The notes below the pieces were generated by a model, which did not search any database, had not been told where the DNA came from, and saw only the letters and a program-made list of their open reading frames with translations. Positions 1 to 64,000 of a stretch of DNA of 64,000 nucleotides are shown here, piece after piece; within the stretch, counting starts at the first letter, position 1; every line of letters starts with the position of its first letter. The DNA is from Eledone cirrhosa (lineage: Eukaryota). The translations under genes were made by a program, and so were the position numbers. The stretch covers positions 15,190,001 to 15,254,000 of the forward strand of contig OZ024758.1 in assembly GCA_964016885.1 (NCBI GenBank). Reading direction: 5' to 3'.

Positions 1-489
1 CATGTAGGTAGGTATCATAACTTTGTCTCAATCATTTTGAATGTTAGCTTTATAAGACTGAGTTCCAATACTCTCACATATTTGGTTCTAAGCTGGCTCT
101 ACTTTGACCTAGTGGTTCAAATGTTGGATTCATGATCATAGATAAGATCATGTCTTCAATTCCTAGACTGGGTGGTTGTGGTGGTGGTACATTGTCCTTG
201 AGCAAGACACTTCACTTAAGGTTTCTCCAATCCACTCAGTTGAAAAAAAAAAAAAAAAAACAGAACAGAAATGAGTAGTAGCTGCAGCAGCTGGGAGTTT
301 AACCTCTGCAACAAGCTAATGTCTGGTTCATGGAAGGAGTCTTTTCTTGATAGGACTGGAGTCCCTATCATTAAAACACCTGAGAAACTTCACATCAAAT
401 ACAACCTTGTAGGAGGCCAACTAAACCTACATAGGGTGTAAGTTGTAACAGCAGCAACTGTGACCCAGCTCCCACATGTGACAGACAAG

Positions 490-681
490 TGGAACTGTAC
501 TTGGATATCACCAGGGAAGGTCTCTGGAGTCTCGACATCACCTTGGAGGATGCAGAGGAGCTGGCACGAGACCACCAGGGATGGAGGGCACAGGTGGATC
601 TGGTCGGCTCTATGCACAATGATACTTTTGGGTCGCTGGCTTAGGATGACCCCAGCCTCATCGAGCAAGATGAAGAAGATA
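490..681 (+). mobile_element. RTE-type non-LTR retrotransposon 3' fragment (degenerate)
   Basis: Reads ..LDITREGLWSLDITLEDAEELARDHQGWRAQV.., resembling the RTE ORF C-terminal 'A.DR..WR' motif, followed by a GATGAAGAAGAT-like tail. Confidence 0.5.
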
Positions 682-1746
682 GTTAACACAAAACACATCG
701 ATGGTTCATTTTTGTTTTCAACCATTTCATATTTGATAAGAGGGTAATAGCCCTGAAATATACTGGATAAAACATTACTTTGTTTTATTTATCATCTTTT
801 GCCCTTTAATATATTTCTACCACATTGTACTGGCTTTTTGAAACTTATCAATCATTTATTTTATTGTTGTTGTTTCATGGTCCTAGCAGATAGAATTGTG
901 AAGGTGTTACCTCTGAAGTTGGCAAGAGAGATGCACTGAAATAGAACCCATTTAACCCTTTAGCATTCATATTACTCTATATATACTATGAACTCAGTCC
1001 CTTTACAGTCTGAGTTCAAATCCCGCCGAGGTTAACTTTGCCTTTCATCCTTACGAGGTCGATAAAATAAAGTACCAGTAATGCACTGGGTAATTGCTAG
1101 CCTTGTGCCTGCAGTAAAAGCTTTACCTCACATAATTATCTCACATAATATCAAATCTGAGATTTTGATATTATTTATTTTGAGAACAATACTTTAACAT
1201 CAGTCCGAGTGGCCAGTTATGGCTGATTTGAACAGAAAGAGATGAGAGAATTCTGTCAGGATATGTGGCTTATTATTGTGGATGACCATCTTTCTTTTAA
1301 TCTGTAATCCAGTTTATATCAGTCTTCAAATTATTTCATATTGATACACATTAAAAATAAACTCGGCTCTTTCTCTAATAATTATAATATTAAGAAGGAA
1401 ATTTAATGAAATTTTAAAAAAATCTGTAAAATTTGCATATAAAACTAAATTGTTACCCTCCAGTAAAATAATATTGAAATGAAAGCAAATGTTCGTAATT
1501 TAAAGTTCTCCCTATTGGGAAATTATTGATTTTTATCAATAGATTGTTTATAATTAATCTTTTGTTGTTCATTTATGTTGGGGGGGGGGGGGTATTTTGT
1601 TTAATTAATTGAATATATATTTAGATGGATTATCGTTCTTCTTAGTATTTTTGCCTCCACAATCCCTAGCCTTGCTACAAACCCACCACCAAACCGCCTC
1701 TGGTTCTATGTGACAGAACCTCCCATTTTTAAGGGTCCATATTTAA

Positions 1747-1954
1747 CCCTTTAGCATTTACATTACTCTATATTTACTATTGTATTTTCATAGTAAAGGC
1801 TTTATCTCACATAATATCGAATCTATGAAATTTTGATGTTATTTATTTTGAGAACAATACCCTAACATAAGTATGAGTGGCTGGTTACAGCCAGTTTGAA
1901 CTGAAAGAGGTGAGAGAATTCTGGCTGGATATGGCCGGTTTAAATGCTAAAGGG
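1747..1954 (+). mobile_element. piggyBac-type MITE, reference copy of a ~210-bp family (about 30 copies or fragments in the window)
   Basis: TTAA|CCCTTTAGCATTTA ... TAAATGCTAAAGGG|TTAA: 14-bp TIR, CCC/GGG termini, TTAA on both sides, non-coding. Other copies near 955, 2114, 7195, 9415, 10084, 10763, 13978, 23554, 24211, 24676, 25098, 25590, 28882, 35405, 36353, 37540, 42616, 47200, 47626, 55685, 56587, 57627, 57862, 62586, 63659. Confidence 0.9.
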
Positions 1955-2113
1955 TTAAATTGAAGCATTCTAACAATTTTATATAAGAACCTTTCGTTAT
2001 GTTACAAATAACATCTTAATCCTTTTGTTACCATATTTCAAATAAATGACACGTGTGATTTTCAAATACTCTAAAAAAGGGATTTAGTAATATAACCAGC
2101 ATTTCATTATTAA

Positions 2114-2640
2114 CCCTTTAGCATTTATATTGCTCTATATATATACTATTATATTTTAGGGAATTGGTCACAGGGTTATTTACTTTGGTAAACGCCACTG
2201 CAGGCCAACCACTAATTAAATTCGATACAGATATAATAAGGTTAACAAACTTACTCGTGAGTGAACTGACCGAAAGCCGGTTGCCAAATAATCAGCATGG
2301 TAAATTAAATGTTATTGAGACACGAGTAACATAATAATGATGTCAACAGCAGAAATTAGAGATGAAATGTATGTTTATTTTTGTTGTAACACAAATAATG
2401 TTGGTTAACTTGTATGGTTGAAGTTACACATAAAAATGAGGTTACAAAAGGGAATTCCAACGTTTATACTATTATATTTTCATAGTAAAGGCTTTATCTT
2501 ACATAATATCGAATCTGAGATTTTGATATTATGTTGAGAACAATACCTTAACATCAGTGTTAGCGGCAAGTTACAGCTGGTTTGAACAGAAAGAGATGAG
2601 AAAATTCTGGCCGGATATGACCGGTTTAAATGCTAAAGGG
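2114..2640 (+). mobile_element. piggyBac-type MITE interrupted by a ~307-bp insertion (2158-2464)
   Basis: Both TIRs and TTAA are intact; the insert is flanked by direct repeats TATACTATTATATTTT at 2142-2157 and 2465-2480. Confidence 0.85.
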
Positions 2641-3009
2641 TTAATCTGCGTGGTTGATAAAATAAAGCACCAGTAATGCAGTGGGGTCGATTTAATCGAC
2701 TTTCACCTCTCCCCCAAAATTGCTGGCCTTGTGGCTATAGTAGAAATCATTATTGATCTGTTGATTGGAGCATGAAATTGTGATGGAAGGTTTTTAGATA
2801 ATTATAAACAGTTTTGTATCATAGGACCAGGGGCGGTTTCAGGCAGTTTGGTATCAAAAGGATTATAAATGAAATAATTAATTTTATTAAACCCCTCAAA
2901 ATTCTTCCATAATTAATTCAAATAGGGTATTTCATTAGAAATATGGGAACAAAGCTGTTAACGCTGTAACAGTAGATAGACTTCTTGATATCTTGATCCA
3001 GGGTCTTGA

Positions 3010-3200
3010 AATCACTCACAGAGGAGGAATCCCTCTTTGGACTCCTTCCACTGACTCCTGTCCCTTGCCAGTCTTGGCCATGAGGGTCCCAGGTGGCTGA
3101 TGAGGTCGTCATGCCATCTTGTCCTTGGACATCCAGCTGATCTTGTCTATTTTCTTGGTGTCCACTCTGTCACTCTCATCGTCCATCTGTTAACGAGCAC
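3010..3200 (-). mobile_element. RTE-clade LINE ORF C-terminal remnant
   Basis: Minus strand reads NRWTMRVTEWTPRK*TRSAGCPRTRWHDDLISHLGPSWPRLARDRSQWKE, typical of RTE C-termini, with an in-frame stop. Confidence 0.75.
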
Positions 3201-3653
3201 ATCTTGCCAGTGATGACGTATAGCAGTGAGACCTGGGCGCTGAAGAACATACTTAGATGGGCATATAGCAACACATTTAGCATTTATGCAAGTCACCAGT
3301 CCATAACTTTCTTGTGGGTTGAAAATCTGTTTTCTAACTTGCATCTTCAGTTGAGTTATTCTCTCCAATCTTTGTGTTAATATAAACTACTTTCTGTTTC
3401 CCAATGGAATAATTACGTTCTTTGTGAGAATTCTTTCAATTTTGTTGATGTCTGTTTATTTTTATATTTATTTATTTATTTTATGACATCTAAGAAACTA
3501 GTGCATCATCTATATGATACTAAAGTTGTGAATCTCTATTTTTCTGTTAGGAGAGTACTGTGATTTTACCTGAAACATTCCATTGTACTGCAAAAAAAAA
3601 AGTTTCTACTAATCTTCTCTTAAATACAAGCACACTTTTTCTTGAAATCTAAA

Positions 3654-3693
<40 letters not shown>

Positions 3694-3870
3694 CACGCTC
3701 GCACTCGCACACACGTGTGTATAAAGCTTATTAGAAGCACACACATGTGCTTCTAATACGCTTTATACACACACAAACGCAGAGGCTTGTAATGGACCTG
3801 TTATTATCTAAAGACATTTTTTTTCCAATTCCACCCCGCCCGTCTCTTCAGTCTATCTAATTTCTCATTC

Positions 3871-3910
3871 TTTCTGCTGATGAAGGACTAGCGTCCGAAA
3901 CGTTAAGACC
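3871..3910 (+). ncRNA. Minimal hammerhead ribozyme motif (Penelope-like), weak stem I
   Basis: CTGATGA (3877-3883), A, GGAC-tagc-GTCC, GAAA (3897-3900), CGTTA with palindromic AACGTT; a hairpin lies upstream at 3715-3771 and (TA)n flanks the unit. Confidence 0.6.
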
Positions 3911-3984
3911 CTCTTTCTGCTATATCATGCGTTAACCTAATATATACCTTCCAGATACTGTACTGATTGTGTTTCTGTTTACCT

Positions 3985-3989
<5 letters not shown>

Positions 3990-4035
<46 letters not shown>

Positions 4036-4045
4036 ATATATATAT

Positions 4046-4076
<31 letters not shown>

Positions 4077-4270
4077 ATATATATATATATATATTATATA
4101 TTATATATATATTATATATATATATATATTATATATATATTATATATATATATATATTATATATATATTATATATATATATATATTATATATATATTATA
4201 TATATATATATATTATATATATATATATAATATATATATATCATATATATATATATATTATATATATATA
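3990..4270. repeat. (TA)n-derived microsatellite
   Basis: Long interrupted TA tract; many similar tracts occur throughout the window. Confidence 0.95.
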
Positions 4271-4881
4271 TCATCATCATCATCATCATCAACGTTTAAC
4301 GTCCGTGTTCCACGCTTGCATGGGTTTGGACGGGGGTAGTCCCACTTGAGGCAAGAGTGATTGTCTTGCTCGCATAGGACTGTCTGGCAGGTTTTCTACA
4401 GTTGGATGCCCTTCCTAACACCAACCACATTTACAGTGTGGGTCTGGGAGGTTTTTACCGTGTTGCCTACACGGCCACATTACAGCGTGGACTGTGTGTT
4501 TTTTTGTCGTGACACCTACACGATCTCATTTGTTTCGGCCTCGATGGCGCGGCACCAACATAACTTTACATAGAACGGGGTGGTGTGGATCGGGTGATGG
4601 TGGTGGGACGGGGTGTATTTTGTTAGAGATGCCTACTGGCTGGAGTAGGTTTTACTATATATTTAGGTAAGGCGGGTCTTCTCTGTTACTGAGTACCGCC
4701 AAAGGTCTCGGTCCAGTGACATTGTCTTGGAGAGGTGTAAGTGTGTGATGTCGGAGTTTATCAGCTCGTCCCAGGTTTTTCTAGGTCTGCCTATTCCGTG
4801 ACTACCGTCTATCTTTATTGCCCTGCACTTTGTTATACAGCTATCGACTTTCATGCGCATCACGTGTCCATACCAACGTAG
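4271..4881 (-). mobile_element. 5'-truncated RTE LINE (ORF C-terminus, 3' UTR and (GAT)n tail)
   Basis: LRWYGHVMRM...GRPRKTWDELINSD...DRDLWR...* (4881-4663), then a 3' UTR ending GGACGTTAAACGTT(GAT)n; the same 3' end recurs at ~15213-15436, 16560-16710, 20148-20248, 47670-47897, 62685-62875, 63013-63220. Confidence 0.9.
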
Positions 4882-5005
4882 CTTGGGATCAGATGTTGTT
4901 TACTTCTCTCGAGTAAACAACATCTGATCCCTCTTATCTCTAATTTATATATATAATATATAATATATATATATATATTATATATATATTATATATATAT
5001 ATATA

Positions 5006-5280
5006 TGGCTTAGTGGTTAGAGCATTGGCCTTGCAATTGAAAGGTTGTGAGTTCAATTCTCAGACCGGGTGATGTGTTGTTTCCTTGAGCAAGACACTTT
5101 ATTTCACATCGCTCCAGTTTACTCAGCTGTAGAAATGAGATGATAGGGACCTCAGTCCCTATCATTCCACTGCAAAGTGGTCGTGGAGGTGCCACGGCAA
5201 AAAAAGCATCCAGCTGTAGAAATCAAGCCAGAATCAGTTCCCGTCCCACCCTTGCAAGCAGGAAAAAGCAGTCATAAAAT
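5006..5280 (+). mobile_element. SINE family B (tRNA head, CORE-like centre, RTE-like tail)
   Basis: A box TGGCTTAGTGG, B box GAGTTCAATTC, centre CCTTGAGCAAGACACTT..CAGTTTACTCAGCTGTAGAAATGAG. Confidence 0.85.
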
Positions 5281-5618
5281 TATGTGTGCTGGATGTACAA
5301 TCAGAATGTTGTGGGTTCAATTCCTGGGTTGTGTGTTGTGTTCTTGAACAAAACACTTCATTTCATGTTGCTCCAGTATACTCAGCTGAAAATGAGTACC
5401 AGTAATAGCTGGGGTTTAACCCTATGATGAACTGGATTGGTTTCTATGGCTGGATACCCTTCCTAACACCAACCACATTTACAATGTGTGTTGGGTGCTT
5501 TTTGTCGTACACTTACATGACCACTTATATCATATATATTCAAAATAGGGGGTTGCACAGTCAAAGACAATTGAAAAAACAACAGGAAGACACAGTTCCA
5601 TTTCCTCTAGAAATATAT

Positions 5619-5801
5619 ACAATGAAATTCTGTTATAACAAAATTCATGGGGTATAAAAAAAAATTTGTTGTAACAAAAAATGCTTTATAATGAGATTGG
5701 CCAAAATAAATTGTTTCTTTATTCCCTCAGGGATAGAAAAACATTTTTGTTATACTGAAAAATTCATTATAATGGTATTCATTATAGTGGAATTTTACCT
5801 G
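5619..5801. mobile_element. Tigger/pogo-like MITE (old)
   Basis: TA|CAATGAAATTCTGTTATAA ... TTATAGTGGAATTTTACCTG|TA: imperfect TIRs with TA flanks. Confidence 0.55.
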
Positions 5802-5996
5802 TATAAATAAATAAATATATATATAATGAGGTTAACAGGACTAGAATAAGGTTTCCCTGCTAGTACCAGTTGCATCTCAGCGTACTCAATAGGTAAGGCT
5901 ATGTATAAATCCCAGAGTAGACAAAGTTATTTGCCTCGATGCACATACATAAATGGGTACCATAAATTTATACCCGTACTTGAGTTGTTTATTACA

Positions 5997-6039
<43 letters not shown>

Positions 6040-6056
6040 GCAACATAAGGCAATTA

Positions 6057-6117
6057 TTTCATTTACCAGTGGTTTCTTGAAAGCAAAAAAATGTTGCTTT
6101 CAATCATCAGAATGAAA
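6057..6117 (-). ncRNA. Type I hammerhead ribozyme (mirror copy)
   Basis: Reverse complement: TTTCATT-CTGATGA-TTGAAAGCAA-cattttt-TTGCTTTCAA-GAAA-CCACTGG-TA-AATGAAA, with a perfect 10-bp stem II. Confidence 0.85.
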
Positions 6118-6181
6118 AAATCCTGGTGTATTTATTGACATTGGTTTTTAAAATCCAATGTCAATAAATACACCAGGATTT

Positions 6182-6242
6182 TTTCATTCTGATGATTGAA
6201 AGTAAAATTTTTTTGCTTTCAAGAAACCACTGGTAAATGAAA
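6182..6242 (+). ncRNA. Type I hammerhead ribozyme
   Basis: Stem I TTTCATT/AATGAAA; CTGATGA 6189-6195; stem II TTGAAAGT/GCTTTCAA; GAAA 6223-6226; stem III ACC-act-GGT; GUA triplet, predicted cleavage after 6235. Confidence 0.85.
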
Positions 6243-6331
6243 TAATTGCCTTATGTTTGTTTATTACATAACTATTAAGCTCTGTAACCTACATAGAGCA
6301 CTATTTTTTCCTGGACCTTTCTGACGGAATT

Positions 6332-6375
<44 letters not shown>

Positions 6376-6877
6376 CTCCAAACATTGTTACAATTTGAAG
6401 AAACTGAATATACCTTATTCTGTCTGTAAAACAACAGTTACTGGTTCTATATAAATATACAACACCTTTACCAAACTATAGTTTATTTATATATTTACTC
6501 AAGATTTCTATCTCTATTATTTTAAAAAGTTAGAAAAATACTTGTCGAATTTCTTTTTATTACTTTAAACATTTTTTTGACATAGTGGTTTGTTTTTGGT
6601 TTAGATAAAATAGAAATGTGATGTTTATATATTTTGTTTTTCCATTTGTTATAATCATAACATGAATTGAATGAATTTACAAATTTGGTATTTACATAAA
6701 CTTCTTGAAAATAATTTTTTTCATTTTTTTAATTTTTATTTTTTTATTTTTTACTTCTCTGTTCACCATCACCTCTCAATTTGAATACCTTTCTAAATGT
6801 CAAATTTTTGACAGAATTATGAAAGCTAAACATGCAATTTACTAATGTTACATATAAATATTATCATTATTATTATT

Positions 6878-7060
6878 TGGATTGGCAGTATTGGTAGAGG
6901 GTCGGACACCATGCTTTGACGCATAGTTACGACCCTTGCCATTCTGATTTCAAATCCCGCCGAGGTTAACTTTGCCTTTCATCCTTACGGGGGTCGATAA
7001 AATAAAGTACTAGTAATGCACTGTGTAATTGCTGGCCTTGTGCCAAAAGTAAAAACAATT
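6878..7060 (+). mobile_element. SINE family A (tRNA-derived, ~190 bp; more than 20 copies or fragments)
   Basis: A box TGGCAGTATCGG, B box GTTCAAATCC (family consensus), conserved centre AACTTTGCCTTTCATCCTTACGGGGTCGATAAAATAAAGTACCAG, ATT-rich tail. Other copies near 993, 7424, 8159, 9443(-), 11027-11630, 16722, 16882, 19957(-), 21720, 26698(-), 26934(-), 28500(-), 29031, 33951, 34100(-), 34935(-), 38430(-), 40436(-), 41736(-), 42207(-), 42961, 45360, 50661, 58475(-). Confidence 0.9.
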
Positions 7061-7533
7061 ATTATTATCATATAATACAAAAATTATGATGTACAGTATT
7101 AACCCTTTTTTTATTACCATATTTCTAATGAAAGACGCAGCATCTCTTTCAAATCGTTTTGCAAAATAAGCAAGAATTTTAAGAGATTATTAACCCCTTA
7201 GCATTTAAACCGGTCATATCCGGCCAGAATTCTTTCACGTCTTTCTTTTCAAACCGACCATAATGGACCACTCATACTTACATTAACCCTTTAGTGTTCA
7301 AACCAGCCAGAATTCTCCATCTTTTTCTGTTGAAACTGGCTGTAACTGGTCACCCCAACTGATGTTAAGGGATTGTTCTCAAAATAAATAACATCAAAAT
7401 CTCGTAGATTCGATATTATGTGAGGGCGGGGGATTGGCAGTATCGGTAGGTCGGACGCCATGCTTTGCAGCATAGAGTTACGCCCCTTTATAGTCTGAGT
7501 TGAATTCCCGCCGAGGTTCACTTTACCTTTCAT

Positions 7534-8050
7534 ACACATACAATCATATATATATATATACAGAAACATACACATACAGGCGTATCTATACACAAACATA
7601 CACATACAGGCATATATATATATACTCACACAAACATACACATACAGACACATATATATATATATATGTATATATATATAACATATGCATACAGGCATAT
7701 ATATATATATATATAACATATGCATACAGGCATATATATACGCAAACATACACATGCAGGTATATATATATATATACAGAAACATACACATACAGGCATA
7801 TATACACACAAACATGCACATAGCCATATACACATACACGCGAACATACACCTACAATCATATATACACAAACACACATAACATATATATACACAAACAC
7901 ACATAACATATATATACACAAACACACATAACATATATATACACAAACACACATAACATATATATACACAAACACACATAACATATATATACACACACAC
8001 ATAACATATATATACACAAACACACATAACATATATACACAAACACACAG
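7534..8050. repeat. CA/TA compound microsatellite with a ~24-bp higher-order unit
   Basis: Repeated ACACAAACACACATAACATATATAT-like units. Confidence 0.9.
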
Positions 8051-8350
8051 CCCTAATTACATGGGTTAGATGTTGTAGTATAAAATGTGAACATTGAAAA
8101 CAATATTTTGAAATAATGAGAATATTTATTATACAACAAGAATATTATTTAGAGAAGTTGGTGGACTGGCAGTGTCGGTAGAGCGTCGGACGCCATGCTT
8201 TGATGAGTTACGTCCCTTTACGTCCTGAGTTCAAATCCCGTCGAGGCTAACTTTGCCTTTCATCCTTACGGGGTCGATAAAATAAAGTACCAGTAATGCA
8301 CTGGGTAATTGCTGGCCTTGTGCCAAAAGTAGAAACAATTATTTAGAGAG

Positions 8351-8990
8351 ACAGTACATAATTATATACACATAGTATAGGTGTTATATATACAGTACAT
8401 AATTATATACACATAGTATAGGTGTTATATATACAGTACATAATTATATACACACAGTATAGGTGTTATATATACAGTACATAATTATATACACATAGTA
8501 TAGAAGGTATTATATATACAGTACATAATTATATACGCATAGTATAGAAGTATTATATATACAGTACATAATTATATACACATAGTATAGAAGGTATTAT
8601 ATATACAGTACATAATTATATACACATAGTGTTATATACACACAGCAAACAGTACATAATTATATACACATAGTATAGGTGTTATATATACAGTACATAA
8701 TTATATACACACAGTATAGGTGTTATATATACAGTACATAATTATATACACATAGTATAGAAGGTATTATATATACAGTACATAATTATATACGCATAGT
8801 ATAGAAGATTATATATACAGTACATAATTATATACACATAATATAGAAGGTATTATATATATACAGTACATATATATATACAGTACATAATTATATACAC
8901 ATAGTATAGAAGGTATTATATATACTGTACATAATTATACACATAGTATAGAAGGTATTATATATATACATACAGTATACAAGCTGTTAT
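8351..8990. repeat. ~41-bp minisatellite
   Basis: Unit ACAGTACATAATTATATACACATAGTATAG(AA)GGT(G/A)TTATATAT, about 14 copies. Confidence 0.9.
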
Positions 8991-9065
8991 ATACACACAC
9001 AACATACAAAGGATTATTTATACACACACACACAGTACACCAACTATTACTTACAAACTATATAT

Positions 9066-9312
9066 TATATACACGCAGCAAACAAGCTGTTATATACACG
9101 CAGCAAACAAGCTGTTATATACACGCAGCAAACAAGCTGTTATATACACACAGCAAACAAGCTGTTATATACACACAGCAAACAAGCTGTTATATACACA
9201 CAGCAAACAAGCTGTTATATACACACAGTAAACAAACTCTTATATACACACAGCAAACAAGCTGTTATATACACACAGCAAACAAGCTGTTATATACACA
9301 CAGCAAACAAAC
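9066..9312. repeat. 25-bp minisatellite
   Basis: Unit ACAC(G/A)CAGCAAACAAGCTGTTATAT, about 10 copies. Confidence 0.95.
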
Positions 9313-10524
9313 TACACACTGATTTCTATGATGAGCATTCAGTTGTTTAATCAGTTGAACAACTCATGATTTAAGGTTTAAGTGGTTCAGTATTCCACAT
9401 AGATGCACCTTTAACTCTTTACCATTTACATTACTCTATATATGTTTCTACTTTAGGCACAAGGCCAGCAAATTACCCAGTACATTACTGGTACTTTATT
9501 TTATCGACCCCCGTAAGGATGAAAGGCAAAGTTAACCTCGGTGGGATTTAAACTCGGAATGTAAAGGGACGTAACTATGCTAGAAAGCATGGCGTCCAAC
9601 CCTCTATATATAATATTGTATTTTCACGGTAAAGTCTTTACCTCATATAGTTAGCTCACATAATATCAAATTTGAGATTTTGATATTTATTTTGAGAAGA
9701 ATTCTTTGATTGGTGTAAGGGGCTGGTTACAGCCGGTTTGAACAGAAAGAGGCTAGAGAATTCTGACCGGGTACAAACAGTTTGAACAGAAAGAGGCTAG
9801 AGAATTCTGACCGGGTACAAACAGTTTGAACTGAAAGAGGTGAGATAATTCTGACTGGATAGGCCGGTTTAAATGCTAAAAAGTTAATGTATTCCCCAGA
9901 TAGAAACCATTCACTCATACTTTACCATGAAAATACAATAGTATATATAGAGTAATGTAAATGTTATGTGAGGTAAAGCCTTTACCATGAAAATACAATA
10001 GTAAATATAGAGTAATGTAAATACTAAAGGGTTAAACTATAAATCCAGTACTATATACATCCGAATATAAAATGCTAAGTTAACCCTTTAGCATTTAAAC
10101 CGACCATATCCCGCCACCTCTTTCTGTTCAAACCGGATGTAACCAGCCACTCATGCTGATGTTAAGGTATTATTGTCAAAATACATAATATCAAAATCTC
10201 ATAGATTTGATATTGTGTGAGATAAAGCCTTTACTGCGAAAATACAATAGTAAATATAGAGTAATGTAAATGCTAAAGGGTTAAACCATGTCATAAGTTT
10301 GTAAAGTAATCAGATCAAATCCAGTGCTTCAATGATTGTGACACAAAGTTCTTAACCAGTCAGATTATGCCAACATTCACCATTATTGAAACCATGTCAT
10401 AAGTTTGTCGAGTACTAAAGTACTTCCTTTATCATAAATAATCCCTATAAAAATCTATTGATTCAAGATAATTAAATTGGAATATCTGTGTGTGTATACA
10501 CATATATATGTATGTAAATATGTA

Positions 10525-10555
<31 letters not shown>

Positions 10556-11026
10556 TGTTTTTGTGAGTTCGTGCAGTTTATATTTAATCTACTTTCTTAT
10601 AAAGTTAATCATATATATATATATGTCAGATGCAGAATGCATGAAATATTTAAATCTCTAATTATGGCACTATTTGGATTCTAGTATTAATCTAAGCTGT
10701 TGCATTTATTATTATTATATTTTATTTTACACCAAGAAAAACCCACACTGTATCATCCTTAACCCTTTAGCATTCACATTACTCTATATTTACTATTATA
10801 TTTTCATGGTAAAGGCTTTAACTCGCATAATTATCTCACATAATATCATAATCTATGAGATTTTGAAAGTATTTATTTTGAGAACAATACTCAGTTTGAG
10901 TGACCAGTTACAGCCAGTTTCAACAGAAAGAGGTAGAGAATTCTGGCTGGTTTTGGCTGGTTTTGGCTGGTTTTAACATTAAAGGGTTAATGTGAGCCCT
11001 GTATGGCTAATAAAGAAATCATTATT

Positions 11027-11635
11027 ACAAATCCCGCCGTGGTTAACTTTGCCTTTCATCCTTTCGGGGTCGATAAAATAAAGTACCAGTAATGCACTGG
11101 GTAATTGTTGGCCTTGTGCCAAAAGTAGAAACATTTATTATAGGGCAGTGGATTGGCAGTATCAGTAGTTGGATGCCATGCTTTGCAGCATAGTTACAGT
11201 CCGTTACGTTCCGAGTTCAAATCCCGCTGAGGTTAGCTTTGTCTTTCATCCTTATGGGGTTGATAAAATAAAGTACCAGTAATACACTGAGGTTGATTTA
11301 ATTAACTTTCCCTCCCCCAAAATTGATGGCCTTGTGCCTATAGAAATCATTATTATTTTAACTTTGCCTTTCATCCTTACGGGGTCGATAAAATAAAGAA
11401 CCAGTAATGTACTGGGGTAATTGCTGGCCTTGTGCCAAAAGTAGAAACATTTTCGCAGTATCTGTAGACGGTCGGACGCCATGCTTTGACGCATAGTTAC
11501 GGCCCTTGCCATTCTGTGTTCAAATCTCACCAAGGTTAACTTTGTCTTTCATCCTTACGGGGTCGATAAAATAAAGTACCAGTAATGTACTGGGTAATTG
11601 CTGGCCTTATGCCAATATTACAAACAATTATTATT
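11027..11635 (+). mobile_element. Head-to-tail cluster of four SINE family A copies or fragments
   Basis: The conserved centre GCCTTTCATCCTT..GGGGTCGATAAAATAAAG recurs four times in the same orientation. Confidence 0.85.
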
Positions 11636-11748
11636 ATTTTTAATAATCTGTCTTTTCGTCTGTTCCTGTTTACACACTGGTGTCAAATTAGCTATAACTG
11701 ATATCTCTTCACTATACGCTTTATATATATATATAAAAATATAAATAT

Positions 11749-11788
<40 letters not shown>

Positions 11789-11794
<6 letters not shown>

Positions 11795-12311
11795 GAATAA
11801 AATAACAGGAGGCTGGACTGGTGTAAATCCTTGAAAAGTTTATTATACCATGATCATTTCAATGACCGGGTTCCATATGAATCCGGTGATATCATCAGGT
11901 ATTCGAAATATAACAAAGGAATATATAAAAATCCATGGGTCTGAAAATCAGAGACAGAGGACGACTGACAAACTAGCTGTTTTCACCTCGGTCAGTCGCC
12001 CTCTGATTTTCGGACCCATGGATTTTTATATATTCCTTTGTTATATTTCGAATACCTGATGATATCACTGGATTCATACGGAACCCGGTCATTGAAATGA
12101 TCATGGTATAATAAACTTTTCAAGGATTTACACCAGTCCAGCCTCCTGTTATTTTATTCATAATAATTAACTCCGTATTCGCACCACCAACTACACAAAC
12201 GAAGACGGCTGAACTGCACTACGTTGAGTACTTTCCATAATATTGCATCAAGATTGACCATACGGAATGACCAATTCTATCCGGTGGTGAACCAACAAAC
12301 TTAAATAAATG
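11789..12311. mobile_element. Fold-back Penelope-like element with hammerhead-like motif on both arms
   Basis: ~165-bp inverted arms (11789-11953 and 12001-12165); ATAC-CTGATGA(12056-62)-stem II-GAAA(12094-97)-TGATCAT-G-GTAT; unique tail to ~12311; (TA)n flanks. Confidence 0.75.
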
Positions 12312-12332
12312 TATATATAAATGTATATATAT

Positions 12333-12669
12333 GGAGGCACATGGCTTAGTGGTTAGAGCATTGGCCTTGCAATCGAAAGGTTGTGAGTTCAATTCTCAGA
12401 CCGGGTGATGTGTTGTTTCCTTGAGCAAGACACTTTATTTCACATTGCTCCAGTTTACTCAGCTGTAGAAATGAGATGATAGGGACTGGGGTCCCTATCA
12501 TTCCACTGCAAAGTGGTCGTGGAGGTGCCACGGAAAAAAAGCACCCAGCACTCACTGTAAATGAGGTTGGTGTTAGGAAGGGCATCCAGCTGTAGAAATC
12601 AAGCCAGAATCAGTTCCCGTCCCACCCTTGCAAGCAGGGAAAAGCGGACGTAAAATGAAATGATGATGA

Positions 12670-12672
<3 letters not shown>
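12333..12672 (+). mobile_element. SINE family B, full length
   Basis: GGAGGCACATGGCTTAGTGG... to GCGGACGTAAAATGAAA(TGA)n; near-identical copies at 15917-16318, 23797-24172, 37822-38163, 44045-44380(-), 52881-53315. Confidence 0.92.
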
Positions 12673-12710
<38 letters not shown>

Positions 12711-12931
12711 TATCCGGGTCTCTTTATATCATTTATTTTGTTTGACCTGTTTCGCTTGACTTGTTTTTTGGCTTAGGTGGTTAATGTCTTCTTGACCACT
12801 TTTCAGTTTGTATGGCGTTTTAACATATTGTTTAACTCTAGTTTTTCTTAACAATATTGGGGCGCTTGCCAGTATTTCTACGATTTTGCGTGTCATTTCG
12901 CTTTTTTTACTGGTTGAAATACGATTCTCGC

Positions 12932-12997
<66 letters not shown>

Positions 12998-13505
12998 TAC
13001 ATAGATATATATAGATATATAAAGAGAAATTTAATCATTCCAATACTGTATTTAACTTGGTATTTGTTTTAGTTTACAAGTTTAAAACAAAGTACTTAGT
13101 GTTTTGTGTGTTTTTTGTGGGGGTGTGGTGTGGTGGTGTGTTTTTGTGTGGGTGTGTTTGTTTGTTTGTTTCTGTGTAGTGCCAAACAGTAACAGCACGG
13201 ATCAGCCAACATATATGATACTATGTAAATTTTTCTCCAATGAAAATCTCGCTTGCCAGAAATGAACATGATCAGTTTTAAGCTTCGTGTCAAAATTAAA
13301 GCTTTGTTTCCTCTCCCAATTTAAGATTTCCACTTACACACACACACACATATAGATTGGATGGTTTGTGTGTGTGTGTGTGTGTGTGTTAACTGGCATG
13401 AATTGTGGATTAAGCCGTGTGAAATAAATCTCCAAGCACTGCACACTACACACACTTAAGTCATAAGTGTTTATTGAGCACGTTTCAATTTTTGTACTTA
13501 ATGTG

Positions 13506-13745
13506 CACATACTCATTGACATACACATACTCATTGACATACACATGCTCATTGACATACACATGCTCATTGACATACACATGCTCATTGACATACACAT
13601 GCTCATTGACATACACATACTCATTGACATACACATACTCATTGACATACACATGCTCATTGACATACACATGCTCATTGACATACACATGCTCATTGAC
13701 ATACACATGCTCATTGACATACACATGCTCATTGACACACATGCA
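13506..13745. repeat. 18-bp minisatellite
   Basis: (CTCATTGACATACACAT[A/G]) x ~13. Confidence 0.95.
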
Positions 13746-13793
13746 AACACTCTCTCTCCCTCCTATCTCCTATATATACACACATACTTATTT

Positions 13794-13857
<64 letters not shown>

Positions 13858-15450
13858 ATGCATTCTCTTATTCACACGCATGAGAACTTCCCACTTCAAA
13901 AATGTGACAGATGCCAATGTAGTCTCTGGTATACAAAGTGATCGTCATGGCTGGAATGCTTTTGATCATTGGATTAACCCTTTACCATTCACATTACTCT
14001 ATATATATATACTATTATATTTTCATGGTAAGGGCTTTACTTCACATAATTATCTCACATAATATCGAATCTATGAGATTTTGAATGTATTTATTTTGAG
14101 AACAATACCTTAACATCAGTTTGAGCAGCTGGTTACAGCCAGTTTCAACAGAAAAAGGGTGAGAATTCTGGCCGGTTTTGGCCAGTTTGAACATTAAAGG
14201 TTTAAACAACAATTATTCACATATAGTAATACAAACTATTACGCATGCACACACTCTCTCTCTCTATCTCTCTCTCTTCTCTTTCTTTTTCTTTTCTCTC
14301 TTTCTTTCTCTCTCTCTCTCTCTGGTTTAAAAAGACACAATTAGATAATGTAGTTTCTGATATATATATATATATTTATATATATATATATATACAGAAC
14401 TATACATAGGTTCTGATGTATAAAGAGACATATATATACATTCTGGTGTATAAGACCTATATATATATACATTCTGATGTATAAAAATATCTAAACATTC
14501 ATTCTGGTGTATAAAAGCTTTGTATCATAGAACCAGGGGCAATATCAGACAGTTTGGTATCAAATGGATAACATGTCCATCCTTTTTCTTTTATTTTTTA
14601 TGCAAGCTGTTTATTAGGCCAACGAAGAGTATGTCTTAATATTTCTTCATTTACGTACAAAAACCACAATATATTTTGTTGAATTTACCAAGATATTTAT
14701 TGCAAAATGTACATAAACACACTAATTTTGCTATAATTTTGAAATGAGTTCCATAAAATCTACTTCAAGGAAACTCGTTATTCTAAAACAGTTCCATAAC
14801 TTTATCTATGAAAGTGTCAAACCTTCAATTATATATAAAATACTTTTTTTTATCATGCAAGCCTTTACCTGCAAGCAACAATTATGTGAATTGCATAACA
14901 AATTATGATACCAAAACATTAAATGGTCTGCCAATAGCTATTAAGATATTTCAATCCACTTTGGACTTTACAATTAAATTTAAAAAGTTTCCTTTACTTT
15001 GTTTAGAAGACTATTTGCTGATTCTAACTTGTACAGCTTATCTATAGTTCTGGAGGCAATCTCGAGCTAGATGACAGCGATAATTGTTCACTATAATATT
15101 TAATCAACATCATCATCAGGTCGAGCTTGCTCGGCTTATTTAATCATTACCATCATATTTCCAAATCAAACATGCTGTTAAGTCGTTCTGTGTAGTTGTT
15201 AGTTCATAGCATATCATCATCATCATCATCATAGTTTTACGTCTATCTTCCACACTAGCATGGGTTAGATGGGAATTGTCCCATTTGAGGCAAGATTAAT
15301 CGGGTGACTGTGTCTTGCTCGTATAGAACTGTATCTGGCAGGTTTTCTATGGCTGGATGCTCTTCCTAACACCAACCACATTTACAGTGTGGACTGGGAG
15401 CATTTTTACCGTGTTTTTTTGTTGTGACACCTACAAGATATATATATATA

Positions 15451-15875
15451 TACGATATTAAACAAATGGAAACTATATTTATATTTATAAAACCATATTT
15501 ATTTTGTTATATATATTTCTGGGATATCATATTAAAAATATGTTATGCCTTCCTCAGACAAAATACAATACATAAGCTGTTTTATAAATAATTAGTGACA
15601 TACCTTGTGATAATGCAACTTCCTTTTAAAAAGTTGATTTTTTTTTTAAAAGGAAGTTGCATTATCACAAGGTATGTCACTAATTATTTATAAAACAGCT
15701 TATGTATTGTATTTTGTCTGAGGAAGGCATAACATATTTTTAATATGATATCCCAGAAATAAATATAGTTTCCATTTGTTTAATATCGTAAACCTACTCC
15801 AGAAACTGTTGAGTGCTTTTATATCAGTTATAAAATATTTACTCGTTGTAACCCAACAATCTTAAATAAAACTTT

Positions 15876-15879
<4 letters not shown>
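15451..15879. mobile_element. Fold-back Penelope-like element with hammerhead
   Basis: Inverted arms ~15451-15632 and 15642-15790, unique tail 15791-15879, (TA)n on both sides. Confidence 0.8.
15501..15564 (-). ncRNA. Type I hammerhead ribozyme
   Basis: Reverse complement: ATTTTGT-CTGAGGA-aGGcATAaCATATT-ttt-AATATGaTATcCCa-GAA-ATATATAT-A-ACAAAAT; 7-bp stem I, palindromic stem III, AUA triplet. Confidence 0.75.
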
Positions 15880-15915
<36 letters not shown>

Positions 15916-15916
15916 T

Positions 15917-16318
15917 GAAGGTACATGGCTTAGTGGTTAGAGCATTGGGCTTCCAATCGAAAGGTTGGGAGTTTATTTCTCGGACTGAGTGATGTGTTGT
16001 TTCCTTGAGCAAGACACTTTATTTCACATTGCTCCAGTTTACTCAGATGTAGAAATGAGATAGTGGAATGATAGGGACTCGGGTCCCTATCATTCCACTG
16101 CAAAGTGGTCGTGGAGGTGCCATGGCTAAAAAAAGCACCCAGCACTCACTGTAAATGAGGTTGGTGTTAGGAAGGGCATCCAGCTGTAGAAATCGAGCCA
16201 GAATCAGTTCCCGTATGAGCAAGACAAGGTCAGCCGACTGGACACTGCCCACAACAGGACAACCCGTCTAACCCATGCTAGTGTGGAAGAAGGGACGTAA
16301 AACGACGATGATGATGAT
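15917..16318 (+). mobile_element. SINE family B with an alternative, longer RTE-like 3' end
   Basis: Same head and centre as the 12333 copy but ends ..ACCCATGCTAGTGTGGAAGAAGGGACGTAAAACGAC(GAT)n. Confidence 0.85.
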
Positions 16319-16331
16319 ATATATCTTTTGT

Positions 16332-16436
16332 CGCATCACCAGTCTGAGGAGCAGATCGATACTGGAATCGACTCCATAATTCCTATGGGTTACCTTGAGC
16401 CAATCCTCTGTGAAATCTGCGTAACAGGTCGATGCG
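16332..16436 (+). ncRNA. Hammerhead ribozyme motif with extended stem II
   Basis: Stem I CGCATC-A-CC-a-GT pairs with AC-a-GG-T-c-GATGCG; CTGAGGA 16344-16350; stem II base GCAGA/TCTGT; GAAA 16412-16415; GUA triplet at 16421-16423; stem III weak. Confidence 0.6.
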
Positions 16437-17079
16437 CAATAAATATTTATAAATATTCATAAATAAACGAAACTTCCTTGTTTTTTCTATTTTATATATA
16501 TATATATTTATTTTATATATATATATATTTTTTTAAATTTTATTTCTATTATATATATATCATCATCATCGTTTAACGTCCGTGTTCCACGCTTGCATGG
16601 GTTTGGACGGGGGTTTTCCCACTTGAGGCAAGAGTGGTTGTCTTGCTTGCATAGGACTGTCTGGCGGGTTTTCTACAGCTGGATGCCCTTCCTAACACCA
16701 ACCACATTTATATATTATTTCTAAATCCTGCCGAAGTTAACTTTGCCTTTCATCCTTACGGGGTCGATAAAATAAAGTACCAGTAATGCACTGGATAATT
16801 GCTGGCCTTGTGCCTAAAGTAGAAACAATTATTTCTATTATATATATATATATATATATTTATTATTTCTATTATATATAGAGGGCGGTGGATTGGCAGT
16901 ATCAGTAGAGGGTCGGACGCCATGCTTTGACGCATAGTTACGTCCCTTGCCATTCTGAGTTCAAATCCCGCCAAGGTTAACTTTGCCTTTCATCCTCATG
17001 GGGGTCGATGAAATAAAGTACCAGTAATGCACTGGGTAATTGCTGGCCTTGTGCCAAAAGTAGAAACAATTATTTCTAT

Positions 17080-17109
<30 letters not shown>

Positions 17110-17110
<1 letters not shown>

Positions 17111-17484
17111 TTAGGGATTGTAACATCTAGTTACTGTAGGTTCACGAGACTGAGCACCTGATGCATAGTTTCCACTTGGTATATTGGTGTAGTACTAAGT
17201 AGAGTGTAATGCTACTAATAAAAAGGACGAAGTGTTAAATCTTCATTACGTTTATTGAGGTGTGATGGGCGTTTCGTGATCGATCTGGCCCAACTCTGGA
17301 ATCAAAAGCTCGTCGGACTAAGAGAATCCTTCTGTCATTACCATAACTGAAGTCTGACGAGCTTTTGATTCTAGAGTATGGCCAGATCGATACAGTTCGA
17401 ACCTTGAGCTGATCAATTGTGAAACATGTGTCACACCTCAATAAACATAATGAAGACATATAACACTTCACCCTTTTTATTATT
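17110..17484. mobile_element. Diverged fold-back element with degenerate hammerhead, related to 16332-16445
   Basis: Arms ~17216-17319 and 17351-17482; CTGACGA 17354-60 ... GAAACATGTGTC 17421-32; shares CAGATCGATAC, ACCTTGAGC, GTGAAA and AATAAA in order with the 16.3-kb motif. Confidence 0.6.
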
Positions 17485-17624
17485 AGTGTGTGAGTGAGTG
17501 TCTGTGTGTATGTATATATATATATATATATATGGAGCGATGCTGTGCTGAATAAGACCCGTCCCACCCTTGCAAGCAGGGAAAAGCGGACGTAAAATGA
17601 TGATGATGATGATATAAAACCTGT

Positions 17625-18043
17625 CAAAGGGCAAAAGAGTCAATGGCCATCCAAAATCACCGGGAGGGATGACCCCTTAGCCTTTGTCAAGGCAGAATTC
17701 TAGGAGAAGGAAAACTCTGATATAACACCTGCAACCCTGATGGTATCCAATGATGTTGATTTGTTCTTCTTTTTGGTAAATATCATCTTGGTTTAGAGAG
17801 TGGGACTGGCTTTGTGCAGTGCCTTTGCTCACTATAAAAGCTTCACGGCACAGGCATTGCTTTATATCTGGAGATCTCTGCACTTGTCGTCACATGGTAC
17901 CATGGGCCCAGCACTATGTGTCAGTAATTGTCACAGGTGTAGTGTTTGTAGCAGAGTTTTCAAGTCGTTCAGCGCATCGGTAGGGGTTCTCCTACATGGA
18001 TATAAAGTAGTGGCCGTACTCGAAAACGAGTTGGCAGCCACCA
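17625..18043. mobile_element. Unclassified ~420-bp interspersed repeat, copy 1
   Basis: Highly similar to 27994-28360 in the opposite orientation; both share the end GAGTTGGCAGCCACCAT next to a microsatellite. Confidence 0.75.
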
Positions 18044-18059
18044 TATATATATATATATT

Positions 18060-18184
18060 TATTAAAATAACAGATTAAAGTTTAAGTAAAGAATTGCTGC
18101 TTTCACCCTTAACGAGTTTCAGAAGATCCCGTTAAGGGTGAAAGCAGCGATTCTTTGCTTAAACTTTAATCTGTTATTTTAATA
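18060..18184. mobile_element. Short fold-back element with degenerate hammerhead core
   Basis: ~55-bp inverted arms between TA tracts; CAGAAGA-TCCC-gttaa-GGGT-GAAA; a single-arm copy lies at 55352-55420. Confidence 0.6.
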
Positions 18185-18199
18185 TAGTTTTATATATTT

Positions 18200-18240
<41 letters not shown>

Positions 18241-18314
18241 CCTTATCGAACCCCTTTGGATTTTAGTCTTCACATTTATTATTATTACTATATATATATA
18301 TATATATATATATA

Positions 18315-18349
<35 letters not shown>

Positions 18350-18420
18350 TGATGATAGATATATATATATGTGATGATGATGATGATTATATATATAAAT
18401 ATATATATATATATAATGAT

Positions 18421-18452
<32 letters not shown>

Positions 18453-19126
18453 ATGATTATATATATATATATATATGATGATGATTATATATATAAATAT
18501 ATATATGATGATGATTATATATATAAATATATATATATATATGATGATGATGATGATGATGATGATGATATATATATATATATATATATATATATCGTGT
18601 GGGAGTCCCAGGTTCAATTGAGGGGAACCAGAATAAGTAAGGTACTCAATACATTAGTAGAATGTATACAAAAAATTTAATATAGAAAAGGTATGTTGTC
18701 TGACGCTCTACCGATACTGCCAATTCACCGCCTATGTATGAAATAATATTAACGAGCTGTATTTTAAATAAAATTAATGAACTCTATATGAAATATTATT
18801 AATGAAGTAAGTCTTTTAAGTTTTTTAAAAAATCAATCTTTAGAAATTTCATTTTGCAGTTATTTCATAATTTTATATTAGAATTCAATAAACATTTTAC
18901 TGCTTTGAAGAAAATCAATAGCTGATTATTGATTAATTAATTGACCTTCTAAATCTTGTTAAACATCCTGTTGACATTTCAATACAGTTTTTGGTTTTAT
19001 TTTGGTTTTATTTTGGTTTTATTTTCCAAAATCATGGCAATACTTGTTTACTTCCATCTTGAGTTAAATTTGTGGCTTGTTGAAGTTAAGAAAAACCTAA
19101 GTATTTTTGACAGTAATTGCTTAACA

Positions 19127-19623
19127 TCATGTATGCATGCATACATACATACATACATACATACATACATAGATACATAGATACATAGATACATAGATAC
19201 ATAGATACATAGATAGATACATACATAGATACATAGATACATACATACATACATATACACACACATACATACATATACACACACATACATACATATACAT
19301 ACATATACACACACATACATGTATTCATTGTGTGTATGTAGGTGTGTGTGCATATGTATGTAGGTGTGTGTGCGTATGTATGTATGTATATGTATGTATG
19401 CATGCATGCGTATGTATGTATGTATGCGTGTGTATGCTTGTGATGTATGTACGCTTGTGTGTGTATGCATGCATGCGTGTGCATGTATGCATGCGTGTGT
19501 ATGTATGCACGTATATGTATTTATATATGCATGTGTGTATATATATGTGTGTTTGTATAAGTATATATATAAATGTGTGTGTGTGTGTGTTTATAATCTG
19601 TCTATTTATTTGTGTGTATATAT

Positions 19624-19669
<46 letters not shown>

Positions 19670-19690
19670 TCACACACATATACACAGGTA
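19127..19690. repeat. (TACA)/(TAGATACA)/(TG) compound microsatellite
   Basis: Directly visible. Confidence 0.9.
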
Positions 19691-19921
19691 ATAAGAAAGT
19701 TTGATTCAGTGTAACTATGCTGTGGACAGTTATTTGTTTGTGAAATTATCTGCAAATTAAAAAAAAAGAATTTGATCTTTTTAAAACAGTCTTTTGTTTT
19801 TAGTTTAAATTTAAAGTAGGAAATAATGCAGAGTTTTTCTAAATTTAGTTTTAAACATTATCTAGTTCTATAAACTGATAGAATTTCTTTTTATGACTGT
19901 CAAGACATTTATATATATTTG

Positions 19922-19959
<38 letters not shown>

Positions 19960-20106
19960 GTTTCTACTTTTGGCACAAGGCCAGCAATTATCCAGTACAT
20001 TACTGGTACTTTATTTTATCGACCCCGTAGGGATGAAAGGCAAAGTTAACCTATATATATATACATATAATGACTACATATCAAATTATGTGTGTGTGTG
20101 TGTGTT

Positions 20107-20147
<41 letters not shown>

Positions 20148-20477
20148 CTATGCGAGCAAGACAATCACTCTTGCCTCAAGTGGGAAAACCCCCGTCCAAA
20201 CCCATGCAAGCGTGGAACACGGACCTTAAACGTTGATGATGATGATGACTACATATCAAATTATATCTGTGTAGCCATCCGCCTGAGGCCATGCTGGGGC
20301 ACCGCCCTTGTATGTATGTATGTATGTGTGTGTGTGTGTGATCGTTTTCCACACTAGCATGGGTTAGACGAGTTGTCCTGTTGTAGGCAATGCTAGGTCA
20401 GGCGACCATGTCTTGCTCATACTGAACTGATTTTGGCTTGGTTTCTACAGCTGGCTGCCCTTCCTAATGCCAACTAG

Positions 20478-21160
20478 TACTATATCCATTTGAATATAAA
20501 GTACCAAGTTAGACTATATATCCACTACTATATCCATTTGAATATAAAGTACCAAGTTAGACTATATATCCACTACTATATCCATTTGAATATAAAGTAC
20601 CAAGTTAGACTATATATCCACTACTATATCCATTTGAATATAAAGTACCAAGTTAGACTATATATCCACTACTATATCCATTTGAATATAAAGTACCAAG
20701 TTAGACTATATATCCACTACTATATCCATTTGAATATAAAGTACCAAGTTAGACTATATATCCACTACTATATCCATTTGAATATAAAGTACCAAGTTAG
20801 ACTATATATCCACTACTATATCCATTTGAATATAAAGTACCAAGTTAGACTATATATCCACTACTATATCCATTTGAATATAAAGTACCAAGTTAGACTA
20901 TATATCCACTACTATATCCATTTGAATATAAAGTACCAAGTTAGACTATATATCCACTACTATATCCATTTGAATATAAAGTACCAAGTTAGACTATAAA
21001 CCCAGTACTAAATCCATTTGAATATAAAGTTCCAAGTTAGACTATAAACCCAGTACTAAATCCATTTGAATATAAAGTACCAAGTTAGACTATATATCCA
21101 CTACTATATCCATTTGAATATAAAGTTCCAAGTTAGACTATAAATCCAGTACTATATACA
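20478..21160. repeat. 48-bp minisatellite, ~14 copies
   Basis: Unit TGAATATAAAGTACCAAGTTAGACTATATATCCACTACTATATCCATT; the first ~10 copies are identical. Confidence 0.97.
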
Positions 21161-22289
21161 TGTTTATACTGATAAGAATTTAATCAGAGTAAAAGGATTT
21201 TTATTTTATTTTTACGTACACAAGTCTTGCTTCTTCATTAGACATTTTTCTAATTTTCTTTATTCGATAAACATACATATAATTTTTTATAACAAAAAAA
21301 AAACTCTATACAATGAGTTGTTTGTTTGTTTCTCAACAAGATGTCCATTTTCCATTTCAAAAGCAATTTTATTTATTAGATTTTATTATATGTGTGCAAA
21401 TAGAGTAATGCCATTTGCATTATAAACTTATCTCTGGCCTTACAATTAACCTTTTCATTTCTGTGGTAAGATTGCATTTCTGTGGTAAGAAACTCTCAGG
21501 AGAACTGGACAGTAGGTCTTCAGACAAGAAACCCCCATCAAGTGAGTGTTTCGGCCCATAACTTCTTACTCTAAGGGGGCCAGGCCACATCCAGGCCATG
21601 ACACCTGGGAGCCCGTCTACTGACATTTACCCATTCGGAAATCAGAGACTTGTTTATTTAAACCCGTATGGAGATTATGTTGACAGGATCTAGCTGTAAC
21701 TACTTTCGGTTGCCTCTGCTGTGAATTGGCAGTATCAGCAGAGGGTCGGATGCCATGCTTTGCAGCATAGTTATGGCCCTTTACATTGAGTTCAAATCCC
21801 GCCGAGGTTAACTTTGCCTTTCATCCTTACGGGGTCGATAAAATAAAAAGCACCAGTAATGCACTGGGATAATTGCTGACCTTGTACCAAAAGTAGAACA
21901 ATTAATACTCTATTTTAATTAATTATTGAAGGATTTTGAGGGATTTATTGAAATTATTTCATTACTAAGATAGTAACTTAATATAAGGTTCTTATATAAG
22001 ATTATGTTGGAAGATAAATATGAAACTTTTAAAATGGTTGGTTTTATTTCATAGAACCAGAGCCAGTTTTGGCCGGATTAGTAACTAAGATAGTATTTTA
22101 ATGTAAGGTTCTTGTATAAAATTATTTTGGAAGATTTTAATTTAAATTGAATACTTTTAAAATGAGTTGCTTTATTTCATAGAAGCAGACCCAGTTTTGG
22201 CCGGGTTGGTAACAAAAAGTTTTTAAAAAGGCATATTTGTTTTAAGTACTTATTTGAACTTGTGTTGGTGTTCCCTCAAGATGGGTTGA

Positions 22290-22740
22290 GCCAGCTTCAA
22301 CCACTGAACCCACAGCCTTATGTACAGAGATCACCTTTTCCCATACATGATGGTCATTGACCACTGGCATGGAAGCAACCATTTCCAACTGATCCAGCTG
22401 GATCCCCAAATGAGACCAGCTAAGCTCATGGATGTTATCTAACCATCTTGCTCAGGGTCTACTCCTGGGTCTCCTGCCTGTTGATTTTGCCTGTAAAATC
22501 TGTCCAGCGATTCTTTCCTGAGACATTCTAACCACATGCCCATAGTATCGGAGCTGTGATCTCTCAATTCAGAGAAGTAGCAGCTCTACCTGGAGTGATT
22601 CTCTGATCTCCAAGCTACAAATCTGTCCAGCAATTCTTTTCTAAGATATTTTAACCATATGCCCATTGTATTAGAACTCTCTCAATTCAGCGAAGTAGCA
22701 GCTTTACCTGGTGTGACTCTCTGATCTCCAAGCTACGCAC
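22290..22740 (-). mobile_element. RTE-like LINE ORF C-terminal remnant with an internal duplication
   Basis: Minus strand IERSQLRYYGHVVRMSQERIAGQILQAKSTGRRPRSRP*ARWLDNI; same family as 59480-59782. Confidence 0.8.
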
Positions 22741-23052
22741 TTTATCAAGTAACATTACTAAGAAATACATTTACTTTCTTTTAATGTCTCTCTTTGAAGA
22801 TATCTTTCTCTACTCATAGTACCTCTCATGTTTACTTCCTGCACAAAACTATTTTAAATATGTTTTCTAGAATTCTTCAGTTCTAAGATGATGACAATAT
22901 TTCTGAGGTAAACATACAATTATGTTTGTGATTATGATTAGAAAATGACCCATGTTCCATTTATTTTCCTTATCTCTGATGAAAATATTAATCATTTGGG
23001 TTATAATTGGGAAATAATTGTTACAAAACAATTTATAAATTACTACAATATA

Positions 23053-23380
23053 TTATTATTATCCTCATTATCATCATCATTATCATCACCATCATTATCA
23101 TCATCACTATTATTATCACCATTATCATCACTATTATCACCATCATCATTACCATTATCACCATCACCATCATCATTATCATTATCATCATCATCATTAT
23201 CATCATCATTATCATCATTATCACCATCATCATTATCATTATCATCACCATCATCATCACCATCATCACCATCATCACCATTATCATCATCATTATCATC
23301 TCCATCACCACAATCATAATTATCATTAATATCATCATCATCGTCATCGTCATCGTCATCATCATCATCATCATCATCAT
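23053..23380. repeat. (ATC/ATT/ACC)n trinucleotide microsatellite
   Basis: Directly visible. Confidence 0.95.
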
Positions 23381-26300
23381 GTTCATATCTTCATAGCAAT
23401 TATATACACTATTATTATTTTCAGTATAATATTTTCGACAATTTCCTATTGATCAAACTAATATTGCATACACGACAAACATAGTTAATTTCAGTGGAAT
23501 GTTGTCGACTGAATAATTAAACTTTTCTGTAACAATTGTATCTTAATATTTAACCCGTTCATGTTCAAACCGACCAGAACCGGCCAGAATTCTCTACCTC
23601 TTTCTGTTGAAACTGGCTGTAACTGGTCACTCAAACTGATGTTAAGGTATTGTTCTCAAAATAAATACTTGCAAAATCTCAGATTCGATATTATGTGAGA
23701 TAATTATGCGAGGTAAAGCCTTTACCATGAAAATATAATAGTATATAGAGACTAATGTGAATGGTAAAGGGGTAAGCATTTCGTAAATATAATTAAGGAG
23801 GCACATGGCTTAGTGGTTAGAGCATTGGCCTTGCAATCGAAAGGTTGTGAGTTCAATTCTCAGACTGGGTGATGTGTTGTTTCCTTGAGCAAGACACTTT
23901 ATTTCACATTGCTCCAGTTTTCTCAGCTGTAGAAATGAGATGATAGGACTGGGGTCACTATCATTCCACTGCAAAGTGGTCGTGGAGGTGCCATGGTAAA
24001 AAAGCACCCAGCACTCACTGTAAAGTGGTTGTGGAGGTGCCACGGCAAAAAAGCATCCAGCACTCACTGTAAATGAGGTTGGTGTTAGGAAGGGCATCCA
24101 GCTGTAGAAATCAAGCCAGAATCAGTTCCCGTCCCACCCTTGCAAGCAGGGAAAAGCGGACGTAAAATGATGAGTGATTTAACCCTTTCCTTTATGACCA
24201 ATTCTGTTTAACCCTTTAGCATTTAAACCGGCCATATCCAGCCAATCTCTCACCTCTTTCTGTTCAAACCAGCTGTAACTGGCCACTCATACTGATATTA
24301 AGGTATTGTTCTCAAAATAATTAAATATCAAAATCTCTTAGATTTGATATTATGTAAGATAATTGTGAGATAAAGCCATTACTGTGAAAATATAAAGGTA
24401 AATATAAAAAAATGTAAATGCTAAAGGGTTAAACTTTAAACACAGTGCTATTAATGTAAAATAATGGAGTCATACTGATTTTAAGGTATTGTTCTTAAAA
24501 TAACATGAAAATCTCAGATTCAATATTTTGAGAGATAAAGTGTTTACCGTGAAAATACAATAGTATATATAGAGTAATGTAAATGCTAAAGGGCTAGAAG
24601 ATAAATTTCTGTATTAAGAATGGTGAATGATATATGTTAATTCTTAAAGTCCTCTACCACATAAAACCACATTGACCCTTTAGAAATTAAACCGGCTGTA
24701 TCCGGCCAGAAGTCTCTCACCTCTTTCTGTTGAAACTGGCTGTAATGAGCTGCTTATACTTATGTTAAGGTATTGTTCTCAAAATTTCATAGATTCGATA
24801 TTATCTGAGATAATTATGTGAAATAGTGTTTACTGTGAAAATACAATAGTAAATATAGAGTAATGTAAATGCTAAAGGGTTAACAAGAAATTCTTGACAA
24901 GTATAAAACAGTGCTACTGCTGTATTATATTAAAAATTAACAACTTTTCCCTAATACAGCAAATGTTCACATCAATCTGTCCGCTAGTAAAGCTGCCATA
25001 AACCTTCTAAATCATTACAAGATGTTAAGTTCTTATAGTTTATTCTCAGGTAAGCTACAATGTTGATTTTTATGACCAAATTTGTTCCAACAATAACCCT
25101 TTAGCATTTACATTACTCTATATATACTATTATATTTTCACAGTATTTTCACATAGTATTGAATCTATGGGATTTTGATTTTATTTATTTTGAGAGCAGT
25201 ACCTTAACATCAGTATGTTATGGCTGGTTTGAACAGAAATAGGTGAGAGAATTCTGGCCGGATATGGCTGGGTTAAATATCTCATCTATGACTACATAAT
25301 CTAGTATTTCTGGGCAGGGTGGGGGCAGATAAGGTGTCACTTTAGAGAAATTTGACTGCTATTTATAGCAGATCAAGTGACACTTATAATAGGGCAGGGA
25401 TCTCCAAACCTTTTAAACTATTGACCTCTTCATGTAATCTTTGACCCTTTGCATGTATAAAAATAGATATATAAATCAGTAAACTTTAAATTTAAGGAGT
25501 ATTTCATGAGGTGTGATAGTAAATTTAAGGAATATTTCATGGAGTGATAGTAAATTTAAGGAAGATTTAGTGGGGTGTGATAGATTTAACCCTTTAACAT
25601 TTACATTACTCTATTTATACTATTGTAATTTTGTGGTAAAAGCTTTGTTTTACATAATTATCGCACATAATATCAAATCTGAGATATTGATTTTATTTTG
25701 AGAACAATCAATACCTTAACATCAGTATGAGTTGCCAGTTTGAACAGAAAGAGGTGAGAGTTTTGGCCGGATACAGCCGGTTTAAATGCTAAAGGGTTAA
25801 GGAGTATTCCGTGAGGTGTGATAGTAAATTTAAGGAGTATTTAGTGGGGTGTGATAGTAAATTTAAGGAACAGTTCAGTCAGTTAACAAATGTATGTACT
25901 TAACAACCGAGACATTCTATATCTAAAATATTTCTTACTAACAAATTTGCCAGCACCATAAAAGTGTTGCGTAGATTTCATTGAAAAACTATTCAAAATA
26001 ACTTTATTACTAACCATTTCTGATAAGATGTTAAACTGTGGTGTAGTAGGTAGGGTGGTGGTATCTCCAAAATCTAACAGATTCCACATCATTTGAGCTC
26101 CTCCACAAGATTGGAACATTAGCAGCCCATCTGAGGAGGAAGCCCTAGGAGGTGGGGTGGCTGTTACAGCGAGTGTCACTGACCATTGTCTGCGGGGGGT
26201 GCAGCCCCTTTTCCGCCGTGCCCTAGGCCCAGAGCCCAATCATCCTCCCCCCTTCCCGTTTTTCTGTGACACTAGAGTCCTTTGCCATTCCCTCCTTTTT

Positions 26301-26697
26301 GGGATTTTTCTCTTTTTTCTTTATATTTTCCTATTTTACATTCCATTCTTCTCAACCTAAATTTTCTTTTTTTTTTTTCTTTTTTTATTAAACTGTATTT
26401 ATGATATATTCCATGGGTGTGTGTAACAGCGGCCCATGGGCCACAATCCGCCCCGCCAGACCGGCCCACGATGGCCGTTTTTCATTTTCACCTTGTAGGA
26501 TTATTTAGAATTTTTTTCGTAACCGTAATACTTCTGTTTAGTTGACCTATACTAAAGGGCTTCACTGATAGGGTTGTGTGTGTTAGTTGACCTATACTAA
26601 AGGGCTTCACTGATAGGGTTATGTTTGTTATAATTTCCCAGTTCCATGTTATGGAAGTAGTTGTAGTGAATCATTGGAATAGTGCTTAATAAATATT

Positions 26698-26910
26698 GTT
26701 TCTATTTTAGGCACAAGGCCAGCAAATACCCAGTACATTACTGGTACTTTATTTTATCGACCCCGTAAGGATGAAAACAAAGTTAACCTCGGCGGGATTT
26801 GAACTCAGATCATAAAGGGATGTAACTCTATGCTTCAAAGCATGGTGTCCGACTCTCTACGGATACTGCCAATCCACCGCCCTAGTGGATTGGCAGTATC
26901 CGTAGAGAGC
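26698..26910 (-). mobile_element. SINE family A with 20-bp TSD and a fold-back copy of its 5' end
   Basis: TSD AATAGTGCTTAATAAATATT at 26678-26697 and 26913-26932; 26885-26909 is the reverse complement of the SINE 5' segment. Confidence 0.8.
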
Positions 26911-27993
26911 TTAATAGTGCTTAATAAATATTAATTGTTTCTACTTTTGGCACAAGGCCAGCAATTACCCAGTGCATTACTGGTACTTTATTTTATCAAC
27001 CCCATAAGGATGAAAGGCAAAGTCAACCTCGGCGGGATTTGAACTCAGATCGTAAAGGGACGTAACTATGCTGGAAAGCATGGCGTCCGACCCTCCACCG
27101 ATACTGCCAATCCATGGCCCCTAATAGTTGTTCCAATGTTCAAAAGTGGTCCCCCAATGGAATGGAATATGCACACCCCTGATATATTCCATAAATGAAA
27201 TTTTATAACATTCTACTAGACAATAACTTCACATTTGGGTTTTTTTTTCTCTTTAATAAATAGTTGATTTTATTTGATTTTATTACCTTTTTCTTTCTAT
27301 TTTTCAATCTAAAATAAGATTTTTGGTTGAAAAATTAGCTAAATTCTTTTGTCATTTATTTTTCAAATGAAGAAAGTTTATCAATAACTCCTTGAAGTTA
27401 AATCGCCCCAAATCTCTTAATAAATCTGTCTATAGTAGAACTCTCTATTAATAAAGAAATAAAACGTCTGTTTTGTCTTTAAATGAATTAATTGTACGTT
27501 ATTTTCATGAAACTGCACTCACTGTCACGAGTCGCTTTCCCTCCTCCCGTTATGTTTTAGTGTTTATTTTATTTATATATATATATATATGTGTGTATAT
27601 ATATGTTTTCATGCTTATTTTTTCTTTAAACTTTCAAGATGGTTGTTAGAGGCGGGGGAGGTGGATGAATCATGACATATTGTCTTTCCATTGTAAAACT
27701 ATGTAACAAGTTTGAATGGTAGTTTTTTTTTTCCTCCTAATTATAGATTTCTATGTAACTGGATGTGTTGTAAAAGAAAGCTAGCTGTTAACAGTGAATG
27801 ACTTTTAGCTTAAGTGATCTATTCAAGTTGTAGGTGCAAGTTACTTCCCTTTGGCAAATGCTAGCTGTTCTGTATTTCAATCGAATTTTTTTAACCAAAT
27901 AACTTATTTTGGTAATTAAAATTAGTTCTATATTAATATACGTACGTACGTACGTACGTACGTACGTACGTACATACATACATACATACATAC

Positions 27994-28360
27994 ATGGTGG
28001 CTGCCAACTCGTTTTCGAGTACGGCCACTACTTTATATCCATGTAGGACAATTATTGACACAGTGCTGGGCCCATGGTACCATGTGATGACAAGGGCAGA
28101 GAGATCTCCAGATATAAAGTAATGCCTGTGCCGTGAAGCTTTTATAGTGAGCAAAGGCACTGCACAAAGCCAGTCCCACTCTCTTAACCAAGATGATATT
28201 TACCAAAAAGAACAAGTCAGCATCGTTGGATATCATCAGGGTTGCAGGTGTTATATCAGTTTTCCTTCTCCTAGAATTCTGCCTTGACAAAGGCTAAGGG
28301 GTCATCTCTCCCGGTGATTTTGGATGGCCATTGACTCTTAAGAGCTCCTTTGCCCTTTGA
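27994..28360. mobile_element. Unclassified interspersed repeat, copy 2 (inverted relative to 17625-18043)
   Basis: GGTGGCTGCCAACTCGTTTTCGAGTACGGCCAC ... CCTTTGCCCTTTGA; lacks an internal segment of ~60 bp. Confidence 0.75.
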
Positions 28361-28386
28361 TACATACGTACATACATACATACATG

Positions 28387-28418
<32 letters not shown>

Positions 28419-29508
28419 CACCGCGGTGTGGATTTTACATTCTTTCTCTCTCTCCAGCAGATTTCAGACAGTTGAATAGGAAGTGAGAAAGAGATATAGA
28501 AAGGAAGAATTGACTCCAGTACTTAACTGGTACTATTTTTATCAACTTCGAATGGATGAAAGGCAAAGTTGACCTCGCCTAGATTTGAACTCGGATAACA
28601 GTGAGCCAGAAGGAATACCACAAAGTATTCTATCTGACGTTCTAACATCTCTGCCAATTCACCACCTTGTAATCAAATATTGAGGCCTTGTATCTATCTT
28701 ATGTAACATCTGTGAGCATTGTATTCCTGTGTGTTGTTAGAGGTAACTAAAAAGGTTGGCACCAGGTAGGGCATTTAGTTGTAAAATATTGCCTTCAAAA
28801 AAAGGACCACATGATGTGTTTGAAACTTTTTATGGGCCCACAAAGCTAATCTCTGCTTTGATAGGGAAAAATTGCCTTTAACCCTTTAATATTCAAACCG
28901 TCCAAAACCGGCCAGAATTCTCTACCTCTTTCTGTTGAAACTGGCTGTAACTGGTCGCTCAAACTGATGTTAAGGTATTGTTCTCAAAATAAATACTTTC
29001 AAAATCTCAGATTCATTATTATGTGAGATCGCTAGAGGGTCGGACACCATGCTTTGCAGCAAAGAGTTACGGCCCTTTATGGGCTGAGTTCAAATCCCGC
29101 CGAGGTTAACTTTGCCTTTCATCCTTACGGGGGTCGATAAAATAAAGTACCAGTAATACACTGGGATAATTGCTGGCCTTCTTGTGCCAAAAGGTAGAAA
29201 CAATTATGTGAGATAAAGCCTTTATCATGAAAATATAATAGTATATATAGAGTAATGTGAATGCTAAAGGGTTAAAATGCTTATGAACATTTGTAAATAT
29301 ATCTCTTTGATTGTGTAACATTATCTATAAACAACCATTTTATAATCATATTAACATGTATGTATATATGTATGCTTGTGTGTATGTGAGTATATATATA
29401 TATATATGCCTGTATGTGTATTTGTTTGTATATATAGTGTATGTATATTTATACACACACACCCACCTTACCAAAAGTAATAGTGGAATACTCCATCATA
29501 ATCACACA

Positions 29509-29549
<41 letters not shown>

Positions 29550-29554
29550 ACACA

Positions 29555-30550
29555 TCTATATATATAAAGTTGTAGTTCCTGTCTCTGTTTATTTTTTTTT
29601 GTTTGTTCACAAACCTCTCCTATGGTTTTGGAGATAGACCCCCATAACCATATATATTCTGAAACTACATTGCCCAGGGTACTTGGATAAGTATATTTCA
29701 TTTTAATCAAAGGGTTCCCGGGGGGCACAAACCCCCGCTCAAAATTTCTTCCCTTCGATTTATATGAAATTTAAACCATAGGTAAATGACAAGATATGCC
29801 TATTCAGCAAATTTCAATAAGATTAAGACACCCTAATGGGGGTTAAACCCCCTGTAGTGAAAGTTTTGGCCAATAAATGGAACAAGATGTGTTGTAACAA
29901 GATTGCATGAGAACTTGATTGAAGCAACCATTATATTCGGGGCTTACAAAGGTCAAGCTGTTCTCATTCCGAGGATTCCACTTATACCAAGTCATAGCGA
30001 GTTGCCTTTTACATGCAAGAGGCTGCAGTTTCCAGTGAAGCTATGCTTTGCCATAAGCATCAATAAGAGTCAAGATCAAACTTTCAAAACGATTGTTTAG
30101 ATCTGACAAACCCATGTTTCAGTCATGGCATGTTTTATGTGGCCGTTTCAAGGACTGGAACTTCAAAAAATCTCTACATTTTAACCAATCAAAGAAAGAC
30201 AATGTTGTTTACCCTGAAGTTCATTAGGACAAAGTATGAAATATATTTTCATGTATTTATTATATTAAAAAATAAATAATTAAACTTTGAATTTCTAATT
30301 TGAAAATAATGCTTTACACAAAAATGAAATTTTTGAATTGATATTTTGAAAAAAAATTATTTACAAGAAACAAAATAAGAATAAGATTTAATAATGTAAT
30401 TTTAATTTGAAATATTACAAAAAATGTTTTCCAATTTTTCATGCATTACATTTTACATTGAGTAATATTGAAATGCAGAGATTTTCTTCATAAACTACAT
30501 CACTGATTAAAAAAAAAATGTGTGAAACGCAGCAAGGCGCGGGTAATATA
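29555..30550 (+). mobile_element. Internally deleted (non-autonomous) Helitron
   Basis: 5' A|TCTATATATATAAAG start typical of animal Helitrons; helicase remnant; 3' GC-rich hairpin CGCAGCAAGGCGCG (30528-30541); terminal CTAG is not preserved. Confidence 0.8.
29876..30227 (+). pseudogene. PIF1-family (Helitron RepHel) helicase C-terminal fragment, frameshifted
   Basis: NGTRCVV..NLIEATI..GQAVLIPRIPLIPS..LPFTCKRLQFPVKLCFAISINKSQDQT / LDLTNPCFSHGMFYVAVSR / NVVYPEV*; frameshifts near 30095 and 30200. Confidence 0.92.
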
Positions 30551-30859
30551 TGTATGTATGCTTGTGTGTATGTGAGTATATATTATATATATATATGCCT
30601 GTGTATGTATTTGTTTGTGTGTGTATATATAGGTATGTCGGTATGTGTAGACACACACACACACCTTACCAAAAGTGGAATACGCCATCATAATCACTCC
30701 CCCCCCCCACTCACACACACACATATATGTATATATATATATATTTATTTGTGTGTTTATGTATGTGTTTATGTAAACATAGATTCTTGTTACATTATCT
30801 GTAAATAGAGAATCATTCCAGAAATACTTAACATGTCTTGAGTGAAAATTACAATAGTT

Positions 30860-31545
30860 TCCTGCCACCCCGTCCAACCCCCACCCCTTGCCACCCTGAT
30901 TAACTCTCCTCACCCCTGTCAAACTTTCCCACCTCTGTCCAACCTCTCAGTCCCTTCCAACACCCCTTGCCACCCTGAATAATTTCCCTCATTCCACCCA
31001 CCCCGTCCAACTTCCTGCACCCCTATGCAGCCTCTAACCACCCTGTCCAACCTCCACCCCCTTCCAACCACTCACCCTCCCATCCAACCTCCCTCACTAC
31101 CCAATTCTCACCCTATCCACCTCTCTGCCCACCCTTCCACACTACCCCATTCTCACCCTATCCACCTATCCAACCACCTCACCCTATCCACCCTTGCCCA
31201 ACCTCCCTCACTACCCAATTCTCACCCCCACCCATCCAACCACCTCACCCTATCCACCCTTGTCCAACCTTCCACACTACCCCATTCTCACCCTATCCAC
31301 CTATCCAACCCACCTCACCCTATCCAACCCACCTCACCCTAACCAACCCACCTCACCCTAACCAACCCACCTCACTCACCCCCTCCCCAACCAACCCACC
31401 TCACCCTATCCAACCCACCTCACTCACGCCCTCCCCAACCAACCCACCTCACCCTATCCAACCCACCTCACTCACCCCCTCCCCAACCAACCCACCTCAC
31501 CCTATCCAACCCACCTCACTCACCCCCTCCCCAACCAACCCACCT
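30860..31545. repeat. C-rich minisatellite (CCAACCCACCTCACCCTAT-like units)
   Basis: Strong C-strand bias with many CCC runs. Confidence 0.85.
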
Positions 31546-31973
31546 CTCACATGATATTTAAAGTACTGCAACAGAATAAAAAAAAAACAACCTCCTTTTA
31601 ACCAGCTGCTTCAAAGATCAAAAAAAACATAGAATAACACAAACTTCAAACAAGCACTCCCCATCCCTTCTATTTTAAGGGGGTGGAGGTAGGTAAGTAA
31701 GGGTAGAAATAGGGGTAAATAGAGGGGAACTAATTCTTTGTTTTTCAGGAGGTTTTGTGTGTGTGTTTTGTGTTTATCAGAAAACTCTCCTTGTAAATAA
31801 ATATTTTTAATTTGTTCTAAATCATAACACACAGATTTACAAGTTTTGCTTGGCTAAAGTTTCTGATTAAAACTGAACAAGCTTTGTTTACCTAAAGAAA
31901 TTATATTGTTTTGTTAAGATTGTTTGTTTAAAAAGTTAATCTCCTGACAGCATTTGGGAGAGGGACTTGTGCC

Positions 31974-32586
31974 TTGTTGTTGCGGTTGCGGTGGTTGCTG
32001 TTGTGGTGGTTGTTTTTGTTATTTTTGTTGTGGTGGTTGTTTTTGTTGTGTTGGTTGTTGTGGTGGTTGTTTTTGTTGTTGTTGCTGTTGTGGTGGTTGT
32101 TTTTGTTGTGATGGTTGCTGTGGTGGTGGTTGTGGTTGTTGCTGTGGTGGTGGTTGCTGTAGTGGTGGTTGTTGTTGTTGCTGTGGTGGTGGTTGTTGTT
32201 GTTGTGGTTGTTGCGGCGGTGGTGGTGGTTGTTGTGGTGGTTGTGGTTGTTGCTGTGGTGGTGGTTGTTGCGGTGGTTGCTGTGGTGGTGGTGGTTGTTG
32301 CGGTGGTTGCTGTGGTGGTGGTGGTGGTTGTTGTTGTTGCTGTGGTGGTGGTGGTTGTGGTTGTTGCTGTGGTGGTGGTTGTGGTTGTTGCTGTGGTGGT
32401 GGTTGTTGTTGGTGGTGTTGCTGTTGTAGTTGTAGTTGTAATTGCTGTTGCAAGTTGTTGTAATTGCTGTGGCTGCTGTTGTAGTTGTTGTAGTTGTAGT
32501 GGCTGCTGTTGTAGTTGTTGTTGTTGTAGTTGCTGTGGTTGTTGCTGTTGTGGTTGCTGTTGCTGTAGTTGCTGTTGTAGTTGTTA
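31974..32586. repeat. (GTT/GGT/GCT)n trinucleotide tract
   Basis: Directly visible. Confidence 0.95.
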
Positions 32587-32716
32587 TACTGTCAACATTT
32601 CTCAGGCTGTTAACTTCTTCAAATCTTCAAAGACAAACACACAATTAGGTTTAAAATCAGTGGTTTAGTTCAGTGAAATGCTAGCTGCTTGTCATTACAT
32701 TTCATTCAGATGATAA

Positions 32717-33930
32717 TACACACACTCACACACTCACACACGCACACTCACTCACACACACAGATAATATATACATACATGTATATATACACACACATAA
32801 TACATGCATACATGTATATATATACATACATATATGTAATAAATATATACATACATATGTAATAAATATATACATACATATGTAATAAATATATACATAC
32901 ATACATATATGTAATAAATATATACATACATACATATATGTAATAAATATATACATACATAAATACATATATTTATATATACATTTATATTTCTGTGTGC
33001 GTATGTATGTTCATGTACATGTTTATTTATGAGTGTATGAGCCTGTATATATGTGTGTATGTGTGGATATATATATATATCTACACACACAAGCGCACAC
33101 ACACAAGCACACACACACACACAAGCACACACACACACACACGCGCACACGCACGCACGCACGCACGCACGCACGCGCGCACGCGCACGCACACACGCAC
33201 GCACGCACACACGCACACGCACGCACACACGCACACAAGCACACAAGCACACACACACACACACAAGCACACACAAGCACACATACATAAGCACACATAC
33301 ACACACAAGCACACACACAAGCACACACACAAGCACACATACACAAGCACACATACACACACACACACGCACACATATGGTGCTGTTGTAATCACTTGGT
33401 GGGTGTTGGCAGCTGTTGCTTGTTCACTTTGTTTTGTCAGTTTTGGGAGTTTTAAGATCTGACCAACCATGATAAATACTAGTTAGTAGAAAAACAGTTA
33501 AATATTCTGGCTTACCAACAATCTGGGCTTGTGTGTGTGCTTGTGTGTGTGCATGTGTGTGCTTGTGTGTGCATGTGTGTGCGTGTGTGTGCATGTGTGC
33601 GTGTGTGTGCTTGTGTGTGCTTGTGTGTGTGTGTGTGCTTGTGTGTGTGCTTGTGTGTGTGTGTGCTTGTGTGTGTGTGTGCTTGTGTGTGTGTGTGCTT
33701 GTGTGTGCTTATGTGTGTGTGTGTGTGTGCTTGTGTGTGTGTGTGTGTGCGTGTGTGTGTGTGCTTGTGTGTGTGCGTGCTTGTGTGTGTGCGTGCTTGT
33801 GTGTGCTTGTGGACCTTCCTATTAATTGAAAACACGCATACATTCACACTCACTCACAAACGCACTCACACTCACATATGCACACCCAGGCATGCACATA
33901 CATGCACACACACATTCACCCACTCACTGT
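32717..33930. repeat. Opposed (CA)n and (TG)n compound microsatellites
   Basis: CACACAAG-type block 33083-33376 and complementary CTTGTGTG-type block 33528-33810. Confidence 0.9.
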
Positions 33931-34615
33931 CAAGTCACAACATTAATAGAGAGGGTGTCAGATTGGCAGAAATGTTAGAGCACCAGACAAAATGTTTTGT
34001 AGTATTTAGTTAAGTTCTTCACATTCTGAGTTCAAATCCCACCAAGGTTAACTTTGCCTTTCATCCTTCCAAGGTTGATAAAATAAATCATCGGTAATAA
34101 TTGGTTCTACTTTTGGCACAAGGCCAGCAATTACCCAGTGTATTACTGGTACTTTATTTTATCGACCCCGTAAGGATGAAAGGCAAAGTTAACCTCGACG
34201 GGATTTGAACTCAGACCGTAAAGGGACGTAACTATGCTGGAACGCATGGCGTCCGGCCCTCTACCGATACTGCCAATCCACCGCCCTTAAACCACCACCA
34301 CCAATAATAATAATAATAATGATGATAATTGTTTCTACTTTAGGCACAAGACCAGCAATTTGAAAGTGAGGGGAAAGTCGATCTAGATGCTAAAGGGTTA
34401 AATACCAGATAAATATTGAGACCTTTCCAAATTCTTACATATTTAAAATTTATGGGCACAGTTTTTCATTAGAAATATGGAACCAAAAGAGTTAAGGCCA
34501 AATATATAAGTTATGAAATAAATAGTTTTATATTTCTGTGGCAATTCTCCAATATTATTACTTGTGTTATGCCAAGTCAATGATGGAGTGTCTCTACAGT
34601 CACTTTTCATCAGAC

Positions 34616-34932
34616 AAGGGTCAGCTGAAAGGTTCATAGGCTGACCAAGATACTCTCATGGAATCACCAAATGAGGTTTATTTTTCAACATGGTCCCTAG
34701 AGAGAAACATTGCAGTTATTAAGAAGAGTTGAGGGTCAGCTAAAAAGTTCATAGGCTGACCAAGATACTCTCAGGGAATGACCAAATGAGGTTTATTTTT
34801 CAACATAGTCCCTAGAAAGAAGCAATGCAGTTATTAATAAGAGTTTATAGGCTGGCCAAGATACTCTCATGGAATGACCAAATGAGGTTTATTTTTCAAC
34901 GTAGCTCCAGGAAAGAAACAATGCAGTTATTA
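34616..34932. repeat. Three tandem ~100-115-bp units resembling a mariner-type terminal sequence
   Basis: GAGGGTCAGCT(G/A)AAA(G/A)GTTCATAGGCTGACCAAGATACTCTC... repeated; the mariner assignment is inference. Confidence 0.55.
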
Positions 34933-36352
34933 ATAATTGTTTCTATTTTAGGCACAAGGCCAGCAATTACCCAGTACATTACTGGTACTTTGTTTTATCG
35001 ACTCCGTAAGGATAAAAGGCAAAGTTAACCTCGGCAGGATTTGAACTTAGATCGTAAAGGGACGTAACTATGCTGGAAAGCATGTCCAACCCGATACTGC
35101 CAATAATAATTGAAATTAATGCATGCAAGATTTCACAGCTCTAGCATCACTCCTCCGTAGTCAGCCTACCATGTAAATCAGTCTGACCATTAAAGTATTT
35201 TCTAGATTCTGTTAACATTGTAATAATATTCCTCCTTTGTTTGTTTTTTTCATAATCAAGGGTTCCTCTATAATGGTTTCTGATTCAGGCACAAAGCCAA
35301 TGATTCTAGGGGAGAGGAAAGTCAATTAAATCAACCCCAGTGCGTTACTGTTATTTTAATTTCTCAATCCCAGAAGAATGAAGTGCAAAGTTAATCTTAT
35401 CAACCCTTTAACATTTACATTACTCTATATTTACTATTGTATTTTTGTAGTAAAGACTTTCTCACATAATATCAAATCTATGAGATTTTGATGTTATTCA
35501 TTTTGAGGACAATATCTTAACATCAGTATGAGTGGCCAGTTTAAACAGAAAGAGGTGAGAGAATTCTGGCCAGATATGACCGGTTGAAATCCTAAAGAGT
35601 TAATCCTTTAACATGTACATTACTCTATATATACTATGGGTTTTTTTTTGGGGGGGGGGGGGGCTTTATCTCACATAATATCGAATCTACGCGATTTTGA
35701 TGTTATTTATTTTGAGAACAATATCTTAACATCAGTATGAGTGGCTTGTTATTGTCGGTTTGAACAGAAAGAGGTGAGAGAATTCTGGCTGGATACGGCC
35801 GGTTTAAATGCTAAAGAGTTAATCTAAAAAATCTAAAAATAATATTCCTAAAATTTAAATGTTTAATAAGTACAATACAACAAAAAAATAAATATTAATT
35901 TTTTTTCACATGCAATCAGCTGATTACTAATACATCATTAACGAAGATCAAACAGCTATAATTAGCCATGTGTAGTAGCTCAACTAGCCAACTTTTACTT
36001 GGCAATATACACCTTTCTTACTGAAGCTATTCAATTAAGGTAATTCAATTATTAAATGATAAAAAAAAAAAACTTGACAAAACTTTCTTTTATTCCACTC
36101 AATGTTTGTATAATGTGTGGTTTTATATACATAATTAAAAGTTTTAATCTATAAAAAAATTATTGGTGGGGCGGGAAGAAATACCCTAGAGGCTTTTTAT
36201 ATTTATTTACTCTTGAGAATTGTTATTCTCAGGATCTTCACATATAATGAATTGGAAGCTAATCAGAAGATAAAAAAGTAATTAGAGATAAAGTTAGATA
36301 ATCATTCTACATATGTTGGTAAATTGATAGAATTTTTAAAGAATTAGATTTA

Positions 36353-36945
36353 ACCCATTTACATTTACATTACCAAGAAAATACAATAGTAATATAGAGT
36401 AAAGGTTTTACCTCACATAATTATCTCGCATTTTGATGTTATTTGTTTTGAGAACAATACCTTAACATCGGTATGATTGGCCAGTTAAAGCTGGTTTGAA
36501 CAGAAAGAGGTGAAAGAATTCTGGCCGGATATGGCCGGTTTGAATGCTAAAGGATTAACCCTTTCACATTACTCTATATTTACTATTATATTTTCACGGT
36601 AAAGGTTTTACCTCTCATAATATCGAATGAATGAAATTTTGATATTATTTATTTTGAGAACAATACCTTAACACCAGTATGAGTGGCCTGTTTCAGCTGG
36701 TTTGAACAGAAAGAAGTGAGATAATTCTGGCCGGCTACAGCCTGTTTGAATGCTAAAGGATTAACCCTATATTTACTATTATATTTTCACGGTAAAGGTT
36801 TTACCTCGCATAATTATCTCATCCCACATAATATTGAATCTATGAGATTTTTGTTATTTATTTTGAAAACAATACCTTAACATCAGTATGAGTGGCTAGT
36901 TAGAGCTAGTTTGAAGAGTAAGAAGTGAGAGAATTCTGGCCGGAT
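36353..36945 (+). mobile_element. Tandem array of three piggyBac-type MITEs joined at single TTAA sites
   Basis: Junctions ..GCTAAAGGA-TTAA-CCCT.. at ~36555 and ~36761. Confidence 0.8.
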
Positions 36946-37011
36946 ACTAAAAACAGCAACAAAATTTCCTTCAAATCACATCCAACCTTCTTACAAAAGG
37001 GTACACTAGAC

Positions 37012-37329
37012 CAGTGCTACTCAAAAGTGGTGGTTCGTGGACCGGTGCCAGTACGTGGCCTTTCACACTAGTAAAGATTAAGGTTATGTAATTTTTATTT
37101 TTGTGTTAATAAACTGCTTGTTATTTTTTTTATTACTTTTTTTTTGTTTTGATATTGTATTATTTGTTTACAAAATAAATAGAATATAAAAAAAATGGTC
37201 AACTTTTATTATATTCATTATATATATCGTTTCCAGTATAAATTAATATTACTACGAAATATTAGCGGTACGTGGGACATTGAAAAAAAAAATGGTGGTC
37301 CGCCACATCAGATAGTTTGAGAAGCACTG
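37012..37329. mobile_element. hAT (Charlie-like) MITE
   Basis: TIR CAGTGCTACTCAAA / TTTGAGAAGCACTG; 8-bp TSD CACTAGAC (37004-37011) and CACTAGAT (37330-37337). Confidence 0.9.
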
Positions 37330-38796
37330 CACTAGATGAGATAGTCTTGATACATTATTCCTTAATATAAGATAAGGCGATCACAGTTTAATCAAGGCTG
37401 TCTCAGTTCACTCAGTACACTCTGTAAATATAATTTGATGGGTGTTTGACGGGAAAGTAAGACGGGATCTTCCAACCTGTCCAGTGTCAAGCTATGATTT
37501 TTTTCAGACAATCCTTCGTAGACGTAGAATTGTCATTAACCCTTTAGCATTTACATTATTCTATATAAACTATTGTATTTTCACAGTAAACACTTTATCT
37601 TACATAATATCCCGTATAATGTTGAATATGAGAGATTTTGATATCATTTATTTTGAGAACAATACCTTAACATAAGTATGAGCAGCTGGTTATGGCTGGT
37701 TTAAATGGGAAAAGGTGAGAGAATTCTGGCCGGATATTGCCGGTTTAAATGTTAAATGGTCAAATATTGATGAATGCATATTTACTTTAGTATTTTATAA
37801 TTTTGCTGATTTTAAAAAAATGGAGGCACATGGCTTAGTGGTTAGAGCATTGGCCTTGCAATCGAAAGGTTGTGAGTTCAATTCTCAGACCGGGTGATGT
37901 GTTGTTTCCTTGAGCAAGACCCTTTATTTCACATTGCTCCAGTTTACTCAGCTGTAGAAATGAGATGATAGGTCTGGGGTCCCTATCATTCCACTGCCAC
38001 GGGGAAAAAAAAGCACCCAGCACTCACTGTAAATGAGGATGGTGTTAGGAAGGGCATCCAGCTGTAGAAATCAAGCCAGAATCAGTTCCCGTCCCACCCT
38101 TGAAAGCAGGGAAATGCGGACGTGAAATGAAATGAAATGAAATGATGGTGATGCTGATGATGATGGAATGATTGACAAGATCCCAGACCTCATTGGACCT
38201 AGGAAACAATGTTTCCATTAGTCTTTCCAATTGCTGATACTGTCTACTGGTCAAAACTCCTGGCAAAAAGAGCAATGTGAAATAAAGCGTCTTGCTGAAA
38301 TACATGACACATTGCTCGGTCTGGGAATTGAACTCACAACCTCACAATTGCAAATCCAATTCGCTAACCTCTAATATTCTTGTTAATCATTCACATATAT
38401 GTAGATGACTATATGTAGAATACTATAATAATTTTCTACTTTTGGCACAAGGCCAGCAATTACCCCAGTGCATTACTGGTGCTTTATTTTATCAAACCCG
38501 TAAGGATGAAAGGCAAAGTTAACCTCAGCGGGATTTGAACTCAGACTGTAGAGGGCCGTAACTATGCGTCAAAGCATGACGTCCGACCCTCTACCGATAC
38601 TGCCAATACTAAAATAATATTGAATAAAGCCTCTTTCCTTCCTTTCATTTACTCACTCTCTCTCTCTACCTACTCTCTGTATCTCTCTTTCTTTCTCTCT
38701 CTCTCTCTCTCCTATAATTTTTCGATATTGATTTCATGAAAATGAATTTGAATTTTAGTCATGCATACACAAGGCAAATTAAAAAGCTATTATTTG

Positions 38797-38842
<46 letters not shown>

Positions 38843-39032
38843 TGCTTGCTTGCTTGCTTTTGTGTCTATTTTTCTATGATTGCATGGGTTAGACGGGTCG
38901 TCCAGGCTGGGAGACAAGTCTGGCCAGAGTTGGCCACACCGTACTTTGCTCCGACAAGGATTGTAAATTTAGCAAGGGATTTTAAAGCTGGATGCCCTTC
39001 CTAACACCAACCATAGTTATAGTGTGGAACTG

Positions 39033-40160
39033 GATGGCACCGTTATGAGACGGGACAGGCATGTTGGCTGCACCAAACCCCTCTCACAGCAGGACCTTAG
39101 TTTAGGAGCCCGGTTCTGGATGGCACTGTTACAAGGAGTGACAGGCTAGTTGGCTGTGCCAAACCCATCTCACAGCGGAACCATAGTTTTGGAGGCCGGT
39201 ACTAGATGGCACTGTTACAAGGAGTGACAGGCTAGTTGGCTGTGCCAAACCCATCTCACAGCGGAACCATAGTTTAGGAGCCTGGTACTAGATGGCACTG
39301 TTACAAGGAGTGACAGGCTAGTTGGCTGTGCCAAACCCATCTCACAGCGGAACCATAGTTTAGGAGCCTGGTACTAGATGGCACTGTTACAAGGAGTGAC
39401 AGGCTAGTTGGCTGTGCCAAACCCATCTCACAGCGGAACCATAGTTTGGGAGCCTGGTACTAGATGGCACTGTTACAAGGAGTGACAGGCTAGTTGGCTG
39501 TGCCAAACCCATCTCACAGCGGAACCATAGTTTTGGAGGCCGGTACTAGATGGCACTGTTACAAGGAGTGACAGGCTAGTTGGCTGTGCCAAACCCATCT
39601 CACAGCGGAACCATAGTTTAGGAGCCTGGTACTAGATGGCACTGTTACAAGGAGTGACAGGCTAGTTGGCTGTGCCAAACCCATCTCACAGCGGAACCAT
39701 AGTTTAGGAGCCTGGTACTAGATGGCACTGTTACAAGGAGTGACAGGCTAGTTGGCTGTGCCAAACCCATCTCACAGCGGAACCATAGTTTGGGAGCCTG
39801 GTACTAGATGGCACTGTTACAAGGAGTGACAGGCTAGTTGGCTGTGCCAAACCCATCTCACAGCGGAACCATAGTTTTGGAGGCCGGTACTAGATGGCAC
39901 TGTTACAAGGAGTGACAGGCTAGTTGGCTGTGCCAAACCCATCTCACAGCGGAACGTTAGTTTTGGAGCCTGGTACTAGATGGCACTGTTACAAGGAGTG
40001 ACAGGCTAGTTGGCTGTGCCAAACCCATCTCACAGCAGAACGTTAGTTTTGGAGCCTGGTACTAGATGGCACTGTTACAAGGAGTGACAGGCTAGTAGCC
40101 TGGTACTGGATGGCACTGTTACAAGGAGTGACAGGCTAGTAGCCTGGTACTGGATGGCAA
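39033..40160. repeat. 86-bp minisatellite, ~13 copies, adjoining an RTE/SINE-type 3' UTR (38870-39030)
   Basis: GATGGCACTGTTACAAGGAGTGACAGGCTAG... at 39119, 39205, 39291, 39377 and onward, with an 86-bp period. Confidence 0.95.
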
Positions 40161-40854
40161 TAAGATTAAAATGAAGTAAATCAAATTCTGCTGTCAATAC
40201 AAACAACTTTCTCCTCCTCAAAAATTACAGGGCTTGTACCTAAATTTAGAAACATATTAGCATGCATAGTCCCATAACTCCTGAGGAAACAGTAGGGGCA
40301 CCATATTGACATACTGCACTTCTAAGGAATTTATCAAACCAGACAGAGCCATCTCCTCTCCAGGTCTGAGTACAGCAGAGTTCTTCCAGAGAAAGATAGT
40401 GTGAGAAAATGGAAGTGAGAGAGAGATATAGAGGAAGAATCGACCTCGGTACTTGACTGGTACTTTTTTTTTATTTTTATTTTTTTTTTTTTTTATTTAA
40501 TCAACCTTGAAGAGATGAAAGGCAAAGTTAATCTCAGCAGGATTTAAACTCAGAAAGCAGGGAGTTAAAATAAATACCACAGCAAAGTATTCTATCCGAC
40601 ATTCTAACGACTCTGCCAATTTGCCACCTAGATATGATATATATTAGAAAAGGGGGGAAAAATAAGTTAGTTCAGGTATATTATGGAATATTTAAATTTT
40701 GGAGAAATTCCAATTTGATATTGTAGCAATGGAAGTAGGGCTTTTTTGAGTCATTTCAGAGGCATGTTTGGAATTAGAAATCAAGAAAAATTGGAAGCTT
40801 TGATGAAGAAATAAAGCCTTAGGGTTAGAAATATGACAGCCATTTTAAGTGCAA

Positions 40855-41575
40855 CATGTGGGTTTGTGTGTTTACATGCATGTGCGTTTGTGTATATGTA
40901 CGTGTGTGTGTATGTACTTGCATGTGTATATGTACGTGTGTGTTTGTGTGTGTACTTAAGTGTTTGTGTCTGTGTGTACTTGTATGAGTTTATATTTGTA
41001 CTTGTTTGTGTGTGTGCATACATACATACATGTTTGTGTGTGCATGCATGTTTGTGTGTATATGCGTGTTTGTGTGTGTACACGTTTGTGCATGTTTGTG
41101 TGTGCATCCATGTTTGTGTGTACATGCCTGTGTTTGTGTGTGTGCATACATACATACATGTTTGTGTGTGCATGCATGTTTGTGTGTATATGCGTGTTTG
41201 TGTGTGTACACGTTTGTGCATGTTTGTGTGTGCATCCATGTTTGTGTGTACATGCGTGTTTTGTGTGTATGCATGCATGCATGTGTGTTTGTGTGTACAT
41301 GCATGTTTGTGTATGCATGTGTGTACATGAGTTTGTGTGTGTGTACATGAATGTTTGTGTGTGTGTACATGAATGTTTGTGTCTATGTACATGCATGTGT
41401 GCGTGTGTACATGTATGTTTGTGTGTTTGTGTGTGTACATGCATGTGTGTGTCTATGTACATGCATGTGTGCGTGTGTACATGTATGTTTGTGTGTGTGT
41501 CTGTGTACATGCATGCGTGTGTCTATGTACATGCATGTATGTTTGTGTATATACCTGCATGTGTGTATGTAGCTA
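40855..41575. repeat. TG/CATG compound microsatellite with an internal duplication of ~120 bp
   Basis: Directly visible. Confidence 0.9.
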
Positions 41576-43745
41576 TGTAATTAGAACCATATGGTGGTGT
41601 CATGCAGGTAGCCGAGCAGATAGCTAAAATGAAACTACAAAATCTTAACTATAATAAAGTAAGGAGTGCGGGACTGCGTCCAGAATATATTTTTTTATCC
41701 CGTTTGTAAAATAAGTTGGATTACTTTGAATAAATAATTGTTTCTATTTTTGGCACAAGGCCAGCAATTATCCCAGTGTATTACTGGTACTTTATTTTAT
41801 CGACCCCGTAAGAATCAAAGGCAAAGTTAACCTCGACGGGATTTGAACTCAGATCATAAAGAGACGTAACTCTATTCGTCAAAGCATGGCGCCCGACCCT
41901 CTACCGATAATGAATGAATATTACATAATTTGTGCTAAATTTCGTGGCTTTTGATAAAATATATTTTATAGCTTATTTAAAGATCTTTAAAATTCAATTC
42001 TTTAAAATTATCAAATGTCAACACTTCGGGTTAGCGGCCGTTATATTATAAGTACCAGTAATGTTATAAGTACCAGTAATGTTATAAGTACCAGTAATGT
42101 ACTGGGTAATTGCTGGCCTTGTGCCTAAAGTAGAAACAGTTATATTATAACACTTATAATCGCATATATTTCCCTCGATAATTTTCTCCTAATGCAGTTT
42201 ATATATAATTGTTTCTACTTTTGGCACAAGGCCAGCAATTACCCAGTGTATTACTGGTACTTTATTTTATCGACCCCCGTAAGGATGAAAGGCAAAGTTA
42301 TAATGTTTTTTTTTTTTTTTAATATCATGGATTACTGATTACAGAAGACAATGTAACATAGGCTTTGTTTAATTTCTGTGTATATTGTCAATTACGATGT
42401 TATTTGATGTATCATATTTGATGTATCATATATTGTATATATATTTGTGTATAATATCAATATACACACTACACATGCTAGCAAGAAACCACGCGTACGG
42501 TGGTTTTTCTGCTAGTGTATTTAATTACTTTACCTACACATGCCCACTTAATAAACTTTACACACACAAACTAATGAGGAAGGTTCTATGTGGTGCAGTT
42601 GAGTTGCTAGAAATAGCATTTAAACCGGCCATAACTGTCCAGAATTCTCTCACCTTATTGTGTTCAAACTGGCTGAAACTGGCCACTCATACTGATATTA
42701 GGGTATTGTTCTGAAAATAAATAATATCATCTCATAGATTCGATATTATTTGAGATAACTGTGAGTTGAAGTGTTTACCATGAAAATACAATAGTATATG
42801 TAGAATAATGGAAATGCTAAAGGTTTAAGTAATATTCTTGTCTTTATAGAAAACACACAACTTCATACCATATATACTCGAATATAAGCCAAGGAATCTG
42901 TACTATACATGCACCTTTGATGAGTTATAGTGCACCTGAGCACTGTCCGCAATAATTTTCATCGGTAGAGGGTCGGACGCCATGCTTTGCAGCAAAGAGT
43001 TACGGCCCTTTATGGTCTGAGTTCAAATCCTGCCGAGGTTAACTTTTCCTTTCATCCTCACGGGGGTCGATAAATTAAAGTACCAGTAATGTACTGGGAT
43101 AATTGCTGGCCTTATGCCAAAAGTATAAATAAAAATATTTTTAAATAAACAGCTTTGCGTTATAGAACTGGTGACATTTTCAGGTGGTTTGGTATTAAGA
43201 GTTAATCATGTCTGTTTCATCAGAGCTAACCTGAAGCTAAACGACAACTCTGCACACACTTTACCATAAACATAGACGAAGCACTGTTTATACATTTAAA
43301 CAACTGCTAACTTTTTAAGCTGAGAAATTCTATATAACCTATTTAATACTCCAGCTGAGAGTGGTCTTCAAATAAAAGAGTTTACATAAAGTCTAGGATT
43401 TTGAACATGAAATATATATTAACTCAACCATATGGTGAATAATCTCTTCTTTATTTATATTAGTCACAGTCTACTAAGATATGATCTTTGTGAAATATTG
43501 TAGTATTAGATTAAAAACATCAATATTTTATGTGTTGCAGTCCTAATGTTGTTTTGTACTTTATCTCAACAGTATAGAAACATTCATAGAAAGGTTCCAT
43601 GTTCCGCTGAGTTAATCCCTTAGATACAGAGTCTGATATTAGATCAGTCAATATGTCAATATGATCAACCCACCGAATGATTGTAAAATAATATGAATAG
43701 GTAAAATAACTTGACTTTGTTATTGTTTTCATTGTTAAATTGATA

Positions 43746-43790
<45 letters not shown>

Positions 43791-44405
43791 TCATTTTAAA
43801 AGGTATCTATATTTGAAGTTCTAGTCAAACTTTAATTAGTTACCTACCTTGCTATGTGTGCCTACATTCTTTACAAATTATTCCCTGTGATTGTTTCATG
43901 TATTTATTTTATATATATATATATATATGTCAATCTATTTCTAGTTGATATCTAATGCTCGGATCTAATCTTTGAGCTTATTCTACGGTGGATATGGCGC
44001 ATGTCTCTCAGACATGACAACCCTTAATTTTAATTTTGGATATATCATCATCATCATTTTACATTCGCTTTTCCCTGCTTGCAAGGGTGGGATGGGAACT
44101 GATTCTGGCTTGATTTCTACAGCTGGATGGCCTTCCTAACACCAACCTCATTTACAGTGAGTGCTGGGTGCTTTTTTGCCGTGGCACCTCCACAACCACT
44201 TTGCAGTGGAATGAATGATAGGGACCCCAGTCCTATCATCTCATTTCTACAGCTGAGTAAACTGGAGCAATGTGAAATAAAGTGTCTTGCTCAAGGAAAC
44301 AACACATCACCCGGTCTGAAAATTGAACTCACAACCTTTCGATTGCAAGGCCAATGCTCTAACCACTAAGCCATGTGCCTATATATATATATATAGATAG
44401 ATATA

Positions 44406-44632
44406 TAGAAGTGGCTACACAACAGTTAGTTCACCATAGCAAGAACAATTGTTTCACCTTAGCGGATCCTCAGCTCGTAATGGACGTATAACCATGTCCA
44501 TTACGAGCTGAGGATCTGCTAAGGTGAAACAATTGTTCTCGATATGGTGAACTAACTGTTGTGTAACCACTTCTACCTAACTCGTCCCATGGACTGAGTG
44601 CTCTACCACTACGGATATTACCTTCCAGTGTT
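44406..44632. mobile_element. Fold-back Penelope-like element with hammerheads on both strands
   Basis: Arms 44406-44486 and 44495-44575, tail to ~44632, between (TA)n and (CT)n/(TA)n. Confidence 0.8.
44504..44541 (+). ncRNA. Minimal type I hammerhead ribozyme (mirror copy at 44440-44477 on the - strand)
   Basis: CGAG-CTGAGGA(44508-14)-TCTgctaaGGT-GAA-ACAATTGT-T-CTCG: stem I CGAG/CTCG, palindromic stem III, GUU triplet. Confidence 0.8.
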
Positions 44633-44659
44633 CTCTCTCTCTTTCTGTCTTTCTCTCTT

Positions 44660-44692
<33 letters not shown>

Positions 44693-44751
44693 TTTTCTCT
44701 CTCTCTCTCTCTCTTTTTCTCTCTCTCTCTTTTTCTCTCTCTCTCTCTCTC

Positions 44752-44806
<55 letters not shown>

Positions 44807-45599
44807 CAAATTTTAAGCTGGCCCCCTCCAATTTTATGTTTTTCATTTTCATAGCTAATTTATAAGTGAATAGAAATATTAGCTGCCTGCTATTGAGACC
44901 AGGCAACAGTTTTGGCTATCACCGTTTAGCGTCCATTTTTCTATGCTTGCATATCTGTGGCCTAAAACACTGTTATGATGCCTGACACTTACCATAGTTA
45001 ATACAGCTTAAATGATGGATTGGGTTTTTATATAAAATGTTGTGGTTCACCAGTCTAGTGGCTTCTTGTTCTAATGTTTGTCGTGTGATGTGTCTAAGGC
45101 CAGGCTGAAAGATTTTAGTCCAACAGTAATCTGATGTTGACAAAGATTTAAGGACATTATTGATGGATGGTGTTTGTCCATAAATGTATGTATATAAAGT
45201 ATAGTGTGTGTGTGTGTGTGTGTGTACTATATGTATATATAGTATTATGTTAGGATTCTCAATTTTTAGAGACATAGGACATTTTAGCTATGATATATTA
45301 TGGGAAGGAATGGGGGGAAAGTTTGATGTTTATGGACTTGGTGTCTGACGCTCTACCTATACTACCATGCTTTGCGGCATAGAATTACGGCCCTTCTGAG
45401 TTCAAATCCCGCCAAGGTTAGTTTTGCCTATCATCCTTATGAAATCAATAAAATAAAGTACCAGTAATGCACTGGGATTGATTTAATTGATTTCCCCCTT
45501 TCCCCAAAATTGCTGGCCTTGTGCCTAAATCAGAAACCATTATTGATAGATGGTATTTGTCTATAGATGTATGTATTATATACTATATCTATCTATTTA

Positions 45600-45850
45600 T
45601 CTATCTAGGGCAGGTAAAATTCCTGAGATCCATGGACGAGTTCTCTCCAGAGGTCTCTGTCCCTCATTATCGCTGCCATGTGTCTCCAACAGACCAGTGT
45701 CTGTCCTTAGGGCATCAACATATGTTAACCTTGGTCTTCTTCTTCCAGTGTGTCCATGCAGGGGCTCCCACAGCAGCAATGGGTGCAGTGTAAACTCTGG
45801 ATGTCGGTGAGCATGTCCAGCTAACCTCAGTCTTCTGTGTCACTTTGAGT
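45600..45850 (-). mobile_element. RTE-clade LINE C-terminal remnant
   Basis: RRLRLAGHAHRHPE..LLLWEPLHGHTGRRRPRLTYVDALRTDTG. Confidence 0.85.
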
Positions 45851-45934
45851 GTAGGGTCCCATTTCTGGGTTAAAGGCACCAGTTAAGGTATTGTCAGCCA
45901 TTGAAAAGAAATATATACTATATATATATATAAC

Positions 45935-46322
45935 AAAATAAAGATCCGAAGGCATGGTATAAATTTAAACAACTGTTGAAGGCATGGTATAAATTTCCAA
46001 TCATTTTAATCATGACACATGTTTCAATAAGGGATAGATCGATCGTGTGGTCATGATCTCTGATCTCTGGAATTGGAGATATACAAAAGCGTGGAGAACT
46101 GAGATAAGTGATAATCAATCATGACCACACGATCGATCTATCTCTTATTGAAACATGTCGTGATTAAAATGATTGGAAATTTATACCATGCCTTCGGATC
46201 TTTATTTTTTTATACAAATACTCCGTTTTACATCATCTAGCTGTTCTCTTAAATGGAATTGGAGAACTTAATATTGCTAACAAAAGTTTATTGGACCGTA
46301 TGACACAACCAATAATACACCT
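45935..46322. mobile_element. Fold-back element with degenerate hammerhead
   Basis: Arms ~45935-46057 and 46118-46209; CTGAGA(46099)-long stem II-GAAACATGTC (46150-59); tail shares ACTCCGT and TT(G)GACC(G/A)TA with the 12.2-kb tail. Confidence 0.6.
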
Positions 46323-46472
46323 GTAGTAGTAGTAGTAGTGGTAGTAGTAATTATAAGTTGAGCCAACTTATGCAGCTTCATATGCAAATGAGATTAATCA
46401 CCTCATTTACACAGACGAGAAAAGTATATATTCTCAGCTGTCTTCTAGTCCGAGCAGTCGCAAGTGGCGGGA

Positions 46473-46525
46473 GGGACCGTCCTGACGAAGGCCAGTTAAG
46501 CCTGAAATGCATAGACGGTTGTCCC
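46473..46525 (+). ncRNA. Compact type I hammerhead ribozyme (retrozyme/PLE-like)
   Basis: ACCGTC-CTGACGA(46482-88)-AGGC-cagttaa-GCCT-GAA-ATGCAT-A-GACGGT; 6-bp stem I extendable to GGGA/TCCC with a bulge; AUA triplet, predicted cleavage after 46513. Confidence 0.88.
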
Positions 46526-46632
46526 CCTTGCTTCTGCTGGACATCACCAGAGGGCGTTAGCCCCCCTGGTGTTTGCCTAGCTACGGATTCCTAAAACTGT
46601 ATTTCTTTGGAGATTCAAAATATGTATATATG

Positions 46633-46669
<37 letters not shown>

Positions 46670-47244
46670 GTATATATATGTTAGGATTCTCAATTTTTAC
46701 AGACACAGGACCTGATATATTATGGGAGAGAAGGAATGGCGGTAAGCTTGGTATTTATACTCTCTTCAAGGTCTTAGTAAAACTGCTCTAATTGATGTGT
46801 TTGCTCAAGAATCTACTAGTGTACCATGGCAACTGTTCAAGTGAGATGCGGTGAATTAACTCCAGGGGAAATATATGTATGAAGGCTGAGGGAGTTAGCA
46901 AGACTATCCATTGTAACAGTTGTTTAAATATCAACAGATTTCTTCTGAATTGAAGCTTTACACCATTGAATTCTTTCACTGTTAAAGACATCGCATTCTA
47001 GACATTCTAAGCAGTTCAAAATAATCAGACATCATCATCATCGTCATCATCATCATCATCATCATTGCCATTATCATCATTGTCACCACCGTTACCATCA
47101 GCATCACCACCATCAGCATCACCACCATCAGCATCACCACCATCAGCATCACCACCATCAGCATTGCCACCATCACGGCCGTTGCCATCACGACCGTTGC
47201 CATTTACATTACTCTATATATACTATTGTATTTTTACAATAAAG

Positions 47245-47480
47245 GCTTTACTTCACATATTTACTTCACATATTTACTTCACATATTTACTTCACATATT
47301 TACCTCACATATTTACTTCACATATTTACTTCACATATTTACTTCACATATTTACTTCACATATTTACTTCACATATTTACCTCACATATTTACCTCACA
47401 TATTTACCTCACATATTTACTTCACATATTTACCTCACATATTTACCTCACATATTTACCTCACATATTTACCTCACATA
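47245..47480. repeat. 13-bp tandem expansion inside a piggyBac-type MITE
   Basis: (CACATATTTAC[T/C]T) x ~17 grown from the MITE motif TTTACCTCACATA; MITE sequence resumes at ~47480. Confidence 0.9.
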
Positions 47481-48568
47481 ATATCGAATCTACACGATTT
47501 TGATGTTATTTATTTTGAAAACAATATCTTAACATCAGTATGAGTGGCCAGTTATGGCTGGTTTAAACAGAAAGAGATGAGAGAATTCTGGCTGGATATG
47601 GCCGGTTTAAATGCTAAAGGGTTAACTCTTTAGCATTCACATTATTCTATATAAAAAAAATAAAAATAACACAGTCCACGCTGTAATGTGGCCGTGTAGG
47701 TAACACGGTAAAAAGTTCCCAGTTCCACACTGTAAATGTGGTTGGTGTTAGGAAGGGCATCCAGCCGTAGAAAGCCTGCCAGATAGTCCTATATGAGCGA
47801 GACACGGTCACCCGACCAACCTTGCCTCAAGAGGCACAACTCCTGTCTAACCCATGCTAGCGTGGAAGATGGACGTTAAACGATGATGATGATGATGCTA
47901 TTGTATTTTCGCAGTATAAAGTCTTTATCTTATATAATCATTTCACATAATATCGAATCTGAGATTTTCATATTATTTATTTTCAGAACAATACTTAAAC
48001 ATCAGTATGAGTGGTAAGTTAGGGCTGGTTTGAACAGAAAGAGGTGAGAGAATTCTGGCTGGATATGGTTGGTTTAAATGCTAAAGGGTTAAGGGAGTTT
48101 GGGACAGGAGGGGTAATAAGGGTGCATGTAGCTTTATTTCTATCAGAAAACCTTCAACATCCATCAATACTGTTTGTATTCTATATTAGGGGTTTCTTGC
48201 CTTTCCCCTTATGCTGGCCTCCTTGTTTTCCTTTTTCCTTTTTTCATTTATTCCTTTCTAGTGTGTGTTTCTAGTGATTAATGAATGTCAGGTGTATTTA
48301 ATTAGAGTTAAATATATTCATGCCGTAAACATGTAAAATTTATGGATCCAAGATACGAGAGAAAATGTTTAAATGTTCACATCTTAGCTTTGGTTTGTTT
48401 GTTTTTTTTGTGTTTTTTTGTTCTTTGTTTCCATTGGGTTATATTTTATTTATTTTTCTTTTTTTCTTTATTATTTTTATTATTTATTTTGTTGGCTCAC
48501 ACCTAAAACTTCATACTACACATTGAAATAGTAATTATTTTAAAAGGATAGACATTCGCAGCAATAAT

Positions 48569-49508
48569 GTGGTGGTGGTGATGGTGTTTGTAGCGGTGGT
48601 GTTTGTAGTGGTGGTGGTGTTTGTAGTGGTGGTGGTGTTTGTGGTGATGGTGGTGGTGTTTGTGGTGGTGGTGTTTGTAGTGGTGGTGGTGTTTGTAGTG
48701 GTGGTGGTGTTTGTGGTGATGGTGGTGGTGTTTGTGGTGGTGGTGTTTGTAGTGGTGGTGGTGTTTGTAGTGGTGGAGGTGTTTGTAGTGGTGGTGGTGT
48801 TTGTAGTGGTTGTGGTGATGGTGGTGTTTGTAGTGGTGGTGGTGGTGGTGGTGTTTGTAGTGGTGGTGTTTGAAGTGGTGATGGTGGTGGTGTTTGTAGT
48901 GGTGGTGGTGTTTGTGGTGATGGTGGTGGTGTTTGTGGTGGTGGTGTTTGTAGTGGTGGTGGTGTTTGTAGTGGTGGAGGTGTTTGTAGTGGTGGTGGTG
49001 TTTGTAGTGGTGGAGGTGTTTGTAGTGGTGGTGGTGTTTGTAGTGGTTGTGGTGATGGTGGTGTTTGTAGTGGTGGTGGTGGTGGTGGTGTTTGTAGTGG
49101 TGGTGTTTGAAGTGGTGATGGTGGTGGTGTTTGTGGTGATGGTGGTGGTGTTTGTGGTGGTGGTGTTTGTAGTGGTGGTGGTGGTGGTGGTGGTGTTTGT
49201 AGTGGTGGTGGTGGTGGTGGTGGTGGTGTTTGTAGTGGTGGTGGTGTTTGTAGTGGTGGTGGTGTTTGTAGTGGTGGTGGTGTTTGTAGTGGTTGTGGTG
49301 ATGGTGGTGTTTGTAGTGGTGGTGGTGGTGGTGTTTGTAGTGGTGGTGTTTGAAGTGGTGATGGTGGTGGTGTTTGTGGTGATGGTGTTTGTAGTGGTGG
49401 TGGTGGTGGTGGTGTTTGTAGTGGTGGTGGTGTTTGTAGTGGTGGTGGTGGAGGTGGTGTTTGTCGTGCTGGTGTCTGTGATGTGTATGGTGATGTGGAT
49501 GTGGTGGT
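48569..49508. repeat. (GTG)n / GTTTGTAGTGGTGGTG minisatellite
   Basis: Directly visible; open in several frames only because the repeat lacks stop codons. Confidence 0.95.
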
Positions 49509-49835
49509 GAGGAGGAAGGTAATGGCCATTGACTGCGTGGTTACCTGCTTGGTCAGCTGGTTGATTGGTCATAGGTTTAACCTTTTTGGTCTTGAAACAA
49601 GCATTGAGATAGCACCAAGTGTATTTGTTGGCAGCCATTAGCTGCAAAATGGACAGTCAGTTATTGAAACACCTGCTCTCCAATGCCAGCAATAGATCTA
49701 GTTTTCTTTCAGCTGAAACAAGACCTTAAAACTAGATATCCTTGTATCTGATGCAGTACATGTCAAGAATAAGCCAGTTGCTGAGCTTACTAGAAATAGC
49801 AACCAAATCCCTCTCAAATTACTCCCCCTTTTTCA

Positions 49836-50230
49836 TAATAATAATAATAATAATGAAATTATTGTGTAAAGTGCTCAGGTGCACTACAACTCATCAAAGG
49901 TGCATGTATGGTACATAGAATAATATACAAATGTCAGGGAAGTGAATAGTGTATGAGTCATGATATACATGTGTGTATGGAGGGGGAACATTAGGTGTAG
50001 TGTTGGCGAACAACTGATGCAGGTAGTTTGTTCCATGGAGGTTTTAAAGGATGCAGTGTCTCGACAGCTAACAACTGATGCAGGTAGTTTGTTCCATGCT
50101 TCAGCAACTCAACTCTGAGCATGAAAAAATGTTTCCGAAAGTCATGGGAGCTGTGCTGTTTTCTGACTTTGTGGGCATGCCCACGTGTGTTAGACACCTG
50201 GAAATCAAAAAGGTACTCAAGAGTCAGTCA
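49836..50230 (-). mobile_element. CR1-like LINE 3' end
   Basis: SNTRGHAHKVRKQHS..DFRKHFFMLRV / WNKLPASVV matches the CR1-type TRGH..K..R..FF..RV..WN.LP motif; (TTA)n tail at 49836-49853. Confidence 0.8.
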
Positions 50231-50789
50231 CATTTGGTGTAATCCTGTATATGCAATACCTACGATAAGCAGGGAAGCACAGGATCTTCATGGTTGTGAT
50301 ATCTTGGTTGACCTGTGGTTAAAAAACATCAACAAGAAATAGCAACCAACCAACCAAATTGCTCTCAAATTAGTCCCCCTTTCTCATCTTCAAAAGAGTG
50401 AGTTACATTTGATGGTTTTATCCTCTATATGCAATGCTTGAGAGAAGCACAGGATCTTCATGGCTGTAATGCCTTCGTTGACCTGTGGTTAAAGAACATT
50501 AACAACCATTCATTTTTTAATTTTTTTCCTTTATTCTTCTCAGTCATGAGACTGGTGATACTAGGGAGTTAGTTGATCATCTTGACCCCAGTACTTTTCA
50601 AACCTTGTTCTTATGTTATCAGTCCCTTTCGGTAGAACTGTTAGAGTAAACACACTCAAAGGCAGCGAATTGGCGATCATTAGAAGGTCGGATAGAATGC
50701 TTTGCAGTGGTATTTGTTTCAGCTCTCTGGCCGCTGAGTTCAAATCCTGCCGAGGTCAAGTACTGGGGTAGATTCTTTCTCTATATCTT

Positions 50790-51521
50790 TCTCTCACTTC
50801 CATTCTCTCTCTCTCTTCCATTCTCTCTATCTCTCTCTTCCATTCTCTCTCTCTCTCTCTTCCATTCTCTCTCTCTCTCTCTTCCATTCTCTCTCTCTCT
50901 CTCTCTCCCATTCTCTCTTCCATTCTCTCTCTCTCTCTCTTCCATTCTCTCTCTCTCTCTCTCTTCCATTCTCTCTCTCTCTCTCTCTTCCATTCTCTCT
51001 CTCTCTCTCTTCCATTCTCTCTCTCTCTCTCTTCCATTCTCTCTCTCTCTCTCTTCCATTCTCTCTCTCTCTCTTCCATTCTCTCTCTCTCTCTCTCTTC
51101 CATTCTCTCTCTCTCTCTCTCTTCCACTCTCTCTCTCTTCCACTCTCTCTCTCTTCCACTCTCTCTCTCTTCCACTCTCTCTCTCTCTCTCTCTTCCACT
51201 CTCTCTCTCTCTCTCTCTTCCACTCTCTCTCTCTCTCTTCCACTCTCTCTCTCTTCCACTCTCTCTCTCTCTCTCTCTTCCACTCTCTCTCTCTCTCTTC
51301 CATTCTCTCTCTCTCTCTTCCATTCTCTCTCTCTCTCTTCCATTCTCTCTCTCTCTCTTCCATTCTCTCTCTCTCTCTTCCATTCTCTCTCTCTCTCTTC
51401 CATTCTCTCTCTCTCTCTCTTCCATTCTCTCTCTCTTCCATTCTCTCTCTCTCTCTCTTCCATTCTCTCTCTCTCTCTCTTCTCTCTCTCTCTTCTCTCT
51501 CTCTCTCTCTCTCTCTTCCAT

Positions 51522-51552
<31 letters not shown>

Positions 51553-51636
51553 CTCTCTCTCTCTCTTCCATTCTCTCTCTCTCTCTCTTCCATTCTCTCT
51601 CTCTCTCTCTCTTCCATTCTCTCTCTCTCTCTCTTC

Positions 51637-51710
<74 letters not shown>

Positions 51711-51742
51711 CTCTCTCTCTCTTCCATTCTATCTCTCTCTCT

Positions 51743-51780
<38 letters not shown>

Positions 51781-51840
51781 CTCTCTCTCTCTCTTCCATT
51801 CTCTCTCTCTCTCCCCCATTCTCTTTCTCTCTCTCTCCTT
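50790..51840. repeat. (CT)n / TTCCA(T/C) polypyrimidine tract
   Basis: ~1 kb, almost purine-free on the + strand. Confidence 0.97.
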
Positions 51841-53314
51841 CTCTGGAAGAAATCTGTTCTACTCAGACCTAGAGAAAAAGTGGACTCCACCAGGTTTTAA
51901 AATGCTCCAGAAATGCCCTATGTCAATACGGTACCCTAAGGACCCCTTCAGGAGTTACAGGGACTAAAACACGCACGCACGCACGCACATGCACACACAC
52001 ACGTATTTACTCCTAGTCAATTTTATTCAATCATTTCAGTATATATTTATTTATTTTAATGACTCCATCAGTATTAAGAGCTAAAAGTACTATAGTTGTG
52101 TATATCTTAGAATAGGTACACTGTATCCCTGAATTTCATAAAAGTGGACTAAAAGGGCTGGAGCCCCTATGATGAGCATGAAAGCCATCATGGGGCCTAC
52201 ATGGTTAATCTCTCCTTAAGTGGCGAAAACAGCCTTAAAATGACTGTTGGTATTTTTGATATTCAAATTTTAAATTCTAAAATTTGTTTTTCAACTTCTT
52301 TTATTACTTTATGAATATTCTAAAATGTGTGTATATATACAATGTATGTATGTGTGTGTGTGCATGTCTGTCTGTCTGTCTGTGTGTGTCTGCCTGCCTG
52401 CCTGCCTGTCTATGTGTGTGTCTGTGTAAAAAAAAAAACTTTTGAAATACTAATTTCTATCATAATGAAAATTGTTTAAGAAAAATTTTAATTGAAAAAT
52501 AAAGAAAATATTGACTTATAATATATTCACAAAATGAAATGGTCGTTTCAGTACTTTTTGTTTTCATTCCGAACCTATTATTTTTGTGAAAGCAAGAACT
52601 TTTGCTTTTCATAAAATTTTTCTTTCTATTAAAGAATATTTTAACCTTGAGCATAATATATTTCTATTATTTTGTTGTTGTTGTTTCAAGAATTAAACAA
52701 AAGTCATGAAAATACTTCTGAAGTTAACAAAGAAAGACAAAAAGAATCAATGGAAGAATTTGATCATTTGTATTCAATGCAGAAACATCTTTTTCTTGAA
52801 TTGCTTTGTGGTTCAATTCTCAAAAGAGAAAGTCTTACATGAAAGATATATATATATATATATATATAGATAGAGAGAGAGAGGCACATGGCCTAGTGGT
52901 TAAAGCATTGGGCTTGCAATCGAAAGGTTGCGAGTTCAATTCTCAGACCGGGTGATGTGTTGTTTCCTTGAGCAAGATACTTTATTTCACATTGCTCCAG
53001 TTTACTCAGCTGTAGAAATAAGATGATAGGGACTGGGGTCCCTATCATTCCACTGCAAAGTGATTGTGGAGGTGCCACGGCAAAAAAGCACCCAGCCCAC
53101 ACTGTAAAGTGGACGTGTAGGTGCCATGGAAAAAAAGCACCCAGCACTCACTGTAAAGTGGACGTGTAGGTGCCATGGAAAAAAAGCACCCAGCACTCAC
53201 TGTAAATGAGGTTGGTGTTAGGAAGGGCATCCAGCTGTAGAAATCAAGCCAGAATCAGTTTCCGTCCCACCCTTGCAAGCAGGGAAAAGCAGACATAAAA
53301 TGAAGATGATGATG

Positions 53315-53347
<33 letters not shown>

Positions 53348-54670
53348 CACACACCTACCATTAATGGCTAACTAGGTGTAGGTATGGCTGTGTAAAGGAA
53401 TTGATTGTTTAGTTTCAATGTGTGGCACCTTGGGTAAGTTTCTTCTATTACAGCCTTAGGTTGACCAATGCCTTCTGATTAAAATTTGATAGATGTAAAC
53501 CAGTCATGGGCAACATGCAGTCTGCAAAGTTTTCTGAATGGCTCGCCTAAGTCACCTAAGTGAAATCTTTCTGATTTTTTTACCCCAAATTTTCAGTCGT
53601 AATTTATCTTTACGATCATGTTTACGATCGAGTAAAACAACGTGTACAAATTCTGAAGAAACAAATCAAAACAACCTGAGTTACCGCTCATTTTTTTAAT
53701 GTGGGTACGAATGTAAATTAGCACTTGTGGCCGGCCTGTTAATGAGCCATGTCATGGCACCTAAACACCGATCTAACAGAGTGAGCTGCGCTAGTTTGAT
53801 TTAGTTTCAATGTATGACACCTTGGGCAAGTTTCTTCTACTATAGCATTAGGTTGACCAATGACTTCTCTTTAAAATTTGATAAATGTAAACTATGAAAC
53901 CCTTTCATTCATTACCCTCATCATCATCATCATTTGATGTCTATTTTTCCACTCTTGCATAGGTTAGATGGGTTGTCTTGTTATGACATAAGTTGGGTCC
54001 GGTGACCATGTCTTGCTCATACAGATTTGTAATTTTGCTTGGTTTCTGTGGCTTGATGGCCTTCTTAACCCTAACTGCATAGACTGAGTGCTTTTCATCG
54101 TGGCACCTAAACGCCAATCTAACAGTGAACTGGGCTAGTTTGATTTAGTTTCAATGTATGGCACCTTAGGCAAGTTTCTTCTACTATAGCCTTAAGTTGA
54201 CCAATACCTTCAGATGGGGTGTTGGTCCAAACACAGAGGAGCCAAACTCCTACTGTCATTTCCCCCATCTCTCACTGTTGTGAGCAAATAAGGTCCCATG
54301 TGCTGGCAGACAGAATGGAGAAGGCTTTATATATTGTTCAGTTATTAACTGTTAGGAAAGTGTTGGACATTTCATTCTGAATCACATGTATTTCCTTTGT
54401 CATTTTAATGGATATTCCAAAAATTCTATATCAACTTGGTACTACTACTGTTGTGGTTGTTGCTGATGTTGTTGTTGTTTATTTTTATGACTATATTTCC
54501 GAGATAATGAAAGAAATATATTATTGTTGTATCCTCTGTAATATAATCGATAGCTATATAATCTTGTGTGTGTGTATGTATGTATATACATGTCTGTGTA
54601 TATGTGTGTGTATATATATATATATATATCTCTGTGTGTGTGTCAGTGGCTGTGTTAGTGTGTGTGTGAG

Positions 54671-54701
<31 letters not shown>

Positions 54702-54870
54702 CAGTGGCTGTGTTAGTGTGTGTGTGTGTGTATAATCTGTGAGTATATGTGTGTGTGTGTGTGTTTAGAGAAGACATGACAACCTGATTAAGATGAAAGC
54801 ATGTTATCATTAATTACGAACCTAACACTACCACATGTGTATATACAGTTAAACAATGTATATGTATGTA

Positions 54871-54974
54871 CAGGGTGTGTGTGTGTGTGTGTCCCAAACA
54901 ACAACAAAAAAATGTATACACATACTTATTAGAATGCTGTTGAAGTATGTATATATTTTTTGGGGGACACCCTG
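54871..54974. mobile_element. Tc1/mariner-type MITE with a (GT)n expansion inside the left TIR
   Basis: TA|CAGGGTGT(GT)nCCC ... GGGACACCCTG|TA. Confidence 0.7.
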
Positions 54975-55561
54975 TATTGTTGAGAGAGATTGAGGGAGAT
55001 GCTGTGCTGAAAAGGACTTGTTCAGTCCATGCAACCATGGTAAAACAGACATAAAATCAATGATGATGATGAGAGAGATGTATATGAAAATTTATATGAA
55101 CATATATAATACATTTATATACAATAAACACATGAGTGGGGGGTAACTCGCTGTCAAAGAAAAATATTTTTTTTTGTAATGAAAAAATTTTTTTTCTCTA
55201 TTCTCCTCTGAATATATCACAAAGTTGCCGGTATGTTCTGAGAATGTCATACACCAGCACTGGTACAAGTTGCCGGTATGTTCTGAAAATAAATATCAAA
55301 ATCTCATAGATTCGATATTATGTGAGATAATTATGTGGGATAAAGCCTTTACAGAAGATCCCGTCAAGGGTGAAAGCAGCGATTCTTTGCTTAAACTTTA
55401 ATCAGTTATTTTAATAAATATATATATAAATGTAATCTGAGTTTTTTGAATATTAATAACATTCGATTCATTTGCAATTATGCAAACAAGCCTCAATTTT
55501 ATAGCCATGTCAGTAGAATGAACCCTTCATTCTTGCTCTTGTGCTGGCATGTTTCCTTTTT

Positions 55562-55605
<44 letters not shown>

Positions 55606-56209
55606 CCATGATCTTTCAAATCGTTTTGCAAAATAATCAAGAATTTTTAGAGATTTAGTACAAACAAGTATCTCTTCTTATTAACCCTTTAGCATTTAAA
55701 CCGGCCATATCCGCCCAGAATTCTCTCACCCCTTTCTGTTCAAGCCAGCTGTATCCGGCTGCTCATACTGATGTTACGGTATTGTTCTCAAAATAAATAT
55801 CAAAATCTCATAGATTCGATATTACGTGAGGTAAAGCCTTTACCATGAAAATACAATAGTAAATACAGAGTAATATAAATTCTAAAGGGTTAAAAGTAAT
55901 GGAAGTAAATGTATTTCTCAGTAATGTTACTCGATAGAAGTTTTGTTTCTCATGTTTGCACAGCAAAACTTTATACCACATAGTAAAGAAGCAGTATGTT
56001 AATAAACAAAATACTCTGGTGTACACTGGAGTATTACATTCATCTAATATATTTTATGTTCATGGAATAAGAACTATAAATGACTCCTGGAGTATTACAT
56101 TCATCTAATTTTTATTTGCAGTGGAATCTTTGGATAGCAATCAATCATTTAGTGTGTCTATACTAGTTAAGAGAGAAACTTGAAGTTAGATTGACATCGT
56201 TTAAACTAC

Positions 56210-56530
56210 TGGCACTCCATCGGTTACGATGACGAATGTTCCAGTGGATCTGTGATCAACGGAACAGCCTGCTCATGATATTAACGTGCAAGTGACTGAG
56301 CATTCCACAGACACGCGTACCCTTAATGTAGTTTAGAGATTCTGCGTGACACACAATGTGATGAGGCTGACCCTTCGAATTACAAGTACAATTCAGTTTT
56401 ACCAGCTGAGTGGACTGGACCAACATGAAATAAAGTGTCTTGCTCAAGGACACAATGCGGCCCTGGGAATCGAACCCACTAATTTACGATTATGAACGGA
56501 ATACCCTAACCACAAAGTCACGCGCCTTCA
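56210..56530 (-). mobile_element. Older SINE with the same CORE-like centre but a different 3' body
   Basis: Minus strand GTGGTTAGGGTATTC..GGTTCGATTCCC..GTCCTTGAGCAAGACACTTTATTTCA..CAGTCCACTCAGCTG; related variants at ~106-260, 38170-38372, 56800-57022, 57925-58130. Confidence 0.75.
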
Positions 56531-59479
56531 CTTTAATTAGAGGGCAAACTAAAGCAGCAAAATCTGTAAAGAATTTACTGGTTTAACCCTTTAGTATTTA
56601 AACCGGCCAGATATGGCCAAAATTCTCTCACCTCTCTCTGTTCAAACCAGCCATAACTGCCCATTCACACTGTTATATGGTCATAATATAAATATATTCC
56701 TCTACCTTTTTTCATGGAACCCCAGACCCTCCTTTGAGGAACCCACTTTGGGAGCCACTTCTTAAATGGCTAGAATATATGCAGCTCACTACACCTGCAT
56801 AAACATCTGCACCACCGATGATGTCCATGGGAAAGGCAATGGCCGATACAGCTAGGCACCAGTGACGCCACAACTCATTTCTACAGTTGAGTAAACTGGA
56901 GTGGAGCAACCTGAAATAAAGTGTCTTGTTCAAGGGCAAAATGCGTCACCCACTCCGGAAATCAAACTCACAACCTCTCAGTAGCAAGCTCAGCACTCTC
57001 TCCACTAAACCATACACCTTCACATGCCAATTCAATCCACCGCCCTTATTCTTATACAATCATAAAAGTATTCAAAAAATGTAATTAATTTGTTTTTCAA
57101 TTTCATTAACATGATGAAAAACATTATCTCTGCAAAATTTCTATAAAAGATATGCTTTATTAAGACAGTTATGAGGAAACAAAGTCGAGGTAGGAGGAAA
57201 CTAAATTGTAGTTCTGCCTAATTTCTTTTCTAGAATCAGGAAGACTTTGGAAATTTTATGTTTATTCATAAATTTCAAAATATCTTTTTCTCCTCCCAAA
57301 GTCAATGACCAACCGAATCTGTGAAATTAAAGGCCATTTATCTGTCGTGTATTTGAAAAGTTCACAATTATTTAAATTGGTTCACTAACTTGTACTCTGT
57401 GTTTCTCTCTCTAGCAGTCAACACAAATCACAATAATGTTCCTTTTTTTTTTTTTTTTACTTTTTCCTGCTGAAAAGTTGTTTCTTTATTTTAACTCTCA
57501 GAACAAAATAGAATGAACCTTCATCAGTTCCAAAGTTGAATGTTCTTATTGTTTGATCAAAAGTACAGCCTGCCTATGAACTTAGTGTGTAAGTGACTGA
57601 CATTTCACAGATATACCTACCCTTAACCCTTTAGCATTTAAACCGGCCACATCTGGCCAGAGTTCTCTCACCTCTTTCTGTTCAAACTGGCTGTAACTGG
57701 CTGCTTATACTGACATTAAGGTAATGTTCTCAAAATAGATATCAAAATCACATAGATTTGATATTATATGAAATAAAGCCTTTACAATAGTAAATATAGA
57801 GTAATGTAAATGCTAAAGGGTTGACATAATTCTGAAGTTGGTTCAAAGCTACAATCATTAACCCTTTAGCATTTACATTACTCTATATATATATATATAT
57901 ATATTTTTTTTTTTATGTCGATCAACTTTCGTCAAATCGGACCGAGGAAACAATGTTTCCGTTGGTCTTTCCAATTGCTAATACTATCTATCGGTCGCAA
58001 CTCCAGGTAGAAGGAGCAACGTGAAATAAAGTGTCTGTCTCAAGGACATAACACATCGCCCGGCCCGGGAATCAAACCCACAACCTCACGATTGTGAATC
58101 CAATTCTCTAACTACTCAGCCACACGCCTTAACTCTATATATTTACTATCATATTTTAGTGGTAAAGGCCTTATCTCGCATAATATTGAATCTATGAGAT
58201 TTTATTTACTTTGAGAATAATACCTTAACACCAGTATAAGTGGCCAGTTTGAACAGAGATGAGAGAATTCTGGCTGGATATGGCTGGTTTAAATGCTAAA
58301 GGGTTAGTTTTCAATGTATAATTTATCAACTTTACAGTGTGTGTGTGTTTAAGTTTTAACCTTTTTGATACTACACTGCCTGAAACCCCCAGTGGTTCTA
58401 TGATATAAAGGTGTTTGTTTTAATGTATTTATATTTATCTAAAATCCTTCTCACATGTCAAACACCAAATCAATAATGGTTTCTGATTTATGCGCATGGT
58501 CAACAATTTTGGGGGGAGTGGAAAGTCAATTAAATCAACCCCAGTGCATTACTGGTACTTTATTTATCGACTCCGTAAAAATGAAAGGCAAAGCTAACCT
58601 CGGCGAGATTTGAACTCAGAACGTAAAGGGTCGTAACTGTGTGCCACAAGCCAGATTGTTCGACACTCTACCGATTCTGCTAAACAAAAAATTAATAATG
58701 AAAACTTTAGTTATATTCCTAAATTCTTTCAGATTTTTTTTATTATTTTCAAAATTATTTGAAAATAAATAGGCAGTGTCTTATGTGTTTTAGCATGAAA
58801 AATAGACATTAGACGATGATGATGATGAGTGTCTTTCATGAGAAATATAGCAACGAAAGGGGTTAAATGTATAGACTAGTATAAAGCAGAGACAATTGCT
58901 ATGATAGGGATATATAATGTAAATGGTGGATGGTGGATAGATGTGGTGTATTGGATTAAAAGGTGTTCTGATTGGAGGAAATGCCTTGGGTCAATGTGAG
59001 CAGAACAAAGGATGATGTTAGATGACCTCAAAGAATAAAAATAAGATGCTGTATTGAGATGATAGGTGATTCACCATACCGCAGGCTCATCTAACCCATT
59101 CCAGCATGGAAAGTAGACATTAATATAATGTAGATATGATGATATAGCTTGCAAACAAATAACTTTATACGAGTCAAAAGAAATATGCTTACCAAAATAG
59201 ACTAGAAATATTTCTTCATGCTGTTTCACGTAGTTTTCCTTGATATTCTTCTAACTACAATAGATTTGTTTTCTTATAAGCATATAAGAAACCATTATAG
59301 CTATTGTATGTGGTGCCACTGTTCTTATATTTGTCTCTATTGGCCTTAGAAATGTATCAAAATCTAATGAAAATATTATTGGAATATTGGTCATAGAGCA
59401 AGCATGGCTGAGGAGTTAGTTTTGCAATAAAATCCTGGGTTAGTGAAGGTTGAGGGTCTAATGCAGTCATAGACAAACT

Positions 59480-59782
59480 GTGGCCCATGGAGGGTCATGG
59501 AGACAGTCCTCAAACACTCCTTCCAGCAGGTCCTGTCAGAAGCAACTGTCTCTACCTGATCCGACTGGATCCCCAAGCGAGACTAGCCAAGCTCATGGAT
59601 GTTATCCAGCTATCTTGCTTGGGGGTCTACCCCTGAGTCTTCTGCCGGTTGGTTTTGACTGTAAAATCTGTCCAGTGATTCTTTCCTAAGACATTCTAAC
59701 CACATACCCATAGTATTGGAGGTGTGATCTGTCAATTCAGAGTAGTGGCTTTGCCAAGAGTGCCTTTCTGATCTCTGAGCTA
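59480..59782 (-). mobile_element. RTE-like LINE remnant (same family as 22290-22740)
   Basis: IDRSHLQYYGYVVRMS*ERITGQILQSKPTGRRLRGRP / GIQSDQVETVASDRTCWKE. Confidence 0.8.
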
Positions 59783-60409
59783 TTTAAAATTACATCTTCC
59801 ATCATATTTTTATGCAAGAGAATTTTGTTGTTTCAAACACCAGCTTGTTGTTAAATCATTTTTAAAAAAGTTATTATATTACTAAATCTCTACAAATTTT
59901 TGGTTATTTTGGAAATCAGTAGTAGTGGTGCATTTCATTGATAATATGGTAACAAAATCTTTTTTTTTAATCTTAAATAAACACTTTTCAGACTGGTTTT
60001 TAAAATATTTTGAAAATGTTGACACTACATCAGCACGTTTGCAAATGTTATTTTGCTTTGAGTGCTTTTAACTCAAATACAGATTCCAGAAAGTAGGTTG
60101 TGGTCATGCTGGGGCAATACCATTATCAAGATTATTTTTTTAACTTTGAGTTAATGATAAACTAATTTTTTTTTTTTATATTTCATCCTAAGCTACTTAG
60201 ACTAGAATGAAAAATAAATGAATTTAAAAAAAGAATTGCAGAAATTGAAAAAACCAAAATATTATCTGTTCAGTTATATTTTATAGTTTTAAGGAAGACT
60301 GGCCATGATTGGATGGTGGATTAGCTTACAGCATCATAGGGGGACATAACTCAGTTTGATTTACTTACAATATAGTACTTCTCTTTTACTTTGATTTCTT
60401 TAACTTACC

Positions 60410-61790
60410 TCTTTCTCTCTCTCTCTAACCGTTTATCTGTCTCTCTAACCATCGCTCTCTCTCTAACCACCTCTCTGTCTCTCTAACCACCTCTCTGTCT
60501 CTCTAACCACCTCTCTGTCTCTCTAACCACCTCTGTCTCTTTAACCACCTCTGTCTCTTTAACCACCTCTCTCTCTAACCACCTCTCTCTCTAACCACCT
60601 CTCTCTCTAACCACCTCTGTCTCTCTAACCACCTGTCTCTCTAACCACCTCTCTGTCTCTCTAACCACCTCTCTGTCTCTCTAACCACCTCTGTCTCTCT
60701 AACCACCTCTGTCTCTCTAACCACCTCTGTCTCTTTAACCACATCTCTGTCTCTTTAACCACATCTCTGTCTCTTTAACCACATCTCTGTCTCTTTAACC
60801 ACATCTCTGTCTCTTTAACCACATCTCTGTCTCTTTAACCACCTCTGTCTCTCTAACCACCTCTGTCTCTCTAACCACCGCTCTGTCTCTCTAACCATCT
60901 GTCTCTTTAACCACCTCTGTCTCTCTAACCACCTCTGTCTCTCTAACCACCTCTGTCTCTCTAACCACCTCTGTCTCTCTAACCACCTCTGTCTCTCTAA
61001 CCACCTCTGTCTCTCTAACCACCTCTGTCTCTCTAACCACCTCTGTCTCTCTAACCACCTCTGTCTCTCTAACCACCTCTGTCTCTCTAACCACCTCTGT
61101 CTCTCTAACCACCTCTGTCTCTCTAACCACCTCTGTCTCTCTAACCACCTCTGTCTCTCTAACCACCTCTGTCTCTCTAACCACCTCTGTCTCTCTAACC
61201 ACCTCTGTCTCTCTAACCACCTCTGTCTCTCTAACCACCTCTGTCTCTCTAACCACCTCTGTCTCTCTAACCACCTCTGTCTCTCTAACCACCTCTGTCT
61301 CTCTAACCACCTCTGTCTCTCTAACCACCTCTCTGTCTCTCTAACCACCTCTCTGTCTCTCTAACCACCTCTCTGTCTCTCTAACCACCTCTGTCTCTCT
61401 AACCACCTCTGTCTCTCTAACCACCTCTCTGTCTCTCTAACCACCTCTCTGTCTCTCTAACCACCTCTCTGTCTCTCTAACCACCTCTGTCTCTCTAACC
61501 ACCTCTGTCTCTCTAACCACCTCTCTCTCTCTAACCACCTCTGTCTCTTTAACCACCTCTGTCTCTTTAACCACCTCTGTCTCTCTAACCACCTCTGTCT
61601 CTCTAACCACCTCTGTCTCTCTAACCACCTCTGTCTCTCTAACCACCTCTGTCTCTCTAACCACCTCTGTCTCTCTAACCACCTCTGTCTCTCTAACCAC
61701 CTCTGTCTCTCTAACCACCTCTGTCTCTCTAACCACCTCTGTCTCTCTAACCACCTCTGTCTCTCTAACCACCTCTGTCTCTCTAACCAT
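60410..61790. repeat. 18-20-bp minisatellite
   Basis: (CTCTCTAACCACCTCTGT)n, about 70 copies. Confidence 0.97.
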
Positions 61791-61846
61791 CTATCTACCT
61801 ACCTAAGTAAATAATAAAACATCATTTTAAGATAATTTGGTTGTTA

Positions 61847-61888
<42 letters not shown>

Positions 61889-62085
61889 TACATACATACA
61901 CATATATATACATAATCAGCATTTTCGTTTCACTTTAAGTTTTGACACAACTGCAGTGACTACAAAATATACTCTACTTCTGTTTTGCTTGCAACAGACA
62001 GTGGAAGTACATTCACCTATAAAAATAATTGCTTTAATAATATATATATAAAATATATATATATAAGTAATAGGCCATCCAAACT

Positions 62086-62578
62086 GAGGAAGGAATGGAT
62101 GTTAAACTAACAAATGAAAAAGTTATATTTTTGGTTTAAAAAAAAAAGATGTATTTTACTCTATTCTGTGTTTCGGCAGACATGATGGGGCCATGCTGGG
62201 GCACTGCCATTATTTAAAACTTTCCAATCTAATTTTATGGAGGAATGGATATTAAACTAACAAATGAAAAAGTGATATTTTTGTTTTAAAAAAATATATA
62301 CAATTTACTCTATTACTCAGCTGACAGGCTAAGACCATGCTGAGGCACCGCCACCATTATCTAAAAACTTACCAATGTAATTTTATGGAGGAAAAGATGT
62401 TAAACTAACAAATGAAAAAGTGATATTTTTGTTTTAAAAAAATATATACAATTTACTCTATTACTCAGCTGACAGGCTAAGACCATGCTGAGGCACCGCC
62501 ACCATTATCTAAAAACTTACCAATGTAATTTTATGGAGGAAAAGATGTTAAACTAACAAATGAAAAAGTGATATTTTG
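62086..62578. repeat. ~148-bp tandem repeat, ~3.3 copies
   Basis: TTAAACTAACAAATGAAAAAGT at ~62102, 62252, 62400 and 62548; a partial unit also at 63260-63322. Confidence 0.9.
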
Positions 62579-64000
62579 GGTTTACTCCTTTTGCATTTAA
62601 ACTGGCCATATCTGGCCAGAATTTTCTCACCTCTTTCTGTTCTAACTGGCCATAACTGGCTGTACATACTGTTATGGTATTGTTATCATCATCATCATCT
62701 GTCTTCCACACTAGCATGGGTTAGATGGGTTTGTCCCATTTAGAGGCAAGTTGGGTCGGGTGACCGTGTCTTGTTCAGAGAGTTTCTAGCTGGTTTTCTA
62801 TGGCCGGATACCTTTCCTAACGCCAACCACATTTACAGTGGGCAGGGTGCTTTTTTATTGACACACACACCTACAGGATCACTTCAGTGTGGACTGGATA
62901 AAATAAATATCAAAATCTCATAGGTTCCATATTATGTGAGATAAAGTGATTACCATGAAAATACAATAGTAAATATAGAGTAATGTAAATGCTAAAAAAA
63001 CAAATTATATTACATCATCATCATCATCGTTGAACGGCCATCTTCCATGCTAGCATGGGTTAGACGGTTTTGTTCCATTTGATGCGGAGACCATGTCTCG
63101 CTCACACAGAAGCGTCTCTGGCAGGTTTTTTACAGCTGGATGCCCTTTCTAATATCAACCACATTTACAGTGTGGACTGGGAGCCTTTTCACCGTGTCTC
63201 CTTCACGGCCACCTTACATTGTGGATATATTACATATATATATAGATTACATGTTCCAGGTGATAGGCTGAGGCCATGCTGGGCCACCGCCATTATCTAA
63301 AACCTTTCCAATGTAATTTTATGTAAGAATGTTGGTTTTAAATACCAGCTTAATTATATTTTCTTTGTTTGTTTGTTTTTTTAATAATACTTTCTTTAGA
63401 TAAAGTCATTTATATTATCAAATCTCCCATCAAATTTATAGGTAGTGTCTTTTCTTAGAAATACGGCAACAAATGGGTCTATTTAAGCTGTATGCTATTA
63501 GCTGCACCCTTTAAATATATTGGGTTTGTTTGCTTTTTACTTGAGGTTTAAAAGATTATTCATGGTTTAATTAACTAATGGAAGTATATCCAGGTAGGAG
63601 ATAATATATCTATCTCTTTATCTTGAAGCAATCACACATTTATGCTGATTCAAATTAACCCTTTATCATTTGCATTACTCTATATTTACTATTGTATTTT
63701 CACGGTAAACACTTTATCTCATAATATCGGATCTATGAGATTTTGGTATTATTTATTTTGAGAACAATACCTTAACATCAGTACGAGCAGCCAGTTATGG
63801 CCGGTTTGAACAAAAAGAGGTGAGAGAATTCTAGCCAGATACAGCAGGTTTAAATGCTCAGAATGTAAACCCTTTTGATGCAAACCACTTGAAACCTCTC
63901 CGAGGTTCATGATATAAAACTGTGTACAGTGGAACCTTGGTTTACAAATGCCTCTCATCACAAACAATGTCTCAGTTCATGAACAATGTCTCAGTTCATG

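What the first reader, a model, noticed from the sequence alone, without database searches (positions are those of the whole stretch)
3715..55420. A family-diverse set of self-cleaving, fold-back hammerhead retroelements associated with (TA)n tracts
Seen in sequence: about 11 short loci (3.9, 6.1, 12.0, 15.5, 16.4, 17.3, 18.1, 44.5, 46.1, 46.5, 55.4 kb) are mostly unalike in primary sequence yet contain the hammerhead core CUGANGA-stem II-GAAA-(often palindromic stem III)-UH or a degenerate version of it. Seven share one architecture: (TA)n, inverted arm, short spacer, arm, unique tail, microsatellite. This places a ribozyme motif on each strand pointing outward. Established knowledge: Penelope-like elements carry minimal type I hammerheads in their pseudo-LTRs, often leave inverted pLTR ends on truncation and favour AT-rich or microsatellite targets; minimal hammerheads with palindromic stem III can cleave as dimers. 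Inference: these are many independent truncated or non-autonomous PLE-derived families, about one per 6 kb, each able to give a long dsRNA hairpin or a self-cleaving RNA whichever strand is transcribed. No RT or GIY-YIG ORF is present in the window.
Basis: partly seen in the sequence, partly recalled or inferred. Interest (0 to 1): 0.9.

Follow-up and report, generated by a model that had tools for sequence, protein, structure and literature searches.

The report
Truncated Penelope-like retroelement ends with hammerheads
These short fold-back sequences are the cut-off tail ends of known jumping genes (Penelope-like elements) that carry a predicted self-cutting RNA motif and sit in TA repeats; they are ordinary in kind but very abundant in this animal genome, and their paired short and long ends likely record two separate copying starts per insertion.

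Summary
The motifs are real: 6 strict type I hammerhead sites (4 loci) against a mean of 0.06 in 100 shuffles. The 11 loci belong to 10 repeat families. Five families join RT/endonuclease ORFs elsewhere in the genome: four with Hydra-clade motifs (15.5, 18.1/55.4, 44.5, 46.1 kb) and one Neptune-like (3.9). The 46.5-kb locus is a ~324-nt head-to-tail, retrozyme-like unit; no ORF was found for four families. Hammerheads in pseudo-LTRs, inverted 5'-truncated copies, one-sided tails and (TA)n targets are all published, for Hydra elements too, and the scan met this pattern before on other DNA. The window is average for the genome: 89 strict sites in a 0.99-Mb sample, about 270,000 genome-wide. Two points add value. 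Fold-backs pair one short and one long end (33 of 34 classifiable unselected cases), which fits two-site priming and sits badly with simple snap-back. One young family with full open ORFs carries a fixed U4A core. The claim that every locus can self-cleave is not supported: only two loci have strict motifs on both strands, and the hairpin is predicted to bury them.

The parts
3791..3988 (+). 3' end of a Neptune-like PLE family, solo copy; hammerhead core 3877-3904 with palindromic ACGU stem III; first stem I pair broken in this copy; ends in (TA)n
6042..6149 (-). inverted arm of the 6.1-kb family, strict hammerhead 6110-6064; stops about 17 nt before the family's short end
6150..6338 (+). forward arm plus ~64-nt tail to the long end; strict hammerhead 6189-6235; no ORF found upstream in the copies examined
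11789..11953 (-). inverted arm of the 12.0-kb family ending at the short end; hammerhead 11898-11849 with G17
12001..12304 (+). forward arm plus ~138-nt tail; hammerhead 12056-12105 with G17 (family mostly A17); family body is at least 1.5 kb, no ORF seen
15451..15632 (-). inverted arm (short end) of a Hydra-type PLE pseudo-LTR; strict hammerhead 15557-15508, 8-bp stem I
15643..15884 (+). forward arm plus ~96-nt tail; a deletion removes stem III and the cleavage site
16319..16496 (+). solo older copy ending at the short end; core 16344-16423 with a long stem II insert and weak stem I; no ORF link established
17110..17319 (-). 17.3-kb family, arm with the ~102-nt tail (long end on the left); decayed core CCGACGA at 17316
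17321..17487 (+). 17.3-kb family, arm ending at the short end; core 17354-17432, weak stem I
18055..18114 (-). inverted arm (short end) of a second Hydra-type PLE; begins inside stem II, so no core
18116..18288 (+). forward arm plus ~87-nt tail; hammerhead-shaped motif 18120-18160 with family-fixed U4A core (CAGAAGA)
44406..44485 (-). inverted arm (short end) of a third Hydra-type PLE; strict hammerhead 44473-44444
44485..44634 (+). forward arm plus tail running into (TC)n; strict hammerhead 44508-44537, palindromic ACAAUUGU stem III
45923..46069 (-). inverted arm of a fourth Hydra-type PLE with an internal duplication; first core box absent
46101..46322 (+). forward arm plus tail; starts inside the first core box, so no intact hammerhead
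46350..46631 (+). one unit of a ~324-nt head-to-tail, retrozyme-like non-coding family, ending at the short end; strict hammerhead 46482-46513, 7-bp stem I, palindromic AUGCAU stem III
55349..55421 (+). solo short-end copy of the same family as 18.1 kb; U4A core 55352-55392, 5'-truncated just upstream of the core

Best explanation
The loci are 5'-truncated insertions of ten repeat families in (TA)n tracts, five of them the ends of endonuclease-bearing Penelope-like elements and the other five likely mobilised by the same machinery, and each fold-back was likely made by two cDNAs primed at two fixed internal sites of the element RNA and joined head to head. Shown: each fold-back family ends at two fixed places downstream of the hammerhead, a short end S and a long end L, 40-139 nt apart. 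In full-length parents the S-L 'tail' runs on into the 5' UTR and start codon of the next tandem unit. Fold-backs nearly always have one S and one L end, and the inversion point varies. Inferred: the RT/GIY-YIG protein nicks both strands of a TA tract, primes one cDNA at S and one at L on uncleaved RNA from one donor, both stop early, and their 3' ends are joined. The hammerhead is a passenger of the pseudo-LTR. In a read-through transcript of a fold-back it is predicted to be locked in a long hairpin, so these copies would more likely give dsRNA than self-cleave. Identity as PLE ends about 0.95; the two-primer mechanism about 0.7.
For: ORF links: 15.5 kb (inverted pLTR, pLTR-ORF-pLTR in L164, near-whole ORF in L161); 44.5 kb (RT and EN pieces in L170; an ORF piece upstream in 17 loci); 18.1/55.4 kb (9 of 10 fetched loci with a whole 709-713-aa open frame from the family start); 46.1 kb (ORF between the two arms in L356 and L358); 3.9 kb (L353, with L298 and L199 spanning ORF to end). 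The predicted fold of the 15.5-kb parent matches reverse transcriptases including TERT. Hydra motifs RWR, DKT/NKT, CxCx5C, CxxC, CxH present and the CCHH cysteines absent (defined in PMC8557442 section 11). Two end classes in 8 of 10 families in the end histogram; the short end of the 46.1-kb family shows. End pairs: 114 S+L, 3 S+S, 2 L+L, 24 with an unclassified end, of 143 clusters; outside the loci fetched for that family 33, 1, 0, 10 of 44 (binomial p 4e-9 for 33 of 34). At 90 clean S+L junctions the S arm reaches further 5' in 44, the L arm in 21, within 5 nt in 25; in 14 the L arm is tail only. The two arms share minor variants more than random partners (1.05 against 0.23 per 100 nt, 118 pairs). 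(TA)5+ lies within 350 nt downstream of 70 of 89 strict sites against 28% of random positions. PMC11167929 (parts 1-2 of 4 read) shows a PLE protein nicking and extending both strands, starting at two internal sites that bound the tail, and using uncleaved RNA.
Against: No ORF was found for 6.1, 12.0, 16.4 and 17.3 kb (20-30 loci each of the best 40 scored), so their PLE origin rests on architecture. The 3.9-kb family shows one end class and no inverted partner among 40 hits. 24 of 143 clusters have an end that fits neither class, some from BLAST over-extension into TA. 12 of the 14 tail-only cases come from one family, L181 is counted twice, and later deletion could mimic them. In the 18.1 and 46.1 families the two arms differ as much as random partners do (5.66 against 4.74; 6.35 against 6.45 per 100 nt). 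Shared variants could also come from conversion between arms. The tails here are mostly longer than the 30-40 bp in the papers read. The GIY-YIG call for the Hydra-type ORFs rests on motifs: Pfam gave no family for 5 of 5 pieces and the listed fold matches were all polymerases. No phylogeny was built.
Confidence: 0.85

Rival explanations
1. The inverted arm arises by self-priming (snap-back on the cDNA or on an antisense RNA), and S and L are staggered endonuclease cuts on the hairpin. This is close to the self-priming proposal in PMC3846280.
For: The arms share minor variants. 25 of 90 junctions are near-perfect palindromes and 32 of 90 show an overlap of 2 nt or more. A staggered cut on a hairpin also predicts one S and one L end. 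PMC3846280 (passages read) infers self-priming from palindromic junctions.
Against: A hairpin of fixed polarity predicts that the same arm is always the longer one; both orders are common (44 against 21). It cannot give arms that do not overlap (14 tail-only cases). The same 18.1-family junction occurs with S and L swapped (L174, L190 against L184, L187).
Confidence: 0.2
2. The fold-backs are non-autonomous hairpin elements that move as whole units, like MITEs.
For: Several 18.1-family loci on different contigs share one junction (L184, L187; L191, L192, L193). Junctions in the 6.1 and 44.5 families cluster near the query start.
Against: Junction positions spread over hundreds of bases within families. 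The shared junctions sit on short microhomologies and appear with the ends swapped. The queries select for copies truncated like the window copy. Many copies have no inverted arm.
Confidence: 0.07
3. The loci are kept by selection as ribozyme or hairpin regulators of host transcripts.
For: About 90 strict motifs per Mb would put many inside introns. Dimer folding gives the active-type intermolecular stems for 46.5, 44.5+ and 6.1+.
Against: The window copies show ordinary decay (deletions, G17, broken pairs). The density equals the genome average. A young family spread with a U4A core. In fold-backs the hairpin is predicted to out-compete the ribozyme fold.
Confidence: 0.05
4. The motifs are chance matches in AT-rich DNA, or the fold-backs are assembly artefacts.
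For: With one core mismatch and loose stems, shuffles give 4.9 sites on average against 19 observed, so some loose hits are chance. Rfam listed no hammerhead family among the 150 matches shown.
Against: Strict sites 6 against 0.06 and 89 against 1-3. Stem I, not used in selection, is >=4 bp in 23 of 31 distinct arm pairs against 1.95 (max 9) in 2000 partner shuffles. The arms differ by several percent and end at different fixed sites, which an artefact would not give.
Confidence: 0.01

Closest known systems
Hydra clade of C-terminal EN+ Penelope-like elements (Craig et al. 2021, PMC8557442; Hydra-1_Obim, Penelope-13_HM)
   Same: Single RT-EN ORF with RW[KR], DKT, CxCX5C, CxxC and CxH motifs and no CCHH; type I hammerhead near the 3' end; (TA)n targets. 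Penelope-13_HM is listed with a 5'-truncated inverted copy and a hammerhead on both strands (supplement part 2).
   Different: The paper found few Hydra families outside cnidarians and one in a cephalopod. Here at least four parent families and Hydra-type coding pieces over 23 kb of 990 kb. Units are 3.2-3.7 kb against 'generally <3 kb'. One family has a U4A core; none of the motifs in the supplement part read has it.
Minimal and palindromic-stem-III hammerheads of metazoan PLEs (Cervera and de la Pena 2014, PMC4209133)
   Same: Type I motifs in pLTRs, many dissimilar families per genome, mostly solo, some pairs 100-700 bp apart on opposite strands; palindromic helix III predicted to act as a dimer; low activity in vitro.
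   Different: About 2.7e5 strict motifs estimated here against 4,000-9,000 in the vertebrate genomes named there (different descriptors). Several families here have long stem II inserts or a true stem III hairpin.
PAc, Poseidon element of Anolis (Frangieh et al. 2024, PMC11167929)
   Same: Two internal start sites bound the tail, both target strands are nicked and extended, uncleaved RNA is the template, AT-rich targets.
   Different: That work found no difference in start site between strands in vitro and, in the parts read, did not count end pairing in genomic fold-backs. Here the tail lies in the 5' UTR, not inside the ORF, and is 40-139 nt.
Non-LTR retrozymes (Cervera and de la Pena 2020, PMC7229834; Li et al. 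2026 preprint 10.64898/2026.07.22.740005)
   Same: The 46.5-kb family is a non-coding ~324-nt head-to-tail unit with a type I hammerhead; other tandem arrays of 310-490 nt occur in the sample.
   Different: It occurs as dispersed partial tandems and fold-backs with the PLE short/long end signature, not long arrays. Circular RNA was not shown.
Neptune (or Nematis) clade PLEs
   Same: The 3.9-kb parent has a Cx4CxxC linker and two cysteines between the GIY and YIG strands.
   Different: Clade assigned by motif only. This family shows one end class and few fold-backs.

Membership tests
EN+ Penelope-like elements | Single ORF with telomerase-like RT and C-terminal GIY-YIG endonuclease | tested here: met
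   In parents, not in the window: 709-713-aa open frames; RT fold with TERT among the matches; YIG/YVG and invariant R, E, N. The EN call is by motif. Met for 5 of 10 families; no ORF found for the other 5.
EN+ Penelope-like elements | Partial tandems forming pseudo-LTRs | tested here: met
   pLTR-ORF-pLTR in L164 and L364, L365, L366, L370, L372.
EN+ Penelope-like elements | Inverted 5'-truncated copy at the 5' end | tested here: met
   7 window loci and 143 divergent clusters in the held loci.
EN+ Penelope-like elements | Tail present at only one end of the insertion | tested here: met
   114 S+L, 3 S+S, 2 L+L, 24 unclassified of 143. Not seen in the 3.9-kb family.
EN+ Penelope-like elements | Type I hammerhead motif in the pseudo-LTR | tested here: met
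   The commonest core among copies is canonical in 8 of 10 families; decayed in 17.3 (CCGACGA 5, CTGACGA 4 of 24); U4A in 18.1.
EN+ Penelope-like elements | Target-site duplication | not tested
   Insertions lie in (TA)n, where a duplication cannot be told from the tract.
Hydra clade PLEs (parents of 15.5, 18.1/55.4, 44.5, 46.1 kb) | RWK and DKT motifs at the N-terminus | tested here: met
   RWR and SDKT in the 15.5 parent, RWR and SNKT in the 18.1 parent; N-termini of the other two were not held.
Hydra clade PLEs (parents of 15.5, 18.1/55.4, 44.5, 46.1 kb) | CxCX5C linker, no CCHH, CxxC before the conserved E and CxH after N | tested here: met
   All four motifs as expected in L161, L364, L067 and L357; the L358 piece is broken at the linker.
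Hydra clade PLEs (parents of 15.5, 18.1/55.4, 44.5, 46.1 kb) | Insertion into (TA)n | tested here: met
   70 of 89 strict sites against 28% of random positions.
Hydra clade PLEs (parents of 15.5, 18.1/55.4, 44.5, 46.1 kb) | Generally shorter than 3 kb | tested here: inconclusive
   Units of about 3.2 kb and 3.7 kb, with 3' UTRs of 0.9-1.2 kb; the paper states this as a tendency.
Hydra clade PLEs (parents of 15.5, 18.1/55.4, 44.5, 46.1 kb) | Placement in the Hydra clade on an RT tree | not tested
   No reference PLE proteins were fetched and no tree was built.
Neptune/Nematis PLEs (parent of 3.9 kb) | CX2-5CxxC linker and CCHH cysteines between GIY and YIG | tested here: met
   CSRSHCNTC and CxxC inside the GIY-YIG strands in L353; Neptune and Nematis were not told apart.
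Non-LTR retrozymes (46.5-kb family) | Non-coding tandem unit of 150-450 nt with a type I hammerhead | tested here: met
   ~324-nt unit preceded by the tail of an upstream unit; two hammerhead regions in tandem in L003 and L023.
Non-LTR retrozymes (46.5-kb family) | Expressed as circular RNA | not testable with these tools
   Needs RNA data, which were not available for this stretch.
Type I hammerhead ribozymes | Three stems around the conserved core, with covariation | tested here: met
Type I hammerhead ribozymes | Self-cleavage after UH | not testable with these tools
   Needs in vitro assays; PMC4209133 reports low activity for related motifs and PMC11167929 protein-assisted activity.

The most novel reading that the evidence does not exclude
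This genome holds a very large Hydra-clade expansion with on the order of 270,000 intact-looking hammerheads. Its insertions obey a strict rule of one short and one long end, a genomic record that the element primes the two target strands at two different RNA sites. One of its most recently spread autonomous families keeps the whole hammerhead fold with a U4A core, either a new natural active variant or a sign that the fold, not cleavage, is what the element needs.
Probability: 0.35. Interest if true: 0.6.

Novelty: new member of a known kind. Interest (0 to 1): 0.36.

Why it matters
The kind of element is known. The value is as material for open questions on Penelope-like elements: how inverted ends and one-sided tails form, and whether the hammerhead must cut. 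This genome gives thousands of young insertions per family, open full-length ORFs and mapped short and long ends, so priming sites can be predicted and tested in vitro. The U4A family is a natural test of ribozyme dispensability. If many fold-backs are transcribed by read-through, they would be a large source of perfect dsRNA hairpins; this is untested.

Tried and rejected
Rfam scan at E<=10: no hammerhead family among the 150 matches listed of 196; hits were microRNA-type hairpins and weak tRNA heads. Pfam on 5 ORF pieces: none; on 10 proteins only weak RVT_1 (3) and GIY-YIG (1) below the curated cut-offs, plus unrelated weak hits. PDB by sequence: nothing at E<=10, one unrelated hit at E 0.22 with the profile. 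Expression: no RNA holder listed. Laying contigs of 3 runs of unrecorded kind showed tail-like loose ends before 46350 and a few opposite-strand joints, but these runs may be the assembly's own sample and say nothing on expression. ORF links for 16.4 kb (L354) and 17.3 kb (L355) were considered and dropped: the ORF pieces lie beyond unrelated sequence or outside the fold-back. I first read the four parents as Neptune and the 3.9-kb parent as Poseidon from memory; the motif definitions in PMC8557442 reversed this to Hydra and Neptune-like, so the clade names in my two notebook entries are outdated. The shared junction in the 18.1 family suggested a mobile fold-back unit; rejected as above. First-look candidate numbers (130-3,223 per DNA query) are not copy numbers and were not used as such. 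Literature searches for a natural U4A core and for hammerheads in cephalopods found no paper on these points in the listings; section 8 of PMC3088659 does not name U4A in its text, but its Figure 5 could not be seen, and most subscription papers are outside the library.

Full report
Setting. The window is G000:C19:15190001-15254000 in a 3.0-Gb animal assembly. It is AT-rich and dense in microsatellites and SINE-like repeats. The repeat landscape looked octopus-like to me; that is a recalled impression that guided the paper searches and was not tested.

Observation. All 11 loci are there. A strict type I descriptor finds 6 sites at 4 loci against a mean of 0.06 in 100 shuffles of 200-nt blocks; allowing G17 gives 8 against 0.09; one core mismatch gives 12 against 1.5 and the loosest setting 19 against 4.9 in 30 shuffles. 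Seven loci are fold-backs with arms 67-97% alike. Only 6.1 and 44.5 kb have strict motifs on both strands. The others are decayed or truncated on one or both arms. The window has no PLE coding sequence.

Families. Ten DNA searches in the genome each returned 40 scored copies; I held 20 or 30 loci of each. The 18.1 and 55.4-kb loci are one family. Among copies found by similarity alone the commonest core is canonical in eight families, decayed in 17.3, and CAGAAGA in 58 of 67 copies of 18.1. So most defects in the window are private decay, but U4A is the family state.

Parents. The 15.5-kb family is the pseudo-LTR of an element with a ~750-aa ORF, seen as inverted pLTR, pLTR, ORF, pLTR in L164. 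The 44.5-kb family follows RT and EN pieces in L170. The 18.1-kb family follows an ORF with at least 150 genomic matches at 95-98% identity; 9 of 10 fetched loci hold the whole 709-713-aa frame open, and every intact core seen in these loci reads CAGAAGA. The 46.1-kb family encloses ORF pieces between its arms in L356 and L358. The 3.9-kb family runs into RT and EN in L353, and L298 and L199 share that span. The model of the 15.5-kb parent (mean pLDDT 85) matches reverse transcriptases, TERT among them. The first four parents carry the motifs that define the Hydra clade in PMC8557442 (section 11 read; test); the fifth has the Neptune/Nematis linker. For 6.1, 12.0, 16.4 and 17.3 kb no ORF was found; 12.0 has a non-coding body of at least 1.5 kb. 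The 46.5-kb family is a ~324-nt unit whose copies are mostly preceded by the tail of an upstream unit.

Are the motifs real hammerheads? I took 99 evenly spaced 10-kb stretches (one of 100 asked for did not exist). They hold 89 strict sites against 1-3 in five shuffles, in 29 similarity clusters and 62 insertion events, 11 of which have strict motifs on both strands. The window's 6 sites per 64 kb equal this average. The estimate is about 270,000 sites genome-wide (bootstrap 197,000-348,000). Choosing sites by core, palindrome and UH only, stem I is >=4 bp in 23 of 31 distinct arm pairs against 1.95 on average (max 9) in 2000 partner shuffles, with C-G, G-C, U-A and A-U all used. Cleavage itself was not tested.

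Ends. Eight families show two sharp 3' ends in the histogram and the short end of 46.1 shows; they lie 40-139 nt apart. In the two parents with a held 5' region the tail continues into the 5' UTR and start codon. Of 143 divergent clusters, 114 pair a short with a long end, 3 are short-short, 2 long-long and 24 have an unclassified end; outside the loci fetched for the family in question the counts are 33, 1, 0 and 10 of 44. With longer natural references, 125 clean junctions give 92 S+L, 1 L+L and 32 with an unclassified end; of 90 S+L cases with both 5' ends inside the reference, the short-end arm reaches further upstream in 44, the long-end arm in 21, and 25 are within 5 nt; in 14 the long-end arm is tail only (12 from one family, L181 counted twice). 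Arms share minor variants 4.5 times as often as random partners overall, though in two families they differ as much as random partners.

Mechanism. Shown: two fixed ends, their pairing, variable junctions, TA targets, parents. From the literature: PMC11167929 (parts 1-2 of 4 read) shows both strands nicked and extended, two internal start sites bounding the tail, and insertion from uncleaved RNA. Inferred: one cDNA starts at each site, on opposite target strands, and the two are joined head to head. Snap-back is the main rival (PMC3846280, passages read); it fits shared variants and palindromic junctions but not both arm orders or non-overlapping arms. Both arms usually run through the cleavage site into the core, which also points to uncleaved templates. 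Whole fold-backs fold into one hairpin (-105 to -320 kcal/mol for the five folded), whereas isolated arms of 46.5, 44.5+ and 6.1+ give dimer folds with intermolecular stems I and III. Read-through of a fold-back would therefore likely give dsRNA, not cleavage.

What is known. PMC4209133 (parts 1-2 of 4 read) describes minimal and palindromic-helix-III hammerheads in pLTRs, many families per genome, and pairs 100-700 bp apart on opposite strands. PMC8557442 (sections 3 and 11, passages, supplement search and part 2 of 59) describes inverted 5'-truncated copies, a tail at one end, and Hydra elements with hammerheads in (TA)n, including one from Octopus bimaculoides and one with an inverted copy. 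PMC7229834 (passages) and the 2026 preprint (part 1 of 5; its supplements are closed) cover tandem retrozymes, up to 120,000 copies in axolotl. PMC13282606 (passages) counts Penelope-like families in an octopus and does not use the words hammerhead or ribozyme. PMC3088659 (passages, section 8) covers core variants. The scan itself lists 358 findings with 'hammerhead Penelope' in at least 29 genomes, none noted in this genome, and one similar fold-back judged ordinary.

Verdict. New members of a known kind. The identification is firm. The extras are the scale, the counted short/long end rule and the U4A family. I found none of these three in the papers read or in searches, which cover open-access text only. 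Interest 0.36.

Noticed in passing
L219, L285, L289 (random sample): Tandem arrays with one strict hammerhead per unit: 310 nt x4 plus an inverted copy, 311 nt x2 and x4 on opposite strands, about 482 nt x7; retrozyme-like.
   Followed up: no
random sample L214-L312: 11 sites pass the descriptor with a U3-A8 core, the covariant described in Schistosoma PLEs; one occurs twice. No shuffle control was run.
   Followed up: no
window 46068-46100: The spacer of the 46.1-kb fold-back is a 33-nt exact piece of the family's own tail in forward orientation, missing from the forward arm, which suggests a template jump or rearrangement.
   Followed up: no
window 46322-46350: The 46.5-kb unit follows the 46.1-kb element after a short (GTA)n run; PLE ends of different families often nest in one another's TA tracts in the fetched loci.
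   Followed up: partly
window about 5.0, 12.3, 15.9, 23.8, 37.8, 44.0, 52.9 kb: Copies of one SINE-like repeat, 75-95% alike, four with weak tRNA-model hits; several sit directly beside the hammerhead loci in the same TA tracts.
   Followed up: no
window 33961-34278, 42086-42262, 57791-57891, 26853-26909, 16062-16099, 4885-4931, 3715-3772: Other inverted pairs and short palindromes without a hammerhead; the larger ones look like oppositely oriented SINE-like copies.
   Followed up: no
L166:197-2977: An open 927-aa frame of a LINE-type element with AP endonuclease and RT (RTE-like by recalled motifs).
   Followed up: no
L166:6239-8070: The 12.0-kb family has a long non-coding body, itself folded back over about 400 nt, with no ORF over 130 aa in L166.
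   Followed up: partly

Follow-up and report, generated by a model that had tools for sequence, protein, structure and literature searches.

A truncated head-to-head insertion with minimal hammerhead motifs in Eledone cirrhosa, a probable footprint of a Penelope-like retrotransposon with a candidate hairpin in its tail

The window analyzed here, a stretch of 64,000 nucleotides of the Eledone cirrhosa assembly (contig OZ024758.1, positions 15,190,001 to 15,254,000), is composed of AT-rich, microsatellite-laden DNA of animal type. Within it, an inverted repeat is formed by two arms of 80 bp (44406–44485 and 44496–44575), which are identical at 76 of 80 sites, are separated by a spacer of 10 nt, and each bear a copy of a minimal type I hammerhead motif. 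The two hammerhead cores are located on opposite strands and face outward in a head-to-head organization (Table 1). The truncation of the minus arm lies 9 nt further 3′ than that of the plus arm, and C3 of the motif is situated 67 nt from the short and 126 nt from the long 3′ end of the repeat family to which both arms belong. Because the flanks are themselves repeats, a target duplication is unreadable at 44406–44634. Other repeats of the window include SINE-type repeats with tRNA-like heads at 44316–44373 (minus strand) and 23804–23867 (plus strand), with Rfam tRNA scores of 22.3 and 29.9 bits, the former pointing away from the element, and a nested inverted repeat at 45978–46195 made up of two 40-nt segments (39–40 identical) devoid of a hammerhead core.

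Table 1. Features of the insertion and its flanks, in window coordinates.
Feature	Position	Strand	Description
(TA)n-rich target tract, left flank	44380..44405	.	
Whole insertion	44406..44634	.	two 5′-truncated family 3′ ends, head-to-head; (TA)n left, (TC)n/(TA)n right
Short arm, 80 nt	44406..44485	-	hammerhead and downstream body; stops at the family's short 3′ end, adjoins (TA)n
Hammerhead copy 2 (predicted)	44440..44477	-	C3 at 44473; stem II as in the family majority; apparently CpG-decayed T at 44441
Junction	44486..44495	+	one linking base, then 44487–44495 as plus-arm family sequence
Long arm	44487..44634	+	5′-truncated 3′ end of the family; includes hammerhead, body, tail
Hammerhead copy 1 (predicted)	44504..44541	+	stem I 44504–07/44538–41; core CUGAGGA 44508–14, GAAA 44526–29
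Hammerhead copy 1, stems II and III		+	U.U 44515/44525; 2-bp stem II; stem III 44529–36
One-sided tail, ~59 nt	44576..44634	+	spans from the short to the long 3′ end of the family
Tail hairpin	44580..44602	+	outer and inner stems of 4 bp each, single-U bulge between them, loop of 3 nt; RCU follows
Right flank	44635..44804	.	(TC)n, then (TA)n tract

The first copy of the motif, 38 nt in length, contains the complete hammerhead core, namely C3-U4-G5-A6-N7-G8-A9, G12-A13-A14, A15.1-U16.1, and H17. Its stem I consists of 4 bp, with 4 bp more possible beyond a 2x2 loop (44498–501/44544–47), and its stem II comprises only 2 bp and has a U.U mismatch at the closing position. Stem III is a perfect palindrome of 8 nt from A44529 to U44536, which agrees with the palindromic 15.2–16.2 plus loop 3 of the minimal hammerheads in Penelope-like elements (PLEs) and bears out the self-complementarity proposed in an initial annotation of this DNA. 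Since H17 is U44537, the predicted cut lies after this nucleotide (triplet GUU). The second copy, read from 44477 to 44440, carries both differences listed in that annotation. Of the 38-nt hammerhead pair proposed there, both motifs are present, but they are arranged as an inverted repeat, with no tandem. The motif had been described as about as short as a hammerhead can be; 38 nt is indeed small, yet rows of 34–35 nt are found by hand count in Fig. S3 of PMC4209133. The U.U mismatch of stem II, the extension of stem I, and the element end near 44634 were absent from the annotation.

A type I descriptor, loosened so as to admit the motif at 44504, had six matches in the window, four of which contain a strictly palindromic stretch of at least 6 nt, the two arms of the locus not being independent of each other. 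In 200 block-wise dinucleotide shuffles, the mean was 0.02 matches (maximum 1) and the palindrome of 6 nt or more appeared in 0 of 200; the occurrence of the motif is thus beyond chance expectation. Rfam returned no hammerhead match over the window at the gathering score, nor over 44300–44700 at E ≤ 10, and pattern scans had no match in metagenome contigs or viral contigs. When compared to the minimal PLE hammerheads described by Cervera and De la Peña in 2014 (PMC4209133), which have a palindromic helix III, cleave weakly and as dimers only, and occur as pairs on opposite strands 100–700 bp apart, the motif shares the type I form, the CUGANGA/GAAA/UH core, the 4-bp stem I, the palindromic helix III, the predicted dimer-only activity, and the opposite-strand pairing. 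The U at H17 is likewise found in 24 of the 56 rows of their Fig. S3 (hand count). In contrast, the distance from core to core is 35 nt at the locus, and stem II is reduced to 2 bp closed by U.U, while theirs is a longer helix opened by G10.1–C11.1; among the 56 rows in the PDF text of Fig. S3, no 2-bp stem II closed by U.U was seen. The published consensus (an extra nucleotide 9.1, then G10.1–C11.1, above 80%) is therefore departed from, with U.U followed by two C–G/U–G pairs, and by its letters the motif is classed as a putative variant of the minimal PLE hammerhead outside the strict consensus. Perreault and collaborators (2011, PMC3088659) described 2-bp stem II, the U10.1–U11.1 mismatch, and palindromic stem III, with the U.U form not tied to PLE ends in the parts of that work covered here. 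Opposite-strand minimal hammerhead pairs, the 2-bp stem II, and the U10.1.U11.1 mismatch are thus already in print; literature on hammerheads in octopus was searched for and none was found.

The segment 44400–44640 was compared at 80% likeness with four of nine public DNA runs (X1, X4, X6, and X7). Family matches were found in 4257 contig pieces of X1 and in 11,540 of 12.5 million reads of X7, and in 14 pieces each of X4 and X6, which bear two other organism labels. The repeat family is high-copy, summed contig depth not being equated with copy number. Other sequence precedes 44485 and 44487 in 2136 and 1099 family reads of X7, respectively; copies run on 5′ of these positions, and both arms of the locus are therefore 5′-truncated. 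The family has two 3′ ends running into (TA)n, at 44575 (mirror 44401) and at 44634, the left arm of the locus using the short end and the right arm the long one. Among the rows listed, the short end was represented by 29 contigs plus 85 mirror contigs in X1 against 91 for the long end, and by 975 reads against 2082 in X7. Of 17 other inverted joints, the 15 listed all break at other positions, and not one of these retains both motifs whole; most joints are single contigs whose short side has 22–35 letters at 80% likeness, and joints keeping both motifs or longer arms are mostly invisible to the 44400–44640 query. In summary of its organization, the locus holds two heavily 5′-truncated copies of a high-copy family, whose 3′ region bears a minimal hammerhead motif, placed head-to-head in a microsatellite.

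The exact junction of the locus was spanned by no listed contig piece, nor was the whole stretch, as would be expected of an assembly artefact created by a fold-back chimera. However, four of the 80 arm sites differ, with each arm departing in its own manner from what most of the family has, and the same kind of inversion occurs in independent contigs with other breakpoints, so that an artefact is extremely improbable. Two of the arm differences, 44439/44542 and 44415/44566, come in addition to those of the initial annotation. Both differences within the motif, one in stem II and one in stem I, are C-to-T changes at CpG, a dinucleotide depleted across the window (o/e = 0.42). At position 44517, the family C is present in 3697 of 4142 + mates of X7; for the mirror of 44441, no C-to-T row was listed on the right arm at a summed depth near 770,000, and in the left-arm depth of X1 35% still reads C at 44441. 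The earlier statement that the arm differences keep pairing through G.U stands as far as the pairing is concerned; they do not represent covariation, being minority CpG-to-TpG states in a family that mostly has C. Because CpG decay alone converts C–G to U.G, such changes are not evidence of selection, and the arms appear to be drifting by CpG decay. Variation across the family is better evidence for the motif than the arm differences. Among the 40 variant rows listed (of 60), the sole varying core position was N7 (44512), variant in 1046 of 4142 + mates of X7, and in a subfamily A44503C stands opposite the family G44542 and lengthens stem I. A related subfamily that diverges upstream of 44520 has A at N7, a longer stem I, and an apparently shorter loop II.

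Regarding activity, the motif had been predicted to work as a dimer. It appears right that this is a minimal hammerhead of PLE type with a palindromic stem III, whose active form, according to the folding models, would need two same-sense copies; the part of the prediction that did not survive concerns the locus itself, whose copies lie on opposite strands. Stem III of copy 1 is formable only between two molecules, and the hammerhead fold is the lowest-energy one neither as monomer nor as dimer. In the isolated monomer, the fold has a probability of about 2e-6 to 2e-4. For the 50-nt form, the double-hammerhead fold reaches −14.6 kcal/mol compared to 2 x −1.7 kcal/mol, a gain of ~11 kcal/mol over two monomers, which makes a same-sense dimer thermodynamically plausible in the model. 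The dimer of lowest energy, in which core purines pair with U17, is 9 kcal/mol more stable than the double-hammerhead fold, a result that is weak either way given that the dimer folding program ignores core contacts.

It is highly improbable that the locus encodes a functional dimeric ribozyme made up of its two motifs. The core and palindrome are intact in both, and transcripts diverging from the spacer could in principle each bear one sense motif and pair in trans. Nevertheless, because the motifs are on opposite strands, any transcript consists of one sense motif and its antisense, so that they are not dimer partners, and 5′ of C3 there are only 12 nt of shared arm, which leaves no room for a promoter. 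The plus strand read through the locus folds into a single long hairpin of −151.5 kcal/mol (z −20.6). Imposing hammerhead stems I and II raises the energy from −151.4 to −81.3 kcal/mol, a cost of 70 kcal/mol. Within a read-through transcript, the sense motif is locked into a duplex of 80 bp, and a cis dimer is therefore impossible. Additionally, in other fold-backs of the family the motif itself is cut, and the differences between the arms are consistent with CpG decay. At 44406–44634, the predicted hammerhead would thus be a passenger, with transcription from either side expected to give the 80-bp hairpin. No pile of 5′ ends was present at the predicted cut site among the rows listed for the public DNA runs. 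Read ends of X7 at 44447 and 44531 were considered as cleavage products and rejected; X7 is a DNA RAD-seq library, both positions coincide with the AATT of stem III, and the ends are best taken as restriction ends. On the same grounds, the large proportion of stem III variants among X7 reads was discounted.

The near-perfect 80-bp hairpin might also be that of a fold-back or MITE-type DNA transposon, or of an exapted hairpin-RNA locus (siRNA/miRNA precursor), for which Rfam miRNA models match at E values from 5e-15 to 1e-4. All of these miRNA scores fall far below the gathering thresholds (e.g., 69 versus 110 bits), and the matches were rejected because any long hairpin matches generically. 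In contrast to fixed terminal inverted repeats, the ends are asymmetric, the breakpoints vary by copy, and copies extend 5′ of the arms, leaving either origin with little probability.

The locus is very probably the dead insertion footprint of a Penelope-like retrotransposon. Features expected of PLEs include a hammerhead near the 3′ end, 5′ truncation with an adjacent head-to-head inverted copy, an optional tail on one end only (ends 44575 and 44634), and a microsatellite target, here (TA)n, all of which are found at 44406–44634. Searches of 150 frames by Pfam (149 of the 157 complex frames, and one more that crosses the element) gave no match to RT or GIY-YIG, and five sub-threshold matches on four frames were to neither RT nor endonuclease domains. 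Because no RT frame was found, membership among PLEs is deduced from architecture only; owing to its truncation, the locus copy begins downstream of any ORF, and its hammerhead is not the start of an open frame. In the published record, as far as covered, head-to-head is the most frequent inversion of PLEs, for which self-priming on an antisense template was proposed (Arkhipova 2013, PMC3846280), and Craig and collaborators (2021, PMC8557442) described an inverted 5′-truncated copy, a one-sided tail of 30–40 bp, and (TA)n targets. The insertion at 44406–44634 resembles such inverted PLE insertions (PMC3846280, PMC8557442, PMC2377424) in its head-to-head copies, 5′ truncation, and one-sided tail, and its microsatellite target is of the kind seen in the Neptune, Hydra, and Naiad clades (PMC3846280, PMC8557442; Schostak 2008, PMC2377424). 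It differs from them in bearing no ORF remnant and in the length of its tail, whose ~59 nt exceed the published 30–40 bp and count against a PLE origin, as does the departure of U10.1.U11.1 from the G10.1–C11.1 PLE consensus. From this architecture, we infer a PLE end that was truncated, inserted head-to-head, and equipped with a variant of the minimal hammerhead. The literature covered also included PMC6765202 and PMC13282606.

A further system with a similar motif is that of the non-LTR retrozymes (Cervera and De la Peña 2020, PMC7229834), short non-autonomous units that would produce circular RNA through head-to-tail hammerhead repeats. The locus shares with them a type I hammerhead in a short, non-coding animal repeat; its palindromic stem III and high copy number also speak for this reading, and retrozymes are themselves proposed PLE derivatives (bioRxiv 10.64898/2026.07.22.740005). 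Theirs, however, are head-to-tail tandems with canonical ribozymes, while the locus is an inverted, truncated end; no second same-sense copy was found in the window, leaving the head-to-tail arrangement absent, and the listed 3′ ends of the family enter a microsatellite, not a next unit. A retrozyme at this position is very unlikely.

For the PLE footprint, a plausible course of insertion begins with an element-encoded RT/GIY-YIG protein that would nick the (TA)n target. Synthesis of cDNA may then start at two RNA sites bracketing a hairpin in the tail, and both cDNAs would stop just 5′ of the hammerhead before being joined head-to-head, either by two-strand priming or by antisense self-priming. 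The hammerhead would work in the context of full-length RNA of the element: two copies of the same sense, in tandem pLTRs or in two molecules, could pair there via the palindrome and cleave slowly, perhaps with help from protein. Read-through of the present locus would give double-stranded RNA. The closest described counterpart is Poseidon of Anolis (PAc; Frangieh 2024, PMC11167929), in which, according to the portions covered, both strands are nicked and extended, two RT start sites define the tail, RT starts in an AC-rich stem-loop, the protein is predicted to be a dimer, and the hammerhead is protein-assisted and not required for insertion in vitro. Both the locus and PAc have a tail between two RT start sites (at the locus, presumptive ones), an AT-rich target, a stem-loop at the RT start (again presumptive at the locus), and a hammerhead just upstream. 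In PAc, the stem-loop is located in the start of the ORF and belongs to one family, whereas here a covarying hairpin is found in four dissimilar families. The locus seems to be ordinary retroelement debris that is not worth pursuing as a dimeric ribozyme pair; how PLEs choose two internal RT start sites and insert in inverted form is treated as open in PMC8557442 and PMC11167929.

Four of the 18 inverted repeats in the window carry outward hammerhead cores on both arms, and none carry inward ones. These fold-backs, at 6042–6257, 11789–12165, 15508–15767, and 44406–44575, are dissimilar, the three motif regions compared with one another and the locus sharing only short alignable stretches (11789 was not included). 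The element at 6042–6335 has arms of 108 nt (105 identical), no spacer, a long stem II, and a GUA site; its tail hairpin is located at 6279, with G–C replacing A–U. At ~5986–6002, a 17-nt direct copy of its post-arm sequence adjoins (TA)n. The fold-back at 11789–12311 has arms of 165 nt (162 identical), U.U at 10.1/11.1, an 8-nt palindromic stem III, and a tail of ~146 nt with a hairpin bearing a long insert at 12170; with G at position 17 in both arms, it is predicted to be inactive. In the element at 15451–15878, the hammerhead of the right arm lost its 3′ part by deletion, the tail hairpin is situated at 15796, and the end of the tail resembles, by eye, that of the 11789 element. Another fold-back, at 18047–18197 between (TA)n tracts, has a junction that cuts or corrupts the hammerhead core and a stem II of the U[CCC..GGG]U type, as at 44504; no tail was seen in it.

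At the locus, the tail opens with a stable hairpin (44580–44599; pair probabilities 0.93–1.0). All four dissimilar fold-backs bear a hairpin of the form RCUC-stem-loop-U(N)-GAGY-RCU, on the long arm only. A first pattern had two matches (44580 and 15796) against 0.04 expected, and those at 6279 and 12170 were recognized afterwards. A descriptor written from the four hairpins matched exactly those four on both strands of the window, 72–114 nt downstream of a hammerhead core, and in shuffles had a mean of 0.14 (maximum 2), with at least four in 0 of 200, a count that is post hoc because the descriptor derives from the same four hairpins. The informative points are that the descriptor has no further matches and that letters change with pairing kept: by eye, the four inner stems are all different, and in the outer stem A–U becomes G–C at 6279. 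Speaking against the generality of the hairpin, a looser descriptor had 14 matches, eight of them not tied to such elements, this count having no shuffle control behind it. The tails of the four fold-backs measure 56–146 nt and thus exceed the published length, which also speaks against generality. The gap from the end of the short arm to the hairpin is 4, 4, and 5 nt in three of them and 21 nt in the 6042 fold-back, the left flank of the latter holding the direct copy that ends 3–4 nt before the hairpin and adjoins (TA)n. We regard the tail hairpin as probably a real conserved signal and as a candidate reverse-transcription start signal. Its proposed role would be that of a cis signal common to dissimilar PLE families of this genome, placing the RT so that one cDNA starts just 5′ of the hairpin (short end) and one 3′ of it (long end).

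The stem III palindrome might serve as an RNA dimerization site more than as part of a nuclease, handing two templates to a dimeric RT, one per nicked strand. This role is improbable; if true, it would account for the head-to-head form of the duplicated insertions, in which a short arm is joined to a tailed one. In the literature covered, no description of a cross-family tail hairpin was found, Repbase and figures S1–S2 of PMC11167929 lying outside this coverage and the latter possibly showing a comparable stem-loop; the hairpin is the element of the present analysis that is new here. Lying beside the short end, this covarying RNA element could be mutated directly in the in vitro system already available, and the hairpin could tag PLE ends that lack an ORF.

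Single consensus-like minimal hammerheads are also located on the plus strand at 46475–46520 and 3872–3912, the one at 46482 intact with a palindromic stem III and the one at 3877 with a broken stem I; within 200 nt of either, no tail hairpin was found, a further point against its generality. Conversely, hairpins of the tail type without a nearby hammerhead are situated at 43957–43977 (plus strand) and 5918–5884 (minus strand). Upstream of the former, a direct copy at 43740–43751 stops 0–2 nt before the hairpin and adjoins (TA)n.

What the first reader, a model, noticed from the sequence alone, without database searches (positions are those of the whole stretch)
46445..46612. Stand-alone GC-rich structured RNA unit with an intact hammerhead (retrozyme-like monomer)
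This ~165-nt GC-rich island is not palindromic. It holds the cleanest ribozyme in the window: stem I ACCGUC/GACGGU extendable across a UUG bulge, stem II AGGC/GCCU with a 7-nt loop, and palindromic AUGCAU. A second strong hairpin follows (CACCAG-aGGGC-gtta-GCCC-cc-CTGGTG, ~46546-46572). A bulged stem I with loop II is the arrangement that supports tertiary contacts in efficient natural type I hammerheads (established). The size fits animal non-LTR retrozyme monomers, which yield small circular RNAs when tandem (inference; only one unit is present here).
Basis: partly seen in the sequence, partly recalled or inferred. Interest (0 to 1): 0.75.

Follow-up and report, generated by a model that had tools for sequence, protein, structure and literature searches.

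The report
Solo copy of animal retrozyme repeat
This is a real self-cutting hammerhead RNA motif, but it sits inside one stranded, slightly clipped copy of a larger and very abundant repeat of a known kind (an animal retrozyme), whose front end looks like a small-nuclear-RNA promoter.

Summary
The type I hammerhead is real: core, stems I and II, palindromic AUGCAU, predicted cut after 46513; a strict scan finds it once here and never in 100 shuffles. The 165-nt unit is wrong. Public runs show family homology over the whole stretch laid (46352-46614) in three coded organisms, with 3022 contigs in one run. One contig joins the 3' end back to the 5' end across 62 nt, implying a tandem unit of about 325 nt. 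Three contigs show Penelope-like inverted joints, and a sister copy changes three of four stem II pairs compensatorily. The window holds one solo copy, clipped in its AT-rich linker, between microsatellites. Helix III is one pair plus a palindromic tetraloop, the type that cuts well only as a dimer, so this copy is probably a dead end and a monomer assay could mislead. The AT-rich front carries an exact octamer, a PSE-like box and a TATA box, with a second octamer-like site after the second hairpin: possibly an internal snRNA-type promoter as reported for newt satellite 2 (untested). Verdict: new member of the non-LTR retrozymes; expression and circles not shown.

The parts
46354..46635 (+). 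Solo copy of the repeat family, about 280 nt of a unit of about 325 nt; ends approximate
   Evidence: Family reads cover 46352-46614 and continue with other letters before 46354 (49 contigs in X1, 1 in X6); X1 loose end behind 46614 (13 contigs) matches the window at 15 of 20 AT-rich positions to 46634, by eye
46382..46389 (+). Exact octamer motif ATGCAAAT
   Evidence: One of 4 octamer sites in 64 kb; 191 of 20000 shuffles of 46352-46452 hold one; region kept in organism C contigs 11-14. Motif name recalled
46398..46415 (+). PSE-like box (hypothesis)
   Evidence: Position between octamer and TATA; likeness to vertebrate PSE is recalled, not tested; part of it also pairs with 46387-46392 in the fold
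46425..46431 (+). TATA-like box
   Evidence: Sequence; octamer plus TATA 30-55 nt downstream in 2 of 20000 shuffles, a test framed after seeing it; an A/T box at about the same distance in one organism C loose end
46448..46543 (+). GC-rich rod that extends stem I and carries the hammerhead at its tip
   Evidence: MFE and centroid; z -3.4, 0 of 200 shuffles; the one-base bulge at 46452 is absent in 616 of 645 depth units in X1
46476..46481 (+). Hammerhead stem I, 5' strand
46482..46488 (+). Catalytic core, first box (C3-A9); position 7 is 46486
   Evidence: Sequence; in X1 other letters at C3 41 of 53358 and at A6 106 of 59660, against about 1200 of 57062 at the free position 7
46489..46503 (+). 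Stem II (4 bp, closed by A10.1-U11.1) and 7-nt loop II
   Evidence: an organism C contig has GAAC/GUUC here, 3 of 4 pairs changed on both sides (loose end before 46504)
46504..46513 (+). Core second box, palindromic helix III 46507-46512 and cleavage base A46513
   Evidence: Helix III probability 0 in the monomer model; self-duplex of the 6-mer -4.7 kcal/mol; two-copy cofold gives the double hammerhead
46514..46519 (+). Hammerhead stem I, 3' strand; first base after the predicted cut
46545..46571 (+). Second hairpin
   Evidence: two organism C contigs have a different top with complementary arms at the same place (loose ends behind 46543 and 46550)
46571..46578 (-). Second, reverse octamer-like site: 6 of 8 here, 7 of 8 in most family copies, 8 of 8 in one organism C contig
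   Evidence: 46577 reads A in 2512 of 2529 depth units in X1 and 98 of 101 reads in X7; X6 loose end behind 46550
46323..46349 (.). (GTA)n microsatellite at the left border; not part of the family
   Evidence: family loose ends differ here
46620..46679 (.). (TA)n tract into which the copy's 3' end fades

Best explanation
A solo, end-clipped insertion of an abundant animal non-LTR retrozyme family with a unit of about 325 nt. SHOWN: the hammerhead motif, a many-copy non-coding family in three coded organisms, truncated copies in other flanks, one head-to-tail contig, three inverted joints. INFERRED working cycle: head-to-tail arrays are transcribed into multimers, probably from the promoter-like front of each unit; neighbouring hammerheads pair their AUGCAU palindromes into a double hammerhead and each cuts after the base equal to A46513; the released unit-length RNA (5'-OH, 2',3'-cyclic phosphate) is closed into a circle by a host RtcB-type ligase; a Penelope-like element's reverse transcriptase and GIY-YIG nuclease copy circle or multimer into AT-rich or microsatellite DNA, giving truncated and sometimes inverted insertions. 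The window's copy has its ribozyme intact in the middle rather than split at the cut site, so its template was a circle, a multimer or uncut RNA, not a cut linear monomer. With one ribozyme and about 45 nt missing it cannot release a monomer by itself and is most likely a dead end.
For: Motif beyond chance. 3022 of 16,285,364 contigs laid in X1 with identities spread 619/956/998/449 over the four bands, 2 of 8,254,286 in X4, 8 of 13,709,327 in X6, 1265 of 12,467,656 reads in X7. X4 record 9: letters 4-30 lie on 46588-46614 and 93-148 on 46352-46407, same strand, 62 letters between: 263+62 = 325; retrozyme repeats are 150-450 bp, 350-390 in mussel, 330-350 in axolotl. GC 0.475 over 46352-46614 against '<50%' for the class. 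Helix I 6 bp, helix II 4 bp, short palindromic helix III is the 'canonical' metazoan build, unlike PLE minimal motifs with 7-8 bp helix II and a bulged base (PMC4209133). Compensated stem II in a sister copy; core positions vary less than position 7 and loop II. Opposite-strand joints in 1 X4 and 2 X1 contigs match the inverted 5'-truncated copies typical of PLE insertions. No Pfam family above its cut-off in 170 of 170 frames scanned, the three overlapping the element included. Solo monomers of retrozyme families are described as dispersed offspring. Two-copy cofold gives the double-hammerhead geometry.
Against: The tandem unit rests on 1 of the 20 records shown (3041 not shown), with 27 letters on its shorter side, under the tool's 31-letter bridging rule; the joint table lists no go-back joint in any of the 4 runs. 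No array, RNA, circle or cleavage was seen. No target-site duplication found (best shared word 6 nt). The dimer's energy gain (-3.7 kcal/mol) is not special: 58 of 60 shuffled rods gain as much or more. No Rfam hammerhead match. Reads are picked by likeness to the window, which inflates apparent conservation; summed contig depth is no copy number. 8 of 9 predicted Xenopus retrozyme dimers did not cleave in vitro. No partner PLE was found in the window.
Confidence: 0.72

Rival explanations
1. The unit is the pseudo-LTR, or an internally deleted stump, of a Penelope-like element. It is copied as ordinary PLE RNA, partial tandems arise from the PLE insertion mechanism, and there is no circular RNA phase. 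The promoter-like boxes are the pLTR's Pol II promoter.
For: Inverted joints; four palindromic hammerhead stumps and one minimal hammerhead elsewhere in the window show PLE-type activity in this genome; 24 of 57 Xenopus retrozyme families match known elements, 21 of those 22 elements being PLEs, at their termini; in the anole PLE, ribozyme cleavage was not needed for insertion in vitro.
Against: Canonical rather than minimal hammerhead; the 3' end returns to the 5' end after 62 nt with no coding sequence; the ATG inside the ribozyme closes after 17 codons; no RT or GIY-YIG trace in the window.
Confidence: 0.17
2. A short Pol III (U6/H1-type) gene-like repeat: transcription starts near 46453, makes a roughly 190-nt rod-plus-hairpin RNA ending at a T run in the AT-rich linker, cleaves only in trans, and the repeat spreads mainly as satellite DNA or by rare read-through.
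For: Octamer, PSE-like box and TATA in the order and spacing of type 3 promoters (PSE at -70 to -40, TATA selects Pol III in humans; compact 84-bp H1 core with octamer, PSE, TATA); T4 runs in family loose ends.
Against: The rod's outer pairs begin at 46448, upstream of that start, and are kept in organisms A and C; the upstream segment itself folds better than shuffles (z -3.1); the host's PSE consensus is unknown.
Confidence: 0.06
3. One reading: a self-contained 165-nt monomer whose ribozyme cuts efficiently alone.
For: Stems I and II are pre-formed with probability near 0.98; a U follows the sixth stem I pair and loop II runs C...A, as recalled for the Schistosoma ribozyme (recalled, not tested).
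Against: Family homology extends about 90 nt further upstream and beyond 46612; helix III absent in the monomer; one-pair helix III motifs cut poorly as monomers.
Confidence: 0.03
4. A host-domesticated single-locus ribozyme (like RECK or Clec2 hammerheads), or a chance fold.
For: Single copy within the window; intact core.
Against: Thousands of related contigs elsewhere, and this copy carries private changes against the family at 46452, 46465, 46468, 46577 and 46587; 0 of 100 shuffles give the motif.
Confidence: 0.02

Closest known systems
Metazoan non-LTR retrozymes (coral 220-245 nt, mussel 350-390 nt, axolotl 331/353 nt; Cervera and de la Pena 2020, PMC7229834)
   Same: Non-coding repeat in the 150-450 bp range with one canonical type I hammerhead per unit, GC under 50%, many copies, head-to-tail junction, solo copies
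   Different: Arrays, transcripts and circles not shown here; no TSD found; the unit folds as a GC rod plus local hairpins rather than one long self-paired rod; promoter-like boxes are not described in the sections read
Newt satellite 2 / axolotl HHR_Amex1
   Same: About 330-nt unit; helix III of one pair with a palindromic tetraloop, dimer-dependent; internal snRNA-type promoter reported for the newt repeat (second-hand via PMC2220036)
   Different: Invertebrate-looking host (inference); a TATA box follows the PSE-like box here, whereas the newt promoter is reported as Pol II; sequence relation not tested
Penelope-like element pLTR hammerheads (PMC4209133) and PLE inverted 5'-truncated insertions (10.1101/2021.04.23.441226)
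   Same: Type I, palindromic helix III, inverted joints, microsatellite-bordered insertion without clear TSD
   Different: Helix II is 4 bp with no extra base between 9 and 10.1, helix I is long and well closed; no ORF; closing pair A10.1-U11.1 rather than the conserved G-C
Schistosoma Sm-alpha hammerhead repeats
   Same: Tandem repeat with canonical type I ribozyme and an internal promoter (Pol III)
   Different: No tRNA-derived part detected in this unit; Rfam hammerhead models not matched

Membership tests
Type I hammerhead ribozyme | Conserved core boxes and NUH site around a three-way junction, open at stem I | tested here: met
   A10.1-U11.1 instead of the commoner G-C
Type I hammerhead ribozyme | Covariation of stems among relatives | tested here: met
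   One organism C contig changes 3 of 4 stem II pairs on both sides; the same contig looks decayed in stem I and at C3; 46491 G>A and 46501 C>T both occur but phase not shown
Type I hammerhead ribozyme | Match to an Rfam hammerhead model | tested here: not met
   No hit at gathering score or at E<=10
Type I hammerhead ribozyme | Self-cleavage; loop I-loop II tertiary contact | not testable with these tools
   Needs an assay
Non-LTR retrozyme | Unit of 150-450 bp with one canonical type I hammerhead | tested here: met
   About 325 nt from X4 record 9; at least 263 nt directly
Non-LTR retrozyme | Tandem head-to-tail arrays with a ribozyme in consecutive units | tested here: inconclusive
   One junction contig with 27 letters on one side; no record with two ribozymes among the 20 shown; this locus itself is solo
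Non-LTR retrozyme | Many genomic copies | tested here: met
   3022 contigs of varied identity in X1; truncated copies in other flanks (records 1 and 7; X7 loose end before 46375)
Non-LTR retrozyme | Non-coding, no LTR/PBS/PPT, GC under 50% | tested here: met
   No Pfam hit in overlapping frames; no flanking direct repeat of the unit; GC 0.475. PBS and PPT were not searched as such
Non-LTR retrozyme | TSD longer than 4 bp, when present | tested here: inconclusive
   None evident; borders are microsatellites
Non-LTR retrozyme | Expressed as linear and circular monomer RNA | not testable with these tools
   Only DNA or unlabelled runs could be laid
Autonomous Penelope-like element | RT and GIY-YIG reading frame next to the pLTR | tested here: not met
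   0 of 170 frames pass a Pfam cut-off; frames under 55 aa or of low complexity were left out
Autonomous Penelope-like element | Inverted, 5'-truncated insertion structures in the family | tested here: met
   3 opposite-strand joints; not at this locus
SNAPc-dependent (snRNA-type) promoter | Octamer enhancer site, near -250 to -170 or compact | tested here: met
   Exact octamer 46382-46389; second site would lie about 205 nt upstream of 46453 in an array
SNAPc-dependent (snRNA-type) promoter | PSE matching the host's snRNA consensus at -70 to -40 | not testable with these tools
   No host snRNA gene in the window, no genome held, no mollusc PSE found in listings
SNAPc-dependent (snRNA-type) promoter | Mapped start site and polymerase | not testable with these tools
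   Needs RACE and inhibitor tests

The most novel reading that the evidence does not exclude
Each unit carries its own SNAPc-type promoter (octamer, PSE, TATA, plus a distal octamer supplied by the previous unit of the array), so the retrozyme hijacks the snRNA transcription machinery and regenerates the promoter inside the circle it makes. Shared with newt satellite 2, this would point to a general reason why animal retrozyme RNAs are abundant in all tissues while other retroelements are silenced, and why only arrays, not solo copies like this one, are fully active.
Probability: 0.25. Interest if true: 0.65.

Novelty: new member of a known kind. Interest (0 to 1): 0.38.

Why it matters
As a retrozyme family it adds one more host lineage and a well-defined unit to a class already known from corals to amphibians; that is modest. 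The added value is anatomical: ribozyme rod, second hairpin and promoter-like boxes are all traceable across three organisms, and inverted joints tie the family to Penelope-type insertion. If the promoter reading holds, it makes an open question directly testable: how these circles reach high levels in every tissue examined (PMC7229834).

Tried and rejected
Rfam: only a tRNA-like SINE head at gathering score; no hammerhead at E<=10; weak snoRNA and miRNA hits are far below their cut-offs and rejected. Pattern scans: 0 hits in metagenome contigs, 0 and then 3 in viral contigs; the 3 share only the core words (best E 0.003) and were rejected as non-members. No second copy or tandem neighbour of the unit in the window; the likeness of 46397-46423 to a SINE segment has E 0.29-3.6 and was rejected. 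TSD search negative. Dimer energy control did not support a special gain. The apparent 4-nt CTAG repeat at 46445 and 46577 is not a TSD: both sites differ in family copies and lie inside the unit. Earlier-finding look-ups by place and by sequence were blank (words). Supplement of PMC7229834 could not be read and may hold mollusc retrozyme sequences that bear on novelty. Passages searched in PMC6466107, PMC5680766 and PMC7229834 gave nothing on retrozyme promoters.

Full report
1. What is there. The window is AT-rich, microsatellite-dense and full of short interspersed repeats, with no Pfam family above its cut-off in 170 of 170 stop-free frames of 55 aa or more that passed a complexity filter. 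It reads as non-coding animal DNA; a likeness to octopus genomes is my recall and was not tested. At 46476-46519 on the + strand lies a complete type I hammerhead: stem I of six Watson-Crick pairs, the two core boxes, stem II of four pairs with a 7-nt loop, palindromic AUGCAU, and a predicted cut after A46513. A strict scan finds 1 such motif in the window and 0 in each of 100 shuffles. Stems I and II have mean pair probabilities of 0.97-0.99 in all six contexts folded. Stem I extends into a rod, 46448-46543 (z -3.4), followed by a hairpin at 46545-46571 (z -4.3). Rfam's hammerhead models do not match it even at E<=10; the short helix III is my guess at the reason.

2. The unit is larger than the island. 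Six of nine listed public runs hold part of 46380-46620. Four were laid on 46352-46618 at 80% likeness. X1 (organism A) gave 3022 of 16,285,364 contigs, spread over all identity bands; X4 (organism B) 2 of 8,254,286; X6 (organism C) 8 of 13,709,327; X7 (organism A, raw reads) 1265 of 12,467,656. All 30 bins are covered in X1 and X7. Loose ends before 46354 differ from the window and agree between X1 (49 contigs) and X6 (1), so the window's copy is clipped there. Behind 46614 the X1 loose end (13 contigs) follows the window for about 20 AT-rich bases (15 alike, by eye) and the window then turns into (TA)n. X4 record 9, 148 letters, lies on 46588-46614 with letters 4-30 and on 46352-46407 with letters 93-148, both on +: a head-to-tail junction with 62 letters between, hence a unit of about 325 nt. 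This is one record of the 20 shown (3041 not shown), its shorter side is 27 letters against the tool's 31-letter rule, and the joint table lists no go-back joint, not even for this record; so the tandem unit is likely, not proven. Other copies are truncated and sit in other flanks (X1 records 1 and 7; 87 X7 reads before 46375). Three contigs change strand inside the unit (46459/46574 in X4; 46472/46530 and 46507/46579 in X1). Summed depth is no copy number; many copies is an inference from the number and spread of contigs.

3. Signs of selection on structure. In X1 other letters reach 41 of 53358 depth units at C3 and 106 of 59660 at A6, against about 1200 of 57062 at the free position 7 (which is also a CpG) and 25661 of 97556 at 46497 in loop II; laid records are chosen by likeness, which inflates conservation. 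One organism C contig has stem II GAAC/GUUC around a nearly identical loop: three of four pairs changed on both sides. The same contig looks decayed at C3 and in the 5' strand of stem I. Two organism C contigs replace the top of the second hairpin with other letters whose arms are still complementary (8 of 10 pairs in record 17 if its last three aligned letters equal the window's). The window's copy differs from most family copies at 46452, 46465, 46468, 46577 and 46587, so it is an ageing copy; the base at 46452 is a one-base bulge that most copies lack.

4. How the ribozyme would work. Helix III is one pair capped by the palindromic tetraloop UGCA. It does not form in the monomer model (partly a model rule), while cofolding two copies gives the double hammerhead with a 6-bp intermolecular helix III and exchanged stem I strands, 3.7 kcal/mol below two monomers. 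That gain is not special against shuffles (58 of 60 gain as much); only the geometry is informative. The literature describes this build as dimer-dependent (PMC4209133), with 6% monomer cleavage in an hour for axolotl HHR_Amex1 (PMC7229834). So this solo copy is expected to cut poorly and cannot release a unit-length RNA.

5. The AT-rich front. 46352-46444 holds an exact octamer (46382-46389), one of 4 in the window and the only one with a TATA-like box 30-55 nt downstream; 191 of 20000 shuffles of the segment hold an octamer and 2 hold both (the test was framed after seeing the motifs). Between them, 46398-46415 resembles a vertebrate PSE by recall. Organism C contigs keep the octamer region and then diverge after 46399, keeping seven letters of the box. 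A second, reverse octamer-like site follows the second hairpin (7 of 8 in most copies, 8 of 8 in one organism C contig) and in an array would lie about 205 nt upstream of 46453, inside the -250 to -170 range of distal elements (PMC9652321). Newt satellite 2 is reported to have an internal snRNA promoter used by Pol II (PMC2220036, second-hand; that it has an octamer and PSE is recalled). Against: the host PSE is unknown; the segment also folds well (z -3.1), which could explain conservation; a TATA box would mean Pol III in humans, and T4 runs in the family would hinder Pol III read-through, although the compact H1 promoter recruits both polymerases (PMC3499247; PMC11340601).

6. Mechanism, shown and inferred. 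Shown: motif, fold, multi-copy family, larger unit, truncations, inversions. Inferred from known families: array transcription, dimer cleavage, RtcB circularisation (PMC7229834), and copying by a PLE enzyme, which prefers AT-rich targets (PMC11167929) and leaves inverted 5'-truncated copies and often no visible TSD at microsatellites (10.1101/2021.04.23.441226). The intact mid-copy ribozyme excludes a cut linear monomer as template. Four palindromic hammerhead stumps and a minimal hammerhead in the same window suggest PLE activity in this genome, but none shares sequence with this unit.

7. Comparison and novelty. It works like, and most likely is, a non-LTR retrozyme; membership is met for unit size, ribozyme type, copy number and non-coding nature, inconclusive for arrays and TSD, untested for circles. 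Solo monomers and a PLE origin are already described (10.64898/2026.07.22.740005). The top listings of five literature searches showed no paper on this family or on snRNA-type promoters in invertebrate retrozymes; only listings were seen, the library is partial, and the supplement of PMC7229834 was unreadable. Hammerheads in a cephalopod genome are already counted (235 in giant squid, PMC6962438).

8. What I saw of each paper. 10.64898/2026.07.22.740005: parts 1-3 of 5. PMC7229834: parts 2-4 of 6 and passages. PMC4209133: parts 1-2 of 4. Passages only: PMC6466107, PMC9652321, PMC5460494, PMC2220036, PMC6962438, PMC11167929, PMC5680766, PMC6155905, PMC11340601, PMC3499247, 10.1101/2021.04.23.441226. 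Coats et al. 1994: not read.

9. Verdict. Real ribozyme motif, wrong unit, known class. New member of a known kind; interest 0.38, mostly for the testable promoter lead (probability 0.25, interest 0.65 if true).

Noticed in passing
window 6042-6257: 97% palindrome with a hammerhead in each arm (cores at 6110 on -, 6189 on +), long stem II and 4-bp stem III; looks like an inverted PLE stump
   Followed up: partly
window 11789-12165, 15508-15767, 44406-44575: Three more palindromes, each with a hammerhead-like core in both arms (11898/12056, 15557/15718, 44473/44508), all of different sequence
   Followed up: partly
window 3877-3904: Minimal PLE-type hammerhead on + with an extra base before stem II and palindromic helix III; stem I poor
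   Followed up: no
window 45923-46220: Imperfect 298-nt palindrome ending about 130 nt upstream of the element; no hammerhead core in the loose scan; shares 22 AT-rich bases with 15495-15516
   Followed up: partly
window 46672-46758 and 45246-45333: A short repeat (76% over 92 columns) that starts right after a (TA)n tract at both places and forms the element's right flank
   Followed up: no
window 23804-23867: Only Rfam hit at gathering score (tRNA, 29.9 bits); it is the head of a multi-copy SINE-like repeat also at about 5005, 37830, 44380 and 52890
   Followed up: no
window 39009-40102: Minisatellite with a period of 86 nt, about 12 copies, GC-rich against its surroundings
   Followed up: no
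run X6, records 12 and 13: Organism C contigs that share 46352-46399, octamer included, and then run on unlike for up to 196 nt: possibly a sister family or another gene using the same promoter-like block
   Followed up: no
L002 2001-2038 (-): Viral contig with hammerhead core words and a partial stem II; not a member of this family, perhaps an unrelated motif
   Followed up: no
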